From IMG/VR virus record IMGVR_UViG_3300009165_000005: a stretch of DNA of 64,000 bases. One strand, written 5' to 3'. The notes beneath the pieces were generated by a model. That model was not told the origin of the DNA and did not search any database. It worked only from the letters and a program-made list of their open reading frames with translations. This document shows, one piece after another, positions 1 through 64,000 of the stretch (position 1 is its first letter; each line of letters begins with the position of its first letter). The translations under genes were made by a program, and so were the position numbers. Source of the stretch: a virus (Duplodnaviria; Heunggongvirae; Uroviricota; Caudoviricetes).

Positions 1-85
1 GCAGCCTTTATTGGGAGCGTTTTTGGATTTTCGGATGATTGGATTGATGACTCAGGTCGTAGGATCAATCCCTGACTACAGTCCG

Positions 86-733
86 TCAAAAAGTGAGGCG
101 CCAAATGACAGTCAAGGTCGAAGTCTCAGGCTTGTTCTGAACTTTGAACACAAAATAGTTGGCTAACGTCTCTTTGGTGGTCAAGTCCACTGTCGGATCG
201 TAAGGACCATTCGGAGGCGTAACTGGATTCCGAATCGACATATTTGTCGAGATGGTCCCACCGAGGATTCCCATCTCGACAAGCGGCCCAACCGCCTCAG
301 ACTCTGTGAATGTGGTTACGAGGTCAACCACGTTCGTGGGGATCGCTGTTGGGTTGCCGAGGGAATCGACGAAGTTCGATGAGGTGAATACCTTACGAGT
401 CAACTCCGCGAAAAGAGAACGCTGAGTGATCGTTGGTGCTGGGGGTGCCATCGGGTTCCACCCTGTATCCCCAGTCCCAACCGCAAGACACAAGCCACCG
501 TGTAGCCCAGTCTCAGCGTTGTTCTTGAAAAGACGCGCAACCAAGATGGAGGCATCCCGAACTACAAGGTTCTTGTAATGTCGTTGCTCCTGAATCTCGC
601 CAGTCTTTCCATCTCGAAGGGTAAAGAAAACCTCTCCCTTCTTGATTGATGAGAACCGATCTGCATAGCGAACGGTCATTCCCATGAGGATGGACTCTTG
701 GATCTTCCTGAAAGTGTCTCTGACGCGGATCAT
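86..733 (-). CDS. putative baseplate/tail-fibre attachment (collar-like) protein
   Basis: ATG at 733 with GGAG upstream. Motifs NLVV..AS.LVARL, AVGTGDTGW, L.AEL.RK, EAVGPLVEMG and K....LTVIWRLTF resemble myophage tail-fibre-proximal/wedge proteins. Last gene of the baseplate block in the window. Confidence 0.55.
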   Translation of the reverse strand: MIRVRDTFRKIQESILMGMTVRYADRFSSIKKGEVFFTLRDGKTGEIQEQRHYKNLVVRDASILVARLFKNNAETGLHGGLCLAVGTGDTGWNPMAPPAPTITQRSLFAELTRKVFTSSNFVDSLGNPTAIPTNVVDLVTTFTESEAVGPLVEMGILGGTISTNMSIRNPVTPPNGPYDPTVDLTTKETLANYFVFKVQNKPETSTLTVIWRLTF

Positions 734-758
734 CACCTACTCCAATCTATAAAAAAAG

Positions 759-3700
759 TCACACCTCTGGGTTTAACAGAACCCCTGACTCACCAGAGAA
801 GTTGACAGCCAAGGACACCACAGGTGGACTGAACACCATTGACACCTGATCGTCCGAGAACGCCGACAGTAGACCATTCTCTCCAGAAGACCGCTCAACT
901 ACCTCGAGCCTGTTGTAGAGGACCCCTTGAGGTACTTGGAACGGTGGTATACCACTCTTACGAACCTCAAAGGTCTGCGTAGAGGGTACCAATGGAGTGC
1001 CCTCATAGAGCTTCGTGAAGGCATGTACGTCAGGGTTGTTGACATACTCGTTCCAGAGATAAGGTACCCCAGTAGAAGCCGACGAATACTGAGTATGGTT
1101 GTGAGGAACCTGCCCAAATAGATGCTCCGGAGAGCACATGACGTTTCGTTGGTTCGATACCTGGTGCGGGGGTACAGCTTGGACTTCGATTGGAGATCTG
1201 GTAATCCCATACTGGAGTAAACCCCATGCCGTCTGCGATAGGTTCGTGGGATCGAAAGCTCCCCACGTAACCGAAGGCAGGCCTCGATTGATCGTCGAAG
1301 GCAGTCCAACTGAACTCGAGGGAAGAGTCGTAGGCCTGTACTCAACTTGAATGAGGGGTATTATGCTTGAGTCTACAAAGAGATTTACGAAACCAGTAGG
1401 ATCCCTGAGCAGTTGGTAAACGTGATTCGTTTCCCAGTCGAGTTGTGACGGAATTCGATAGTCAACGATGGTCTGCCCAGGTTGCGTGAAGGGGGTGGTG
1501 ATTGTGATTGTGTCGGTTCCAACGGAATCTACCTCGTAAACTCCTCGATTGCTTCCACCATCGATGATCAGATCATCCCCCGGCATGACTCCTGACGTCG
1601 TGAAGTCTGCTAGTAGGTCTTGTAGCTGGTTGCCAGCAGTCCTAGCGGAGCCACTCACTCTGACGGGTAGGTAATAACCCAGAAGGCTATTAGCATCGAA
1701 CCCCTTCCAGATCCCAAGGTAGTGACGAACCCCAGAGATCGGTTGAGCCCTCCAACCATTCACATAGTACCAGTCAACAACTGACAGGGATTGGCTACTA
1801 CTAGTTGTAGATGACCCGAAGGAGAAGGTAGGAATAGCCGAGGGTACTGTGGTGAACCCAGAGTAAACATGAGATCCAACGAACACTCCATCCACAAACA
1901 GGGTAACTAAATCTGCAGAAGCGTTCTTGGTTACCCTATAGACATGCGGCTGATGGTCATCCCAATTGAAGGCAAAGGACTGGACTACAACCCCATCAGA
2001 GTGGAAAGCTACTTGAGGGTTGGGATCCTTTCGAAGCATCAACCCAACAGTCTTCAGCCCATCGTAGACGTCAACAGTGGCTCCACAGAAATGATCTGCT
2101 GTTAAATCTGGAGTGGACGAGATAACTGCGCACTTGAACTCGAACAGATAGTCATTCGCAAGAATCTCGTAGCTCGTACTAGTGGAGACAGGGGTTGGGA
2201 ACGAACCCTCAATGGTGATTGTCGTCGTAGTTACACCACTGATCTGATAGGACCCAGCATTGACGCCACTAGTGATATTGAGGGTGTCCCCAGGCTGGAC
2301 TGAAACCAAGATGAAGTTGGCTGCAGTATCTGTGAATAGACTCCCAGCCATACTGACTGAGGTCGTCGTTGGCGCAACTTTGAACGAAGCGAAGATTCGA
2401 TTTGCCGATCCGATAGGCTCGAGGTCTTCAATGGCAAAGACTCGACCATCTACCAAGCTAGTATCCTCGATACGGAGGGTCCTACCAATCATGTAGGCTA
2501 GGGATCCCCCAAGAGAAGTCCAAGGACGAGGAGCAGCCTCTTGGGGAAGAGATCTACCTGGGTAGCTGATCTTCGGTTGACCTCTTGTCGGGAAGAAGCA
2601 GAGCTGAACCAAACGGTTGCCGTCATCCACCGCTACCATCGACGCATTTGGAGTAATTCCATGGGTCAAGGTTCTAAGGGAGACTTCGAAATCCACAACA
2701 GTATTGGAGGCAACACTCAGTAGGGGCTCAATCCTAGTGAACCCCTTGAAGTCACCGCCAATCAAACCAACCTCTTCGGAAGTAGCTAGATCAGTAGCTG
2801 AAGTCGAATCCAGGATGAAGTCCCCGCCAAGTAGGCTCTCGTTCCCGTGATATCCGACAGGAGTCCAGGGGGCAGAAGCATTCTCTGGAAGTACCGTTGG
2901 TGTGTAGGAGACAAATGAGGACGGTGCACTCTGCTGGGGGTTGGTGGGGAGAACCAAGTAGTGCAGGAAGTCCCAGTCACTCTGGTTCGAGGCCTGACGA
3001 CTCAAAGACCCAAAGAAGATGTTCTGGATCTCATTGAAAGAGTCGTTCAACTCCTCGAGATAAGGGAGTTGATCCTCTGAGATTATCAAACTAGCTACGA
3101 CCTCACCGTCGGCATAGAAGTACACCACCCCGCCGGTATCCCTAAATAGGCGGTAGGAGTGCAGCACAGACCAGTCGAATTCAACCGGAGCCCCCGTTGG
3201 GTTGCCTAGACTATCGACACCCCCTGACCACCCTACAAGAAGGGCTGGGTTGTCCCCATGCCCTTTGGTTAGGAACCCGATCTTACGTACCCCACCATCC
3301 AACAAGTAGCCTAGGATAACAACTCGGTTGCTATCGGACCATCCGGTACAAACTCCAGTGAAGACGCCATCCGGAGTCGTACTGTCGATTCTCAAGCGCC
3401 AGGTCGTCGCATAGGCATGAGGGAAGGTTAGGTCGATTCCTCGAGTCCAGTAGAAGGGCTGACCCCCTGGGAAAGGCCCTACCGTGTTGCTAGTGACTGA
3501 TAGGATTCCACCAGAGACTGAAGCGGTCCCCGTACCTTTACGAACCCACGGATTTGTCAGGTCAGATTCTGGAAGGGTATGGGCATCATAGGCAACCGAT
3601 ACCTCGGAGATCTTACGAGACAGTGGAGGATAGGCAATACGGTTCTTAGGGGTATTCAGTCGCAGAAGAGTAGGATCGTTGGAAGCCGCCGTATAAGCTC

Positions 3701-4958
3701 TCTCGTACGCTCGATAGAACAGTTCTCGGAGGATAGGCTGGGGCTTAGGAGCTCGGAGATCATTGAGTGTGATCCTGGCGTTGGCATTGGATGTTGATTG
3801 GATGGCATTTCGATACGGGAATGCCTTACCACTAACGCCATGCGTCCTATTCCATCGATTGGCTGAGAACTCCTGCGAGTTCAACCTACGAATCTCAACA
3901 GTAGGGTCATTTATCCACGAGTAGTCAACCGAGATCGTCGAGCCAGGAGCTGGAGGGGTTACGAGAACGATTTGCCCAAGCAAGCCTACTATGAAGTCAA
4001 CAGGCACTGGAGTCCCGTTGACCCTGACGACCGCGTCGGATGGGTTATCTGCAATGAACCCAGTGTTCAGATCAACCACTGCCCAATAGTTAGTCAGAAT
4101 GTTGTTGCTGGGATCCGAAGCTGGGGCCCTGAAACTAGCCTGAACCGCTACCCTTGTCGGACTGATTACTGAAAGGATCTTGTAATCTCCACCGTTGACT
4201 GGATCTACCACTCCAAGAGAGGTTTCCAGTCTCAAGTACATCCCAACATGGCTCGAGGTCAAACTGGCTCCAGTGAGGGTTACCTCACTAGTAGTCACAT
4301 CCCCAAAGAAGCGAACCGGAGTGGTCTGGACAGCCCAACGATTCCCAGATTGAACGATGTACTCGGGTTTGGTTATCGGACCCTTGTTGGTGAATATGGA
4401 TCTGTCGGCATAAGGGACTAGAGTTGAGAAAAACTTTAGTCCGGCAGCTAACAAGTACAACTCAATGGAACGGATCCCCCCGACAACAGTAGCCAAGTAG
4501 GTACCTTCTATGATTCCAGCTACACGCAAGGCAACCGAATCAGGGCCTACAGTGAAGACCTCGAGAATTGTTACAACAGAAGGTCCAGTAACTGTGTAGG
4601 AAGTTGGATTCAAAAGCGTTGAGTCAATACTGAGATTCTTGTTGAAGACAAGAATCAGCAAACTACTGTTGAGTACCAGATATGCAGAGCTCAAATTGAA
4701 GTCTGATACCCCCGGATAGAAGCTGATACTGGAGGTACCATTCAACGATGAATTCAAAGCATAATGCACCCTAGAAGTGAGGGTTGCACTCGAGGATCCG
4801 TTCAGGGTGATGCTTAGGTTCTGTTTCTTCCCACCAGTAAGTACAGCACTCGAAGAACCATTAAACGTAACCGCAAGATCAACAGTTGAAAATCCAGAGC
4901 CTAAGAGGATGTTTCCAGGTTGGCTATTCTCTGTACCAAGTAGTCCAGTTAGGGCCAT
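759..4958 (-). CDS. large baseplate wedge / receptor-binding structural protein (1399 aa) with several LamG/ConA-like beta-sandwich domains
   Basis: Beta-rich sequence. Repeated DW...H.YRL.R.....V..FVDG segments (DWSVLHSYRLFRD, NWDDHQPHVYRVTK, DWETNHVYQLLRD). Lies after the gpJ/gpI-like genes. Confidence 0.55.
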   Translation of the reverse strand: MALTGLLGTENSQPGNILLGSGFSTVDLAVTFNGSSSAVLTGGKKQNLSITLNGSSSATLTSRVHYALNSSLNGTSSISFYPGVSDFNLSSAYLVLNSSLLILVFNKNLSIDSTLLNPTSYTVTGPSVVTILEVFTVGPDSVALRVAGIIEGTYLATVVGGIRSIELYLLAAGLKFFSTLVPYADRSIFTNKGPITKPEYIVQSGNRWAVQTTPVRFFGDVTTSEVTLTGASLTSSHVGMYLRLETSLGVVDPVNGGDYKILSVISPTRVAVQASFRAPASDPSNNILTNYWAVVDLNTGFIADNPSDAVVRVNGTPVPVDFIVGLLGQIVLVTPPAPGSTISVDYSWINDPTVEIRRLNSQEFSANRWNRTHGVSGKAFPYRNAIQSTSNANARITLNDLRAPKPQPILRELFYRAYERAYTAASNDPTLLRLNTPKNRIAYPPLSRKISEVSVAYDAHTLPESDLTNPWVRKGTGTASVSGGILSVTSNTVGPFPGGQPFYWTRGIDLTFPHAYATTWRLRIDSTTPDGVFTGVCTGWSDSNRVVILGYLLDGGVRKIGFLTKGHGDNPALLVGWSGGVDSLGNPTGAPVEFDWSVLHSYRLFRDTGGVVYFYADGEVVASLIISEDQLPYLEELNDSFNEIQNIFFGSLSRQASNQSDWDFLHYLVLPTNPQQSAPSSFVSYTPTVLPENASAPWTPVGYHGNESLLGGDFILDSTSATDLATSEEVGLIGGDFKGFTRIEPLLSVASNTVVDFEVSLRTLTHGITPNASMVAVDDGNRLVQLCFFPTRGQPKISYPGRSLPQEAAPRPWTSLGGSLAYMIGRTLRIEDTSLVDGRVFAIEDLEPIGSANRIFASFKVAPTTTSVSMAGSLFTDTAANFILVSVQPGDTLNITSGVNAGSYQISGVTTTTITIEGSFPTPVSTSTSYEILANDYLFEFKCAVISSTPDLTADHFCGATVDVYDGLKTVGLMLRKDPNPQVAFHSDGVVVQSFAFNWDDHQPHVYRVTKNASADLVTLFVDGVFVGSHVYSGFTTVPSAIPTFSFGSSTTSSSQSLSVVDWYYVNGWRAQPISGVRHYLGIWKGFDANSLLGYYLPVRVSGSARTAGNQLQDLLADFTTSGVMPGDDLIIDGGSNRGVYEVDSVGTDTITITTPFTQPGQTIVDYRIPSQLDWETNHVYQLLRDPTGFVNLFVDSSIIPLIQVEYRPTTLPSSSVGLPSTINRGLPSVTWGAFDPTNLSQTAWGLLQYGITRSPIEVQAVPPHQVSNQRNVMCSPEHLFGQVPHNHTQYSSASTGVPYLWNEYVNNPDVHAFTKLYEGTPLVPSTQTFEVRKSGIPPFQVPQGVLYNRLEVVERSSGENGLLSAFSDDQVSMVFSPPVVSLAVNFSGESGVLLNPEV

Positions 4959-4967
4959 CAGATCCTC

Positions 4968-5780
4968 TTAGAAGTCACCAGTGTGGTTTTCGCCAATTAC
5001 GAGTTGGTTGATCTTACGACCCATCCGGTCTTGGTCCAACAACCCATGAGAGTACACTCTAAAATCCTCGTAATAGTAAGTAGACAAGCTACCTCTCGAT
5101 GAGTCTAGGATCCCCAAACCACTGTTCGGGTTGTAGTGATCTGTGAAGACGTAGCGAATCCTGAACAAGGTGTGAGCGGGTCGAATAATGTCCAGAAGGA
5201 GCCGTACGTTAGCCTCCAAAGTGAAGGTATCATCCGGGAACCCAGTGGTAGTGTCGGTAACGTCAACCTGGAAACCAAACTCATCTGAGATATCCAACCC
5301 AGACGCAGGGATCCGAGCAAGGAGGAAGTTCTCTTTGAGAGTAGTAGTGTTCGAGAAGAACAGCTTAACCCCCTCAAGTAACGCAGAAGGAATCGACCCC
5401 TGGAAGTAGATCCCAATCACATTGAGAAGGAACTGTCGGAATTGCTCATCATCGAAGTCGGTCTTCGGCAATTGCCCGTTCATGAAGACCATGTACCCAA
5501 TCAAGGTGTACAAGAATTCAGTGCGAGTCGTGTGAAAGTCTATGTCGAATTTGACATCTTCAAGAGCTAGCTCGAGACGTGCTAGCTCAAGCGAGACAGC
5601 CTTAACCTCGACAGTGTAATTAGGGCCCTCCACCGTAGAGATGTAGTTACTACCTAAAAGGTCCAACAAGTTCTTGAAAATGCTCTGAGTCCTCTGAATC
5701 AGGCGTAGGTTGTACTCCTTCCCCGATTGAGGTATGGTATGATTCAGTCTATTCGGGTCGTTTACGAACCTGTCAGCCAT
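4968..5780 (-). CDS. baseplate wedge protein, P2 gpI / T4 gp7-like
   Basis: Directly follows and overlaps the gpJ-like gene. Carries the DDEQFRQFL and LLDIIRPAHT motifs typical of gpI-like proteins. Confidence 0.6.
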   Translation of the reverse strand: MADRFVNDPNRLNHTIPQSGKEYNLRLIQRTQSIFKNLLDLLGSNYISTVEGPNYTVEVKAVSLELARLELALEDVKFDIDFHTTRTEFLYTLIGYMVFMNGQLPKTDFDDEQFRQFLLNVIGIYFQGSIPSALLEGVKLFFSNTTTLKENFLLARIPASGLDISDEFGFQVDVTDTTTGFPDDTFTLEANVRLLLDIIRPAHTLFRIRYVFTDHYNPNSGLGILDSSRGSLSTYYYEDFRVYSHGLLDQDRMGRKINQLVIGENHTGDF

Positions 5781-8700
5781 TACGAGACCCCGAGTAGGTG
5801 ATGGTGAAGTCCCCTAGAGTAACGAACTCTACGCTAGCTGCAGGTATATCATGGGACCCTGAGTCACCACGAATCACATAGGAGACCGTATAGGAGTGAT
5901 TCGTGGGCAGGTCTGGAATTACTCCGTAACCTGCGATTGAGATGACTATGTGATTGGCGGTTCTCCTAAGAAGCTCAGCTCGTTGAGTGGCTGCAGTCGT
6001 AAACCCAGCAGCCACGAGGGTAGCCGTGTCCGTGTAGCCGTTGATCACAGCCCCACTAGCTCCGATGATGAAAGCTTGTTTCGCGGCCAAGGCTACCTGA
6101 CTCAGAGAGCTAACCAGGGTCATGGTCTCATCATCCTGGAAGACCCCCTTATGCTCAGTGGTCAACCCTCCACCATCCGTAGTGGGGAAAGCCAAGGGGG
6201 TGGTCAGAAGGTAAGCAATGTTACTGCCGCTATTGAGGGAGGTGAGCTCCAAGTATGCTGAGGTCAACCCTTCTCGGAGCTTCCTCGAGCCATCTGCATA
6301 GGACATACGAGCCATCGGAACCACGAGGTAGTCCACCCCTTGAGACTCATCAATCGCTCGAATGATGTCCGCTTGAGCCAGACCACGCCCAATGAGTCTC
6401 TTGTTGGTCTCAAGACTAGTATTGGTTCGGATATCGGGATCCGCCAAGTCCTTGGTCGCTCCGGATAGAAGTTGGACTGTGGTTTCAATAACCACTGAGT
6501 TGTCAATGGCTTGCTTGATGATCACGTCAGCCGTAGTGTGTCGTTTGCTATTTACAGTCCTTTGAAGCTGTTGCAGCAAGTCATTGATGACATAAGTCAC
6601 CGTGAAGTTCTCATCGTGAGCGTAGTCTACAGAGACGGTTGATCCATTGACAATATTCGAAGTAGCGGTCCTTGAGATCTTAGCGGGTGTCGTTGCCTCT
6701 CCCTCTATAACCTCGTAATCCGGAATGGTTGTATCAGGACCGTTGTACTCCACCGTTCGGTCACTACTGAAGACACGAATGCTCTTGGTATTGACCCCAA
6801 TGCTACCCAAAGGTTCGGGCTGGGCTCCAATCAGAACATGGATTTCGTTATTGACCTGGATGCTAGCTCCGGAAGGAACCCCTCCGAGCTGATTGATTGA
6901 GAGGTAGTCGGTCGAGATTGTGCTCTCCCCCTCAAGTAAAGGATCTGCTGTCTTGTACAGCGTATAGCCCAGAGAGTTGTTGAGAGCCCCAGAGATCTCA
7001 CCTACTACGGAGACCACCCGTCGGACTGGCTGGAAACTAAACTGGAACTGATTGATACTCCTGAAGCGATAGTCCGCCGTGACCACATCATCGAAGTTGG
7101 TAACCACTTGACCCGGAATACTCGCATTGATTTGGAAGGTTTGATAGTCCAGGATAGTGACCCCAGATAGCAAGTAATTCAGACCCTGAGTGACATTACG
7201 AACCCCAAAACCGAGAGTGAGATTGTCCAAGATCTCAGTGATAGGTGTCGTGGCGGTGACCCGACTGTCTTGAACTCGGAAGATCAGGTTGGTGGCATCG
7301 AGGACGATGCAAACAATGTCTCGAGCAATGTCGTAGGTAAACGCAAATCTCTCGAAAACCTGACGTTCCTGAAGTCCTTGGATCCAGATGTCAACCTTAC
7401 CTCCAATGTGCTTATGACGTACCTCATCGTAGTCCCGCATCATCAAGGCATCCCCACTCTTGACGATCTTAGACTTCACGATCCCAATCTGATCCGAAGC
7501 AGTGGAAGCATACCCACCAGCGGTCCCAGTATCCACTGAATACCCGAGAAGGCATCGAGTCGCCAAATCTGAGTTGCTCTCACGGTCCGAACCAAACACA
7601 GTGGCTTCAGTGTTGGTGACTTGGAAACCTGACACCCCTTGAACGTTAGTAATTTGTCCGGCAGGTCTATTACCATCAGAACCAACGGTCTCTGCGATGA
7701 TGTCTACTGTGATCTCGTATCTCTTGGTATCGAAGTTGTAGTAGTTGTCAGAGGTGGCAGCCAACATCACGTAGGACCCACCGACTCTAAATCGAACCGA
7801 TGGAATTCCTAGGGATGAGTCAGCGGTGGTGGAAACAATGGTCCCAGTTGGGATAGGTAAATCAAAGGCGGGCTTGGTTGTCGTGTAGAACACTTCCTGC
7901 CCGAAGGCGGGACGTCCTGCCAACCTTGTCTTGTTGATGTTCCCTGCCAACTTGTCGAAAGCTGAATCGATGAGGCTCTGAACAGCATCATTCGTCGTGT
8001 AGCCAAGGGCTGCCTTGAGAGCAGTCTTGTATGAGCTACCCGATACTGGATCCGAAACCCCATCCCCGTTGGCATCATCAATCTGCAATAGAGTCAAGAA
8101 GCTCTGGGTTCGATTGACGAAATCGACTAGAAAGTACAATCTCTCTGCCTCAGAGCTGAAGGGGTCAATCGAGACATCTCTCGTGGTCGATCCTGGGAGG
8201 AGACTAATTTCAGTGTTCACCCTCTGAATAGCACTCACATAGTCCGTGACCACCTGGAATTGAGTTCTTCCTGGTAGAGACTTGACGGAGGTATCAATGA
8301 TCAGAGGACTACCCAATACCTCTTGAGAGAAGGCGCTCTCGACCTCCTCTCCTGTCAGAGGGTCGAAGTACACCCCAGTGACCACGTAGTACAGGGGATC
8401 AGTGTCGGCAACTCCAGACCATTGATCATCATTAATGCTATCCGAAGTACCCGTGCGAACGTGGTTGAACTCAATGAACTCCGTGAGGGAGTAGTCTTCG
8501 AAGGTTGAGTTGAATCGAATCTTGTTGTTGTAAACCGAGGTCGCGTAAGTCTGATCCAACTTGGTAGAGGTGACGTTGCCAAACTCATCCTTACTGAGTA
8601 CTTGAACCGCTAGAAACTCATCCCCAGCATCGAAGATGGTCTGATCTGCAGCGAACTGGGTAGCGTTCTCTTCGTAGATGGTTGACTTGGCCGAGACAGT

Positions 8701-9225
8701 AGTAGCGTTGATCTTGTAGTAACCAGTGGTGCCGCCGGCTGACGTAGAGGCGTAGAAGTTGTACCCAACGAAGTTGCTGGGAAGGGGAACCCCAGAGGTG
8801 CTGAACCTCTGGACCGGAAGAGCCGCCAGAATCTTGGTCGAGCCTCGAAGTCTTCTAACCCTTATTCCCGAAGGTGTCTCAACCTGTAGGACACTCGATT
8901 GACTGATGAGGGTTACTGAAACCGTAGACGGAACGCTGACCCCTCCAACAATGTCAATGGTCCTAATCCGAATAGTGTTCAACCCAGGAGTTAGAGCTAG
9001 ACCATCAGGGTAGCTATTCAGGTTGGGAACCGTGAACCCAGGCAAGTTGAAGTCAACGAGCGTGGAGTCTGAAACGTAAGCAGCCCCGTTGATTGACACC
9101 TGAATATCAGAGGTCGAACTGTTAACCGTACCTTGAATCACTATAGACTCTTGGTTTGTCGTGAAAACAAGGTTCGTAGTGTAACCAGAACCATCCCGGA
9201 GCAGAATCTGTGGTGCGGTAGCCAT
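5773..9225 (-). CDS. baseplate J-like wedge protein (P2 gpJ / T4 gp6 family) with N-terminal Ig/FN3-like extension
   Basis: PGSTTRDV.IDP, FDKLAGN...TR, IPTGTIVST, GSDGN.PAGQI, VTNTEAT.FGSDRESNSDLATR and GGKVDIW are characteristic baseplate-J motifs. Confidence 0.85.
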   Translation of the reverse strand: MATAPQILLRDGSGYTTNLVFTTNQESIVIQGTVNSSTSDIQVSINGAAYVSDSTLVDFNLPGFTVPNLNSYPDGLALTPGLNTIRIRTIDIVGGVSVPSTVSVTLISQSSVLQVETPSGIRVRRLRGSTKILAALPVQRFSTSGVPLPSNFVGYNFYASTSAGGTTGYYKINATTVSAKSTIYEENATQFAADQTIFDAGDEFLAVQVLSKDEFGNVTSTKLDQTYATSVYNNKIRFNSTFEDYSLTEFIEFNHVRTGTSDSINDDQWSGVADTDPLYYVVTGVYFDPLTGEEVESAFSQEVLGSPLIIDTSVKSLPGRTQFQVVTDYVSAIQRVNTEISLLPGSTTRDVSIDPFSSEAERLYFLVDFVNRTQSFLTLLQIDDANGDGVSDPVSGSSYKTALKAALGYTTNDAVQSLIDSAFDKLAGNINKTRLAGRPAFGQEVFYTTTKPAFDLPIPTGTIVSTTADSSLGIPSVRFRVGGSYVMLAATSDNYYNFDTKRYEITVDIIAETVGSDGNRPAGQITNVQGVSGFQVTNTEATVFGSDRESNSDLATRCLLGYSVDTGTAGGYASTASDQIGIVKSKIVKSGDALMMRDYDEVRHKHIGGKVDIWIQGLQERQVFERFAFTYDIARDIVCIVLDATNLIFRVQDSRVTATTPITEILDNLTLGFGVRNVTQGLNYLLSGVTILDYQTFQINASIPGQVVTNFDDVVTADYRFRSINQFQFSFQPVRRVVSVVGEISGALNNSLGYTLYKTADPLLEGESTISTDYLSINQLGGVPSGASIQVNNEIHVLIGAQPEPLGSIGVNTKSIRVFSSDRTVEYNGPDTTIPDYEVIEGEATTPAKISRTATSNIVNGSTVSVDYAHDENFTVTYVINDLLQQLQRTVNSKRHTTADVIIKQAIDNSVVIETTVQLLSGATKDLADPDIRTNTSLETNKRLIGRGLAQADIIRAIDESQGVDYLVVPMARMSYADGSRKLREGLTSAYLELTSLNSGSNIAYLLTTPLAFPTTDGGGLTTEHKGVFQDDETMTLVSSLSQVALAAKQAFIIGASGAVINGYTDTATLVAAGFTTAATQRAELLRRTANHIVISIAGYGVIPDLPTNHSYTVSYVIRGDSGSHDIPAASVEFVTLGDFTITYSGSRNG

Positions 9226-9233
9226 ACTACGCC

Positions 9234-10370
9234 TTATTGAACCAATGAGTAGTTTTGCAAGTTGCTGACGATCTCTTGCTGAGCCGTCGCCCCGAGCAGG
9301 TTATTTGGGTACGGGAGACGCAACCCACGAACCAATTGAATAGGTTTCAGGGACCTATTCGTAACGGTGACCGTGATGAACAACACTGTCGGATCATTTT
9401 GACTTTGCTCCAGCTTGACTCCCTGCAACTGGAACGGAAACTCTTCGTCAGAGACAATTTGACCAACTGTCTCCTCCTGTTGCTTCTTAATGGATTGCCA
9501 CCTTCCGAATGCCGTATAGATGTCTGAGGTGATTCTGTTCTGAAGAATCCCTCCTATTACGAGCTTGTCACCAATTTGATCGACAATCCGAGTCCCGTAC
9601 CAAGTATGGAAGGAGTTCGTTCCTGTGATGGTATAGATAATCTTCTGCAATTCCTGAATCAGAAGGATCTCATCTCGTACCTGGACAACCTCCCCCGTGA
9701 CACTGTACCGCCAATCGTGCTCTACCCCAAGGCCTCCACACCTACGGCACTCTTCTCGTATCGTTGTGTAGTCGATCTCAAGATAGTTCAGATCTGCACG
9801 AAGTGGCTCTTCAAAGACAATCAAACGAAGAGGACGATCATTGAGGGTGTTGATTTTCTGAACCAAGGACCATCCAGGGATTACCTTCTTCCCTATGAAG
9901 CTCCGATTGACAGGGATCCCAAGTGCAGTTGCTAGTGTGCTACTCGAGTCGATGAAGATAGTTGCACTTGGACCAATCAAATTGGATCTGAACTGAATCC
10001 TGTTGTTGGTCGTGAAGAATCGAACTCCATTCACTCTAGTGTTGATCTGCAAAGCCAAGTGATCTGGCTGAATTCGATACCCCCCAGGGATTCGAATATC
10101 CTGCCATGCATCAGCCCCAACCTTGATCCTAAGACGATCGTTTACCCCCGCAGAAATCGTAAATGGACCCGACCTGAGCCCCCCAGATTGAGCTGGAGTC
10201 TGCACCCCATAGGAGGGTACGTTCGTCACCCCATTTACTCGAACCACAACCGAGTTACTGGATGCGATGGGTCGCATTGGGGTGGCAACTTGTCTATCCC
10301 CACGCAGCAACAAGTACTCCTCAACAACCAAGTGAGGGCACAACTGCTCTAATTGCCGATCATAGCTCAT
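9234..10370 (-). CDS. baseplate sheath-initiator, T4 gp25 / P2 gpW-like, with N-terminal sheath-like module and CxxC
   Basis: C-terminal LIQELQKIIYT..GTN.FH.WYGT.I matches the gp25 pattern. Sits just upstream of gpJ. Contains CRRCGG. Confidence 0.7.
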   Translation of the reverse strand: MSYDRQLEQLCPHLVVEEYLLLRGDRQVATPMRPIASSNSVVVRVNGVTNVPSYGVQTPAQSGGLRSGPFTISAGVNDRLRIKVGADAWQDIRIPGGYRIQPDHLALQINTRVNGVRFFTTNNRIQFRSNLIGPSATIFIDSSSTLATALGIPVNRSFIGKKVIPGWSLVQKINTLNDRPLRLIVFEEPLRADLNYLEIDYTTIREECRRCGGLGVEHDWRYSVTGEVVQVRDEILLIQELQKIIYTITGTNSFHTWYGTRIVDQIGDKLVIGGILQNRITSDIYTAFGRWQSIKKQQEETVGQIVSDEEFPFQLQGVKLEQSQNDPTVLFITVTVTNRSLKPIQLVRGLRLPYPNNLLGATAQQEIVSNLQNYSLVQ

Positions 10371-11116
10371 GCGTTGGTCCCTCCACCTGAAACGGTATAC
10401 CCATCAGCTCCACGTTCGACAGAAGGACCTTCTGTCGTGGCCCGAGTCCCTCCCTGGTCGTAGGAAGACATAGGAGCATGAGTGTACTTGCCGAACGGAT
10501 CCTGACCCTTATCATCAGCAATCGCCCTGTAGCTAGGGTCAATGAAAAGTTGGCCAACTAAAGCAATGAGGTTCTCCAAAGAACCATCGACTTCGACACT
10601 CTTCTTAATCTTCTTGAGCTCATTGATCTCACTCTGAAGCTGATCCGAGTAGTCGATGGCTCTTCGAACCTTACGTTCGATTCTCTCCAAACGGTCGATG
10701 TTCCCCCTAATCCAAGACTTCATCGACCTAACCGCATTACCAGAGTCACCATCAGCAAGCCCTGGTAAGGGCAGCGGCTCCCCATTGGAGAGCATCTTAG
10801 CCGTATAGGTCTCAGTTCCCTTCAAGTAGAAGACCGGATCACTCATGCTACGCACCTGAAGGTCGTAGAAAGGGTCCCCACCCAACACCTCATAGGCAGC
10901 CATCAGCTTCCCGATGTAGGTATCGAATCCTGGAGTTCCTGTCGCATAGGAGGTTGGCCTTCCTCCAGTATCATAGGCAAATTGGAGAAATCCAATTCTT
11001 TGCCGTTCAATCGTAAGGTGCTTAATCCGCAAGTCGATGTACACCAGCTGACTTCGCGCGTAAGCTGTGAGTCTAGTGAACTGACTTTTATTAAAAGTAC
11101 CAAGAAAGTCCATCAT
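10367..11116 (-). CDS. hypothetical baseplate-region protein with coiled coil
   Basis: 249 aa ORF that overlaps both neighbours by ATGA coupling. Helical segment RLERIERKVRRAIDYSDQLQSEINEL. Confidence 0.6.
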   Translation of the reverse strand: MMDFLGTFNKSQFTRLTAYARSQLVYIDLRIKHLTIERQRIGFLQFAYDTGGRPTSYATGTPGFDTYIGKLMAAYEVLGGDPFYDLQVRSMSDPVFYLKGTETYTAKMLSNGEPLPLPGLADGDSGNAVRSMKSWIRGNIDRLERIERKVRRAIDYSDQLQSEINELKKIKKSVEVDGSLENLIALVGQLFIDPSYRAIADDKGQDPFGKYTHAPMSSYDQGGTRATTEGPSVERGADGYTVSGGGTNA

Positions 11117-11742
11117 ATTGAGAATTTCCTTAGGTACATTGAGGCTAGGTGAAGGATCTCCGGTGAGTCATTAAACATACCTAGGCCTTTATTACATCGA
11201 GCACAGAGTAATGCCCGAGGCGTACCAGTAGTATGGTCATGATCTGAATTAACTGAGCTAGACCTAGTACCCCCTCGCACCATATCTTGGTTGCAAATCG
11301 CGCATCTACCCTGTTGTTGAACCCAAGCGGCCTCAAACTGGTCTTGAGTCCAACAATTCTTGACTTTCCGATGGTACCTTGTAGATGAAGCAATCTTCTT
11401 ACGACGATGCTTCTGATCCCCGTAATATTTATCCTCGTTATGTTGAGAAGTGCAGAGTTTGCACTTCGAGTTACGCTTCCCCTCAGTGTAAAAGTCTAAC
11501 CTAGGAAACTCACCCCCACAGGAAGAACATATCTTCGTTAAACCAACTGGTACTGGCTTTGGCCCACAATGACGAGACTGCACCCCATTTCTAACAAGAT
11601 AATTCCGTATAGTACCCGTGGAACACCCATACCTTTTTGCTAGGCCCTCCATAGAGGACCCATCAACATACTCAGAGATAACTGACTTCTCTTGATTTAT
11701 AGTTAGGGCTCGACTAGACATCCTTATATTTACCCTGAGCAT
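11113..11742 (-). CDS. free-standing endonuclease VII-family (His-Me finger) homing endonuclease with N-terminal HTH and Zn-ribbon
   Basis: QQGRCAIC...DHDHTTG.PRALLC.RCN.GLG.FNDS...L..A..YL is the EndoVII signature. N-terminal HTH (LAKRYGCSTGTIRNYL) and CSSC..CKLC. More AT-rich than its flanks. Confidence 0.85.
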   Translation of the reverse strand: MLRVNIRMSSRALTINQEKSVISEYVDGSSMEGLAKRYGCSTGTIRNYLVRNGVQSRHCGPKPVPVGLTKICSSCGGEFPRLDFYTEGKRNSKCKLCTSQHNEDKYYGDQKHRRKKIASSTRYHRKVKNCWTQDQFEAAWVQQQGRCAICNQDMVRGGTRSSSVNSDHDHTTGTPRALLCARCNKGLGMFNDSPEILHLASMYLRKFSI

Positions 11743-13865
11743 CAAAAGATAAGCCCGAAGGCAGTTGCGAAAGAACTAACATCGGTTCCCGCATAGGCCA
11801 AGGCTACTCCGGCAGAGTAGCCCCCGGGTCCCGAGGAAGGTTTCGTACCCCCAGCGTTGTCTATGGCCTTGATCCAACCAGGGATCCCCTCAGACGTACT
11901 TGGCACGTTCAGGAAGTAGAACCCTGCTGAGAAGCTGTCCAAGTAATTTAACAGCTCTATTAAGTACTTGATGAACCGTTCCAGGACGTCAATCTTGCGT
12001 ACCACAGCATCAATGTATGCTTTGATCTCGTCGACCGCAGACTTGAAAGCATCCGCTAGGGCATCAATCCGATTGAGTAGGTCGTAGATGAATTGACCAC
12101 TCCACGGGATGATGTCCCTAAGCAAACTAATGGAAACCCAATCTACAGGGGTGCCTCCGAGCGTGAACGACTTGATGAAGTTAACGGCATCCAACAGATT
12201 CAGCCTAGTATTGACATCGGAATAGGCCGCTGTGTACGTCGTGTACACGTCAGCCTCATAGGTTTGAGGGAACGTGCTAGGGATGTCATTGAAGGCCAAG
12301 ACCATAGCCTGGATTGAGGTATTGTTCCCTTTGAAGTTCCCCTCAGTCGGGATCTGGCGTGGGATGCCTCCCTGATATAAATCCCTCAAGGGCTGCAGCA
12401 TGGCACTATTCTCAAGGAGTGACGACCCAACCTGCTGGGCCAGCTGCGATGAAACAAGCTTGACGGACAAATAGTTCTGAGGAACGTCAGGATATTCTTT
12501 GGTAGTGGGGTCAGCAGTAACTGGAACGGGATAGGACATGGGCAGAACCCGAGACAAGGCTCCACCTATGTTGGTTAGGGATCCCTTACCCACCTCACTA
12601 GAAGAGGTTCCATTGATTGGAAGACCTGTGTCATCAAATTGGGAGTCCGCAGCAAGGGGCAACTGGAACCCAATGGCGAAGGCCATCTTGAAGGTGGCCT
12701 CGAGAATCGAAATCACATCGAAGTTCGCTGGGATGTTTGGCAACCTGCAGGTGAGGATAGGACTTGGCCTGCCCATGATCACTGGGTCATTTGGGTCAGA
12801 GCTCGGCCACCTCTGAATTAACTCACCGTTGGTGGCATCAACCTCTGGGGCGGGGAATTCAATGCTTCCATCACTTACTACCAGCGGCCCACTGAAGGCT
12901 CTGATTCGATAGTAGTAAGTGGTATCCTTTTCAACCTCACTGTCCAGATACCTGAACTTTCCGAGTTGGAACAGCGAGAACACTGAAGTGGAAGAAGTAG
13001 GATCAATAACGATGTAATTCTGGAATTGTCGGAAGACATCTCCTTGTTCATCCCTTACAATCACTTCCCGACTAATCGCCTTACCACGCTTGTCTTCGAA
13101 ATTAGTCTCAGAGGTCGCCGTCATGGGGACGGGACCTCCAGAACGACTAGTCTTCTCGATCAACCACTTCTGAGGGATCAACTCACTAGAGACGCTAGCA
13201 ACCAGATCGTTGAATCCTGGGTCAGGCGGATACTGTTGAGTGGCTAGGGTCCACTCGAGTGCAAACCCTTTCAAGTCAAACCCGAAGACAGAAGCAACCT
13301 GAATAATTGGATCTATGTTGGTGCCCCCGGTTGCCCCTGGCTTGGTGCCAGCAGGGAAGATTCGAGCGTTCGCCGGAGCTACATACTTGGCAGCCGTAAT
13401 CTCCTTCCCGAAGAATCGAAGGAGGATCTTCATCAGCCTTAGTAGACCAAAGACCGTAGTGGCATCAGCCACAATAAGCACAAAGCCACTCTGCATACTC
13501 CCAGCAAGTGGTTGAGGTCGATAGGGATCCTTTGAATCAAACAACGAAGCTTTGAAGCGCTCGGTGAATGCCTGATACCCTCCCTTGTAAAGGTCGAAGT
13601 TGGGATCCCTCGTTGGATCTGGTATGTCGAAGTACCCATAGAGTCCAGTTCTCTTCAAGCTCTCAAACAACTGTTGAATGACGGCCAGAAGAGCCATCAC
13701 AATCGGTCGAATGGGGTTACCAAAATCAATGAGGAACAAGCTGATGGTGTTGAGGAGAGCCTTGATGATCTCTAGGAATACAACTAGAGCCTCGAGAGTA
13801 GAGCGAACCCCCTCCAACTGATCCTTGCCAGGAATCTTGATCTCTAAGGCTTTCCAGTCTGCCAT
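11742..13865 (-). CDS. putative virion/baseplate protein (about 707 aa) with helical ends and a central FN3-like domain
   Basis: Likely start MADWK at 13865. YLDSEVEKDTTYYYRIRAF is FN3-like. Amphipathic helical N- and C-terminal regions. Confidence 0.55.
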   Translation of the reverse strand: MADWKALEIKIPGKDQLEGVRSTLEALVVFLEIIKALLNTISLFLIDFGNPIRPIVMALLAVIQQLFESLKRTGLYGYFDIPDPTRDPNFDLYKGGYQAFTERFKASLFDSKDPYRPQPLAGSMQSGFVLIVADATTVFGLLRLMKILLRFFGKEITAAKYVAPANARIFPAGTKPGATGGTNIDPIIQVASVFGFDLKGFALEWTLATQQYPPDPGFNDLVASVSSELIPQKWLIEKTSRSGGPVPMTATSETNFEDKRGKAISREVIVRDEQGDVFRQFQNYIVIDPTSSTSVFSLFQLGKFRYLDSEVEKDTTYYYRIRAFSGPLVVSDGSIEFPAPEVDATNGELIQRWPSSDPNDPVIMGRPSPILTCRLPNIPANFDVISILEATFKMAFAIGFQLPLAADSQFDDTGLPINGTSSSEVGKGSLTNIGGALSRVLPMSYPVPVTADPTTKEYPDVPQNYLSVKLVSSQLAQQVGSSLLENSAMLQPLRDLYQGGIPRQIPTEGNFKGNNTSIQAMVLAFNDIPSTFPQTYEADVYTTYTAAYSDVNTRLNLLDAVNFIKSFTLGGTPVDWVSISLLRDIIPWSGQFIYDLLNRIDALADAFKSAVDEIKAYIDAVVRKIDVLERFIKYLIELLNYLDSFSAGFYFLNVPSTSEGIPGWIKAIDNAGGTKPSSGPGGYSAGVALAYAGTDVSSFATAFGLIF

Positions 13866-13867
13866 AT

Positions 13868-14026
13868 TCAACTTCCGTAGGTGAGACGCTCTAACCGACG
13901 TCGTAACTCAGCTAGCTCCTGCTCCGAAGCCTTCTTCGTAGCCTGAACCGCAGTCTTGAGTTTGGTGACGATTCCAAACTCTTCCTTGTATTGCCACTCG
14001 GGTGGCTTGGTCTGGTCTTCAGGCAT
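13868..14026 (-). CDS. small coiled-coil protein (52 aa), absent from the ORF track
   Basis: MPEDQTKPPEWQYKEEFGIVTKLKTAVQATKKASEQELAELRRRLERLTYGS. Its ATG overlaps the upstream stop (TGATG) and it fills the gap exactly to the next ATG. Confidence 0.75.
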   Translation of the reverse strand: MPEDQTKPPEWQYKEEFGIVTKLKTAVQATKKASEQELAELRRRLERLTYGS

Positions 14027-17000
14027 CACTGCACCGCCAGTAGTTTGATCATTGCATTAAGAGCTTCCTGTTGAGCCTTGATCCTATCAGCTATCGCCCG
14101 TTGCTTCTGAACAAGGATCCCCTTCTGAAGGTTGATTCGATCATCAATCCAAGCATATCGAGAATCGTAGAGCTTGTCCGTGTCCGCAAGGGTAGCCGTG
14201 ATAACTGTGATAGCATCGGCTACCTGACTCTGACGAGTAGCATCTATCGAAACACGATTCGAGATGGCAGTAGGTGAAGTCCCATACGCTACAGCCAAAG
14301 TGTCAGGAGTCACAGGTACAAGAGTGGAGATCGCACTGGACCAAGTGGGCAATGGGTTTGCGAAAACGACACATTGTTGCAGGATAGTGAAGATCCCAAG
14401 GAGAGCTACCTTGGAAGCACCAAATACACTAGCTACGTTGAAAGTGATAGCTCCAATGATTGGAGATCCATCCACTACTATGTGAGTGGAGTCCACGATT
14501 TGAGTGACCTGGAAAATACCTTCACTTGTTTGAGAAACCGGCGCATAGACGTAGTCTCCTACAATTACTCCAGAGGCAACGAAATCCACCGAGCCGCAAT
14601 AGATCACATTTGAAGCTTGAACCGTACCACTAGCAGAGTTCACCTTATAGGTAAACACATTGTTGTAGTAGCTCAAGATACGCGGGATCTCGACGTTGTA
14701 GACCACATTCCAAAGATTAGAGATATTGGTGATCAACCCATCTCGATCACTAAACGTGTTCAATGGCCTACAGACGCGATAGCTTGCCGAGACCAAAGGG
14801 GTGGTGAAGGCTGCATTAAGGGTAAGCTGAGTCTCCGAATCAACGGACACAACCTGACGCCTTTGGTAGGTGGGGCCTGAACGAGTTGCTACAACCGTAT
14901 ATCCAGGCTTCACCCCAGAAGAGATGAAGGTAGCTGTGCCTGAGGTCAGAATAGTACCTGAGGTATTAGCAACCCCAGAGATCAGGTTGGAAGAGGTAGT
15001 GACCTCGAATTGGAAGTAACTATCCTGAAGAGCGAATGCAGTTTCAACTACGAATGAGTTCGGATACACGTATTTGATCACGTGGTACCTAGTATCCGCT
15101 GAGAGGTTCAATCCACTCGTGATTCGCACCAAGTCCCCAGGTTGAATCGTAACCGATATTGGAAGGACCACCGTGATTAGAGTACGAAACCAGTCTAAGA
15201 TCCCAATATTACTATAGGGATTATCCACATTCGGAGGAATCAAGTAACCTCCGGATGAAACGAAACCCAATTCGATTGCTATGTAGTTGGACCCTACAGA
15301 ATTGCTCTCACAGGCGGGTGAGGGGTTAATCAGAGGGTACCTCTGATCCCCACTGTCATCCACAGCTTGCCCATAGAGGGCTGGGAACTTAACAGGTGAG
15401 GTCTCCAGATTCCCAAATAGCGCTTGACCTTCGAGGCACTCCCCTGCTGCTGGAGCGACACTGTTGATCCCAGAGAAAATCTCATGGGGTGTGACGTACA
15501 GCAAGTAACCATCGTCTTTATCCAGGTTGACATCGAAACCAACCTTGTAACTACGCTGATAGGTGGTGTCGCTCGAACTCAAGTACACTGTTGCCCCTAC
15601 TGGGACCACTGACGCCAATGCAGGAACGTCAATGGTAGTGGGGGTAAACGTTCCGATAGTTACTGAACTAACATAAACCGTTGAGGAGTCTGCAATGGTC
15701 ACCACCATACCACTTGTAAAGGCCACTCGGAACGGAGCTTGAGCTGTACCCGAGGTGGTGTCCACATTCAACGTAGTGTCTCCAATCTTGGCAGCGGCAG
15801 TGATCAGAGCACGAGGGAACTTACGGAAGAAGGTTGGACTAGTTCCATTGACGGGCTTCACTCCGAGGTCATAGATCTGATCCCCGTCAACCACTCCAGC
15901 CACAACAAGCCCAGAAGGGGTCTTCTTGGTTGGGTAGAACCTACTCTGAGGACCCGCTACATAGGCTTGTCGATAGGCTGGAAAACTAACTGAGATTAGA
16001 ATCTGGTCATCGATCTGATTGTTCGCTGAGGTAACGCTGGAAGCTATTGATCCGGTAGTACCATCAAACTTGAACCTTCCATCCCAGTCCCCAACGATTC
16101 TTCCGTCCATCTGCTGGAGAACATCTTCAAGATTATTGATAACGTCATTGTAGAACTTGAGGGTCGTACGAGCCACGATGTCCTCGTTGGCATACTCACC
16201 CTCGTCATAAAAGGCTGACTTGTTCCCCTGCTCGTACAACTTTGGCTGAGAGGTATTTGATACGCGAGGCCCACTCGAGGGTACTGATGACTGAGCCTCT
16301 TTCTGATACTTCTCTACCATCTGCCCACGGAAGTTACCCATGGTCTCAACTCGAAGATAGAATGAGTCAGGGACGTAGGTTGAAGCCGTATAGATCAAGA
16401 TCTGGTTCAGAAGGCCATTCTCTTTGGTAGGAACGATCGTATGGGTATAGGCTGATTGGAGTTGTCCGGGTTGAACGATTCGTTGCTTTGAATAGAGGAT
16501 CGAGATTGACTCCCGTGGCTGAAGTCCTGTTACGAGAATGATCCTTCCAGTGTCATCAAGCTTGAAGTCGTCCGGAGACACTAGGATCTGACCAACCTGC
16601 CCCTCTACCTTCCGATACACGAGAACGCTATCTAGAACTGTTGTTTGGGGTATTTCGACAGGTACTGCCGGCATACCACTCGTCTGAAGGGTGGTCGTAC
16701 TCGACTCGTAGATAGGTCTGATCGACTTGTACAGAGTCGAAGTAGCGTATCGGTACTCTCTCAGAGCCGTTGAAGTCAGAGTCACCTTAGTTGAGTTCGA
16801 GTTGGAGTCATAACTCGAGCCTGAAACCAGGTAAAAGTCTTTGTAAGTGCCTACAACGAAGTACAGGACTGATCCAGAGACATAGGTTCCGGCGACATCC
16901 CCGGTGAAGACTACCTGATTCATCCCGCGAGAGATGTTGCCATAGGTAGCTGCCTCCAGGATGAAGTAGACCGGTTGCGTTGGTGGGATGTTGACGGGCC

Positions 17001-19650
17001 CTGAAGAAATGTAGATCTTTGGATTCGTGATTGAGCTGCTGAATATCTGAGGAGCCAACAGATTGATGGTGGTCAGTCCGGTACCCACATCGTAGGAAGG
17101 CGCTGCCAGGTAGTAGACTTCCTCAGTCTCGATCCGTATCAAATAGTTGGCTGGAAATTCAGCAGTTCGATCCCCACGGACAGTGAAAGAAGAGGTTCCA
17201 GAGTTGATCTGAACCGGAGTGAGAATCAGATCCGGTCGAAGTACGACAACCGTGTTCTCTCCTCCTAGAGCTTCGTATGTGTAGTAGTCGATGTAGACAT
17301 TCTCATCGGGATTTACAATTGAACCGTGGGGTAGTGCATCCGTCACCTTACTAAACCCAGAGGCTGTTGGAAGAACATCTGGAAGGAAAGTAATCGTTGA
17401 GTCCACAGCACTGACCCCAACCTGAGTCGAATCCTGAGGCCTACCCCCTCGATAAACGGTCGCAGTTGGATTCGTAGCTACAGATAACCCAGCCGGGTTG
17501 AAAGGGATCACCGAAGTTGGAGTTGAGTGTACAGTTAGTTCCTTACGATGAAGAAATGTACCGCGCTCGTTGGTCAGAATCGGGTCTAAGACCGTTGGGT
17601 CCGGGTTGTCTTGACTCGAAGGATACGTCAGATTGATCTGATCTCCACTGAGCAACCTAGTTGTTGTCTGGAAGGTTCCTAGATCCCCACTGACAATGTA
17701 GTCCACCCCTTGAACCAAGGTGGTTACCACGCTATCCCGAACCAACTGAACGACCACATGGGGATCGACGAACTGTACTTGCTGGAAGTATCTATCAGCC
17801 AGAACTTCGTACCCACGACGAATCTGATAAGCTAGGTTGGTTGGGCTCCCAGAAATCGAGGCATCGATGTTGAGGGTCGTCGAGCTTGCTACGCTCTCAA
17901 TATCGTAGACACCTTCGTGAGGACCAGCCGTAATCACTAGCAAGTCTCCAGCCTGAACAGAGCTGAAGTTTGCCGCATTGTCGGCGAAGACTAGAGGAGT
18001 AGAAGCATATCCTGTGGTACCACTCACAATGAGTGTACCGTATTGAGTGACGAAGGATACAACTCCAGCATTCGCGTCAAGGAAGATGTCTCTTCCGATC
18101 ACCTGAGTTACGAAGCCAGCTCCTTGATTCAAGGAGAAGGACGCATTCGAAGGATCGATGAACGGGTCTAGAGCTACAGCTCCCAAGGGGTAGGGGATCT
18201 GAGTGATCTGGGAGTTCACCCGGAAGGCATAGAATAGCTGCTTCTGGTCAAAGTCCAGCGTGTACCCAATTCCTGCTGGTGGCGAGGCTACATCCAACCT
18301 CGGAAGTGGCCCGATGAAAGATCCAGTACCCTGTAAGACCTGAAAGGTCATTGGGTGCGCCAGGTCATCTACTGGAAGCACAGGGAGAGCTACCATTGGA
18401 GCTCCGACAATAGGGCTTGCCAGGATAGCGTCTTCTATTGAGTAGAACGCAGTAACATCCTTCACGTCTGGATTTGATCCATCAGCATTAACAGGGGATC
18501 GAAAGAGACGTAATGAGATCCCATTCTGGATGAGTAAGTCTCCGTATACAACCGTCAGGGTGTTGTAGTAGTATCGAGCTTGATCCGCTGAGTAGAAGTT
18601 GACTAGTCCAGTATCTTGAGCTATTTGAACCTGATCGGACTTGCCACTCGTGAAGTAAGTAGCGTTGGGAACGAGGGTGAACCCAGCGAACTGGTGAACA
18701 ATGGTGCTCCCGTTCATTGCGAGAATTGACAAGTCCTCGCCGGGAAGAGGAATCGGATTAAGGTAGATCCCACCAGCCCCGATAGTGCCAGAAGTGCTTA
18801 ACCTGGGCAGAATCGAAACTTGGAACAGGACCCCGTCGTAGTACACTGGGAACCCATTGTAAGTGACTAAATCAGTTGCATTGAACCTGACCAATCCAGT
18901 GTCTCTAGCCCATTCGAAGCTACCTGGTGCCGGGCTGGTAAAGTTAGCCTCAGTAGCTACCGAGTTTGGGTTGAGATACCCCCCGAACCCGAACTTGAGT
19001 AAGGGGTACTGACCCGAGCTCGGAATCGGATTGAGGATGATCGTATCTGTTCCGAGAACTCCAATCTTTCCGATAGACTCCTTCAAGGTGAATGGAGCTT
19101 GTTGCTGGAACAAGACCGTCTGCCCACCATAGGTGGTTAAGTCCCCAGTGTTCCAATTCAAGTTGCCAGTAGCTAGGCTAACCTCAACCGAGCCACTCGC
19201 AGGGGTGCCGAAAGAAGCATCGTTGAGCACTGTGGTTGTGGAGAAGGTGATTCCACTCCCGATAGTACCAAGGGCAATTCTATACGGAGCCGACCCCGAA
19301 GGGATCAAGATCTTCAGTCTAGTGATATTCGAGTCAGGCCCAAGAACACCAACTACAGTGCGGGGACCACCTGGTAAGGGTCGGAAGTTCCCAACAGTAC
19401 CATCGTAGTCGAACCTTTGATTGCTGGTTTCGTTCTTAGTCCACCCAAATCTAGCTGCAGGTAGATTTCCATCCCCTAGGACAACCACTAAGTACTCAGT
19501 TCTCCCTGGGTTGATTTCATCTGATGCAGGAAAAGCACTGTCGAAAGCGATCTGATTCGAGATCAGATCGTCAGGACTTGCTGTGAATGGGCTATTTGCA
19601 GAACCAACACGAGGTTTCTCTAATAGATAGCCCTGCAAACTTAGTGACAT
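14026..19650 (-). CDS. very large baseplate/tail-associated structural protein (1874 aa)
   Basis: Beta-rich multi-module protein with GAGGA RBS and C-terminal helix/coiled coil. Located between the spike and wedge genes. Confidence 0.6.
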   Translation of the reverse strand: MSLSLQGYLLEKPRVGSANSPFTASPDDLISNQIAFDSAFPASDEINPGRTEYLVVVLGDGNLPAARFGWTKNETSNQRFDYDGTVGNFRPLPGGPRTVVGVLGPDSNITRLKILIPSGSAPYRIALGTIGSGITFSTTTVLNDASFGTPASGSVEVSLATGNLNWNTGDLTTYGGQTVLFQQQAPFTLKESIGKIGVLGTDTIILNPIPSSGQYPLLKFGFGGYLNPNSVATEANFTSPAPGSFEWARDTGLVRFNATDLVTYNGFPVYYDGVLFQVSILPRLSTSGTIGAGGIYLNPIPLPGEDLSILAMNGSTIVHQFAGFTLVPNATYFTSGKSDQVQIAQDTGLVNFYSADQARYYYNTLTVVYGDLLIQNGISLRLFRSPVNADGSNPDVKDVTAFYSIEDAILASPIVGAPMVALPVLPVDDLAHPMTFQVLQGTGSFIGPLPRLDVASPPAGIGYTLDFDQKQLFYAFRVNSQITQIPYPLGAVALDPFIDPSNASFSLNQGAGFVTQVIGRDIFLDANAGVVSFVTQYGTLIVSGTTGYASTPLVFADNAANFSSVQAGDLLVITAGPHEGVYDIESVASSTTLNIDASISGSPTNLAYQIRRGYEVLADRYFQQVQFVDPHVVVQLVRDSVVTTLVQGVDYIVSGDLGTFQTTTRLLSGDQINLTYPSSQDNPDPTVLDPILTNERGTFLHRKELTVHSTPTSVIPFNPAGLSVATNPTATVYRGGRPQDSTQVGVSAVDSTITFLPDVLPTASGFSKVTDALPHGSIVNPDENVYIDYYTYEALGGENTVVVLRPDLILTPVQINSGTSSFTVRGDRTAEFPANYLIRIETEEVYYLAAPSYDVGTGLTTINLLAPQIFSSSITNPKIYISSGPVNIPPTQPVYFILEAATYGNISRGMNQVVFTGDVAGTYVSGSVLYFVVGTYKDFYLVSGSSYDSNSNSTKVTLTSTALREYRYATSTLYKSIRPIYESSTTTLQTSGMPAVPVEIPQTTVLDSVLVYRKVEGQVGQILVSPDDFKLDDTGRIILVTGLQPRESISILYSKQRIVQPGQLQSAYTHTIVPTKENGLLNQILIYTASTYVPDSFYLRVETMGNFRGQMVEKYQKEAQSSVPSSGPRVSNTSQPKLYEQGNKSAFYDEGEYANEDIVARTTLKFYNDVINNLEDVLQQMDGRIVGDWDGRFKFDGTTGSIASSVTSANNQIDDQILISVSFPAYRQAYVAGPQSRFYPTKKTPSGLVVAGVVDGDQIYDLGVKPVNGTSPTFFRKFPRALITAAAKIGDTTLNVDTTSGTAQAPFRVAFTSGMVVTIADSSTVYVSSVTIGTFTPTTIDVPALASVVPVGATVYLSSSDTTYQRSYKVGFDVNLDKDDGYLLYVTPHEIFSGINSVAPAAGECLEGQALFGNLETSPVKFPALYGQAVDDSGDQRYPLINPSPACESNSVGSNYIAIELGFVSSGGYLIPPNVDNPYSNIGILDWFRTLITVVLPISVTIQPGDLVRITSGLNLSADTRYHVIKYVYPNSFVVETAFALQDSYFQFEVTTSSNLISGVANTSGTILTSGTATFISSGVKPGYTVVATRSGPTYQRRQVVSVDSETQLTLNAAFTTPLVSASYRVCRPLNTFSDRDGLITNISNLWNVVYNVEIPRILSYYNNVFTYKVNSASGTVQASNVIYCGSVDFVASGVIVGDYVYAPVSQTSEGIFQVTQIVDSTHIVVDGSPIIGAITFNVASVFGASKVALLGIFTILQQCVVFANPLPTWSSAISTLVPVTPDTLAVAYGTSPTAISNRVSIDATRQSQVADAITVITATLADTDKLYDSRYAWIDDRINLQKGILVQKQRAIADRIKAQQEALNAMIKLLAVQ

Positions 19651-19668
19651 TTGATCCTCATTTGGAAT

Positions 19669-20238
19669 CTAGATGATGGAGCCATAACCCGAACCCGCTG
19701 AGGGAGAGGGACCTCCAGCTCCTACAATGGCAACCGGCAAAACAAGAGTCTGAAGAACTATCCCGAGAGCCATGGAGATCGCGGATGCTTTCTCGGATGC
19801 ACCAGAACCAGTGATCCCAACGCTAGAAAACCCCTGCATGATTGATGAAAAAGCTGGAGGGCCACTAATCCTTGCTATTGCTGCTCCAACTCCGACTGAT
19901 GGATGCGTTGTGCTGATCAGTCCTTGTCCGAAACCCATGAACAACCCATTGGAGATTCCTGTAGCCTCCAATGGGGCCATTACACCTAACTGCCCATTGA
20001 CAGCATAGGCCGCGAGCAGGCTAGACATCAGGAGGTTCTGGGGCACAATCAAGGGAGCGAGTCCTTTTCCAAGCCCAACTGCTCCTGTGTCCACCGTGAT
20101 AACCTTGAGCTGCTGCACCCAAAGAGCTATTCCAGTACCAAGACCACTCCCAAACTTTGGAACCGCAGGACCTATGAGACCCACAGAGAAGATCCCAGTG
20201 GTTATGGTGGCACTGAGGATAGGAGCAACTAGAGGCAT
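19669..20238 (-). CDS. Gly/Ala-rich hydrophobic protein; possible spike-tip or spike-associated protein
   Basis: 189 aa, very Gly-rich, two similar halves. First structural gene after the spike once the endonuclease is skipped. Confidence 0.4.
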   Translation of the reverse strand: MPLVAPILSATITTGIFSVGLIGPAVPKFGSGLGTGIALWVQQLKVITVDTGAVGLGKGLAPLIVPQNLLMSSLLAAYAVNGQLGVMAPLEATGISNGLFMGFGQGLISTTHPSVGVGAAIARISGPPAFSSIMQGFSSVGITGSGASEKASAISMALGIVLQTLVLPVAIVGAGGPSPSAGSGYGSII

Positions 20239-21434
20239 TAGCCAGTCTCTCTGAAAAGTGGTCTTTGGGCTGCTTCAATATAGTCAGCAATACGGCGGAA
20301 CACCTCAGGTTCTGTACAATTCTGCTTGATTGTATTGGCTAAGTGACTAATCACCGCGATGTTCCCTGAAATGTATCCTAGGTCAGGAATGATGCGATCA
20401 AGTGACATCGACTGGGGGCCACATTTACCACTACCTCGTTCAAATGGTTGTCTTGTAATCGGACAACAACCATCTTTCGGAAAGCAGGACTTGATATACT
20501 TTGCTGTGATCCCGAAGGGTACTCCGTGCTCTTTAGCCCGGCCTCTAGCACCCTTGACCATCACTCTCTCGGGGTGTTTGGAGTAGTAACTTGTATGGTA
20601 ATCTCCAATGGTAGCGCAGGAATCTGAGATAAATCTCAACACCTCATCCTGACCAACCTTAGCTAGCTCAACGTACTCAGCTATCCGACGAAATATGGTT
20701 GGGTCAGTACAGTTCTGCTTGATTGTATTAGCCAAATGGCTGACAACCAGCACATTTCCAACCACATAACCCAATTCAGGGATTATTCGATCCAAAGTCA
20801 TTGACCTTGGTCCTACTTTACCCTTACCACGCTCAAAGGCTTGGAGGGTGACTGGGCAACAACTATCTAAGGGGATGCAATCCTTAACGTACTCTGCGGT
20901 GAGGTTGAATGCTACCCCATACTTTTTGGCCCTTTGTTTTGCAAGAGCTACCAGCAACTTCTCAGGATGATCTGTGTAGTACAGTTTTTGTTTAGTGTTT
21001 TGTTCCTGATAATGCACACTTCTATAGCTTTTGGCATAAGCTCTTAACCCCTCTGCATGAAGTTCATAGTATCTACTGTTATGCTCCCGTTGCTTTGTTA
21101 ACCGTAACTCTCTAGCTTCAGGGTTCAAATTCTTGTACCATTTACGGGTGAACTCAGCATCACAAGCCCTACAGTGATAGCGATTAGTAGCACAAACCTG
21201 ACCACACCTACACAACCTGACCTGTCCTTCAGGTAGCCCCCTTCGTTGATTGCTAACTATGTTTCTGTTTTTACCCCTCTGTCGAACGGCCTCTTTACCG
21301 AATACCGTTGACCACCACTTACGAAGGGTTTTGATACTTACCTGCAAATCCTTAGCGACGACTTCCGCATCCTGATCTGTATCAAACAAGGGTAGAGATC
21401 GCTTGAGGGCTTCTTTCAGTCGTTTGCTTTGCAT
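20238..21434 (-). CDS. free-standing HNH/His-Me endonuclease with tandem duplicated nuclease domain
   Basis: Two copies of CCP.T.Q.FERG.GK.GP.SM.LDRIIP.LGY..GN..V.SHLANTIKQNCT.P..FRRIA.Y. N-terminal HTH-like region and Cys cluster. AT-rich. Confidence 0.8.
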   Translation of the reverse strand: MQSKRLKEALKRSLPLFDTDQDAEVVAKDLQVSIKTLRKWWSTVFGKEAVRQRGKNRNIVSNQRRGLPEGQVRLCRCGQVCATNRYHCRACDAEFTRKWYKNLNPEARELRLTKQREHNSRYYELHAEGLRAYAKSYRSVHYQEQNTKQKLYYTDHPEKLLVALAKQRAKKYGVAFNLTAEYVKDCIPLDSCCPVTLQAFERGKGKVGPRSMTLDRIIPELGYVVGNVLVVSHLANTIKQNCTDPTIFRRIAEYVELAKVGQDEVLRFISDSCATIGDYHTSYYSKHPERVMVKGARGRAKEHGVPFGITAKYIKSCFPKDGCCPITRQPFERGSGKCGPQSMSLDRIIPDLGYISGNIAVISHLANTIKQNCTEPEVFRRIADYIEAAQRPLFRETG

Positions 21435-21439
21435 GGTAA

Positions 21440-23626
21440 TTACACTGAACTTACCAAAAGACTACCCATTAACGGCAAACCAGTTATGTAGTCAAGGGAG
21501 GGGCTACCTGGAGGCATAAGAGGAACCCCCCGCGCTACCCCAAGTACTGCCGCAGGACCACCCAACATCACTTTTGGAGCCGTCAACATAATCATAGTGG
21601 TAGCTGTCAGATTCATCGCAAGCCCAGCCGTGATTGCGACAGCCCCCAAACCAGCCGTCATCGAAATGGCTCCAGTTCCAGTTGAGAGGGTAACAACTCC
21701 TACCCCTGTGGTGATTGAGATGGCTCCCGTTCCTACGGTTACTGAGTAGGCTCCCGCAGGGCAACTTACCGCTACTGCCCCCGCGGCTACCGTGGTGGTC
21801 TTAGCCCCGGCAAGAATGTTCTCAACATGCCCACCAGCAAGAATGGTGCAAATCTTACCCCCTAACGCCACAGTCTCTTGATAGAGCATAGCGTAGTAGT
21901 TCTGGGTCTTACCGGAAACCGTAGTATTCCAACCGCCAACATTGGAGTTAAACCCGTTCAACCCATGAAGGTTGATGGTACTGGACTTGACTGTGTAGCT
22001 ACCATCAACCGACTTCTGATAGCTACCCTTGACGACTTGCAGATCCGTACCGGAAACGTGGGTCTCAGCATTCCCTTGAACATCGATACTGTGAGCCACA
22101 TCATCGACGGAGTTGGAGCCCCCTCGGAAGATGTTCTTGATGGCCCCTCGAAAGTTGGTCGTAATGCATTGACCGGTAGCGTCCGATCCCACATCAAGGA
22201 AGATCCCACCATCACAGGTAAGATGAATCGAGTACTTCTCAGGGGTGTTAGCCCCAATCCTAGCCTTAAGACAACCCTCGAGATTGGCCTCAACTGACAC
22301 ATTCTTGGAGGAGTAGTTCTCGTTTGAGGAGGCCGGAATGTTGGCGAAGAGCTTTCCTTGTTTGGACACGGAAACTACGAAAGGATTCCTTGAGGCAGCC
22401 CGAGGAGGGGTGATTTTGAAGAGGTAGGCCGCTGCCATCGTCAGGGCCTCATCAACCGTCGTACTAGGTGGTCGAAGACATTCCTCGAGAGAGAAACCTC
22501 CAGGGGCGCCCCTCTGGTCAAAAGTCTCAAAAATCTTGGGTTTCAATACCTTCCCGTACTGTCTCTGACCTAGAGTGGAGAAAGGATCGTTCCCCACTAG
22601 AGTTCCAAGCACGTACTCGATATAGGCTCGAGGACGATCAATCCCAAAGCCATCGATCTCTTCTAGCACCTCTTGCTCGAGGTCAGTATCATGTCGAACT
22701 TCAATCCTACGTTCGGTGAAAGCTCGTAGGGATCCTCCGTTGAGAGGGTCCTCGAAGTTGGTAGCTGGGTTCGCCGAAGCATAGAACACCTGACGCCCAT
22801 TGGAGAACGTGAGTGAAGGAAACTCCGTTTCATCATTGATTCGGTCAAGGGCCTTATTTGTAGTCGGGTCAATGAAGGTAGAGGAACCAACTCCTGCTTT
22901 GGCAAGGTCATCTCTACCGAAATATCGAGTGTCTGGCCCTCTGACTACGTTTGTGATGACACCCTTCGAGTCCTTCTCGAAGATCTCCAAGGGGAGATTC
23001 ATCGCACCTCGACGAACCGCCCCAGAGAACATGTAGACTGCCGAGTCCGATTCGACTCGATGGAGAGCTTGAGTCACCATCGTCCGATCGACATCTCTCA
23101 GCTCAATGAGGTCACCACCTCGATTGATAAATCTAACATCTTGGGATAACTGAAGCTCAGCCCCATCGGCTGACATTCCAACGATGTCCCCAGATCTACC
23201 CTTAATCCTCTTGTAGCGGACTGTTGGGCCGTAGAGTTTGTCAACGATGGTCTCATCCCCTGCTTCAATCTCCCCAGGGGGTACAGGGGCGAATGGATCA
23301 AACTTCAGCCCGAGCTTGTTCCCCATGGGGAGATAACCTAGGATCACCGCTTCGTAGATCTGCTTATTCCTACGACGGTACCCAATAACGACCATGGCCC
23401 CGACTTCCGGGATCCCACCCAAGAAGCTCCGAGGTCCTGCCAGAGGTTGAATCAGGTCCAACTCGTAACGGTTCTCAGATCCAGTGATGATCTTGACATC
23501 CGCCTTGAGGTTGAACTCATCTACTCGAGTGATTATGCCAACCCTCAGATTAGCATAAGGGTTGTCATTGCTAGCGAAGTCGCTATTCGGGACTTTACCG
23601 TAGGGGATGTTGGGTCCGTGGTGCAT
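21440..23626 (-). CDS. central baseplate spike, T4 gp5 / VgrG-like
   Basis: N-terminal OB-fold-like region (GIITRVD...ADV, GGIPEVGAMVVIGY). C-terminal beta-helix-like repeats (IDVQGN.ETHVSG...VVKGSYQKSVDGSY and G-A-I/V-S/T repeats). Follows the hub gene. Confidence 0.75.
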   Translation of the reverse strand: MHHGPNIPYGKVPNSDFASNDNPYANLRVGIITRVDEFNLKADVKIITGSENRYELDLIQPLAGPRSFLGGIPEVGAMVVIGYRRRNKQIYEAVILGYLPMGNKLGLKFDPFAPVPPGEIEAGDETIVDKLYGPTVRYKRIKGRSGDIVGMSADGAELQLSQDVRFINRGGDLIELRDVDRTMVTQALHRVESDSAVYMFSGAVRRGAMNLPLEIFEKDSKGVITNVVRGPDTRYFGRDDLAKAGVGSSTFIDPTTNKALDRINDETEFPSLTFSNGRQVFYASANPATNFEDPLNGGSLRAFTERRIEVRHDTDLEQEVLEEIDGFGIDRPRAYIEYVLGTLVGNDPFSTLGQRQYGKVLKPKIFETFDQRGAPGGFSLEECLRPPSTTVDEALTMAAAYLFKITPPRAASRNPFVVSVSKQGKLFANIPASSNENYSSKNVSVEANLEGCLKARIGANTPEKYSIHLTCDGGIFLDVGSDATGQCITTNFRGAIKNIFRGGSNSVDDVAHSIDVQGNAETHVSGTDLQVVKGSYQKSVDGSYTVKSSTINLHGLNGFNSNVGGWNTTVSGKTQNYYAMLYQETVALGGKICTILAGGHVENILAGAKTTTVAAGAVAVSCPAGAYSVTVGTGAISITTGVGVVTLSTGTGAISMTAGLGAVAITAGLAMNLTATTMIMLTAPKVMLGGPAAVLGVARGVPLMPPGSPSLDYITGLPLMGSLLVSSV

Positions 23627-23629
23627 TGA

Positions 23630-26600
23630 TTACCCGAGCTGAGAGAGCTCAGCCTCCTTGTTGGCTAAGCTCTGCTTGTCAACATCAATCCTACGTTTGA
23701 GATCATCGGTGCTCTCCGTACCAGTGATCCTAACGGTACCCGGGGTTGGAGTCGCATCGTTGAGTCTTCTCTGCAAGCTAGCTATGTCCGAGTTGATATT
23801 GGCTATCTCCTGAGTCAATTGAGCCTTCTTCTGATTCTTCTTCAGGTTGGACCCAAAGCTCGAGAAGGCTTGACTCAAGTCACTCTTAGATGACACCGCT
23901 TGCTGAGCTGTAGCTACAGGATCCCCAAGGGCAGCCCTATTCGGAGAAGAGAACGGTGGAGTGAAGTTACCAAAATCCTGATCCTGAGTTGCAGTAGTGA
24001 ATAGGTCGGGCCTCTTTCGAACATTAGTCTCGAGCCCAGAGGGGTCTCCACGCAATTCATTCTCGAGTTGTTGATGCGGAGTGTCGAGGGCCTTGTATAG
24101 GGTAGCCAAGTACTGCTCTACCCTATTGATGATGTCACTTGATCTGGCTGTCGAAGCTAGGGGTTGGGTAAACTCCGCTTCAGTTAGAAGCGCGAATGAG
24201 GTCGTAGCATTGGCTGTGTTGCTACCAGTGAGGGACTCTCCAGCACTGGATGACGAGGGGGTGAGGGAGCTAACCTGATAACCAACGTTGATGAATGCCA
24301 AGTCATCTCGACCTGACATACAGGAACAAGTTGGGGCCCCAGGAACAAGCTCCGAACGAATAGTCATCTCTGCCAAAGTCAGAGCCCGTGAGAGTTGGGA
24401 AGCCTCGACACTGGCTGAGACCCCACCATCCTCAGGGGACCCCAACGGGGCGGCATCAACGAAGTTGTTCGAGGTAGCTGTAAACTGAGGAGACTTTAAC
24501 CCGTCCTGTCCTGTAACCAAAGCGGCGGCCGTTTGAACATCCTCTGGGGTCAACCTAGCTACGGTATCTGCTGGATTGACATAGGCTGTGGTGACTGCGG
24601 TAATCCCACGAGACTGAGCATTGAGAGTAGAGATTAGGTCTCCAGACAACGCCAACTGAACCCCAACCTGAACCGACTCGTTGGATCGACCAGGATTGTA
24701 AACCAAGGACCCATCTCGAAGGGAGACCCCCCTCCCATAACGGAAGTGCCCAATGACCTCGAAACCCCTCTCATCTGATACGGGTCGAACCATAGTATTG
24801 GGATTGTTCAGCTTGATCTCGCTTCCGGAGAAGGTTGAGGTTTGACCATCCTTGGTCACCTCAATGTTTTTTGAAGGCATCAAAGCGAACTGATTGATCG
24901 ACTTCCCAACATCATAGGCATATACGTACACGCCAGCCGAGTTCAACCCGTATGAGTACCTGTTGTGAGAGTACTTATTCTCGACTTCCAGATACTTATC
25001 CGGATCGAACCTCATATCCGCAGCAAGTTTGTTGACTTCTTGCCGTTGCTTGACTTTGGACTTGTTCTCCTTCTTAACTTCAGTATTGGTTCCGGGAGCC
25101 TTCTCTCCAGATACCGCTGCATTGGCAGAACGTGGGTCGTAAGGTCTCGAGTAGACCATCACCACATTTGGATAACCCACCACCTTACCCGTCTTAGGGT
25201 GTCGAAGAATCAAAGGCTCATAGGGGTCCAGCGTGGCAGGGTTGTTGGGGTCTACGTTGATCGGAGGCAACGTAGCGGCGTCACCAAGATCCAGTTTGAA
25301 TGGGGTTTGGGCTAGTTGACGGACAGTAGGAGGAGTCTTCTGAGTGTCCATCTGAGTGTCCACCACCTTAGAGTTTTTTCCGGTAGGTGAGACTGCCTTT
25401 CTAGCCCCTGTGACTAAGGTTGAGATCCCCTTTGGAGCCGTGAACTTTTGCCTACGAGCAGTGAGCGACAAGGATGTTGTAGTCCTACCTCCGAATTGGA
25501 TATTGTGGCTCAACCCTCGAATGTACCAAACCTCATCCAATGGAGCTAGGTAGACTGGGAACCCTAGACGCAACTCTGGTCTATGCGGGATAGTGATCGT
25601 TGCTTGATTCCTCTTGCAGTTGATCCTATCGAGGATATCCAAACCGTGGTAAAACATCCTCATTGTATCACCCATGAATTCAGATGGGTAAGTATGAGGT
25701 CTCCAACCATACTTACGAAGCAAGTGGTAATCCGTGACGCTAGTGAATGGGGTCACCTCCGCGCCAAGACCGTAATCGATATTGCCACCAAAGTTACCCT
25801 CAATGGTCAACTGAGTGACAACCTCGGACTCTGAATCGGTGAAGTCCCAATCCAGGACGTCAATGTCTTGAATCCAAGAGATTGGCTTGTTGGACAGGAT
25901 GTCCAAGTTGTAGAACGGGGGTTTGAATACGATGTCTCCGGTGACATCCATATAGAACTCAAACCCTACTGCTTCCTTACACGAGTTGGCTATCTCGAGC
26001 TTAGTTTGATACTCAGACTGCCAGAAGTTGACTTCACCCGCAGAAGCAAACTGAGTTCGGAAAGCTGTTACTCCAGGGTCCGTCGGATCGAAGATCAACT
26101 GTGCCGCTGAAGGCCCGCCATTGGCATTCCTAACAGCATTGGCTATTGATTGCTGTCCGGGTCTAGCCTTACCGGATTTGTAAGCATGAGCTATGGAATC
26201 CCCTCGAATAGCAATCCCATTGACCCCGTACAATAGAAGGTTTGAACGGATTCGTGTGAATCGGCTCGACCAGTACTGCATGATGTCGCCCATCGTGGAC
26301 TTGAAGGTCTTGGCCTGGTCCCGTTCCTTAGTCAGACTCGTCAGGGACCCAGTCGCTACCATGACGTCTCCAAACGCCATGTTCGACAGGGTGAAGATCA
26401 TGTCGTAGACGTTGGTGCCATACAAGGTATTGCCAAAGATGGATCTACCAAGCTGTGCACTCGTCCCCAGGAATGCCGGATTGATGTTCATCCGACAGAG
26501 CTCCCACCATTTCAGAATGTCAGCGCACTGGATGGTTACCGTATGCTCTCCGCCGGAGAAGCTACTGCCAACTTCAGTTACGAGACCCCAAAACATTGGG

Positions 26601-26932
26601 TAGTACTGAGGTAACCCCTCGAGAACATAGTATCCTTTCGAATAGATCTCAACTTCCATCATCGTAGTGATGATGGGGCGACCGTTGAAGTAGAAGTCAT
26701 CGATCACATGTCGAGGGACGCTAAGACTGATGCTAGCGCTACCTGGGACACTATCAATATCCAAGTTCACTTGGATGCTGGTGATGTACTTACCTAAGTC
26801 AAACTTCCTCTTGCAGATGGGGCAACCAGTAAGATCGGTCTCACCATTGATGAACACCATAGCGTCGGGAGCAATAGCTACCGTTGGCCTCAAGTTAGGT
26901 TGGTAATTACCTTGAAATGGTCCACGCGCCAT
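23630..26932 (-). CDS. baseplate hub protein (T4 gp27 / gpD-like) with long C-terminal extension
   Basis: ITSIQVN, GSASISL, FWGLV.EV, GFEFYMDVTGDIVFKPPFYN and ITIP.RPELRLGFPVY....EVWYI.GLSH are typical hub motifs. Confidence 0.75.
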   Translation of the reverse strand: MARGPFQGNYQPNLRPTVAIAPDAMVFINGETDLTGCPICKRKFDLGKYITSIQVNLDIDSVPGSASISLSVPRHVIDDFYFNGRPIITTMMEVEIYSKGYYVLEGLPQYYPMFWGLVTEVGSSFSGGEHTVTIQCADILKWWELCRMNINPAFLGTSAQLGRSIFGNTLYGTNVYDMIFTLSNMAFGDVMVATGSLTSLTKERDQAKTFKSTMGDIMQYWSSRFTRIRSNLLLYGVNGIAIRGDSIAHAYKSGKARPGQQSIANAVRNANGGPSAAQLIFDPTDPGVTAFRTQFASAGEVNFWQSEYQTKLEIANSCKEAVGFEFYMDVTGDIVFKPPFYNLDILSNKPISWIQDIDVLDWDFTDSESEVVTQLTIEGNFGGNIDYGLGAEVTPFTSVTDYHLLRKYGWRPHTYPSEFMGDTMRMFYHGLDILDRINCKRNQATITIPHRPELRLGFPVYLAPLDEVWYIRGLSHNIQFGGRTTTSLSLTARRQKFTAPKGISTLVTGARKAVSPTGKNSKVVDTQMDTQKTPPTVRQLAQTPFKLDLGDAATLPPINVDPNNPATLDPYEPLILRHPKTGKVVGYPNVVMVYSRPYDPRSANAAVSGEKAPGTNTEVKKENKSKVKQRQEVNKLAADMRFDPDKYLEVENKYSHNRYSYGLNSAGVYVYAYDVGKSINQFALMPSKNIEVTKDGQTSTFSGSEIKLNNPNTMVRPVSDERGFEVIGHFRYGRGVSLRDGSLVYNPGRSNESVQVGVQLALSGDLISTLNAQSRGITAVTTAYVNPADTVARLTPEDVQTAAALVTGQDGLKSPQFTATSNNFVDAAPLGSPEDGGVSASVEASQLSRALTLAEMTIRSELVPGAPTCSCMSGRDDLAFINVGYQVSSLTPSSSSAGESLTGSNTANATTSFALLTEAEFTQPLASTARSSDIINRVEQYLATLYKALDTPHQQLENELRGDPSGLETNVRKRPDLFTTATQDQDFGNFTPPFSSPNRAALGDPVATAQQAVSSKSDLSQAFSSFGSNLKKNQKKAQLTQEIANINSDIASLQRRLNDATPTPGTVRITGTESTDDLKRRIDVDKQSLANKEAELSQLG

Positions 26933-26934
26933 GA

Positions 26935-28995
26935 TCAGGCCCCTCTCAGTCCAGGAGGTAGAGCCACGTCACCCCCACCAAAGTTTGACACCAATTGAGT
27001 GTTCGTACTGATGGGTGCACCAAATCCTCCAGTGAACACTGACTGAACGTTGTAGTCCGTCTCAGTGGGGCCATCCAAAAGGAAGGTTGCCCGCACAGTG
27101 AACTCAATGTTATACTCTAATGAGTAGGGTGCTGAGTCATTCTCTGTGATGTTGAAGCTATCGAACGACCCGATGTACAACGTATTGTCATAGTAAATGT
27201 AGATAGATCCAACCAACGACAACCTGGATAGTAGGTTATTCTTAAGTGTGTCCGCTAGGGGATTCACGAACAACCCACCATTGTTCCTATAGAGCAGGTA
27301 CAAACTCAAGAAGTTCTGGTAGCTGGCTGAGTATTGACGGGCCACTCGAGTTAGACCTGGACCTCCACCTAGGTTCTCGGCACTAGAGCTGGGAAGGGTA
27401 TCGATGGCAAAGAAAGCAGCGATCTTCCCAGAGATACTCATCTTGTCTTGTTGCTCACCCCAGTGCTCAATGATGGGTCCCTCACGAGTAAAGTTACCAT
27501 CGGAGACTACCTTCTCCGAGCTGATCTTGAAGCTGGTAGGGTTGACTAGAAGGCGTAGCGGTGGGGTAGTCCGCATGATATCCAGAGCCTTAGCGGCCAT
27601 GGCGGCCTCAGCTCTCTGGGCATTCTGATACTTAGCTCCTAATTCAGTCTTGTTCAGATCAATACGATCTACGGTCTTTGAGTCTTCTTTCCTCGACTCA
27701 CTGGCATTAGCCGAACCTGAATTCTTCCAAGCCCCATTAGACCCATCTTGATTCTGTGGCGCCTGAGCAATCAAGGGGCAGTTGGCATCATAAGGTGAAC
27801 CAGAATTGAGGCGGTATCGATTGTTAGGCTTCAAACCCCTACCACGATTTTTACTAGATCCTGGAGCAACCCGCTCCATGTAAGTGGCCTGATTCTCATT
27901 GAAGGCGCAACAATCCGGGGCTCGAGTGGGCAGGTCAGTACCAGCTCCAAGCTCCAACCCATAGGGTTTCATAGCCTTAGAGATTGAGGTAAGAAGTGAA
28001 GGCATTCCACTATAGTAAGTGGAGACAGAAGATTCCGTGTACCCAGTTTGAACCACCGAAGTGACATACCCAAGGGAATCCCCATTCTGAGCAGAAGCCA
28101 CAACGTTGTCACTTTGAGTCAAGTGCCCAATAAATGCCTTAGCCCCAGCTTCTGGAGTACCATACGACTTGTAGTACTTCCCATTAGGGGCTCCAGACTC
28201 GGGAGGACCCCTGAAGTAGTCGGTTCCAGCGGGTGGGGGAGTCGTACCGTAATTGACCATAAAACCGAAGTTATTGTTGTAACCAACCCCACTGGTTTCC
28301 CTCAGACATTGAGCCGTATAAAATTGAATCTCAGTTGGTGTAGGTTCCCTCTGGAACTTGTCTCGATAAGCTTGCGAGAAGATGCTGTACAACTGGGGGA
28401 TCGAGAACTGGGTCTTGATGGCATTAGCTCCATTAGGTCCAATGTTGCCAGCAGGGTATTTGATTCCAGAAGCTAAGGTTCCAGTGCCTTGCTTTATCGT
28501 GTACCCCTCAGCAGTGACAAGAGCCCCACCACTAGAACCTCCAGCACTGAGAGCCCCACCTGCCGCGAATGGCTTCGCCCCACTGAAGTCAAGTTCTTGA
28601 TCTGGATACCCCTCTGTGGATGCAATCGAAGCCGATCTATCCAAAACCCGATCAGTGATATTCGCAGATGGCGGAAGTAAACCAACGACGAATAGCTTGG
28701 GATTCGACTTGGTTTGGGATACGGGAACAAAGTCCTCATTCAAATCAGAGGTCAACTCAAGCGATGAGTGATAACCTAGGATCTGATAGATAGCGGGACC
28801 GTAGTAGTCCGCAGCCTGCTCAATTTGATTGATGATCCGATCTTGACCTCCCTTGAGCTCCGGGGGGCATGGGTTGGCAATGGAGTTCCCGTTACTGACA
28901 GGGGCAAAGGTCTTCCCCTGAGCAGTTGTAGGATCCATCGGGGTATTACCCCAAAAGTCCAAGTACCCTTGTGGGTTAGCTTCTTTCCCTGCCAT
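26935..28995 (-). CDS. tube-initiator-like baseplate protein fused to a GH73/lysozyme-like peptidoglycan hydrolase domain
   Basis: Central AQCLRETSG...NNNFG...YKSYGTPEAG....I.HL...GYT resembles glucosaminidase (FlgJ-type) motifs. C-terminal VNPTSF...TREG.IIEHWGE...GSF.SF...E..PY domain is paralogous to 28997..29692. Confidence 0.6.
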   Translation of the reverse strand: MAGKEANPQGYLDFWGNTPMDPTTAQGKTFAPVSNGNSIANPCPPELKGGQDRIINQIEQAADYYGPAIYQILGYHSSLELTSDLNEDFVPVSQTKSNPKLFVVGLLPPSANITDRVLDRSASIASTEGYPDQELDFSGAKPFAAGGALSAGGSSGGALVTAEGYTIKQGTGTLASGIKYPAGNIGPNGANAIKTQFSIPQLYSIFSQAYRDKFQREPTPTEIQFYTAQCLRETSGVGYNNNFGFMVNYGTTPPPAGTDYFRGPPESGAPNGKYYKSYGTPEAGAKAFIGHLTQSDNVVASAQNGDSLGYVTSVVQTGYTESSVSTYYSGMPSLLTSISKAMKPYGLELGAGTDLPTRAPDCCAFNENQATYMERVAPGSSKNRGRGLKPNNRYRLNSGSPYDANCPLIAQAPQNQDGSNGAWKNSGSANASESRKEDSKTVDRIDLNKTELGAKYQNAQRAEAAMAAKALDIMRTTPPLRLLVNPTSFKISSEKVVSDGNFTREGPIIEHWGEQQDKMSISGKIAAFFAIDTLPSSSAENLGGGPGLTRVARQYSASYQNFLSLYLLYRNNGGLFVNPLADTLKNNLLSRLSLVGSIYIYYDNTLYIGSFDSFNITENDSAPYSLEYNIEFTVRATFLLDGPTETDYNVQSVFTGGFGAPISTNTQLVSNFGGGDVALPPGLRGA

Positions 28996-28996
28996 A

Positions 28997-29692
28997 TCAA
29001 GTACCGCTTGGTAGTGCTACATTCCCCCCACTGGCTGGGTTCAGAGCAACTGTGGTGGTTCGATTGGATGATTGGAAAGACGCTGATCTTGGAATGATCA
29101 GCTGTGAATTCTTAGGTACTTGGTGGATTATCCTCTCTACCTTGAAGGTCCACGAGAGCTTGAAAGCAAACGGACTGTCATCGGTCTCTTCAACTGAGAA
29201 GTTCCTAAACGTTCCGATGTAAGTACCGCGATCGAACATCAAGAGAATCCACCCTTGGAGAACGATGGCCCCTTCTGGATTGTAGACACTCCCATTATTT
29301 CGATACAGGTCGTACAAGTCTCGATAACGATCCCAAGCAATCGTTCTTTGGCGAAGAACCGAGGATAGTCCAGTGTAGAGGTTGATGAAGGCTCCCGTTG
29401 ATTGATCCACTGAAATCTCAGTTAGATCATCCCCCCAGTGCCACTCCACATAACCCCCTCGAGTAGGGGCTCTTTCCACCTTCTTGTTGAAGCTCTCTGA
29501 GAAGTTAGACGGATTGACATGGGAGATCAGAGCGTGAGGTAAGAGAACCTTATTTATGTCATATGGGCTAGTGACTTGGAATGCCAGCGGTATGTAGTTT
29601 CTACGAGTATCAACTCCATGGACATAGTGGGGCTTGTCCAGAGGCTCAACTGGAGTGAAGTTAGATTGGTTTGCTGAAGGAATGTAGGCCAT
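28997..29692 (-). CDS. baseplate tail-tube initiator (gp48/gp54-like)
   Basis: HVNPSNFSESF.KK....TRGGYVEWHWGDDL...YIGTFRNFSVEETDDSPF.F.LSW.FKV. Immediately after the tape measure gene. Confidence 0.65.
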   Translation of the reverse strand: MAYIPSANQSNFTPVEPLDKPHYVHGVDTRRNYIPLAFQVTSPYDINKVLLPHALISHVNPSNFSESFNKKVERAPTRGGYVEWHWGDDLTEISVDQSTGAFINLYTGLSSVLRQRTIAWDRYRDLYDLYRNNGSVYNPEGAIVLQGWILLMFDRGTYIGTFRNFSVEETDDSPFAFKLSWTFKVERIIHQVPKNSQLIIPRSASFQSSNRTTTVALNPASGGNVALPSGT

Positions 29693-32600
29693 TAGCTAAG
29701 CTTTTCCCTACGTTTGTACTCATAAATGCCCTGAGCGATCTTCCCTTTCAGGAAGTTCGCTAAGTCAGCCCCACCAATGCCATCCACGTGAAGATGGATC
29801 TCCCCGCCACCACCTCCAGCGGGTACAATTCTCTCTCCTCGGCCTACGGATGCTAAACCCTCACCCGGAGCTGGATTGACTGTTGCGAACCCTCCATTGA
29901 CTCCAGTAACAACACCACCGGCTGCATTCGGGAGTAAGGCTGCATTTCCACTCTCCCGAGCATTCTTCTGTTGATCCTCGAAGGCTGATGTTAGTGTGTT
30001 GAGGCCGCCAAACCCTGAAGCCTTCATTCTACTTAAGGTCTCTGCTGGATTGGTCGAAGTGTAGAGAGCATACTCAAACAAAGCATCCTGGGCTCCTAAG
30101 TGAGTCCCCTTGTGGATTACATCCTGGTAATCCCCATTAAGCTGAGTCTTGTCGAGTTTAACCCCCTTCACTCGCATAGCATTCCACAGATCTTGAAGGC
30201 TACTGACGGTGGCTCCACCTGTGAAGTCGATTTGATCCATGACTGCAGCACTCATCTTCTGCTCATCAGGTAGGGTTGGCATCGCTGTAGCTGGACTAGC
30301 TGTCGCCCCTGTACCAACGCCTTCTATAAGAACAGGATCTAGAGTTGGAATCGCTGTAGCTGGGTTAGCGGTCGCCCTTGTACCAACACCCTCTATAAGA
30401 ACAGGATCTAGAGTTGGAATCGCTGTAGTAGAGCTTGCTGTCGAGGAGGATCCACCCATACCAAGATTGGCGTACTTCCTACCTAGGGCTGCGGTCTTAG
30501 GGGCTCCTTCCATTAGAAGACGTCTTGAGATCGAATCTGTGAACCAAATACCCATCTTCGAGTAGAGATCCGCCATTTGGTCTTCATTGAGACCTCCACC
30601 AGAGATCGCTTTCATCACCCCCATAGCGTCTCCTTTACCTACCCCCTCCATTCCGGCTAGGACCTTTCCGGCAGCAGGTCCACCAATCCCCGCCGCTTTC
30701 AATGCGTCTCCCATATCAGTGGCCAGATCCCCCGTCAGCGATCCGCTAGCGAATAAATTAGCAATACTCCTCGCCTGTTCTTTCTTACCAACAATGTCCT
30801 TCTCGTCCTTAGAGTGGAGTAGTTGATCGATGGACTTAGCAGTGGCTGATCCAGACATCGACCCCATAAACTTGCCAAGATCACCACCTCCAGCAGCCCA
30901 AGCTTTGACCACGTCACCACTCTTAGAGCCCAAAGCAGCCTTCTTCTCAACAGCCGTTTTGGGACTCAAGAACTTTGCAGTCAACATATCATCTAGGTCC
31001 ATTAGGACCGAATAGATGTAGTTGTAGAGGGCATCGAAGATCAGATCCAACTTGTCGACCATGCTCTGAGTTCTCTGACCCTGCTCTTCACCCATCTTGC
31101 GCATCGCTTCAGCGTCTTTTTCAGCTTGAGTCTTGTTAGCGCCAGCGTTCTTCTCATCCAAACTCTTCCAAAGTTGGGTCTCAGTCAGTGACGCCACCTG
31201 CTGTTCGATGAGATCTTTCTGACTCGCCAAATCCTTGGCGGACATCTTCTCATCGATCTTTCCGTACTTCTTCAAGGTCTTAAGCAACAGCTCTTGCTCA
31301 TCAGCAGTACCATCAATTGCCCCTACCAAGTCATTTCTCTGCTGGTTGATAGCCCGCTCCATCCCAAGCATAGCCTTGGCCTGCTCATCACCACCGGCAG
31401 CCAAGGATGCATAGCGCTCCCCAGCAACGCCACCACTCATGGCCGCCTCAAAGCTTGAGGTACCAGCCGTGGCTCTGAGCTGCTCCTTCTTCTGGAGATA
31501 GGCTCCAATACCACCAACGTTCTCAAGGGCCATAGCGGCCCCATAGGTGCCCTTCTGAAGCTGTTTTGTAGCCAGGTCCAGATTCTGAAAAGCCTCCTGC
31601 ATTGACCCAGCACCTTGGAGCTTACCAGCCTTCTCCAAACCCTTGAGACTTACCCCACCCACCTTCTTGCCTTTGAGGATCTCGGCCGCTTGCTCTTTGG
31701 TAGCTGAGGGGGCTGCCCTCATGACCTGGGCTATCAAGTCCTCTTTCTGCTCAGCAACACTTTTCTTGAGAGCGTCGATACCCTTTGATCCACCAAGCAA
31801 GGTTGCCTTCAATCGATCCGTTATTGAAGTCCCTTGGAAACCCTTTGCAAACTCCTTCAAGAACTTGTCAGCAGTACGAGGGCTCATCACCTTCCCTAAC
31901 TGAGCAAGCATCTTGGTGGTCTCGCCTATCCTAACTCCATAGAGGGCTAGATCTGAGGAGACCCCACGGAGCATTGCGAAGAACTTGTTCTGAGCTATTC
32001 CAGAATCTTCTGCAGCTCGACCGATCATGTCGAATTGCTTACCTAGGTCATCGAGACCAGATCCCATCTGCTGCATCATCTCAGCTTGCATTTGGGCAAT
32101 CTCATCCACCGAAACGCCAAACAAGCGAGAATATACAATGGACTGCTTGGTGATGTCCGTGTACTTCTGGAAGCTAACGGTCATCTTCTCTAAGGTAACG
32201 CCCTCACGCTCGAGAGTATTGATCACCTGCTGGTGATCCTTGGCCGTTGTTCCCATACTGAAGTTCATCTTCAGATCGGTAGTCTCAGAACGTAGACGCT
32301 TGAGAGACTCATCCATCTTCTCCATGCCAGCTTTCACATTCCGACCCTTCGAGGCATAGGTATCCCAAGTGGACCCACCCTCAAGAACCGTACGGTTCAT
32401 CTCCTTCACGGCCGCGTCAGCATCGAGGAGGAGTTTCACTAAGGCAAAGAGAGCCCCACCTACCAAACCAAGCATCGGACCAAGCTTGGAGAGGCTTCCA
32501 AGTAGCGGACCAATGCCCTTCATTGCTCCACCGATGCCCTTCAGAGTAGCACCAGTCATCCCGCCCATCTCGGCACCCTTGGCTGCTACTCCAGCACCCT

Positions 32601-33291
32601 TGGCCATCGACCCCTTGGCGAGACCTTTGAGCAAACTACCAGACATCTTCATCCCGGCCCTACCGAGACCAAAAATGTCCTTCCCAGACATCGCACCAAC
32701 CGCGTCCTTGAAGCCTTCAGCTAGTTCGGCCCCAGTCTTGTGAGACTTGATTCCCTCGATGAACTCTTTAGCTTGCTTGGCTTGAGCAGAACGCTTCTCA
32801 ATCTCAGCTCCAGCTCCGGAACCAACTACCTTCTTACCAAACGCTCGACGTTTGGTATCATACCCTTTTCGAGCCATCCTGATTGACTTAAGACTAGCCT
32901 TCTTTTCGGTCTCGAGTTGATCCTCAAGTGTCCTCTTCAGAGTCACGTCTTGTTCCTTGAGAGCTCTCTTCTCGAGGACTGTGATCTTGGACTTCTCCCT
33001 TCTCACCACTTTGGTAAGGTGCTTATAGGCAAGCCCCATAGCCTTAAAGTCCTGATCAAACTTCCTACGAGTCTTAGGGGACATCGAGAAAGCAACCCCA
33101 CGAAGCGCATTCTTAGATCTTGCTAGTTCCTTACTGAAGTTCTGAATCCCCTTCGAGTCGAATGCTTTGATCTGAAGCTTTTGACTTACGGTCTTCCGCA
33201 ACTGCCTGTCAATCGTGGAGATTGAACGCATTGCCTTTCGAGTCTCTAGCTCGACGTTGAACGCTAGTTCGATATCTTCACGATTCGGCAC
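29692..33291 (-). CDS. tail tape measure protein
   Basis: 1199 aa, mostly alpha-helical and Ala/Gly/Lys/Met-rich, with a hydrophobic segment (LGPMLGLVGGALFALVKLLL). AAGGVV...GE.IVP...IHLHV end. Canonical position after tube and chaperones. Confidence 0.8.
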   Translation of the reverse strand: MPNREDIELAFNVELETRKAMRSISTIDRQLRKTVSQKLQIKAFDSKGIQNFSKELARSKNALRGVAFSMSPKTRRKFDQDFKAMGLAYKHLTKVVRREKSKITVLEKRALKEQDVTLKRTLEDQLETEKKASLKSIRMARKGYDTKRRAFGKKVVGSGAGAEIEKRSAQAKQAKEFIEGIKSHKTGAELAEGFKDAVGAMSGKDIFGLGRAGMKMSGSLLKGLAKGSMAKGAGVAAKGAEMGGMTGATLKGIGGAMKGIGPLLGSLSKLGPMLGLVGGALFALVKLLLDADAAVKEMNRTVLEGGSTWDTYASKGRNVKAGMEKMDESLKRLRSETTDLKMNFSMGTTAKDHQQVINTLEREGVTLEKMTVSFQKYTDITKQSIVYSRLFGVSVDEIAQMQAEMMQQMGSGLDDLGKQFDMIGRAAEDSGIAQNKFFAMLRGVSSDLALYGVRIGETTKMLAQLGKVMSPRTADKFLKEFAKGFQGTSITDRLKATLLGGSKGIDALKKSVAEQKEDLIAQVMRAAPSATKEQAAEILKGKKVGGVSLKGLEKAGKLQGAGSMQEAFQNLDLATKQLQKGTYGAAMALENVGGIGAYLQKKEQLRATAGTSSFEAAMSGGVAGERYASLAAGGDEQAKAMLGMERAINQQRNDLVGAIDGTADEQELLLKTLKKYGKIDEKMSAKDLASQKDLIEQQVASLTETQLWKSLDEKNAGANKTQAEKDAEAMRKMGEEQGQRTQSMVDKLDLIFDALYNYIYSVLMDLDDMLTAKFLSPKTAVEKKAALGSKSGDVVKAWAAGGGDLGKFMGSMSGSATAKSIDQLLHSKDEKDIVGKKEQARSIANLFASGSLTGDLATDMGDALKAAGIGGPAAGKVLAGMEGVGKGDAMGVMKAISGGGLNEDQMADLYSKMGIWFTDSISRRLLMEGAPKTAALGRKYANLGMGGSSSTASSTTAIPTLDPVLIEGVGTRATANPATAIPTLDPVLIEGVGTGATASPATAMPTLPDEQKMSAAVMDQIDFTGGATVSSLQDLWNAMRVKGVKLDKTQLNGDYQDVIHKGTHLGAQDALFEYALYTSTNPAETLSRMKASGFGGLNTLTSAFEDQQKNARESGNAALLPNAAGGVVTGVNGGFATVNPAPGEGLASVGRGERIVPAGGGGGEIHLHVDGIGGADLANFLKGKIAQGIYEYKRREKLS
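30271..30428. repeat. 69-bp tandem repeat (about 2.3 copies) inside the tape measure gene
   Basis: Encodes TAIPTLDPVLIEGVGT(R/G)ATA(N/S)PA twice plus TAMPTL; nucleotide copies are nearly identical. Confidence 0.9.
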
Positions 33292-33294
33292 AGG

Positions 33295-34593
33295 TTATCT
33301 CCTGAACGGGGTAGCGGTAGATCTAGTAGGGGGTAGGACCCTGATTTCAGAAGGGTCCCGGTCAGTTGTACCCACCCCAGACGTTTGATAAGTAGGGTCG
33401 TCTTCAGACATATACTTGCTGATAAAGGAGTCCAATCTCTCGTCAGCCATCTCAGGATATACGATCCTGGATGCTGCATTCTGAGCTTCAATCTGCTTCT
33501 TGTGCCAGATCCTTTCCTCAACCTCAGCCTTACTCAATCCTTCGAGACTTGTTACTGCAGAGTATGGGCGTGGTGAGTCTTTGCTCTTCTCCTCATACAA
33601 GTTCCTAAGCTTCTGCTGACGTTCCAACACTTGCTCTCTTCTTCTGGCTTCTTCTCGAGCAACGACCTCATCATGCCAATCCCTCTCCCCACGAAGGCTC
33701 CTCTCCAACTGATCTGCTAGCTCCTCAGAGGTCCTAGCTACCTGCATGATATAGCGACCCTGATTCTGAGCCGCCTCTGGACTCTCTCGTAAAATCACTT
33801 GTCGAATCAGCTTGTCTCGTCGCCTGACCTTCTCCTCGCGCTCCTTGATTCGACGGTCCTTGTCTTGAGCGTAGAGCTTACGGATCTCCTTACCCGCAAA
33901 ACAAGATCCAATGAACTTGGCGTTATCCCACTCCCTCTCAGCCCCGTCTTTCATGTCCTCATAGAGATTGAGAGCACGCCAAGCAAGTTGAGCATAGTTC
34001 AACCCAAGACTCTGAGTCCCTCTTATGCCAGTGGAGGACGAGGCCATCAGATCCAACCCTTTCAGTTGGTGCCAACGGTACCTCGAATAACTCTCGATCT
34101 GATAGGCTTCGGTTAGTACTACAGCATCCGAGGCCTTCTGGTTCACCTCAGACAGGTACTGGACAATCTTAGCCTTAGCTCCACCTGGTAGAGTTGAGAA
34201 CATTTCCTCCAATTGAGGCACCCAAGCATCACGATCCGGGAGGATGTTCTGACCATCGATCATAAACACGCCGTAGGCCATGAATGCCTTGTAGTACCTA
34301 TCAATCGACTTCCCGGTAACCAAACCTACCGGCCCACTCATCCATTGGAGATACTCGTACTCCCGGTGATTAATGGACTTGAAGACGAATTGAACGTCGT
34401 TGATGGTGGCAGGTAGAACCAAAAACCCACGAAAGAGAAGACTCTCAACATCACGATAGATCCTAGGATCTACTTCAGGTTCCTTGGGTGCCGGAATCCG
34501 AATGTCCTCTGGATCAATCTCTTGGGGTTCAAAGCTCTCTTCGGCGCCCTCTACAATTTGGTTGATCCTATCGTTGAGGGATGGGTGAGCCAT
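33295..34593 (-). CDS. putative tail assembly chaperone (second, GT-like)
   Basis: Lies between tube and tape measure. Charged and helical. N-terminal domain resembles that of 34597..35667. Confidence 0.5.
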   Translation of the reverse strand: MAHPSLNDRINQIVEGAEESFEPQEIDPEDIRIPAPKEPEVDPRIYRDVESLLFRGFLVLPATINDVQFVFKSINHREYEYLQWMSGPVGLVTGKSIDRYYKAFMAYGVFMIDGQNILPDRDAWVPQLEEMFSTLPGGAKAKIVQYLSEVNQKASDAVVLTEAYQIESYSRYRWHQLKGLDLMASSSTGIRGTQSLGLNYAQLAWRALNLYEDMKDGAEREWDNAKFIGSCFAGKEIRKLYAQDKDRRIKEREEKVRRRDKLIRQVILRESPEAAQNQGRYIMQVARTSEELADQLERSLRGERDWHDEVVAREEARRREQVLERQQKLRNLYEEKSKDSPRPYSAVTSLEGLSKAEVEERIWHKKQIEAQNAASRIVYPEMADERLDSFISKYMSEDDPTYQTSGVGTTDRDPSEIRVLPPTRSTATPFRR

Positions 34594-34596
34594 AGC

Positions 34597-35667
34597 TCAC
34601 CCCCTCGGTGTGGGCCGGTAACGAGGGTTCACCCCAGCTACTGGGGGACGATCCAGAATGGACCCAATGCCGTTAGTAGGGTCACTCCTGGTGGATGGGG
34701 ATGCCGAAACCACAGACCCACTTGGAATTGATTCGGCTAGCCTAGTTGAACTCTGAACTGCCGGAGCGGTTGCCACGTTGAGACGCTCAACCTCGGAGGA
34801 GGGTGGGGTAAATCCTCCTTCAAGTGCTTCCAGTTCTCGAGATCTTCTGAGGACCTCAGGAGAAAGAGGTATGAGAGGCTTGCGAGACTCCTCAGCGACT
34901 TCAGCCCGACTCACCGTTGGAGGGGTAGGCACCGGAATACTCACAGAGCGTTGATTCAAGGGTACCCGGGCGGGTCTTACCTGTTGCTCTGAAGTCGCAA
35001 GCGTGGGTGCTGGAGCTTCACTCTCAGAGGAACGACCGTTGTTGATCTCAGAGGCTACCCGACCCAAACGCTTGTCAATGGTCTCAAGCTCCTCCTTCGA
35101 GGTCTTGGACAAGTACCCAATCTCATCAAGGATCCTGCCCACCAGCTCAAACGGGATCTGCCCTTCAAGTTCCTTAGCCTCCAAGAGCAACCGCTTAAAC
35201 TTGTCCTCTGGAGTCTCATCAGGGACTCGGAACTCGATCCCCTCCACAGCCTTTTGCTCAGCAAGTTCGATGACGTCACTAAATTTACGAAAAGCTGAGT
35301 TGATGGATTCCTGAGACCAGCTCGCTAGGATGTATTCCGCAACGAACTTGTGACGTTCAAGGGCGATGGTCTTAACCTCATCGCCCTCTTCGATCTCAAC
35401 CTCAATGAATTCGAACTCTCTAAGGCTCTCCCCATTGATCTCGATAAGCGATCTGCACAAGTGCCCTATCCTGTAGCCCGTCATGTACTCGATGTCTTCT
35501 AGCCCATCGATCTCCTCCATTACAGCCTTGATCTCTCCAGGCTGTAAGCTACGTAGGACTATGTCGCAACCGTCTATCGTAAACCGTTCTTCTACCTCAC
35601 CTACTCGTTGAGCCTTCTGAATTGCGTCTTGAATCTTGCTAGCTTTGAGTCTTTTTGCCATTCTCAT
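34597..35667 (-). CDS. putative tail assembly chaperone (first, G-like) with low-complexity C-terminus
   Basis: Directly after the tube gene. Acidic N-terminal domain (FTIDG.DIVLRSL...E) and Pro/Ser-rich tail. Confidence 0.55.
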   Translation of the reverse strand: MRMAKRLKASKIQDAIQKAQRVGEVEERFTIDGCDIVLRSLQPGEIKAVMEEIDGLEDIEYMTGYRIGHLCRSLIEINGESLREFEFIEVEIEEGDEVKTIALERHKFVAEYILASWSQESINSAFRKFSDVIELAEQKAVEGIEFRVPDETPEDKFKRLLLEAKELEGQIPFELVGRILDEIGYLSKTSKEELETIDKRLGRVASEINNGRSSESEAPAPTLATSEQQVRPARVPLNQRSVSIPVPTPPTVSRAEVAEESRKPLIPLSPEVLRRSRELEALEGGFTPPSSEVERLNVATAPAVQSSTRLAESIPSGSVVSASPSTRSDPTNGIGSILDRPPVAGVNPRYRPTPRG

Positions 35668-35699
35668 ACCTACGGTGTGAGAAGGACTTAGCGGGGGAT

Positions 35700-35889
35700 A
35701 CGGGGAACTGAAATTTACATCTACATCCCAGCTAGAGGTAATCTAGGCTCCACAAGGGAGATTGGGGCATGAGGATCTGTATCTAATCTGATCTTGTGTA
35801 CATTCACATCCGTGTCCGCTGGTCCATCTCATCTATTGCCTCGGAGATAACCACGTCTTAGGGAATCGTCCCAAGTGCCACGTCTTAGG
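35700..35889 (-). promoter_or_regulatory. long leader with RRAT (AGAT/GGAT) repeats and a 12-bp direct repeat
   Basis: CCTAAGACGTGG occurs twice (35851-35862, 35878-35889) around a GGGA-CGAT-TCCC mini-hairpin. Contains AGATCAGATTAGATACAGATCC and GGATGTAGATGT. Confidence 0.5.
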
Positions 35890-36607
35890 TGACTAAGCCT
35901 ACCTTAGGCTGTGCACCACCCGCAAATCTCAGAGAGAACCCAGCTCCAGCAGTACCACCGCCACCCGGGGAAAGACCCGAATCGATGAACTCGCCATAGT
36001 TGGACACTCCGTCGATGATATCGGTTACCGTGACTGAACTGTTCTCAGCCACAATGGCTGCATCAGAAGTAAAGGATGCAGAATAGCTGTTGAGCCAACA
36101 CCCTTCAAAGAAGGTGAAAAGCGCCTTGATATTGTTGGTGTACATGTTGTTCACACCAGAAGGCTGAGCCATTGCGCTCTTAACCGCGATTGGAACCCCA
36201 ACAATATCTTCCTTCGAGCTAATCTCACTGAAGACTAACTCCTGCTTGATGTCGAAGGGCCAACGGTGATGACGAAGAGACCTTACAAGCCCCTCGATTC
36301 CACCCTTGTAACCCAACACCTGGAAGATGTTGACCGTGTACATCAAGGTACGGTTCAAGGTCAACGTCATAGGCTCAGTAACGCCGGGAACGAGCTCGGC
36401 GATCATATCGCCGAAACCAACCCCACGTACCGGATCAATAGTACGTGATTCGTCAAAGCCAAATTCCGAGACTGCGCCGATCTGTTGGAACTTGTTCTTT
36501 GAAACCATGTAGGAATACAATTTATTCTTTTGTGATACCGCAAACCGAGTATTCGGAGCGGTCCCGGCCCGGTAGACAAATGTGTCCAATTCACGAGGAG
36601 ATCCCAT
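35885..36607 (-). CDS. contractile tail tube protein (gp19-like)
   Basis: IGAVSEFGFDESRTI.PVRG.GFGD.IAELVPG...TLTLNR, PFDIKQ and FEGCWLNSYS.......IVAEN.SV.V fit the tube-fold pattern. 240 aa, upstream of chaperones and tape measure. Confidence 0.8.
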   Translation of the reverse strand: MGSPRELDTFVYRAGTAPNTRFAVSQKNKLYSYMVSKNKFQQIGAVSEFGFDESRTIDPVRGVGFGDMIAELVPGVTEPMTLTLNRTLMYTVNIFQVLGYKGGIEGLVRSLRHHRWPFDIKQELVFSEISSKEDIVGVPIAVKSAMAQPSGVNNMYTNNIKALFTFFEGCWLNSYSASFTSDAAIVAENSSVTVTDIIDGVSNYGEFIDSGLSPGGGGTAGAGFSLRFAGGAQPKVGLVT

Positions 36608-36610
36608 AAC

Positions 36611-37457
36611 TCACTCTCTACTTTCGTTTTGGTTAGCTTGTTTTTTAACTACTATAGGGAATAGGTGGGGATCCTTTGACCCCTTCTTAGAGTTACAAGG
36701 CTGACAAGCTGGGACAATGTTAGACCTTGTATGAGTACCACCTTTAGAGATCGGAACACGATGGTCTTGGGTTAGCTTCATTGGAACAGCCACAATAAGC
36801 ACATTAAAACCCAAACTCGTTGAGGATCTCCAACCATTGATCAAAGGTGAAGTCAGAATCCTGAACAATAGCATATCGTCGAAGACGGGCTTCAGGGTGT
36901 TCAGTATGCCACTTACGTTTTAAAGCACGGACTCGTTCTCGATTGGAAGATACCCAATTGGTATATAACTCACGAACCCTCTCAGGATTGTTCTCCCTCC
37001 ACCGCTTAGAAGACGCCTTAGCTTGCTCAGGATTGTTCTTCAACCAAGCATGGTAAGTGGCCTTAGCTTGCTCAGGGTGATTAACCTTCCAAAGTTTAGA
37101 GGCAGCCAATCGGCGCTCAGAGTTAGAGTAGTATACCCTATGTCGTTCTCTCTCAACCACCCTCTCTTCTTCAGAAAAAGGATGAGAATCTCGAAACGCC
37201 TTGGAACGCTCACGGGAAACCTTTCGTTCTTCCTCAGTAAGCGGGTTGGCTTTTCTCTGATCTTTTCCCTTCTTAGAACAGCACTCTCTGCACCAAGAGT
37301 ACCGACCGTACTTACCTGTCTTATGCTTCTTGAAAGCACTAAGGGGCAGACCCCTGCCACAAGGACCAGTACAGACCTTCTTCTCAAGCGCGCCATCGTC
37401 AAGATCAAGCAGTACTTGATCTTGAGCAGACGACGGAAGAAGGTTTGAAGTCAGCAT
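36611..37457 (-). pseudogene. HNH homing endonuclease pseudogene (in-frame stop plus frameshift)
   Basis: Frame reads FTFDQWLEILNEFGF-TAA(36804-36806)-CAYCG. KLTQDHRVPISKGGTHTRSNIVPACQPCNSKKG then continues one base out of frame to 36611. N-terminal CTGPC..CRECC Zn-ribbon and W..N.PE repeats. Confidence 0.85.
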
Positions 37458-38797
37458 TAGGCAAAGTGAGATTGGATCTGATCAACCATCCCGGACAGCT
37501 TACGTAGCTCTGCACTGAGTGATGGATCATCAAGGCTTGATTCCTTGATCAGGGTATCCAGCTTCATAGTGATGAGGTTCAGGTCTTTTCTGGCAATTTC
37601 GGCACCCTTTTTCGAACTAGCTTCGATAGTTCGAAAAGCGTTCTCGACTTTAGACATCACCGAATCGGCGAATGCCTCATTGATGAAGGGTACCTCGGAG
37701 GCAGCCAACTTGTAGTAAGTGGTGTTTTTGCTCTGATCCTCACCAGCGTAGGGGTTCTCGACTTTCGTCTGCTTAGCAACGTCCTCAGCAGGTCCAGTGA
37801 CTTCACCCTCGGAGGCCTTCTTGACCTTCAGCTCTCCGTACTCACCACTTTGAACAGCGGGGTCATAACGTTTGGCAAGGCGCTCAGCTAAGGTCTTCTT
37901 GAGTTCCATGGGAAACATAGTCCTTGGGTTGGCTTCGAATTCTTTGGCATAGGCCTTGACCCCACTTTCGACCCAATACAACCAAAGCTTGGGGGATTGC
38001 TCGGGGTCATACTTACCGGACTCCATCTTTCGCTTCAGGTTAGCGATGATGCTATTGAACTGAGCGTGCAGAGACCCTGTGTTGTCCATGAACAACTCCA
38101 AGTCCTCGAGCACATCCTCATCAACTGCTGCCTTGATGGTCTTCCCGGTGACCTCCGAAAAGAGATCTGAGGCTGTCAAATGGAAGGAGCTGACGTCCAC
38201 TTCCGAAGCTGACCCACAACCTTCAACCTTCGAAAGCACTTCTTCCAGGCTAGCGAGTTTGAAGTAGAAGGCTTGATTGTCACTCTGGCCCTTGGGGGGC
38301 TTCCCCAACTCGGCCACGAGAGCCTTCAAGGAATCGACAGAACCCTTGAGTTGATCGGCACTCTGAGACCCAGAGGCATGCTCCTTGGCTGTTTGCTCGA
38401 TCAAAGCGATCTGCTTCTCAAGCTCATCAATCTGACTTCGAATCGCCTCAGCCTGTGCGGTATCTGGATCCATACTAGTGCCTCGACCTTGTTGCTCAGC
38501 TCCAACGTGTGTGGTAATCAATGGAACAGCTGGGATAAACGGATCATCGTCTGAAGCCCAACGTGCGCGCTTGGGCTTCAACAAGTCCTCTAAAGCAAAC
38601 AAATCAACAGCAATGATCGCCTGTTTTGTTTTGAGAAACGTGTCCAAAGCCCTACGACACTCGTGAGATCCACGAACTAGGGAGGAAACTAACTTGAGAA
38701 CGGACACAGATCCCAAGTTGATCTCCCTACCATCTGGGAGATCTACGTAGTCTCGAAAGCCATCGGTAGCAACTGTGACCAGAGTTCGTTGATTCAT
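37457..38797 (-). CDS. hypothetical acidic multidomain protein; candidate internal head (packaged) protein
   Basis: 446 aa with coiled coils, a central helical domain (DLELFMDN...NLKRK...GKYD....KLW.Y.V..G.KAY.KEF) and several [KR]xAS motifs. Confidence 0.5.
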   Translation of the reverse strand: MNQRTLVTVATDGFRDYVDLPDGREINLGSVSVLKLVSSLVRGSHECRRALDTFLKTKQAIIAVDLFALEDLLKPKRARWASDDDPFIPAVPLITTHVGAEQQGRGTSMDPDTAQAEAIRSQIDELEKQIALIEQTAKEHASGSQSADQLKGSVDSLKALVAELGKPPKGQSDNQAFYFKLASLEEVLSKVEGCGSASEVDVSSFHLTASDLFSEVTGKTIKAAVDEDVLEDLELFMDNTGSLHAQFNSIIANLKRKMESGKYDPEQSPKLWLYWVESGVKAYAKEFEANPRTMFPMELKKTLAERLAKRYDPAVQSGEYGELKVKKASEGEVTGPAEDVAKQTKVENPYAGEDQSKNTTYYKLAASEVPFINEAFADSVMSKVENAFRTIEASSKKGAEIARKDLNLITMKLDTLIKESSLDDPSLSAELRKLSGMVDQIQSHFA

Positions 38798-38985
38798 CTT
38801 CGTACAAGCGCGCGAGTAGGGCTACTCTGTACTTGTAACAACAAGATTACAACTCGAGTTCCGATCTGGTGGAGGCACGGGATAGTATCCGATGCAGGTT
38901 GGGTTAATAACTCAACCTAGAACTCAGTGACTTTTGGGTCTGTTGGATCCAATGGGGATCTTCTTTGACTGTATCCCATGCCTAG

Positions 38986-39822
38986 TCAAAAACCCAAAAA
39001 TACCTTCAACAGATGAGATACTAGTGCCTGAGTCCCAACACTGGGTGAGTACAGAAAGTCCCCTTCAAACTTCCACTCTGGAAGCCCATTGGAGAGAGAC
39101 TCAAGCTCATTTAGAAACGGAACAGCCTTGGGGAGCTGTTCCCAAGCCCTCTCGTTCTTCCTAGAGGCAAGAATCCGACGACGTCCATCCACTTCAGGAC
39201 CTAGAAGAACCCCTCGAAGGTACCCCTCTCGATAGAGAACCTCCCAAGCATCTATGGATACCTCGAGAGCATCCGCAAGTACGAAACCATTAGATCCGAC
39301 ATCAATGATACGTACCTCTGGAGTGGATCCCCCCAAGTTTGGGTACTTGCCTTCAGTGAGATACTCACGGATCCACTGAACCATAGTGGCGATTCGTTCC
39401 CCAACCTCTCGATTCGTCAGATTAGGCGTGAAGAACCGTGGAAAGGCCTTGAAGAAGCCCGAAACGATTGGGTCTAAGTGAGCCAACATCTGGGGCCCAA
39501 ATCGATGAGCCAAATCCACCCCATAAACTAGACCCGGGGTAGCTGGTAACAATAATAGATCCCTATTCAGGAACAAGGAGATCGCAAGGATGGTGTCCGG
39601 AGCTCGAACCCTCTTGGTGGAAAAGGTCAGAGGCAACTTGGTACCGATCACCAAATCCTCAAACAGTCGAGTCAGAGCACCTGTACTGAATGGGTCAAAC
39701 CCCTCACCATGATGGTTGTAGACCCCCTCTCCTACTTGAGATGGACTAGAATCAACCTCAAATAGGACCGAATCCTTAGGGTACTCTGAACCAATGACTA
39801 CCTCAAACTTTAGCTCTTCCAC
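38986..39822 (-). CDS. hypothetical protein, possibly degenerate DHH-like phosphoesterase fold
   Basis: 278 aa, GTG start. Contains YNHHGE and PDTILAISLF. The DHH assignment is weak. Confidence 0.4.
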   Translation of the reverse strand: MEELKFEVVIGSEYPKDSVLFEVDSSPSQVGEGVYNHHGEGFDPFSTGALTRLFEDLVIGTKLPLTFSTKRVRAPDTILAISLFLNRDLLLLPATPGLVYGVDLAHRFGPQMLAHLDPIVSGFFKAFPRFFTPNLTNREVGERIATMVQWIREYLTEGKYPNLGGSTPEVRIIDVGSNGFVLADALEVSIDAWEVLYREGYLRGVLLGPEVDGRRRILASRKNERAWEQLPKAVPFLNELESLSNGLPEWKFEGDFLYSPSVGTQALVSHLLKVFLGF

Positions 39823-39831
39823 TCAACGGAG

Positions 39832-39840
39832 TACACCGAG
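39832..39840 (-). promoter_or_regulatory. CTCGGTGTA motif 9 nt upstream of a GTG start (candidate promoter, possibly near-leaderless)
   Basis: The same 9-mer with the same spacing occurs at 58391-58399. Confidence 0.5.
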
Positions 39841-39842
39841 AT

Positions 39843-40691
39843 TCAGTTGAGCAAGTCATCCAAGATAGACGCAACAACAGGGTCCTCATACGACATTGAA
39901 GTTGATGCTACTTTGGTCACAATAGGAGCTGGTGGCTTTGAACACTGACAACCCCCCTTGCACTTGCCTCCGCAGGTGCACCCAGGTTCCTTGCAATCCC
40001 CTCCGCAGGTCTCCCCACAGGACTTCTCGCAAGATAGTTCTTCAAGCATACTAGCCTGTAAGGACTTTGTAATCTCTTGACGTAAAACCTCACGAATCCC
40101 AACGTCAGTTATTTCGCTTGCATATCTGCGTCCGAGACCCTGGCTAAGCAAGGTCTCAATAACCCTGCTTGCATCCTTGGTAGTGAGGTTCTGGACCTCA
40201 CTTTCATCCACAGGCCAAGACAACCCAGTCTCATCCCACTGAGCCTCTTCGGCCTTAGAACCCATAGACAAGATGAAGTTGATCTGCTTGGCGGAAGCCG
40301 CTGGACCCTTCGACCCCGGCTCAGCTCCTCCACGTTCATCCCAATACTCGGACTTCTCCTCATAGAGTTCCAAGTAATCTTCGATACGATCTTGGAGCGA
40401 ATTGCGCCAATTCTGAGTTCTCTTGACGATGGGGGCCTTGCCTGAGACAAGAGGGCGATTCACTCTAACCCCCAAGAGTTGGACCCTAATAGCATCCTCC
40501 CCAGCTCCAGCCGCTGAACCCCAAGCGGAGACTATCGAGGTCCAAACTCGAATAACGACCTGAGGACTGAGGTTGAGATCATAGTAGATCTCCCTATTCT
40601 GAGTCCCCTGTTTAGGTCGAAGAGCTCTAAAAGCTCTCTTGAGAAAGGTCTCCATCTCCGGCAAGGTGATCACTGTGTATTGGGCGGCCAT
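39843..40691 (-). CDS. multidomain hypothetical protein: N-terminal alpha/beta domain, small helical putative nucleic-acid-binding domain, Cys-rich metallothionein-like segment
   Basis: IRVWTSI...GEDAIRV...VKRTQNWR domain; ASAKQINFI...LTTKDASRVIETL; 9 Cys in 30 aa near the C-terminus. Confidence 0.55.
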   Translation of the reverse strand: MAAQYTVITLPEMETFLKRAFRALRPKQGTQNREIYYDLNLSPQVVIRVWTSIVSAWGSAAGAGEDAIRVQLLGVRVNRPLVSGKAPIVKRTQNWRNSLQDRIEDYLELYEEKSEYWDERGGAEPGSKGPAASAKQINFILSMGSKAEEAQWDETGLSWPVDESEVQNLTTKDASRVIETLLSQGLGRRYASEITDVGIREVLRQEITKSLQASMLEELSCEKSCGETCGGDCKEPGCTCGGKCKGGCQCSKPPAPIVTKVASTSMSYEDPVVASILDDLLN

Positions 40692-40694
40692 GGA

Positions 40695-43600
40695 TCAATA
40701 CTCCTCAACGTGGGCTGGAATCCAAACTCTAGCAACTCCTGCTTCCTTCACGTTCTCAGTATCAGCCCCAGACTTTGGTACGTTCTCACCTGGAGTAAGC
40801 CCCGCTTGAAAAACGAAGGGACTAACCCCCTTGTCCATCGGACAAGTCACCTCAAGGTTGACGGCAGCTCTAGTTAAGGCAACGTAAGCCAGGTTACGTT
40901 CTGCCTTCATCTGAGCCGCCGTCATCTCTGGATCTGGTGGAAGCTCATCAGGCTTTGGCTTACGTTCCATGGGGAACAACCCTTTGGGCATCAAAACAGT
41001 CACGTTTTTCCATTGTGCGCCCTTGACGGCATGAACCGTCGAAAGACTGATGGCTGGTGGCTTCTCCTTACGTAGACCGGGATCGAGCTTCTGTTGCTCC
41101 TTCTCCCACTTATCCGGGTCAATTCGAAGGCTCTCTGCAACCTTCGAATACCTGACAATCTTCTGGACGAAACCCTGGGATTCCTCAGGGTTAGTTCGGT
41201 TCTCTTGATCATTCTCATTCGGCTTGACGAGAGCATAGAGAAACTGTACCGCCCCAAGACCCTTGGCGCTATCTGCCTTCTCCTTGGCTGGCATCAACCC
41301 TTCATCCCCTAACTCAGAGGGTGTGGTTGGTTCCTTCGAAACATCCTCTTCTTCATCCTCCCCCTCATCATCCGAATAAACAGCCACATCATTCGTGATC
41401 TGCTCGCGTAGGGAGGTTGTCTCCGTCACGACTCTACGAGCAAGAGGATCCCAACTAGAAACTGTGGACTGCATGTTGTCGAGAACATAGTCGAGTAGTT
41501 CGGTCGTGGGCTTGTTCTCATCGATGAAGGCCCGAAGGTCCCGGATGTTCGTAGCCATACCTCGGAGATTAGCTGCTAACTCATCAACCCTCTGATTGTA
41601 CATCCACTCGCCTTTGCGAGTGTCACCCTTAGCGAAGCTCATGATCTTGAGCCGATACGGTAGCTTTAGCCTATCTGCTAAAAGCCCTACATATCTAGAT
41701 TCTAGAAGAATGTCAGGCCTAACAAGTTTCACGTCAACCCGTTCCCGACGAGCAACATCATTGAGAGCCTCATCTACTGCCTTTTCAATGTCATCATGCC
41801 CAAGAAAGAGTGCTCGATCTGGCTTCATCAGAGCAGCCACGAGGGAACTCTTCATCTTCGCGTAGTCGTTTCCAACAGCTAGATCAATGAAACCGAGAAC
41901 AGCTCTTGACTCAGGAGCCTCCAAGAAACCCTTACCTCCCCTACGTATATAGGGGATCTCATTGATGATGCAGGCCGTCTCAAAGTCATTCAGTTCAGCG
42001 TTGGTTCGAGCCAACACTGCATAGTCCTCGACCTGAGCACCCTCATCAATATCCTTCCGGAAGCGCCCAATGGTATCAATGGCTGCATCCACATTGTTTT
42101 CAGGAGTCGAAACCTGAATAGATGACCGACCCCGATCTTTACGTGGATCAGCCATCGACGGAACCACATTAGCCTCATTACCATGTGCAATGAGAGTGTT
42201 AGCCGCTTCGACAATTTCAGGTTGACACCGATAGTTGGTACGAATGTTCCGTGTAATCCATCCTTCATCAAGGCCTTCGAACAACTCGGGCTTTGCTCCA
42301 CGGAACTGATAGATTGCCTGTTTTGAGTCCCCGACCATCCAGATCGACTTATCCTTCGAGTCCTGAGTGATATGCTCCGACATCATAGCAAAGATTTCGT
42401 GTTGAGTAGCATTGAGATCCTGGGCCTCGTCTACCAAGATGTGATCGTGCATACTCTGAATAGCAACCCTTGCCTTGGGATCTCGCTTCAAGATATCCCG
42501 TAGGATCTTGAGCATGTCATCCAAGTCTCCAAGCCTCTCTCCACCCTTGCGATTCCTATTCATGAAGTTCTCGAAGGGCTTCGAGGGATTGCAGGGAGGC
42601 CGCCAACCAGGGAGATCCCCCTTGAGTCCAAGATACATCTCGTACCAGATTACTGCTTGAGCCTCATGCTTAGAAGTGACCTTCGCCTTGGCCTCCTCCA
42701 AACCAATATTGTTCCCACGCCAGGCATTAAGGTAAAGACTCGCCCTCTTGGCTTTGGGCGGCTCCATTACCCAAGCTCTCGGATACCCATACCTCGAGAC
42801 CAAAGAATCAGCTCCACACTCAGTCCACATGTTGCGGATTGTCTGAGATAGGCTTCCAGGACTAATACTCTTCACTCCCTTGCCGGTTGGAGCAATGAGC
42901 CTTGGCGGACGGAGCATGTCTTGCTCTTCACGAGTACCAAAGCCTGGAGTGTCCTTTGTACCAACAATGAGTTTCGCGAATAGCGAATGCATCGTCCCAA
43001 CCTGAATACCAGAAGATCCCTCTCCAACCTTCTTGGCAATCTTCTCCTTCAACTCGAGAGCTGCCTTACGATTGAAGGAACAAGCCATGATCCTGGCAGG
43101 ATTGACCCTAAGATCCTTTACCAAGTAGTCGATCCTAGCTACCAGCGTGGTCGACTTGCCCGATCCCGCGCCCGCCGCTACTCGAACTCGACCTCCAGTG
43201 AGAGCAGCCGCCCTCTGCTCCTCGTCAAGGTTCTTCAGAGGAAGTGGAACGTTTTGTAGCAGGTTGGGATCACTCAATGCAGCCACAGCAGCAGCCGTAG
43301 CAATACCAACAACCTCGGACTTACTTGGCGGCTCGTCACTCTGCTGATTGATCTTCAATGACTTCTTGGCCGCGAGTGTGGCATTGTCCTGAACCTCAGC
43401 CAGCATCAAGGATCTGGACTTCTGTTCAACAATCGTAGACTCTGCACCCTCAGTGGCCTGCGCCTTAATGCTCGCAGAGGCAATCTCTGTCGAGTTGGAA
43501 ACCTCGTTCGAGGCACTGTCTACTGGCGATGGGGCAAACCCACCTGACCCAGCCTGCTTGGCTGCAGCATCAATCCAATCCCGCATCCGAACGTTCTTTA

Positions 43601-44084
43601 GGGGGATGGCAGCAAAGATGTCGAGAGCCTTGTCCGAATCCTCAAGCATCGAAGCAGTAATGGCTGCCCGAACTTGCCTGACATACTTAGCGTCAGATAA
43701 GATCCCCTTGACCGTCTGAGTCCCACCACGTGTGAGCAACGTCCTAAAGTGGAGAGCCCTTCGAGCAGCCCCAGCAGGGTTGAACACCTTCAGGTTCAAA
43801 GCCCTTCGCAACATCGACTTCTGAGACTCCTTGGAGAGATGACTTTCCAAGTACTCCCGATACGCATCGATCTGGGTATCAGCCATTCGAAGGACCTTCA
43901 AGCCACGCTTGATCAGAGCGTCCTCCGTGTCATCCACCCCAGAGGTCTCTTCAGCGTACCTTTCGTAGGTATCCAAAGCCAGAAGAAAGATGATGTACTC
44001 GGCTACTTGGAACTCGCCGACCTCAATCTCACCATCATCCGCTGGGTCATCAACTGCTACCTTGGGAGTGATCGGAATTAGCAT
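40695..44084 (-). CDS. UvrD/Rep/PcrA-family (SF1A) ATP-dependent DNA helicase with about 280-aa N-terminal extension
   Basis: LDEEQRAA (Q motif), AGAGSGKSTT (Walker A), SFNRKAA, TMHSL, ILVDEAQD (Walker B), VGDSKQAIYQFRGA, TNYRC, VLARTN, STVHAVKG, ERNLAYVALTRA. Likely ATG at 44084. Confidence 0.93.
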   Translation of the reverse strand: MLIPITPKVAVDDPADDGEIEVGEFQVAEYIIFLLALDTYERYAEETSGVDDTEDALIKRGLKVLRMADTQIDAYREYLESHLSKESQKSMLRRALNLKVFNPAGAARRALHFRTLLTRGGTQTVKGILSDAKYVRQVRAAITASMLEDSDKALDIFAAIPLKNVRMRDWIDAAAKQAGSGGFAPSPVDSASNEVSNSTEIASASIKAQATEGAESTIVEQKSRSLMLAEVQDNATLAAKKSLKINQQSDEPPSKSEVVGIATAAAVAALSDPNLLQNVPLPLKNLDEEQRAAALTGGRVRVAAGAGSGKSTTLVARIDYLVKDLRVNPARIMACSFNRKAALELKEKIAKKVGEGSSGIQVGTMHSLFAKLIVGTKDTPGFGTREEQDMLRPPRLIAPTGKGVKSISPGSLSQTIRNMWTECGADSLVSRYGYPRAWVMEPPKAKRASLYLNAWRGNNIGLEEAKAKVTSKHEAQAVIWYEMYLGLKGDLPGWRPPCNPSKPFENFMNRNRKGGERLGDLDDMLKILRDILKRDPKARVAIQSMHDHILVDEAQDLNATQHEIFAMMSEHITQDSKDKSIWMVGDSKQAIYQFRGAKPELFEGLDEGWITRNIRTNYRCQPEIVEAANTLIAHGNEANVVPSMADPRKDRGRSSIQVSTPENNVDAAIDTIGRFRKDIDEGAQVEDYAVLARTNAELNDFETACIINEIPYIRRGGKGFLEAPESRAVLGFIDLAVGNDYAKMKSSLVAALMKPDRALFLGHDDIEKAVDEALNDVARRERVDVKLVRPDILLESRYVGLLADRLKLPYRLKIMSFAKGDTRKGEWMYNQRVDELAANLRGMATNIRDLRAFIDENKPTTELLDYVLDNMQSTVSSWDPLARRVVTETTSLREQITNDVAVYSDDEGEDEEEDVSKEPTTPSELGDEGLMPAKEKADSAKGLGAVQFLYALVKPNENDQENRTNPEESQGFVQKIVRYSKVAESLRIDPDKWEKEQQKLDPGLRKEKPPAISLSTVHAVKGAQWKNVTVLMPKGLFPMERKPKPDELPPDPEMTAAQMKAERNLAYVALTRAAVNLEVTCPMDKGVSPFVFQAGLTPGENVPKSGADTENVKEAGVARVWIPAHVEEY

Positions 44085-44141
44085 GGGATTCCTACGTTGG
44101 AAGCTACTACACCCAGAGCTCTCCAACAAGGAATTTATGGG

Positions 44142-45776
44142 CTACTTACCCGGATCTAGGATGCCTTCGTCAATCAACCGACCCCGAAGGTACTCCGGAT
44201 CCGCATAAGGCTCGTCTTCCCGAACAAGAAAGTACCGAAGCGTTGGATCAGAATGGATCAAGTTCTCCTTAATCCGATCACGTTCTTGAAGAGCGAAGTA
44301 CTGGGTTTCGTCTTTCATATAGAAGTTAGGGAAAGTCCAATGCTGGTATCCGTGAAACTCCACTACTAAGTTGAACTCAGGGAAGTAACCATCATAGCGG
44401 AAACGCCATCCAGTTCCTGGGTTGATAGCCCACTCTGGAGACCACTCTACCTCATAAGGTGCCCCACCCAAAACTTTGGATAAGGCCTCTAGGTAGAGGG
44501 CCTCTTGAATATGCTTCCGAGAGACTTCTAACCCGTGTCTTTCACATTCTCGCTTGATAGTAACAAAAGCATGCCCCAAGGCCGCCATTGCTTTACCAAT
44601 AGAGATCTTGCCGTTCTTGAGCTTGAAAGAGTTGAGCAGGTCTCGATCTAAGTGAATTAGGTCTACGGACCGCCAAAACTTAGTTGCCCGGACCTTTTTC
44701 ATAGTCACAGACAGTTTCTCAGCAGCTTGAGCTATCGAAACGTCTGTCTCTTTAGTGTGTCCAAGCTTCCAACCAGCAGAACTTGATAGTTTCTTCCTAG
44801 TTTCTTCAGTCTTCACTCGAATACTTGAGTTGAGAGCAATGACTTGAGCCCCAGGAAATACTTTCTGGTACTCACCCTCCAGTTCTGGATGTGCGCTACG
44901 GATATGACTAACTAAGCTCTCCGCCCTATGACCACAAACCTGACACACTACATAATCTGCACCCTCAACCAAGGAAGACCACTTCAACTCGATAGCGGCT
45001 TCCTCCTCTAGTTCTACACAATCAGGGCATCTGGACTCATGCATCTTAGGGGCAAAAGTCAATCCGACCTGCCGAGTCTTCCCACACGAAGGACATTGAA
45101 GCTCCTTCGTCAAACCTTTACGAGGTGCTTCTTGGTGTTGGATGGTAGCACTAACCGACTTTGCTTCTCGTAGATTATCGGATTGAACCGCCGCCCCTGG
45201 AAATCGACTTCGGTACTCAACAACACTCAACCCATGCTGAGAGGAAACATGACGGTCAATACGGACCCCACGATGCCCACACACTAAGCACCGAACAAAA
45301 TCTCTACCTTCCTCAAAACCCTCCCAGTTAGCATCCTCTTGAGCTAGCTGGTACTGCTCATGAGCAGCATCCTCAACTTGGGCAAGGTGCATTGCTAAAC
45401 CCTTAACCCCTACACACCCAATACCGCAAACAGGACAGGTACGGTCAACCCCACGTTCTCTATCAATGCAAGTAGGACACAAGATTCGTTTTGAACGAGC
45501 TTTTTGGATCAAGTTGATTCGTAGCTCAATCCCACACCCACAACAAGTCTCAACAGTCTCCCGTACATTACAGGTGGTTCCCTTCTTTGCTGATCCAACA
45601 ATCCGTGCCGCTTTTGACTGGATTGCCTTCCCTCGAGCAACAAAGGCTTCTCTCCCAAAGTCCTCAACCCACCAGGCTCGCACAGTGTTTGGGCTAGCCT
45701 TAATCCTAGCAGCTAACGCCTTGAATGGTTCTTCTGTGTGAAATGCCTGAAATGCCAACGTCCTCTTGTCTGTCAT
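44142..45776 (-). CDS. free-standing endonuclease: multiple Zn fingers (two MucR-like) plus C-terminal PD-(D/E)xK/Vsr-like nuclease
   Basis: DFVRCLVCGH...H...HGL...EY..RFPGA and DYVVCQVCGH...H...H....EY...FPGA. C-terminal FRYDGYFPEFNLVVEFHGYQHW...ERDRIK. Confidence 0.75.
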   Translation of the reverse strand: MTDKRTLAFQAFHTEEPFKALAARIKASPNTVRAWWVEDFGREAFVARGKAIQSKAARIVGSAKKGTTCNVRETVETCCGCGIELRINLIQKARSKRILCPTCIDRERGVDRTCPVCGIGCVGVKGLAMHLAQVEDAAHEQYQLAQEDANWEGFEEGRDFVRCLVCGHRGVRIDRHVSSQHGLSVVEYRSRFPGAAVQSDNLREAKSVSATIQHQEAPRKGLTKELQCPSCGKTRQVGLTFAPKMHESRCPDCVELEEEAAIELKWSSLVEGADYVVCQVCGHRAESLVSHIRSAHPELEGEYQKVFPGAQVIALNSSIRVKTEETRKKLSSSAGWKLGHTKETDVSIAQAAEKLSVTMKKVRATKFWRSVDLIHLDRDLLNSFKLKNGKISIGKAMAALGHAFVTIKRECERHGLEVSRKHIQEALYLEALSKVLGGAPYEVEWSPEWAINPGTGWRFRYDGYFPEFNLVVEFHGYQHWTFPNFYMKDETQYFALQERDRIKENLIHSDPTLRYFLVREDEPYADPEYLRGRLIDEGILDPGK

Positions 45777-45788
45777 GGTGTTTCGACC

Positions 45789-45816
45789 ACTCTAGTACAA
45801 GAGGACGTTATGTCAA
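45789..45816 (-). promoter_or_regulatory. sigma70-like promoter upstream of the endonuclease gene
   Basis: TTGACA-N16-TAGAGT, ending 12 nt before the ATG. Confidence 0.45.
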
Positions 45817-45863
45817 GCAATCGGTTTGATTCTAGGTCAGTTTTTACAAAAAACCCAGTAAAT

Positions 45864-48800
45864 TTAGGCCCTTGCGCGCAGCGAGAACACCAGCAACAGG
45901 TAAAGTAATGGGAAAATAGGTTGATAATATGCCTCGGCATTAAGTGTTGTGGGGTCATCGGCATCCACCGTAGCGGAGATGCCAGTGAAGGCAGCCACAA
46001 TTTCTTGTTGGATCAACTGTTTGAACAACGAGGTCATGGAGACCTCAACCTCGTTGGTTCGGCTAGCGAGGAACTTCGTACCCACGAAGGCATCCAGGAC
46101 CGAACGAGAGCTGATCGACACATAGTCCGCGATCTGAGTGACCGTGGGCAGACGAGTCAAAACAGAGGTCATGTTGGTCGTGAGACCCTGACGGATCCGA
46201 ATGATTGGCTGCAGATCTTCAAGAACCGTGATACCAGCAACGGCTGTCTGGTTTGCTTCAACTGGATCCATGATTCTCGGGATTCTGGTGAACCCTTGGA
46301 TTTGCCTATGCGTGTACGGAGTGGCCACATCGATAGCTGGTGAGCAAACCGCACCAGCTACGGCTGCCGCGAAGAAGGTACCATCAACCAGGGACTCGTA
46401 TGTATTCCCAAGCTCATCCGTGAAGGTCACCACGACTGAGTCCGGGTAGTAAGCCACGATTCTCGAGCTGAATAGGTTCTTCGCAATTGTCTGAGCCGTA
46501 GTAGGACTGGTTCCGCTTGCAAAGCCAATCATACCCATCCGCTCCGACTGATTGCGGATGTTGCTCATGACTTCACAATGCTGAGTCAGGGCAGAATAGA
46601 CTGCGGTATCCGTGCTAAGGGGTACGAGGATATCTGGCTTGATGTTCCCAGGTAAGGGGCTGGTCAAACCATTGATCGCCGTGATGAAGGACTGAGCCGA
46701 TGCTTGGTTCGTATTCGGAACCTTCTGAACCTGAGTGATACCGACCAGAACAGCACCATTGAGGATTGCTAGATAAGCGCCGAGAGTAACCCGGTTCTCA
46801 GCGGAGAGCTTGCCGTAGTTAGCCTCAATGGTCTTGAACGTGGTGAAGATTCTCGTCGAGAAATCCTGCTTCATGTAGCGGTAGCTAATGTAGTAGTAGT
46901 CTCCGTTCTTCGGTTCGAGCCCAGACGGATTGAAGGTTTGGACATTGGCCGTGTCATTCACTCCGACATTGACGGTATTGGTGACAATGGTCTCCAAGCC
47001 CGGAATGGCGTAGTACGGAACCCCTGGGTTGACATTGAAGGACTGAGAAATGACCAGGGTGAAAGCACCACTCGTTGCGTACGAGGTAGTCGATGGGAGA
47101 ATCGTGAACCTGAGACCCGTACGGGCATCCGTATAAGTCTGCCCTGGATACCCAGTACCTGAGGATCCATTCACGAGATCCGAAGAGGACACCGTGAAGT
47201 TGTTAGTAGCACTCTCGCCATTGTCCCCAGAGGTTCCGGGTACGATCTCAGTTCCTGCTGTGGTGTTGAAAGCCGAGTTGCTACCAGACAGGAACCCAAT
47301 ACTCGAGGTTGTTGCGCCAACTGTCAGGGACTCAATCGTCAAGTAGGTCTGGTTGTTGATCACCGTCGGGTAAGCTACCGCGCCCGTTGCGTTAGGGGTT
47401 GGGGCTCCAGTCCACGAGGAGACCGCAAATCCAAGGGTATCCATGAGACGGTCGACAACCTCTTGAACCGTCACGAGAGTCTGACTTGCTGAATCACTCT
47501 CATTGAACCCAAGAATGGTGTTGGCTGTGCCATCAAGAATCAATACCGATGACTGAGGAGAGTCAACGAGACTGGTGATCCTGACCTTCCCGAGATTACC
47601 AAGAGTACCTGCCGAGGCAGTACCTTGACTTGAGATCACCGACTGAATCTGACTAGCAATGACCCCAGCTGAGGTGGACTGAATGTTGACAGCCACAGTA
47701 CCATCGAAGTCTGTAGTCGGAGTGATGACCAACGAAGCCGTGGTACTAGCCGTGATCGAGAACGTAGTGGTAGCCGAGATAGTCGTATGAGTAGCATCAC
47801 CGCCAAACGAAAGAGCGATTGACCCAGCAGTCGCCGCAGTAATCGTGATGGTGAAGTTGTAGGTTGCACCTACAATAGCAGCCATCGGATTGGTCAGGGT
47901 CTCAACGGCTCCAGTAGCGTGAACGAAGGCATTATAAGCGCCAGACCAGTTAGCACCTAGAACCCATCCTGTAGTAGGCGTGATCTCGTTGGTGAGCGTA
48001 GCCTGGAAGTCCACCCCATTGAGCCTGACCTTGAAGACATCATTCAAGCCAGAAGTGAAGGTGAAGGGGTTTGAAACGCTACTCAACAAGGTGGCAGGCT
48101 TGTTGATAGCACCAGTGGTTCCAGCAGCAGTCTGGAACGTCGTGAACCCAAGCAGGGTCTCCGCTGTACCCGGATTGATGGTTACTCGACTCTGATGATC
48201 AAACCCGCCGGGAAGAGCCGCCGGGGTCGAGAGTCCTCGAATCACAAAGAATACAGAATTGGATCCTGGACCTGGGATTGAAGTGAGTAGGTAGTTAGTC
48301 CCAGTTAGGACATAGTCAATGTAGCTATTCACCCTAGTTACGATATCGGCTGGGGTTGGGTTACCCGCGGTAAGAGTGAGTTTTGCCTTCAAGCTGATTG
48401 AAACAGTTCCATCAAAGTCACTTGTAGGGGTGATCACCAAGTTGCCCGTACCGGAGGCTGTGATCAACGTCGTAGTAGTTACCGAGATAGCTCCGGTTGT
48501 TCCACCTCCAAAAGCTGCTGTAACAGTTCCGGCAGTTCTTCCGGTAATAGTGATGAGTAAGCTATAAACCCTGGCCGAAACAGCGGCAAAGGTGTTGCTT
48601 AGCGCGGTAGTATTCCCAGTGGTGTGGGTAAAAGAATTGTAAGAACCTGTCCAACCGGTGGAAGTCCAACCAGATGAACTCAACAAGTTAACTTCCGAGA
48701 GCGTGACCCCATCAATTGCTAGGTCTAAGCTATCGTTAGTACCCGTAACAATGGTATCCACTAGAGCGCCACCACTCAAAGCAAGAGCCTGACTAACCAA

Positions 48801-50774
48801 GTAGGCTCTTGTAGCCGTACCCAAGGTAGTGGTTACCGCAGTCCCATTAACTAGGGTTCTCCAGGTTGCGGAGTACGGGCTGTAGAATGAGTAGGGTTGT
48901 GCCCCTTCATTTGTATAGACCGCATTCCGTGGTGTGGACTGCCCAAACGTAACCGTGACAGTCTCACCTACTGGAGTGCCGCCAACATGCATGGCATCCG
49001 GAATTTGCTCAACACCTCGTGGCCACTGAACGGTTTGAGTAAGCGTCCCGTTCTTGCTCCCGAAGCGAATCTGATACAAATTCTTGTTGAATAAGGTCGA
49101 GAACAACTCATATTGACCAACCCCGATTGGTCCAGGGGTCTTGTTGGTCAAGATGTAGGTGTCATCCACGATCCGGTTGTAGTAGAAGGTAGCGAAGACC
49201 GTCCAATCCGGAGGGAGAGGAGTCTTCAGGGTGATCTTCCGATTGGGACCGTCCACCGCTGTAACAATGGCTGCCGACCTATTGAGAGCATCCTCGAGAT
49301 TGCGGCCTACGCGAGCCACAATGAGGTCAGGACGGTTCGTAATGAGGTCCTGCCGGTTGTTGGCCACGGAGCTATAAAGACTACTCCCAAGGACCGTATC
49401 ACGCCCGTTACCCGTGGTGGGGATCTCGGGGAGAATGAACACGGTGTTGCTGACCGCTGCCGGGATAACGGTTGTGTCAACGTAGGCGTCACACTCAACC
49501 AAGTACAGTTTGTCATCCACCAAGGTGGGAACAATCTGTGAGGAATCGAACGGTTCGGTTCCAGGCGTGTTCAAGGTCGAGGAGACTGAATAGCTGGTAC
49601 CCCAGTGAACAATCGAGACATCGGGGGATGGGTTCACCACCACGAAGTCCTGATTCTGGATATAATCCGAACGTCCCGAACTGATGCCGCATCGGATGAC
49701 ATTCGTTACCAGCGTGTTTGGGAGATAGTCGAACGTGTCCTGCCAGGTATTAGCCCAATAGTTGATCGTAACCGTGGATCCAGGAGCCGGAGCTTGGGCG
49801 AGAGTCACGATACCATTGGTACCATCAACTGCAGTTGGAATTACCTGGACGTTGTTCACCTTCACAACGACCTTGGAGGTATCGGTCGTCGTGATGCCAC
49901 CAGATGTGCCATCCACCACCGGGCGCTGGAAGACTCGGAAGTCCACGTTGCCACTAGCCTTTTGGCCAGAGCTCAATCCGAAGATACCATTCACAGTACC
50001 ATCCCCAATGGTGACTGAGGATACCGCAGTAAAGGTCAGATGACTCTGACCTTGGTTGTCTACGAACACCGAGGTACTGAGACCGGAAATCATACCCGCA
50101 TCGATCTGAGTCTTCAAACTCGAAGCGGTTGAGGTCCCAGAGAGGAAGGTCACGGTGTATTCAGAACCACCATCCACTGAGATCTTCAGGGTATCATTGG
50201 ACCCAGTCGAGATTACGAAGGGCTCGAATCCGGGAGTCGTGATTGAAGGATTGGTCGACGATACCTGATTGGAGACGTCATCCGTGAAGGCAGTATCACC
50301 TCTATGGAAGTAATAGGTGACTCGTACGTTGTCCGTCGGCTGCGGTGGGACTTGAAGGGTGATTTCACCCATAGACCCGAGCACGCTACCAACGGCCACC
50401 GGAGTACCATTCACGGTTACCGATACGGATCGAGAATCATTGGTGACTCGACCAAAGCCTTGACCATCAACCAATGGGAAGTTACGAACCTGGAAGGTAA
50501 CCCTAGATCCATCGTTTGCCCCAAGGATGGGATTACTTGGGTTCGTATTATCCACGATCCAGCGCACACTCACATCCTCATTGACGATCTGCTCGTCAAG
50601 AGTGGAGGAAGAGCCACGCACCATCTCTAGGTCATCTTGCTCCAACTCTTCCTGACCAACACCGATGATGAACGGTATTCGCAGGCCGGCAATAAGAGAA
50701 GCAACGTTGGCTTCAGTCAGAGTGCGGGAGTATACACCTGGAGCAGCATAGGTTGCGAAGGGTCCGAAACTCAT
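45864..50774 (-). CDS. contractile tail sheath protein (about 1636 aa, many inserted domains)
   Basis: N-terminal YAAPGVYSRT; C-terminal sheath core (H...MS....QSER.G.IG, AVAG.TVLE, IRIRQGLTT, FVGTKFL, YYQPIFPLLY). AGGAGA RBS before ATG 50774. Confidence 0.9.
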   Translation of the reverse strand: MSFGPFATYAAPGVYSRTLTEANVASLIAGLRIPFIIGVGQEELEQDDLEMVRGSSSTLDEQIVNEDVSVRWIVDNTNPSNPILGANDGSRVTFQVRNFPLVDGQGFGRVTNDSRSVSVTVNGTPVAVGSVLGSMGEITLQVPPQPTDNVRVTYYFHRGDTAFTDDVSNQVSSTNPSITTPGFEPFVISTGSNDTLKISVDGGSEYTVTFLSGTSTASSLKTQIDAGMISGLSTSVFVDNQGQSHLTFTAVSSVTIGDGTVNGIFGLSSGQKASGNVDFRVFQRPVVDGTSGGITTTDTSKVVVKVNNVQVIPTAVDGTNGIVTLAQAPAPGSTVTINYWANTWQDTFDYLPNTLVTNVIRCGISSGRSDYIQNQDFVVVNPSPDVSIVHWGTSYSVSSTLNTPGTEPFDSSQIVPTLVDDKLYLVECDAYVDTTVIPAAVSNTVFILPEIPTTGNGRDTVLGSSLYSSVANNRQDLITNRPDLIVARVGRNLEDALNRSAAIVTAVDGPNRKITLKTPLPPDWTVFATFYYNRIVDDTYILTNKTPGPIGVGQYELFSTLFNKNLYQIRFGSKNGTLTQTVQWPRGVEQIPDAMHVGGTPVGETVTVTFGQSTPRNAVYTNEGAQPYSFYSPYSATWRTLVNGTAVTTTLGTATRAYLVSQALALSGGALVDTIVTGTNDSLDLAIDGVTLSEVNLLSSSGWTSTGWTGSYNSFTHTTGNTTALSNTFAAVSARVYSLLITITGRTAGTVTAAFGGGTTGAISVTTTTLITASGTGNLVITPTSDFDGTVSISLKAKLTLTAGNPTPADIVTRVNSYIDYVLTGTNYLLTSIPGPGSNSVFFVIRGLSTPAALPGGFDHQSRVTINPGTAETLLGFTTFQTAAGTTGAINKPATLLSSVSNPFTFTSGLNDVFKVRLNGVDFQATLTNEITPTTGWVLGANWSGAYNAFVHATGAVETLTNPMAAIVGATYNFTITITAATAGSIALSFGGDATHTTISATTTFSITASTTASLVITPTTDFDGTVAVNIQSTSAGVIASQIQSVISSQGTASAGTLGNLGKVRITSLVDSPQSSVLILDGTANTILGFNESDSASQTLVTVQEVVDRLMDTLGFAVSSWTGAPTPNATGAVAYPTVINNQTYLTIESLTVGATTSSIGFLSGSNSAFNTTAGTEIVPGTSGDNGESATNNFTVSSSDLVNGSSGTGYPGQTYTDARTGLRFTILPSTTSYATSGAFTLVISQSFNVNPGVPYYAIPGLETIVTNTVNVGVNDTANVQTFNPSGLEPKNGDYYYISYRYMKQDFSTRIFTTFKTIEANYGKLSAENRVTLGAYLAILNGAVLVGITQVQKVPNTNQASAQSFITAINGLTSPLPGNIKPDILVPLSTDTAVYSALTQHCEVMSNIRNQSERMGMIGFASGTSPTTAQTIAKNLFSSRIVAYYPDSVVVTFTDELGNTYESLVDGTFFAAAVAGAVCSPAIDVATPYTHRQIQGFTRIPRIMDPVEANQTAVAGITVLEDLQPIIRIRQGLTTNMTSVLTRLPTVTQIADYVSISSRSVLDAFVGTKFLASRTNEVEVSMTSLFKQLIQQEIVAAFTGISATVDADDPTTLNAEAYYQPIFPLLYLLLVFSLRARA

Positions 50775-50799
50775 GATAGATCTCCTGTCTAACAACAAC

Positions 50800-50961
50800 T
50801 AATCAGCAGTTTCTATCTGATTTGGATCTGATCTGAATTTGGTAAGAGAAAGTTCAGTCTAAGGATCTACATCCGATTTGATCTATCAGGGCGAGCCCTC
50901 AATAACACTACAAGGTGACAAGTGATTTATTCGCCATCACCTGGACAATAACCAACGTCTT
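50800..50961 (-). promoter_or_regulatory. sheath gene leader: AAATCACTTGTC candidate late-promoter motif plus RRAT repeat tract
   Basis: The 12-mer at 50917-50928 is identical to 63121-63132. AGATCAAATCGGATGTAGATCC and AAATTCAGATCAGATCCAAATCAGAT tracts. Confidence 0.5.
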
Positions 50962-51398
50962 CACCCGTCGCTCTTCACTGCCCGTTGTCTTTCGACATTC
51001 ACGGCAAAATCTACCAATTTAGCCCTTGCTTCCCTCTTAGGTTGGACCATTGCTGTGTATTCAGTATACCCCTCACCCTCCACTCGTTCTAGCGCTGGAC
51101 TTCCACCAATCTCCCGTACTTGGTTCTTAACCTTGTCTCGTTCTCGATAGGTTGCCCATCTCATATCCGCACTCCTACCGACAATCTTATCCGCACTCGG
51201 GTAGTCCTGATCGTGAACCCCTGAATTTGCAGGTGCAGTACCACCGGCAGCAAAACCAAACCCGAAGGCTGTCTTGTCGAACAACCTAAGTGCTTCCTCC
51301 TTACATGAAGGGCAAGGATGCGTTGGGTGATCTCCCATCTTCAGAGTGCGATCAAACCTAGTCGAGCACAACGGGCACTCGAAGGTATATCGGGGCAT
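50961..51398 (-). CDS. FmdB-family Zn-ribbon protein
   Basis: Likely start MPRYTFECPLC...F......CPSC at 51398, the classic MPxYxxxCxxC...CPxC pattern. Confidence 0.8.
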   Translation of the reverse strand: MPRYTFECPLCSTRFDRTLKMGDHPTHPCPSCKEEALRLFDKTAFGFGFAAGGTAPANSGVHDQDYPSADKIVGRSADMRWATYRERDKVKNQVREIGGSPALERVEGEGYTEYTAMVQPKREARAKLVDFAVNVERQRAVKSDG

Positions 51399-51411
51399 TG
51401 AGAACCCTCTT

Positions 51412-52578
51412 TCATCCGATTCGTTCGTAACTTGCATTTCGCCCGACAATAACGGGCGTAGTATTGAAGAAAAGCGAAGCCTGGGACAGAGCTTGGATGC
51501 TAGAAGCCCCATCTGGTTTGGTATAAGCTGAGGCTCTACTCACAGTGAAGGGAAGCGGTAGATGCATCTCCCAATCAGACTGAATAGCCACTGTCATTGA
51601 GTAGTTATAGTAGAAGAGTTCGGCGGCCTCATCATAGGTTTCCTCGGCCTCACCACCCATTGAAGTATCCGTGAGTTCGATACCCTCAAAGGAAAGTGCG
51701 CTCCTCTTCTCCGCCCAAAGGTACATGAAAACCAAATCCGCAATCTCCTCAACTTGAATCGGGTCTCTGGAGATCACGTCAAGATCGAAGGAGGCATCGA
51801 ATCTACCCCCGTATGCCTGAGCAGTCTCAACTCGGTCTGAGTAGATCACCACCGCTTGCTTATCCCCAACCCTACCTCTCTTGCCGAAAGCGAGTACCAC
51901 CCCAGGTAGGGTGGTCCAGTCCGCAGTGTTCCAAGACCAATTGATAGGACCGATTGACGGAGCCGCATACCGATAGTCTGCAGTGATTAGAGATCCTGGA
52001 AAGAAACCCGTGAGGAAGTGTAACTCACGAGTTTCGTAGTCAATCGTATAGTCCGAGCCTTCAACTAGTAGAAGATTCCTGTTGGTCCAGAGCCTAAGAG
52101 TTCCCTGAACAGGTTGATTCTGAAGATTGGCTAGGACTACAGGCCCTTCCTGAATCTGAATGACTGGTTCATCGGTGATGGTCAGCAGTGGATCAATGAT
52201 GAACTCACCGAACTCCCCAGGAGAAGTGGGAGCTGACAAGCACTCTATGTAATAGACCCCCGCGGGGATCGGCATCGAATCCCCGTTCTCTCTGACAACA
52301 TTCAAGTCCTCTTTCACCCATTCAAGTAGGTATGCTGGCTCATTGTAGTAGGCCAGCATAACGTGACTTTCTATGGATCCTAGGTAATTCTGAGCGGATA
52401 CTTGAACTTTGTTCCCTGAAGATCCCTTGACCACGATCCCATATTGGGGACGCTCATCAAAGGCAAACTTGTTCTGTATAAAAGGTACGATCTTCTCATA
52501 CACAGGATGTCTTGAAAAGCTATCCTGCAACTCAAGTATGAGACGTCGTTTCAGAGATGAGATCAGGTAGAAGTACAT
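51412..52578 (-). CDS. putative tail terminator/completion protein
   Basis: 388 aa upstream of the sheath. C-terminal FDLDVISRDP.QVEEIADL and FYYNYSMTV.IQSDW resemble terminator-type folds. Confidence 0.5.
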   Translation of the reverse strand: MYFYLISSLKRRLILELQDSFSRHPVYEKIVPFIQNKFAFDERPQYGIVVKGSSGNKVQVSAQNYLGSIESHVMLAYYNEPAYLLEWVKEDLNVVRENGDSMPIPAGVYYIECLSAPTSPGEFGEFIIDPLLTITDEPVIQIQEGPVVLANLQNQPVQGTLRLWTNRNLLLVEGSDYTIDYETRELHFLTGFFPGSLITADYRYAAPSIGPINWSWNTADWTTLPGVVLAFGKRGRVGDKQAVVIYSDRVETAQAYGGRFDASFDLDVISRDPIQVEEIADLVFMYLWAEKRSALSFEGIELTDTSMGGEAEETYDEAAELFYYNYSMTVAIQSDWEMHLPLPFTVSRASAYTKPDGASSIQALSQASLFFNTTPVIVGRNASYERIG

Positions 52579-53615
52579 TAAGTGTACTCATTCTCCGCAA
52601 GCACCAGCAACCCATCCGCCACGGCATTGAGGGGATCCACTGCTTTCCGAACCTCTGAAATGGGGATTGGGAACCCCCCCTTCTTGAGCTCCTCGAATTC
52701 CTCATTGAACACGTCAAGAAAGCCTTCGGCCAAGGTTGTACCTCCAGAAACAACTAGAGGAATCGGATCCATAAGCCTTGAGTCACTTTGCTCCTTTTTG
52801 ATCTTGGCAGCCGTGACCTTCAGGCAATGACGGATCAAGGTCCGAACATAAACTGAGATAGCTTCGATCTCCGGATTTTCACTGGAGGGCTTGGAAAGAC
52901 TGAAACCCCCACGTTCCTTAAGGAGACACATACGAGCAGCCGTGGATCCAGTGGCTTGAGCCGCGTTGGTATCGATCCAATCCCCACCACCCTTGGAGAT
53001 GGAGAAGTTCAACCCCATGAGTGTATTATAGGAGAGAGCCACATTGCAGAGCCCAGCTCCGAAGGACATTGACAAACCAGAGTAGCTACTGCTGGCACAT
53101 TCCGAATAGATGATGGCCATGGCCTCATTGACTGGGTGAGCTGTGTAACCACGCTTGCTGATGATTCTACGAAACAACTCCGTATGAAACACTGCATTCT
53201 GACCTGGAAGGTCGATTGGATCTGCAGGAACTGAGTAGAAACAGTGCTCGCCTACTTCGGCGGGTTCATCCAGCACACTATGGACCAAGTACTTCAGAAT
53301 CTTCTGAGCTCTCAAGGCATCCGGAGAGATCAGGCCCTTTGAAAGAGGCCTTTTGACCTCTTGCTTGAAGAGGTTGGCCATCTGAAAAGACTTTTCGCCT
53401 GTAACTACCAAAACCTCTTCAAATTCGATGTAAGGAATGTTGCTCAGTTTCAAGGTCTTGACGTTATCTACTTCCAACTCGATGTAGGCATCGGTGACTT
53501 GCTTACGCTTGCTCAAACCGCCAGATGGGTTGGCCCGAGAAGCTACGAAATTCATGGTTCCAATATCAAGGCCCACACCTAAGTGCTCACTTGTCATCTG
53601 ATCCTTCCTTTTCAT
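52578..53615 (-). CDS. actin-like ATPase (MreB/MamK/ParM superfamily)
   Basis: Phosphate-1 GLDIGTMN, RPLSKGLI, connect VNEAMA, phosphate-2 SFGAGLCN, GGGDWID, adenosine VVSGGT, final DPLNAVADG. Confidence 0.85.
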   Translation of the reverse strand: MKRKDQMTSEHLGVGLDIGTMNFVASRANPSGGLSKRKQVTDAYIELEVDNVKTLKLSNIPYIEFEEVLVVTGEKSFQMANLFKQEVKRPLSKGLISPDALRAQKILKYLVHSVLDEPAEVGEHCFYSVPADPIDLPGQNAVFHTELFRRIISKRGYTAHPVNEAMAIIYSECASSSYSGLSMSFGAGLCNVALSYNTLMGLNFSISKGGGDWIDTNAAQATGSTAARMCLLKERGGFSLSKPSSENPEIEAISVYVRTLIRHCLKVTAAKIKKEQSDSRLMDPIPLVVSGGTTLAEGFLDVFNEEFEELKKGGFPIPISEVRKAVDPLNAVADGLLVLAENEYT

Positions 53616-53627
53616 CTGATTTGATCC

Positions 53628-54329
53628 TCAGGCCAATCGTTGTCTGAGCAGATAGAGGTGGGCTTCATGCTTGTCCTCAATGCCTGCCAACATGTTGTCG
53701 ATACCGCGGGATAGTTGGCCCTTCTCTTTCATGACTTTGGCGATCTCAGCTAAGCAAGCCATGAACTGAGTCTCTGCTAGGAGACTGACTTCGAGGTACG
53801 CCTTGGGATTGTCACTGCCAGTGGACTGAACCCCATCCCCACAGTACTTCTCGACAATATGTGAGACAATCCTTGCCTGAAGACCAGGGTGCATCGTATC
53901 CAGAGGGCACCCGGTCCCAATGGCCTTCTCTGCCACCCCATCAACGTCCTCGACGGTCTGGTCGTAAAGGCGTTCGAACAAGAGGTGGTCGGCGTAGTAG
54001 GTCTCTCCATGGGTTAACCAATGGTGACTCTGGTGGATGTTAACCAACGCCTTCAAGAACACGAGGACCGTTGGTAGTCCATAACCCAACCCCTTCGCCA
54101 TCTTGTTTGCAGCCGCCACCAATGTCCGCTGAGAAGCCTGTCGATCCATACGGACCTTCATTCCAGGAAGATAGGGGGGACCATGAAAGAACGGATCATA
54201 CGAAGATGGATCCTGCCAAATCGTAAAGGTAGCATCATCCGGTGGAGTACTCGAGGAGCTAACCCCAGGGTGCTCAGGAGTTGGAAAGAATGAAGGGTCA
54301 GTACTCGCGATCTTCCAACATTTTTCCAT
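53628..54329 (-). CDS. Dps/ferritin-like protein with N-terminal extension
   Basis: HHWLTHG..YYADHLLFERLY....EDVDGVAEK matches the Dps ferroxidase motif. C-terminal DKHEAHLYLL. Confidence 0.8.
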   Translation of the reverse strand: MEKCWKIASTDPSFFPTPEHPGVSSSSTPPDDATFTIWQDPSSYDPFFHGPPYLPGMKVRMDRQASQRTLVAAANKMAKGLGYGLPTVLVFLKALVNIHQSHHWLTHGETYYADHLLFERLYDQTVEDVDGVAEKAIGTGCPLDTMHPGLQARIVSHIVEKYCGDGVQSTGSDNPKAYLEVSLLAETQFMACLAEIAKVMKEKGQLSRGIDNMLAGIEDKHEAHLYLLRQRLA

Positions 54330-55144
54330 TAGATCCTCCCGAGACGTTCTTCTAACTGCTTAGCTACTACGGTGCAAGTTGAAGCCAATTCCAGAATTTC
54401 AGGCTGAACCTTGGCCATAACAGCAGTTGAATCCTCAGCCCTCAAAGAGGCGAGTACCTTCTCGTACTGAGCGGTGATGACTTTGATCGCCGGATGCTCT
54501 GCACCACTCTTGAGGATGTCAGCGGCTATGACTACTTGATCCTGAGCACTCTTGAGGTTGCGGTGTGCAGTCTTGAGTTTCGGGATCGCGTAGTTGAGGT
54601 CGAACTGATCAGAGTCTTTTAAACGCTCCTCCAACTCCAGAATACCCATACCCTCAGCTTGAAGTTTACTGGCCCCCTCTGGGTCATAACCCTTGGCCTG
54701 CAACATCCTCTTCATCTCGGATAAGTCACCAAGCTCCGGGTCTTCCGGTTCAGCCTTATCCAACTTCAATTCCTTGCCCACCTCACTCAAAGTGAACTTC
54801 ACTGGCTTCGCAGGAAACGTCTTACCCGTGAAGGGAGATTTGACGGACCCAACAAGACGTTGACTGCAATAGAAGGACGCTCCCTCTGGATCGACATACT
54901 TCCAGAGGGCTCCTTTGACCTTCGCATCACTGGATCTCAGCTCCTTCGCAACATCAGTCAGAGATTGACGGACAGGCTTCGGAGTGAACGTCTTCCCTGT
55001 GAACGGTGAACGAGTTGTACCAAGCCTGCGTTCTTCCAAGTAGAAGACTTCGCCATCCGGATCCGAGTACTTCCAAAGAATTGCTGCTGCCATCTTTTCA
55101 AGCATGGATCCTATGCGGTTTAGAAGCCTGTCTTTGGCGCTCAT
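54329..55144 (-). CDS. hypothetical protein with tandem duplicated Cys-less Zn-ribbon-like domain
   Basis: LWKY.DP.G..FY...R..G...SPFTGKTF..KPV...L..V.KEL occurs twice. Confidence 0.6.
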   Translation of the reverse strand: MSAKDRLLNRIGSMLEKMAAAILWKYSDPDGEVFYLEERRLGTTRSPFTGKTFTPKPVRQSLTDVAKELRSSDAKVKGALWKYVDPEGASFYCSQRLVGSVKSPFTGKTFPAKPVKFTLSEVGKELKLDKAEPEDPELGDLSEMKRMLQAKGYDPEGASKLQAEGMGILELEERLKDSDQFDLNYAIPKLKTAHRNLKSAQDQVVIAADILKSGAEHPAIKVITAQYEKVLASLRAEDSTAVMAKVQPEILELASTCTVVAKQLEERLGRI

Positions 55145-55178
55145 ATTCAATCTCCGTACTTGCCGGATACCAAGAACT

Positions 55179-55877
55179 TTAACCGCCCTTCTTCTTGCGA
55201 AGCTCCTTCAGTGCCCTTACCGACTCATTCACCCGACCACTATCGAAAGTACTCTCTCGAGCAGTCATCTTCTTTGACGATTTAGGTGGTTCTAGGACAG
55301 AACTTGAGATGAACACTGGCATCTCAGGCTCAAGTTCAATCTCGTCTTCAACCTTGATTTCTGGAGGAGCTTCAGCCGCGCTCATCTGGACCCCTACTAA
55401 AACAGGGAGACCATCGAGCTTCCCGAGGATGGTGGATAACTTCGAGTCCTCTTCCTTCAACTTAGCTACTTCAGCTCTGAGTTTGCTGACATCGGCTAGA
55501 AGTTGACCGCATTCCGTTCTAGATGACTCCAAATCAGACCTCAACTTCTGAATCTCGAGAGTTGAGGTCTTCAGGTCAGCCAAAGCCTTCTGAAGTTGGG
55601 TACGAAGTTCAATGATCTCAGGAGTATCGATCGGAGGTGCGACAACTTGTGGCTCCGGAGGGTTCACTTTTGGTTGAGTAGTTACCTTGTTGTCCAATCT
55701 TGGATTGGTATCCAGCCTGATAATCTTGTTCTCGGACATGAGACGACCTAAGTCTCTCGAGTCACAAGCCAAGTTTCCAGGAATGGTCGTGGCTACCCCA
55801 CGAGGCACATTAAAACGAATATCGTGCACAACAAGGTTTTCAGAGACAGCTTGAACAATCATATCACCTGAGCTCAT
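55179..55877 (-). CDS. coiled-coil protein (possible adaptor of the actin-like ATPase)
   Basis: Central heptad region ELRTQLQKALADLK...LKEEDSKL, acidic linker, basic C-terminus. Confidence 0.55.
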   Translation of the reverse strand: MSSGDMIVQAVSENLVVHDIRFNVPRGVATTIPGNLACDSRDLGRLMSENKIIRLDTNPRLDNKVTTQPKVNPPEPQVVAPPIDTPEIIELRTQLQKALADLKTSTLEIQKLRSDLESSRTECGQLLADVSKLRAEVAKLKEEDSKLSTILGKLDGLPVLVGVQMSAAEAPPEIKVEDEIELEPEMPVFISSSVLEPPKSSKKMTARESTFDSGRVNESVRALKELRKKKGG

Positions 55878-56380
55878 AATATTCGAATCACCTTCTTAGC
55901 TGCATTTTTGGCTACTGCTACCACCTCAGAGACGATAGCTTTTCTGATCTGGGTCTTGGCTTCCTTCTTAGCAACCTCAACAAAGTCATAAGGAGGGCGC
56001 CCAGGATGAATCCACTTCCCGTCAGCCATCGACTTGATGGTAGCTGATCTAAAGATCAACTTTCCATCCTCTGTGATGATGGGAATGGGTGCCCTAGCCC
56101 TAGTCAACCACGTCATCTGACCCTTACGTTGACCCTTCATGAGATAGGTAAACGCCGGATGCTTAGAGTAGAGAGTGAGTGACGAGGGACCCACCTCGAC
56201 AACGAGAGACTTCGCCAGAGCTTTCTTTGCCCTCTCTGAGAAGGTAGATTGAACTAGTTTGTCACGCAACCTTCTGAGGACACTGTGCTTTACTCGATTC
56301 AGAGCATTCTCTGGGCTAACGCCAAGACCTCGTAAAAGAGGCTTGCCGTAAAGTGTAGTTAACCTATGCCCTTCAGCCAT
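55874..56380 (-). CDS. putative neck / tail-completion protein (basic, HK97 gp10-like)
   Basis: Basic 168 aa with IFRSA....GKWIHPG.PPYDFVE.AK. Coupled to the neck gene. Confidence 0.55.
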   Translation of the reverse strand: MAEGHRLTTLYGKPLLRGLGVSPENALNRVKHSVLRRLRDKLVQSTFSERAKKALAKSLVVEVGPSSLTLYSKHPAFTYLMKGQRKGQMTWLTRARAPIPIITEDGKLIFRSATIKSMADGKWIHPGRPPYDFVEVAKKEAKTQIRKAIVSEVVAVAKNAAKKVIRIL

Positions 56381-57726
56381 TAGTAGTTAGCGTTCTTCCA
56401 GGCCAAAGTCCTTCCACGGTACTCACGTTCATCGGGGATATTGGTCTTCTCAGTGATCTGGTCGTTAGCTTCGAACTCAGGACCACTTGGTGCAAACTGC
56501 GTGGCTGCAAACTTAACTGGATTTCCAACAGGCACTTTATACCTGACATCCTTCTCATCCACATAGTTGATGGTGAAGTGTTGCTGGAGGATGGTCCCTC
56601 GATTGGTAGGGCGCCTCACAGGCCCAATACTGTAGCGATCCCCATCAATCTTCAGGATGAAGTCACGATGACTAAGAAGAGGTTGAGGACCCGTCCAAAC
56701 CTCATAGGAGTGAACTACGTTCCTACCAAGCTCACTCTGAGTTACCTTCCTCTCAGCATCATCAGGGGCGAGAATGATCTCGTAAGGACCCTCGTACGCT
56801 CCAAGAATACCACTCCCATAGCACTTTAAGCAATCCGCTAGGGGTTGCTTGTGGATCTGATCATAACAAGAGCATTGGATCCCAACTACCTTCCTGAGGT
56901 AGACTCGAGCTCTCTCGCCACCCTGTTCAAGGATCCAACGATTTCTCCTGACCGCTTCCCTCCAGTAGTTGTCGAGCTTCTCGATCTCGAAAGTGTTAGT
57001 GGCCGCTGCATTCCCTATAGGAGTTTCAACCAGGTTATCTGGGGTAGCTTCCACCCAATTACAAATAGGGTACCCAACCGTTGTGACTCGGTAGAAGATC
57101 CGTTGAGCTAGATCTGTTCGAACCAAGTCCCTCGTATACCGATACGTGCAGGTCACTCGACTTGTAGGCGTGGGGATGACCGGATCAATCAGTTTTTGTA
57201 ACGCAGTATCCATGTAAACATGGGCATCGATTTCGACCTCTCCTGTTTGACCATTCACCCAGAAGACTTTGGCCTCAATGCCATCTACGAATACTCGAAC
57301 ATCATGAGGACTATTGGAGGGAATACCTCGAGCACCCTCACCGACGATAGGATACTCTTGAGTCTTGAACACGTATCGAGGCCCATCCATCCCAGTCGAA
57401 GGGATGCCAAATAGAATGAACTGTTGGCTCACGTCCTCCTCAACGATCAGCTCGTTGTCCGTTTGGTCGAGCCAATAAGTTGCCCCTACTGGGAGTTCGG
57501 TTATCCTTCGGTAAGGCCCAAACTCAGAATCAAAACTACGGTAGATGTTGACACCAAGGATCTGAAACCTACTGTTTAGGGCTAGGATCGCAGGATTATC
57601 CCATTGCAGGTTGATCAATCCCTTGATATCGCTAGACATGAACAGATTTAAGGGAGGAGCTGGCCAAGGAGTTTTGGTCAGCTCCGTAAGTCCCGGCGTT
57701 CTGTCACGATTGCTCACATCCGCCAT
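56380..57726 (-). CDS. putative head-closure/neck protein with FN3-like N-terminus and Zn-binding CxC...CxxC
   Basis: ILEQGGE...VYLRK..G.QCSC.......DC.KCYG.G..GAYEGPY; LLSHRDFI....GDRYSIGPV. Confidence 0.55.
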   Translation of the reverse strand: MADVSNRDRTPGLTELTKTPWPAPPLNLFMSSDIKGLINLQWDNPAILALNSRFQILGVNIYRSFDSEFGPYRRITELPVGATYWLDQTDNELIVEEDVSQQFILFGIPSTGMDGPRYVFKTQEYPIVGEGARGIPSNSPHDVRVFVDGIEAKVFWVNGQTGEVEIDAHVYMDTALQKLIDPVIPTPTSRVTCTYRYTRDLVRTDLAQRIFYRVTTVGYPICNWVEATPDNLVETPIGNAAATNTFEIEKLDNYWREAVRRNRWILEQGGERARVYLRKVVGIQCSCYDQIHKQPLADCLKCYGSGILGAYEGPYEIILAPDDAERKVTQSELGRNVVHSYEVWTGPQPLLSHRDFILKIDGDRYSIGPVRRPTNRGTILQQHFTINYVDEKDVRYKVPVGNPVKFAATQFAPSGPEFEANDQITEKTNIPDEREYRGRTLAWKNANY

Positions 57727-57785
57727 TTTGAGTAATCCTCAATTGAGGCTCCCAATAAGGGGAAACTGAGCTCAGAGAACCATGC

Positions 57786-58124
57786 TTACCCAGCAGGATG
57801 GGCAGCACTAGTTTGAGCAGCCATCACGCTCTCAAGCTCTGCTTGAGATAGGACCTTGATCTGCCCAGTACCAGAATCGATGGTGACGGGTTGATTCGGG
57901 GACAACCCTCGCTCAAGAAGAACCCTCTCGAACAGTTTCTGCCGTTCATTGTCGATCGCACTAGCCGAACGCATGAGCTTGACCTTCTCCAACTCGATGT
58001 CCAGCAAACGGTCACCCACCCTCAGACGTGAATCTTGAAGTGCAGTGAACCTGGCACGAGAATCATCGTCAATAGGGTCATCCACGGTCAAACGCTTCTT
58101 TTCTTGTTCAATCTGAGTATCCAT
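57786..58124 (-). CDS. hypothetical coiled-coil protein (about 112 aa)
   Basis: GGAG RBS before ATG 58124. Confidence 0.6.
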   Translation of the reverse strand: MDTQIEQEKKRLTVDDPIDDDSRARFTALQDSRLRVGDRLLDIELEKVKLMRSASAIDNERQKLFERVLLERGLSPNQPVTIDSGTGQIKVLSQAELESVMAAQTSAAHPAG

Positions 58125-58165
58125 CTTTAGCTCCAAAGTAGTGCTGTCCCCTTCTAACAAGTAGA

Positions 58166-58381
58166 TTAGTCAGGACATCCCGTGCATCCTCGTCGAATGA
58201 CATAGGAAAGGGAGGGCCCATGATCCGGTATCAGCGTCAGCATCCCATTGGAGAAGCTGAGTTTGACCAACTTAGCCCCTCTCTGCCTCAGCTTGTCAGT
58301 ACCTTCGTTAACTGCAGCTAAGCACTTCCCGAAGTCTTCCGGGGACAGTAGCTCATTGCACTCGAAGGGTACTGGGAACAC
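58166..58381 (-). CDS. hypothetical protein (71 aa) ending in CxxC
   Basis: Fills the gap. GTG start preceded by the CTCGGTGTA motif. Confidence 0.55.
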   Translation of the reverse strand: MFPVPFECNELLSPEDFGKCLAAVNEGTDKLRQRGAKLVKLSFSNGMLTLIPDHGPSLSYVIRRGCTGCPD

Positions 58382-58390
58382 TCAGTTGGA

Positions 58391-58399
58391 TACACCGAG
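58391..58399 (-). promoter_or_regulatory. CTCGGTGTA motif 9 nt upstream of a GTG start
   Basis: Same motif and spacing as 39832-39840. Confidence 0.5.
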
Positions 58400-58405
58400 T
58401 AAGAG

Positions 58406-60130
58406 CTAAGTTGAGTAGATGAAGTTCAAAACTCTAGCCTTGGTTTCATCAGGATTGTGCTTCACTTCTGACTCCCACACCACTAAGCACGCAATACCAA
58501 CCTCTTCGAAAGCTTTCACTAGCTCAGACTCGTGTTCGAAATTAGCTTTCCCAGTAAACATACGTGAATGCCAAAAGTTACCGAACAACTCAACCACCTT
58601 GGTGACGCCCTTCTTAGGGTGTTCAGGATCTGACCCTGGAAGAATGAAGTCAGGGTTCTTGTGATGCCCAAGAAGTGGCAACCATCTCCAAAAGTCCCCA
58701 GTACCTGTATACAGTAGCTCAGGAGCCATCGCCTGAAGAAGACGCTCTGGCAGATTGGGCCCAGGTCTTCGAATTTTCTCTAACTGAGCTTTGGCATACT
58801 CTCGATTCATCATCGGATGTGGAACTCCATAGTTAGCGATATTCGTTTGACGAGCTTTCTCCTTCACCTCTTCTGCTTGGATAGCGTATGGAACCCCATA
58901 GTTAGCGATATTCGTCTGACGAACCTTCTCCCTCACCTCTTCTGCTTGCATCGCATATGGAACCCCATAGTTAGCGATATTCGTCTGACGAACCTTCTCC
59001 TTCACCTCTTCTGCTTGCAAAACACATGGAACCCCATAGTTGGCAATGTTCGTCTGACGAGCTTTCTCCTTCACCTCTTCTGCTTGGAAAACACATGAGA
59101 CCCCATATCGATCTTGAACTGTAGCGCTAAGTCTTGCATAAACCTCAGGACTTTGAAGTGGACTGTCGACACCATACTTGGCTTGACAAGTGGCCCGGCG
59201 CTTCTCTAGGAATTCAACCAACAAGAGAGGGTGAGTGGCCCCATAACGACGAACGAAAGTAGCGACCGTTTTCTCCCAGAAACCTTCAATCTGGGATGGG
59301 TGGCTAACCCCATATCTTTGTTGAAGAGTCGCTCTGATGGCCGCCCGCCCTTCCTCAGAGACAAAGTAGTAACTACCATAAGTTTCTAGCTGCGTCTTAG
59401 CCTGACGGGCCTGAACTTCTGGGTTCTGGCTCGTCCACTCAACACCCCAACGCGCTAAATTGGTTTGCCGAGCCCTCTCTTTCACTTCCGGAGACTTAGA
59501 AGCTTTCTTAAACCCATAGCGAGTCAGGTTGGTTGCCTCAATTTTTGCTAATAAGATCGGTGAAGCACAAAGCTCCCCACCATACCTACTAAGGCACGTG
59601 GAACGAGTCCGATCCCGGATCTCTGGGGCCTGTTGAGGATTTTCAAACCCATAACGCTCAAGGTTCACTCTACGAATCTTCTCTTGGACTTCGGTCCACG
59701 CAAATGGGTTGGCCGAACCCTTGAGAATTGGTCTCTTTCCGTCAAGGGAGTCCTGAACCTTGTCGAAGATCGAAGACTCCCGACAAAACACATTTTCAGC
59801 CCCATAACGATCTAGAAGCGTACTCTTACGCTTTTCCTCAGCTTCTGGAATCTTTCTAGGATTTGTTGCACCAGACCCATGATTCCTCTGAAGGGTATCA
59901 GCTAATCGAGCCATTTGGATCTCACCGCGATCTCGATTCTTCCAAGCAGGGCACTGAGACCTATGCCTCTTCATCTGGGTCAAAGAGGTTGACTCATGCC
60001 CGCAGAGGCATGGGAGCGGCTTAGTAGACCTCCCATTAGCAACCCAGCCAGCACAAGTAACCTTGTGACGCGAGTTGATGAAATCAGACTTAGGAAAATG
60101 GATCCCGCAGTATGGACAGGTAACAGCCAT
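58406..60130 (-). CDS. free-standing endonuclease with about 23-aa 'TNL.RYG' helical repeats and C-terminal Vsr/PD-(D/E)xK-like domain
   Basis: More than a dozen K.R.T...(R/K)YG...P.Q repeats. C-terminal KNPDFI...KVVELFGNFWH...CLVVWESE. N-terminal Zn fingers. Confidence 0.75.
   Translation of the reverse strand: MAVTCPYCGIHFPKSDFINSRHKVTCAGWVANGRSTKPLPCLCGHESTSLTQMKRHRSQCPAWKNRDRGEIQMARLADTLQRNHGSGATNPRKIPEAEEKRKSTLLDRYGAENVFCRESSIFDKVQDSLDGKRPILKGSANPFAWTEVQEKIRRVNLERYGFENPQQAPEIRDRTRSTCLSRYGGELCASPILLAKIEATNLTRYGFKKASKSPEVKERARQTNLARWGVEWTSQNPEVQARQAKTQLETYGSYYFVSEEGRAAIRATLQQRYGVSHPSQIEGFWEKTVATFVRRYGATHPLLLVEFLEKRRATCQAKYGVDSPLQSPEVYARLSATVQDRYGVSCVFQAEEVKEKARQTNIANYGVPCVLQAEEVKEKVRQTNIANYGVPYAMQAEEVREKVRQTNIANYGVPYAIQAEEVKEKARQTNIANYGVPHPMMNREYAKAQLEKIRRPGPNLPERLLQAMAPELLYTGTGDFWRWLPLLGHHKNPDFILPGSDPEHPKKGVTKVVELFGNFWHSRMFTGKANFEHESELVKAFEEVGIACLVVWESEVKHNPDETKARVLNFIYST
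58821..59107. repeat. 69-bp tandem repeat, about 4 copies, within the endonuclease gene
   Basis: Encodes GV....QAEEV(K/R)EK(A/V)RQTNIANY four times; DNA copies are nearly identical. Confidence 0.92.
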
Positions 60131-60187
60131 GAACTTGACTTACACCTAGTAAGATCAAGAACTTACAAAAAACCGCCGCCGCCCAAC

Positions 60188-61072
60188 CTACAAAAATTTT
60201 GCTGGCGCGAGTACCCCCCGACCAACATACGGCCCGAAGGCCGACCTTATACCAGCCCCATATTTTGGCTGCTGTAAGCCCTTAACCACTTTCACAGTGG
60301 CCTTGGCGCGCTCAATCTGTTTGTCAAACTGATCAGAAGCCCCTTGTTTCAGGGACTCGTACTTACTCGACTTGTCTAGGTTCAGACTCACACCACCTAT
60401 TGAGTAATCGAATTCATCCGCGATCCAGTTGGCTTGCAGAGCATTAACAGCTAGAACCTCAGCACCCCACAGAAGGAGAGTTCTCCACTCAGGGCGTTGT
60501 TGCATCATGTGATCCAGACTGTTGAAGGGCGTCCTAGGTGGGGTTGCGATAATCGAGTCCAGAGCGAAGTCTAGGAACTGAACCAACTCGATATCTTCCC
60601 AAATGTAACCAAAGACCTTACTGAACTGATCAATGGTCTCCTCGTGCGCTGGGGGGCGGAACTTGTAATTGCGATCCGGATTGGCATCCCGAAGCATGTA
60701 CCGAAGATTCTGCAACAGCATGAGCTGAGTTGAAGTAAAGAAGGATGGGGTTGCAACCTCTCGATCCTGAATGCTGAACTCCTGAACCACGGATTGAAGA
60801 GGACCACCAACCATCTCACGCATGGTCCATCGAACCCGATAGTCACCAATATTAGCGTCTAGGGGTATCACTAAGCTGACGAAGTACTCCCCAACTGAAG
60901 CATTTACCGGTACTCTACGTTGAGGACCAACAAGAACCTCTTGACTTGTAGTGAAGTCATAGATGGCATAGCTAATCTCTGCAGCGTTGATTGGGTGACC
61001 CGATGAGTTGGTCAAAAAGATGTTCAGGTCATTCCGACCCAACTGCTGTCCCCGTAGGAATGAAGTGCCCAT
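60188..61072 (-). CDS. putative head-tail adaptor/neck protein with N-terminal Ig-like domain
   Basis: C-terminal helical domain (W.D.EL..FL..AL...LLL.GA...FDYSIGGVSL.LDKS.KY). N-terminal domain shared with 61076..61558. Confidence 0.5.
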   Translation of the reverse strand: MGTSFLRGQQLGRNDLNIFLTNSSGHPINAAEISYAIYDFTTSQEVLVGPQRRVPVNASVGEYFVSLVIPLDANIGDYRVRWTMREMVGGPLQSVVQEFSIQDREVATPSFFTSTQLMLLQNLRYMLRDANPDRNYKFRPPAHEETIDQFSKVFGYIWEDIELVQFLDFALDSIIATPPRTPFNSLDHMMQQRPEWRTLLLWGAEVLAVNALQANWIADEFDYSIGGVSLNLDKSSKYESLKQGASDQFDKQIERAKATVKVVKGLQQPKYGAGIRSAFGPYVGRGVLAPAKFL

Positions 61073-61075
61073 AAA

Positions 61076-61558
61076 TTACCAACCCCTAGAATCCCTGCAG
61101 CCGCAAGGATTCGGTCTGCAGCACCACGGACCAGTCGTGGATTGAGAACCACATCCCGAAGAACGTCCTGCCATTCCAACCCCAGGAGGAAAGTACTGCG
61201 CGGTATCGAAGACCTCAAAACCAAACTGCTCCCCCAAGAGGGGGCCTTCGAAGTACTCCTGAAGAACCCATTGAACATACCATTGACCCGGCTGACCACA
61301 ATCCCCCGCGCAACCAGTAACGTAGTACTCTCCAAGGGCAGCCTGGACTGGAGTCCTAAGGCAAGGTCCAGCTACAATTGGATTGCAGGATACTGCAGGA
61401 CGATCCGAATAGCGTTGTTGAGGCTGGTACAGCAAAGTGTACTTGACGCTGTACGGATCCAATGGGTTACCAGCCATGTCGGTGACATAGATCGACAGAT
61501 CCCCCCTTTGGAAGGATTGACCTACTCTGAACACACCTGGGCTAGATTTAACAATCAT
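61076..61558 (-). CDS. small Ig-like virion protein with Cys-rich tail; paralog of the N-terminal domain of 60188..61072
   Basis: F..GQ...R.DL.I..T...G.P.....I/V.Y....GP..R.PV.A..GEY.V shared with the neighbour. Confidence 0.55.
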   Translation of the reverse strand: MIVKSSPGVFRVGQSFQRGDLSIYVTDMAGNPLDPYSVKYTLLYQPQQRYSDRPAVSCNPIVAGPCLRTPVQAALGEYYVTGCAGDCGQPGQWYVQWVLQEYFEGPLLGEQFGFEVFDTAQYFPPGVGMAGRSSGCGSQSTTGPWCCRPNPCGCRDSRGW

Positions 61559-61958
61559 CCTTACCTACTGGTCCGACAAATGAAACCTTCAATCCGCCAC
61601 CAGGGGCTGATACTCCGGTGCCTGCATTCACATCATAGTCTTGTGCTAGGATCTGATAGCCCGCTGGGTAACTCAGCATGAGTCTCCAGTATCCGGTAGC
61701 ATTTGGCCGCCATCGGATCCCATAGGAGCCTGTTGACAGGACATCAAAATAGACTTGACCTGAAGTGACCTGAAGGTCTGGAACTCCAACACCAGGAAGG
61801 AGAGGCCATGGGAGCACTGTGTTGTCGTGGTAGACCTCCAACAGCAATTGCGAAGGAATCAGGCCAGTGACACGAGTAAACCCATCCAACTGGAAGAACT
61901 CGGCTTGGTCATAAACAACCAAGTTATTGAATACGAGCCGGCCTCTAGTCGTTGGCAT
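61548..61958 (-). CDS. small beta-rich virion protein; paralog of the C-terminal domain of 61994..62644
   Basis: DQ..F..DG.TR..G...WPL..G.G..DLQVT.G.VY...G....R..PN..G.WR..L.YP shared. Confidence 0.55.
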   Translation of the reverse strand: MPTTRGRLVFNNLVVYDQAEFFQLDGFTRVTGLIPSQLLLEVYHDNTVLPWPLLPGVGVPDLQVTSGQVYFDVLSTGSYGIRWRPNATGYWRLMLSYPAGYQILAQDYDVNAGTGVSAPGGGLKVSFVGPVGKDDC

Positions 61959-61993
61959 GTCATCGTAGGGCTTCTACTAAAGGTTTCTGGCTA

Positions 61994-62644
61994 TCATCTG
62001 ACAAACGATGCGCGGATACCTGAGGAGATCGGAACGGACGTGGGCTGAGCCACATCATAGGATAGGGACACCGCTTGATCGTAGACTGGATAGGTGAGAA
62101 GGATCCTCCAAGCACCAACAACATTGGGGAAGAACCTAAGGGTGAAGAACCCAGTCAGAAACTCGGTCCAGTATACCCTCCCAGCGGTAACTTGAAGGTC
62201 CTGAATACCTGTACCACTTACGAGGGGCCATTCGATCTGAGACCCGTTGAAGAAGATCTTCAGATTCAAATCCCCTACGGTAACCCCTTGGGAGCGAGTA
62301 TGCCCATCGGGCATAAAGAGATCGACTTGGTCGAGAACCAACCTGCTGACGTTGACCGTCCTAGGGGCAGGTTGGTATCGAATTGGAGATTGAACTCCAA
62401 GATTGACTGTAGGGGTAGCTACAAGACCCGAAGAGCCTTCGAAGGTTGTGCGGGCGGTATACTTGACTCCAGCAGCGGTTGTGACACTCGAAGACCCGGC
62501 GACACTAAACCTCGAAGCTAACCTAACCCCTGCACTTGCCCCAATCGAGGAGCTGCCCCCAAAGGCAATAGCAAACGCCTCAGAGGCATGGGACTCCAAA
62601 GAGGAGTTCCCTGACAAGGCGACACTTAGATCAATCAAAGCCAT
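61994..62644 (-). CDS. virion protein with N-terminal F.G.SS beta repeats plus a domain paralogous to 61548..61958
   Basis: Repeats LSGNSSL, FGGSSSI, VAGSSSV, FEGSSGL. Confidence 0.55.
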   Translation of the reverse strand: MALIDLSVALSGNSSLESHASEAFAIAFGGSSSIGASAGVRLASRFSVAGSSSVTTAAGVKYTARTTFEGSSGLVATPTVNLGVQSPIRYQPAPRTVNVSRLVLDQVDLFMPDGHTRSQGVTVGDLNLKIFFNGSQIEWPLVSGTGIQDLQVTAGRVYWTEFLTGFFTLRFFPNVVGAWRILLTYPVYDQAVSLSYDVAQPTSVPISSGIRASFVR

Positions 62645-62684
62645 TGTGCCCTCGGTAACCTCCCCGCAGGGTTCTAGTCAATGG

Positions 62685-63095
62685 TTAGGTCTCGTTGACG
62701 ACGATGGCGCCAATAGCGAAGGATACCTGATCACCAATACCGACGATTTTGGAAACGGCCAAGGCTCCTTGATAGAGCATGGTGCCTGCTCCAAGGGTGA
62801 CACTGTCCATGATGCCACTCCAACCGATTGTGCCCCAAGACCCAGCCGCAACTGAGTAAGTTACCGCCACAGAGTTCGCTACCGAACCAGTAGCAATGGT
62901 TCCCCAAGTAACGGCTTGACGAGTGTAATCCCCGGAGGTTGGTACTACTTCTCCAGTAATAATCCCAGCCGAAGTGGGATTAGTCGTGAAGAGCGCGATG
63001 TATACGGTTGCTGGCCAAGCGTAGGAAAACTGAGAGTTGTTCTTCAGAACCCTATCAAGGACTGAGTTCGCCAACGAGATAGTCTTTGCAGCCAT
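62685..63095 (-). CDS. small phage structural (fibre/decoration-like) protein
   Basis: VYIALFT.NP.......GEV....DY.RQAV.W...WGTI...GI.D.....G.ML..G.L..SK.V..GD..SF..G is a widespread phage virion-protein pattern. AGGAG RBS. Confidence 0.65.
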   Translation of the reverse strand: MAAKTISLANSVLDRVLKNNSQFSYAWPATVYIALFTTNPTSAGIITGEVVPTSGDYTRQAVTWGTIATGSVANSVAVTYSVAAGSWGTIGWSGIMDSVTLGAGTMLYQGALAVSKIVGIGDQVSFAIGAIVVNET

Positions 63096-63120
63096 TTGTG
63101 TCTCCTAACCTTCACCCTGG

Positions 63121-63132
63121 GACAAGTGATTT
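63121..63132 (-). promoter_or_regulatory. AAATCACTTGTC candidate late-promoter motif
   Basis: Identical to the motif upstream of the sheath gene; variants at 44125-44136, 58156-58168 and 38837-38849. Confidence 0.45.
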
Positions 63133-63141
63133 CCTGGGGAC

Positions 63142-63399
63142 CTAACTTACGGTCATGTGGCAAATACTTTTGAGCGATTTTAAGTTGTTTGCGAATGGTT
63201 GAGCAGAAACCTTGGCGGTATTGTTGAACCAACCCACCTTCAACTCATCCATGTTCGCAATCGAAGTGTCGAACACAAAGAACATGCGGTTGCCAGCCTC
63301 ACGGTCCGTACGCTTCAGGGGCACCCCAGCGGTCTGCAAGTAGGCGGCAAAGTATAGGTCCGCAGTACGAAACTCTTTGGAGCCATTCTCTTTTGACAT
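63142..63399 (-). CDS. DUF5659-like small protein
   Basis: FRTADLYFAAYL...G..L.......R.FFVF pattern; GAGGA RBS. Confidence 0.65.
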   Translation of the reverse strand: MSKENGSKEFRTADLYFAAYLQTAGVPLKRTDREAGNRMFFVFDTSIANMDELKVGWFNNTAKVSAQPFANNLKSLKSICHMTVS

Positions 63400-63469
63400 T
63401 GGTCCTCATTTGAGATCTGAATCTAGTCTGATGGGTTGGGTACAGATTTGGGTATGAGATACATCTAAG

Positions 63470-63493
63470 CAGGCCCAACTTGCGCCGGGCCTG
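63470..63493 (-). other. stable hairpin with GCAA tetraloop (possible terminator, processing site or mRNA stabiliser)
   Basis: CAGGCCCGGC-GCAA-GTTGGGCCTG on the minus strand, about 20 nt after a stop codon. No U-tract follows. Confidence 0.5.
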
Positions 63494-63512
63494 AGTGGGC
63501 TCAAACGAAACG

Positions 63513-64000
63513 TTACAGAGCGTACTTATTCGAGAGCATGTCATTCACCTGAACACGGACCCAGGTCTTAGTGGTGGCGGGTATCGTCGGAACGGTAGCC
63601 GTTGCGGCAATGAGGGATGCCGGAATCACAATCGAGGTGTCCGAGACCGTTCCACCAGCAGCCAGGATCTGAGCCTGGGTGATCTGTCGAGCCCCGTTGC
63701 CGATCAGGATGACCGTAGGCTCATAGAGCCCGTATCCCGCCAACCCACCAGAGGAGCCAGCAATGGTCAGAGTACCCGAGAGCGTTAGACCGGTAATGAT
63801 CGGGGTCTTGACGGTAAAGAGAGTCGTCGAGGTCGAGAGCTGATTCACATCCTGAACCACCTGGACCGCTTGACCCTTCGTCGCTGGCGGGTGGTTGAGG
63901 TCACCCCTGGAGTCAGGGTTGAACTCAGTGGACAGATAGCCGTGGATGCACCCAGCTAACACGCTCTTCTTGACTGCATCAGTCTCTATAAGGTGGTATC
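63513..64000 (-). CDS. partial virion protein (5' end outside the window) with C-terminal IPT/Ig-like domain
   Basis: The frame stays open to the window edge (YHLIETDAVKKS-VLAG...). PIITGLTL...LTIAG...SDTSIVIP...VRVQV is IPT/TIG-like. Confidence 0.6.
   Translation of the reverse strand, partial: YHLIETDAVKKSVLAGCIHGYLSTEFNPDSRGDLNHPPATKGQAVQVVQDVNQLSTSTTLFTVKTPIITGLTLSGTLTIAGSSGGLAGYGLYEPTVILIGNGARQITQAQILAAGGTVSDTSIVIPASLIAATATVPTIPATTKTWVRVQVNDMLSNKYAL

What the first reader, a model, noticed from the sequence alone, without database searches (positions are those of the whole stretch)
37457..55144. Candidate capsid-packaged, protease-tagged cargo set (helicase, Dps-like, small-domain proteins) marked by [KR]-x-A-(S) motifs
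Seen: several non-structural-looking proteins in the structural operon carry K/R-x-A(-S) motifs at the edges of their folded domains. The 446-aa protein has RWAS, KLAS, KKAS and KLAAS (two of these in a repeated QS.N..(F/Y).KLA unit). The 282-aa protein has RYAS and KVAS. The Dps-like protein has KIAS and RQAS, bracketing its N-terminal extension. The 271-aa protein has KMAA, KTA and KSA. The helicase has KVA at residues 7-9 and KEA near its C-terminus. Established: T4 gp21 and phiKZ gp175 prohead proteases cleave internal head proteins at short consensus motifs. Inference: these may be processing or packaging sites, so the virion would deliver a ready-made DNA-handling and DNA-protection kit (SF1 helicase, Dps, metal-binding peptide) on infection. 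Some background hits occur elsewhere, so the enrichment needs testing.
Basis: partly seen in the sequence, partly recalled or inferred. Interest (0 to 1): 0.8.

Follow-up and report, generated by a model that had tools for sequence, protein, structure and literature searches.

The report
Lys/Arg-x-Ala-Ser marks on huge-phage late proteins
A four-residue word (Lys/Arg, any, Ala, Ser/Ala) in late proteins of this uncultured huge phage is a real, conserved signal in two of the five named proteins and is most likely where the phage's capsid protease cuts, but no cutting or packaging was measured and the helicase hits are chance.

Summary
All listed motif instances exist. Inside the window alone the enrichment is weak: [KR]xAS occurs 24 times against 12.7 expected and ranks 42nd of 10,800 comparable motifs. 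The bare K-x-A hits in the helicase and the 273-aa protein are at chance.

The motif is nevertheless real in the lineage.
- In a complete 407-kb relative, [KR]xA[SA] is enriched about 1.6-fold in the head-to-tail late region, including head genes outside the window. The rest of that genome is at expectation. It is the top of 12 order permutations.
- In cultured Tunturi_5 the richest proteins are the portal, a scaffold-like protein, a 'DNA ejection protein' between sheath and tube, and a DarB-like protein. Tail proteins are not enriched.
- The 446-aa family keeps R-W-A and h-L-K-x-A-[SG] at domain and linker borders, with about 4.4 sites per protein.
- The Dps-like family keeps [KR]-x-A-S between its N-extension and the ferritin domain.

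Best reading (about 0.5): this is the cut site of the head-maturation protease, which relatives encode outside the window. The 446-aa and Dps-like proteins are candidate processed head-internal proteins. The 282- and 273-aa proteins are weak cases and the helicase is unsupported. Other agents in this scan have noted the same code on related genomes.

The parts
37457..38797 (-). 446-aa all-helical multi-domain protein with disordered linkers, directly upstream of the tube gene. It is the best candidate for a processed head-internal (ejection-type) protein.
   Evidence: 75 homologs, all from huge-phage contigs. AF2 model: N-domain 1-73, disordered 78-108, helices 111-217, bundle 227-316, disordered 325-354, C-domain 360-445. 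No PDB fold match. 96 [KR]xA[SA] sites in 22 non-redundant members against 26.4 expected.
38552..38563 (-). RWAS (residues 79-82), at the end of the N-domain and the start of the first disordered linker.
   Evidence: R-W-A is kept in 60 of the 61 aligned homologs that cover the site (RWS in one; 31-100% identity). The next residue is mostly small (S/A/C/G, also V or K). pLDDT falls below 50 from residue 78.
37811..37822 (-). KKAS (residues 326-329), at the end of the central helical bundle and the start of the second disordered linker.
   Evidence: h-L-K-x-A-[SGA] is kept in most of the 64 aligned homologs although the following linker is unalignable. Disordered 325-354.
37697..37711 (-). KLAAS (residues 363-367) within the repeated S.N..YYKLA unit, at the start of the C-terminal helical domain.
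   Evidence: YYKLA[AS] is kept in about 40 homologs. A second copy, FYFKLAS, lies at residues 176-183 (window 38249-38260 for KLAS). Closer relatives carry a third copy.
53628..54329 (-). 233-aa Dps/ferritin-like protein with a Pro-rich N-extension of about 65 residues that carries the conserved peptide WQDPSSYDPFFHGPPYLPG.
   Evidence: Pfam Ferritin E 0.0015 (below cut-off) and PHROG Dps-type families. About 120 homologs; sources name about 30 of them 'DNA-binding ferritin-like protein', and about 30 have a precomputed PF00210 hit.
54132..54143 (-). RQAS (residues 63-66), the junction between the N-extension and the ferritin-like domain.
   Evidence: The column reads KSAS, RTAS, RQAS, KQAS, KTAS, KVAS and similar across the family, while the flanks vary in sequence and length.
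54303..54314 (-). KIAS (residues 6-9), an N-terminal (W)K-x-A-[SQG] word.
   Evidence: Recurs at the N-terminus of many family members (WKVAS, WKTAS, SKVAQ, WKSAQ ...) but is absent in others.
39843..40691 (-). 282-aa protein with a C-terminal Cys/Gly-rich metal-binding-like peptide. A weak motif case.
   Evidence: 3 [KR]xAS against 0.20 expected. KDAS becomes KEAS in 4 relatives, in a conserved stretch. RYAS becomes RY[AS][ST]. KVAS is not conserved. No separate homolog in G001, where a similar Cys-rich peptide sits on the helicase C-terminus.
54329..55150 (-). 273-aa protein with a tandem duplicated domain of about 50 residues (LWKY.DPEG..FY...SPFTGK.F). A weak motif case.
   Evidence: Only KMAA (19-22) fits [KR]xA[SA]. 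It is kept as K[TI]AA in 3 relatives. KTA and KSA are not conserved. The G001 ortholog has 6 sites against 1.0 expected.
40695..44129 (-). UvrD-type SF1 helicase with an N-terminal extension of about 290 residues (probable start ATG at 44084). The motif hits are at chance.
   Evidence: Pfam UvrD-helicase 4e-42 and UvrD_C 2e-20. [KR]xA 20 vs 16.5, [KR]xA[SA] 4 vs 2.7. RVAA and RAAA lie in the conserved stretch beside the GAGSGKS ATP-binding loop. N-terminal PK[VLI]A[VI] is kept only in close relatives.
38986..39822 (-). 278-aa DHH/DHHA1-fold phosphoesterase-like protein (context; it carries no motif and is not a protease).
   Evidence: AF2 pLDDT 90.6. Foldseek GdpP E 7e-4. VIA Z 10.4, then 8-9.5, to PAP phosphatase, NrN, RecJ and NrnA.
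45864..50798 (-). Tail sheath, 1644 aa (context).
   Evidence: tblastn to the tail sheaths of Tunturi_5, phage G gp178 and mycobacteriophages. 1 motif site against 1.1 expected.
35885..36607 (-). 240-aa probable tail tube (context).
   Evidence: tblastn to Tunturi_5 gp329 and phage G gp180, both annotated 'virion structural protein'. 84-94% identical among relatives. No motif site.
44142..45776 (-). 544-aa ROS/MucR zinc-finger plus HNH homing-endonuclease-like gene, an optional insert between the sheath and the helicase.
   Evidence: No ortholog between the sheath and helicase genes in relatives L001 and L004, nor in G001.

Best explanation
[KR]-x-Ala-[Ser/Ala] is a genuine short linear motif of this huge-phage lineage, whose capsid, sheath and tube proteins are related to those of Bacillus phage G and Tunturiibacter phage Tunturi_5.

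It is most likely the P3-P2-P1|P1' recognition site of the phage's head-maturation protease. That protease resembles the HK97 and herpesvirus-assemblin enzymes, with a candidate Ser nucleophile in an S-M-G motif (inferred from memory of the S78 S-x-G-F motif and from the intein site). It is encoded outside the window.

Two proteins in the window carry conserved copies exactly at the borders between folded modules and flexible linkers.
- The 446-aa helical protein just upstream of the tube gene: RWA|S, KKA|S, YYKLA|AS, FYFKLA|S.
- The Dps-like protein: RQA|S, between a conserved Pro-rich N-extension and the ferritin-like bundle.

Inferred mechanism: these two proteins are co-assembled into the prohead through their conserved N-terminal modules. 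They are then cut at the motif, which frees the mature domains inside the capsid for ejection with the DNA.

Shown here: the motif's presence, its deep positional conservation, its linker-border location, its lineage-wide order-specific enrichment in late and head-type proteins, and the existence of the protease in relatives.

Inferred only: cleavage, packaging and ejection.

The helicase, and most sites in the 282- and 273-aa proteins, are not distinguishable from chance or from structural conservation.
For: - 446 family: R-W-A is kept in 60 of the 61 aligned homologs that cover the site, and h-L-K-x-A-[SG] in most. There are 49 [KR]xAS (10.9 expected) and 47 [KR]xAA (15.5 expected) in 22 non-redundant members. 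This is the most numerous motif in the variable middle part. The sites sit where pLDDT collapses or where a helix starts.
- Dps-like family: [KR]xAS is conserved at the junction across about 120 homologs with variable flanks.
- G001, a complete 407-kb relative: [KR]xA[SA] gives 50 vs 30.2 at 100-157.6 kb (head region, not homologous to the window), 54 vs 34.7 in the window-homologous part, and 110 vs 105.6 in the rest. It is first of 12 order permutations in both late regions and not in the rest. The excess survives local shuffles, 92 vs about 60.
- Tunturi_5: 235 vs 148 genome-wide, and top of the permutations. Among the most enriched proteins are gp348 (12 vs 2.6), gp328 'DNA ejection protein' between sheath and tube (11 vs 2.6), DarB-like gp350 (9 vs 2.3), gp332 between protease and capsid protein (7 vs 1.7), and the portal (6 vs 1.7). 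Protease gp331 has KKVAS near its C-terminus. The sheath, tube and terminator are not enriched.
- Protease, portal and capsid protein were identified in G001.
- Herpesvirus assemblins cut after Ala before Ser/Thr: YLQA-T and VQA-S in PMC4498786.
- Giant-phage proteases cut short three-residue words in ejection proteins: AXE in SPN3US, PMC10052503.
Against: - No mass-spectrometric or biochemical data exist for any member.
- Within the window the excess does not survive a look-elsewhere correction.
- Sites are not better conserved between the window and G001 than permuted control words, 7 of 31.
- The long C-terminal part of the G001 protease carries no [KR]xA[SA].
- The capsid protein's KLAAS belongs to a helix-like stretch (GRx[KR]LAAS) that is conserved throughout the family, so it may be structural.
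- The genes lie in the neck and tail part of the operon, not in the head module.
- There is no common N-terminal leader.
- Two of the four sites in the 446-aa protein lie in the first turns of predicted helices. A helix-start motif could therefore explain part of the signal.
Confidence: 0.5

Rival explanations
1. No proteolysis. The word is a by-product of protein architecture. Lys-x-Ala-Ser/Ala followed by acidic residues may be a favoured way to end a linker and start a helix in Ala/Lys/Glu-rich helical proteins. Late structural and scaffold-like proteins are rich in such segments. Conserved copies such as RWA or GRxRLAAS would then be parts of folded elements.
For: - KLAS and KLAAS of the 446-aa protein lie in the first turns of predicted helices.
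- Positions +1 to +3 after the motif are enriched in Glu/Asp.
- The capsid protein's KLAAS is part of a family-wide conserved stretch.
- KDAS/KEAS of the 282-aa protein sits in a conserved helix-like stretch.
- Site-level conservation is not above the controls.
- The AS dipeptide (1.09-1.17x) and [KR]xA (1.03-1.13x) are each slightly over-represented on their own.
Against: - The excess is order-specific. The eleven permutations of the same residues are not comparably enriched.
- It survives shuffling within 10-40-residue blocks.
- It is absent from the non-late 84 kaa of G001.
- RWAS and KKAS lie at the start of disordered linkers, not at helix starts.
- In the Dps-like family the word is kept while its flanks change in sequence and length.
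Confidence: 0.25
2. The motif is functional but is not a head-protease site. It could be a docking or address peptide. It could be a site for a different (host or phage) protease acting in the cytoplasm or during tail assembly. It could also be a basophilic Ser phosphorylation site ([KR]-x-x-S). The marked proteins would then not need to be in the capsid.
For: - The window's marked genes lie in the neck and sheath-tube region, not the head module.
- The S is strongly kept in the Dps-like junction.
- The repeated S.N..YYKLA units look like docking peptides.
- The G001 protease's own C-terminal part lacks the word.
Against: - In the 446 family the fourth residue varies (S/A/C/G/V) while Ala is invariant. 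That fits a protease P1/P1' pair and not a phospho-acceptor.
- In Tunturi_5 the enriched set includes the portal, a scaffold-like protein, the protease C-terminus and ejection or antirestriction-type proteins. These are the classes known to be head-processed elsewhere.
- No second protease candidate was found near these genes. The neighbouring 278-aa protein has a DHH fold, not a protease fold.
Confidence: 0.15
3. Pure chance plus post hoc selection. The reader picked proteins that happened to contain a very short word.
For: - Rank 42 of 10,800 comparable motifs in the window.
- K-x-A counts in the helicase and the 273-aa protein are at expectation.
- KVAS, KTA and KSA are not conserved.
Against: - Deep family conservation.
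- Replication in a non-homologous head region of G001 (p 6e-4, top of 12 permutations).
- Replication in Tunturi_5 (p 3e-11).
Confidence: 0.1

Closest known systems
T4 prohead protease gp21 with internal proteins IPI-III/Alt; giant-phage proteases phiKZ gp175 and SPN3US gp245 with their ejection proteins
   Same: A capsid-resident protease cuts a three-residue word in the scaffold, portal, itself and non-structural 'cargo' proteins that are later ejected. Sites mark propeptide and domain borders, and several sites occur per substrate (PMC10052503).
   Different: - The known words end in Glu: L/I-x-E, S/A/G-x-E, A-x-E. Here the word would be basic-x-Ala followed by Ser/Ala.
- No shared N-terminal targeting leader was found.
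- The candidate substrates are encoded in the neck and tail part of the operon.
- Nothing is experimentally shown.
Herpesvirus assemblin (UL26/UL80 protease) release and maturation sites
   Same: Cleavage after Ala with Ser/Thr at P1' (YLQA-T, VQA-S; PMC4498786). From general knowledge, the protease belongs to the same structural superfamily as phage head proteases.
   Different: - Assemblin prefers a hydrophobic P3/P4. Here P3 is Lys/Arg.
- The assemblin substrates are the protease-scaffold chain only, not enzymes or ferritin-like proteins.
- The fold of the phage protease was not modelled here.
Phage P1 Dar system (DarB and others), head-packaged antirestriction proteins
   Same: Large DNA-handling proteins are carried in the head and injected. 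Tunturi_5 has a DarB-like protein (gp350) among its most motif-rich proteins.
   Different: The window's helicase is UvrD-type and shows no motif excess. No Dar homolog was found in the window. P1 packaging depends on protein-protein hierarchy rather than on a cleavage word (my own knowledge).
Encapsulin cargo loading of ferritin-like proteins
   Same: A ferritin-like protein carries a short conserved peptide on a flexible Pro-rich extension, next to an HK97-fold shell protein of about 290 residues.
   Different: Encapsulin targeting peptides are not removed. Here the shell is a true phage capsid with portal and protease. No similarity to known targeting peptides was tested.

Membership tests
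Prohead-protease-processed head-internal (cargo/ejection) proteins | The phage encodes a head-maturation protease. | tested here: met
   Not in the window. The syntenic complete relative G001 has one at 129378-131024 (phrog_18299 E 2.6e-11), 38% identical to Tunturi_5 gp331, annotated 'head maturation protease'. Pfam S78 and S77 models did not detect it.
Prohead-protease-processed head-internal (cargo/ejection) proteins | The same short word occurs in the canonical substrates (scaffold, capsid-protein leader, portal, the protease itself). | tested here: inconclusive
   Tunturi_5: scaffold-like gp332 7 vs 1.7, portal 6 vs 1.7, protease C-terminal KKVAS. G001: the capsid protein N-terminus has KTAA and KLAAS, but inside a family-conserved stretch, and the protease's C-terminal part has none.
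Prohead-protease-processed head-internal (cargo/ejection) proteins | The sites lie in exposed linkers at domain or propeptide borders and are conserved in homologs. | tested here: met
   Met for the 446-aa protein and for the Dps-like junction. Not met for the helicase, for KVAS of the 282-aa protein, or for KTA and KSA of the 273-aa protein.
Prohead-protease-processed head-internal (cargo/ejection) proteins | The protein is present in purified heads, with neo-termini at the motif. | not testable with these tools
   No proteomics exist for this clade. The Tunturi_5 paper reports none.
Prohead-protease-processed head-internal (cargo/ejection) proteins | A shared N-terminal capsid-targeting leader (T4 type). 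| tested here: not met
   [KR]xA occurs within the first 15 residues in 10 of 113 late and 27 of 385 other G001 proteins (p 0.54), and in 5 of 44 window proteins.
Dps / ferritin-like (PF00210) | A match to the ferritin-like four-helix-bundle family. | tested here: inconclusive
   The window protein scores 18.9 bits against a cut-off of 24.5. About 30 of the listed homologs have a precomputed PF00210 hit, and sources name about 30 'DNA-binding ferritin-like protein'. H..HHW and DH..FE..YD motifs are conserved. No fold was predicted.
UvrD/Rep SF1 helicase | The UvrD N- and C-terminal helicase domains. | tested here: met
   PF00580 4e-42, PF13361 2e-20.
DHH/DHHA1 phosphoesterases (278-aa neighbour) | A two-domain DHH plus DHHA1 fold. 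| tested here: met
   Foldseek prob 0.97 to GdpP. VIA Z 10.4 over 202 residues, and DHHA1 rmsd 2.6-3 over about 100 residues. The canonical DHH catalytic motifs were not verified; no Pfam hit.

The most novel reading that the evidence does not exclude
This huge-phage lineage uses a head protease with an undescribed basic-x-Ala|Ser/Ala specificity, closer to herpesvirus assemblin than to any characterised phage protease. It uses that protease to trim a sequence-predictable set of capsid-internal proteins. The set would include a ferritin/Dps-like protein loaded through a removable Pro-rich address peptide, which would be an encapsulin-like cargo principle inside an infectious phage head. Genes for such cargo would be parked between the sheath and tube genes.
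Probability: 0.35. Interest if true: 0.8.

Novelty: new variant of a known kind. Interest (0 to 1): 0.6.

Why it matters
- If the word is the protease's cut site, the capsid-internal proteome of a large uncultured phage lineage could be read from sequence.
- It would add a second cleavage rule (after Ala, with a basic P3) to the Glu-ending rules known for T4, phiKZ and SPN3US.
- It would also link phage and herpesvirus protease specificities.
- A packaged Dps-like protein would be a new kind of injected DNA-protection factor.
- The claim is directly testable, because a cultured relative (Tunturi_5) and published phage G particle proteomics exist.

Tried and rejected
- **The 278-aa gene upstream of the 446-aa gene as the protease.** Rejected. 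It has no invariant Ser and a DHH/DHHA1 fold.
- **Pfam S78 and S77 models on G001/G002, and Gp23 and Terminase_6C on G001.** No hits. The protease and portal were found only with PHROGs and the capsid protein with PF05065.
- **PDB sequence searches with the sheath, tube and actin-like proteins.** Nothing.
- **Fold searches with the 446-aa model.** Only generic helical bundles in the PDB and unnamed viral hits in BFVD.
- **Homology between the 446 family and Tunturi_5 gp328.** None by hhalign. The link is positional only.
- **GenBank phage searches.** DNA of the whole region, and tblastn with the 446- and 282-aa proteins, found no match.
- **Capsid-protein N-terminus as a clean test of the motif.** Ambiguous, because GRx[KR]LAAS is conserved family-wide.
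- **Site-level conservation test.** No excess over controls.
- **N-terminal leader test.** Negative.
- **Preference for Thr at the x position.** Only mild.
- **Complex prediction.** Not run.

Full report
**What the region is**

The window is one long minus-strand late operon of a divergent huge phage. No whole genome is held for it. The only GenBank phage matches for its own proteins are uncultured huge phages.

Seven IMG/VR contigs are syntenic. One of them, here called G001, is a complete 407,078-bp genome with terminal repeats. I fetched it whole. It is collinear with the entire window at 157.6-233.9 kb, at about 59% protein identity.

The 1644-aa protein is a tail sheath. The 240-aa protein is the probable tube. 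They are homologous to the sheath and a 'virion structural protein' of Bacillus phage G (gp178, gp180) and of the cultured Acidobacteria phage Tunturi_5 (gp326, gp329). The G001 capsid protein is 38% identical to phage G gp27 and 48% to Tunturi_5 gp334.

The finding therefore spans the neck-to-tube part of the operon. In transcription order it holds:
- a 273-aa protein with a duplicated domain;
- a Dps-like protein;
- a Volactin-family actin-like protein;
- a 388-aa protein, homologous to the C-terminal part of Tunturi_5's 'tail terminator';
- a 183-aa open reading frame with a zinc-ribbon match, overlapping the end of the 388-aa gene;
- the sheath;
- an optional HNH gene;
- a UvrD helicase;
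- a 282-aa protein with a Cys-rich tail;
- a 278-aa protein;
- the 446-aa protein;
- endonuclease genes;
- the tube.

In G001 the head module lies about 35-50 kb upstream of the counterparts of these genes. It comprises the portal (123544-125361), a head-maturation protease (129378-131024) and a 290-aa HK97-type capsid protein (133118-133990).

**Checking the observation**

Every listed word is there.

Per-protein shuffles give 24 [KR]xAS against 12.7 expected over all 44 proteins. The 446-aa protein has 3 vs 0.48, the 282-aa protein 3 vs 0.20, and the Dps-like protein 2 vs 0.13.

This alone is not convincing. Among 10,800 words of the same form, [KR]xAS ranks 42nd, and the proteins were picked because they contain the word.

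The three-letter K-x-A hits in the helicase (20 vs 16.5) and the 273-aa protein (4 vs 4.2) are at expectation.

Aligned site by site against G001, only 7 of 31 [KR]xA[SA] words are kept. That is no better than the eleven permuted control words.

**Why the motif is still real**

First, family depth. The 446-aa protein has 75 homologs down to 31% identity.
- R-W-A at the end of the N-terminal domain is kept in 60 of the 61 aligned homologs that cover the site. The next residue is mostly small: S, A, C or G, occasionally V or K.
- h-L-K-x-A-[SG] closes the central domain in most, although the linker that follows cannot be aligned.
- YYKLA[AS] opens the C-terminal domain in about 40.
- Twenty-two non-redundant members carry 96 [KR]xA[SA] words against 26.4 expected, about 4.4 per protein. 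Many sit in non-homologous acidic linkers.
- An AlphaFold model (mean pLDDT 74) places RWAS and KKAS at the first residues of the two disordered linkers. It places KLAS and KLAAS in the first turns of helices that follow linkers.

The Dps-like protein has about 120 homologs. The column between the Pro-rich N-extension (conserved DPSSYDP..HGPPYLP) and the ferritin-like domain reads KSAS, RTAS, RQAS, KQAS, KTAS, KVAS and so on, while its flanks vary in sequence and length. An N-terminal (W)K-x-A word also recurs.

Second, replication outside the window. In G001, [KR]xA[SA] gives:
- 50 vs 30.2 at 100-157.6 kb, the head region, which has no counterpart in the window;
- 54 vs 34.7 in the window-homologous part;
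- 110 vs 105.6 in the remaining 385 proteins.

It is first among the 12 order permutations of the same residues in both late regions and unremarkable in the rest. The excess survives shuffling within 10-40-residue blocks.

In Tunturi_5 the count is 235 vs 148, again first among the permutations. Among the most enriched proteins are:
- gp348 (12 vs 2.6);
- gp328, annotated 'DNA ejection protein', which lies between sheath and tube (11 vs 2.6);
- the DarB-like gp350 (9 vs 2.3);
- gp332, between protease and capsid protein (7 vs 1.7);
- gp345, a virion structural protein (6 vs 1.6);
- the portal (6 vs 1.7).

The protease gp331 has KKVAS about 20 residues from its C-terminus. The sheath, tube and terminator have none or are at expectation, and none of the four tail-fibre genes in this region is among the most enriched proteins.

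**Interpretation**

An invariant Ala, a mostly small residue after it, a basic residue two before it, and a position at linker borders form the signature of a protease subsite pattern. Together with the excess in portal, scaffold-type and ejection-type proteins, this points to cleavage.

Herpesvirus assemblins cut after Ala before Ser/Thr (PMC4498786). From general knowledge, they share their fold with phage head proteases. Characterised giant-phage proteases cut three-residue words in ejection proteins, but after Glu (PMC10052503).

The lineage has the enzyme. The G001 protease has a conserved S-M-G motif. The G002 ortholog carries a 417-residue intein right after it. That placement fits an active-site position; this is an inference.

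I therefore take the word to be the head protease's cut site (about 0.5). On that reading the 446-aa and Dps-like proteins are candidate processed head-internal proteins.

The sheath-tube gap seems to be a place where this lineage parks such genes.
- It is under 1 kb in LR745208.
- It holds one gene in phage G.
- It holds gp327 and gp328 in Tunturi_5.
- It holds helicase-282-278-446 here.

The 446 family and gp328 are not detectably homologous.

[quoted passage not shown] This makes the idea plausible. It concerns a different, non-orthologous protein, and co-purification cannot be excluded.

**What is not supported**

- The helicase shows no excess. Its RVAA and RAAA lie in the conserved stretch beside the GAGSGKS ATP-binding loop.
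- In the 282-aa protein, KVAS is not conserved and KDAS/KEAS sits in a conserved helix-like stretch.
- In the 273-aa protein only KMAA is conserved.
- There is no common N-terminal leader.
- The capsid protein's KLAAS is part of GRx[KR]LAAS, which is conserved across the whole family and present in the phage G gp27 sequence of PDB 6WKK. It cannot serve as a clean positive control.
- The C-terminal part of the G001 protease lacks the word.

A non-proteolytic, structural reading (helix-start word) keeps about 0.25. Another function for a real motif keeps about 0.15. Pure chance keeps about 0.1, mainly for the helicase hits.

**Relation to earlier notes of this scan**

After I had formed the assemblin idea (note) and run the G001 tests, I looked up earlier notes. 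Several agents have proposed the same [KR]-x-A head-protease code on related huge-phage genomes, one of them 407 kb long. First readers on another genome noted the same sheath-tube block and the Y[YF]KLA repeats.

These are unverified AI notes. They are not independent evidence, but they show that the scan has met this feature before on other DNA.

**Verdict**

This is a new variant of a known kind: head-protease processing of internal proteins, with an undescribed specificity and an unusual candidate substrate. The decisive experiment is feasible on the cultured relative Tunturi_5.

Noticed in passing
window 38986-39822 (-): The 278-aa protein between the 282-aa and 446-aa genes has a confident DHH/DHHA1 phosphoesterase fold (RecJ, NrnA, GdpP, PAP-phosphatase, NrN-like). 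It has no Pfam or PHROG hit. It is conserved next to the 446-aa gene in all relatives, G001 included. With the UvrD helicase it could form a nuclease-helicase pair or a degrader of signalling nucleotides.
   Followed up: partly
window 39843-40691 (-), residues ~221-255; G001 179290-182805, residues ~1130-1165: A Cys/Gly-rich peptide (C..C...CGGDC....C.CGGKCKGGC) ends the 282-aa protein in the window. A similar Cys/Gly-rich peptide is fused to the helicase C-terminus in G001, which has no separate 282-aa gene. Looser versions occur in Tunturi_5 gp332 and in some 446-family members. This suggests a portable metal-binding module that links these proteins.
   Followed up: partly
G002 contig (IMGVR_UViG_3300038415_000014) 118164-121112 (-): The head-maturation protease gene of this relative carries a 417-residue intein inserted right after the conserved S-M-G motif. 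The G001 ortholog is uninterrupted.
   Followed up: partly
window 52578-53615 (-): The 345-aa protein matches Pfam Volactin (archaeal actin homolog) over its full length at E 2.7e-60. It is conserved in G001, LR745208 and LR756511. It has no PDB sequence hit at E<=1 and carries no [KR]xA[SA] site.
   Followed up: no
window 44142-45776, 36611-37457, 11113-11745, 58406-60130 (all -): Several homing-endonuclease-type genes interrupt the structural operon: ROS/MucR plus HNH, endonuclease VII, and DUF7487 repeats. They are present or absent among close relatives. The endoVII-like 217-aa ORF and the HNH 87-aa ORF correspond to one 242-257-aa ORF in L002 and L003, so the window copy may be split.
   Followed up: partly
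window 54329-55150 (-): The 273-aa protein contains two tandem copies of a domain of about 50 residues (LWKY.DPEG..FY..ER..G...SPFTGK.F..KP). Orthologs in G004 and G001 carry an extra inserted module of about 90 residues.
   Followed up: no
capsid-protein homologs P0236-P0279 and others: Many more distant homologs of the 290-aa capsid protein have an N-terminal extension that starts MNRY[DE]I.LGK.PPP, followed by a K/P/E-rich linker of 30-100 residues. The window's clade, phage G and Tunturi_5 lack it. It may be a built-in scaffold or propeptide.
   Followed up: no
G001 158861-161647 versus window 63095-63142: G001 has a 751-aa and a 170-aa gene between the homologs of two adjacent window genes, so they are either an insertion in G001 or a loss in the window phage.
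   Followed up: no
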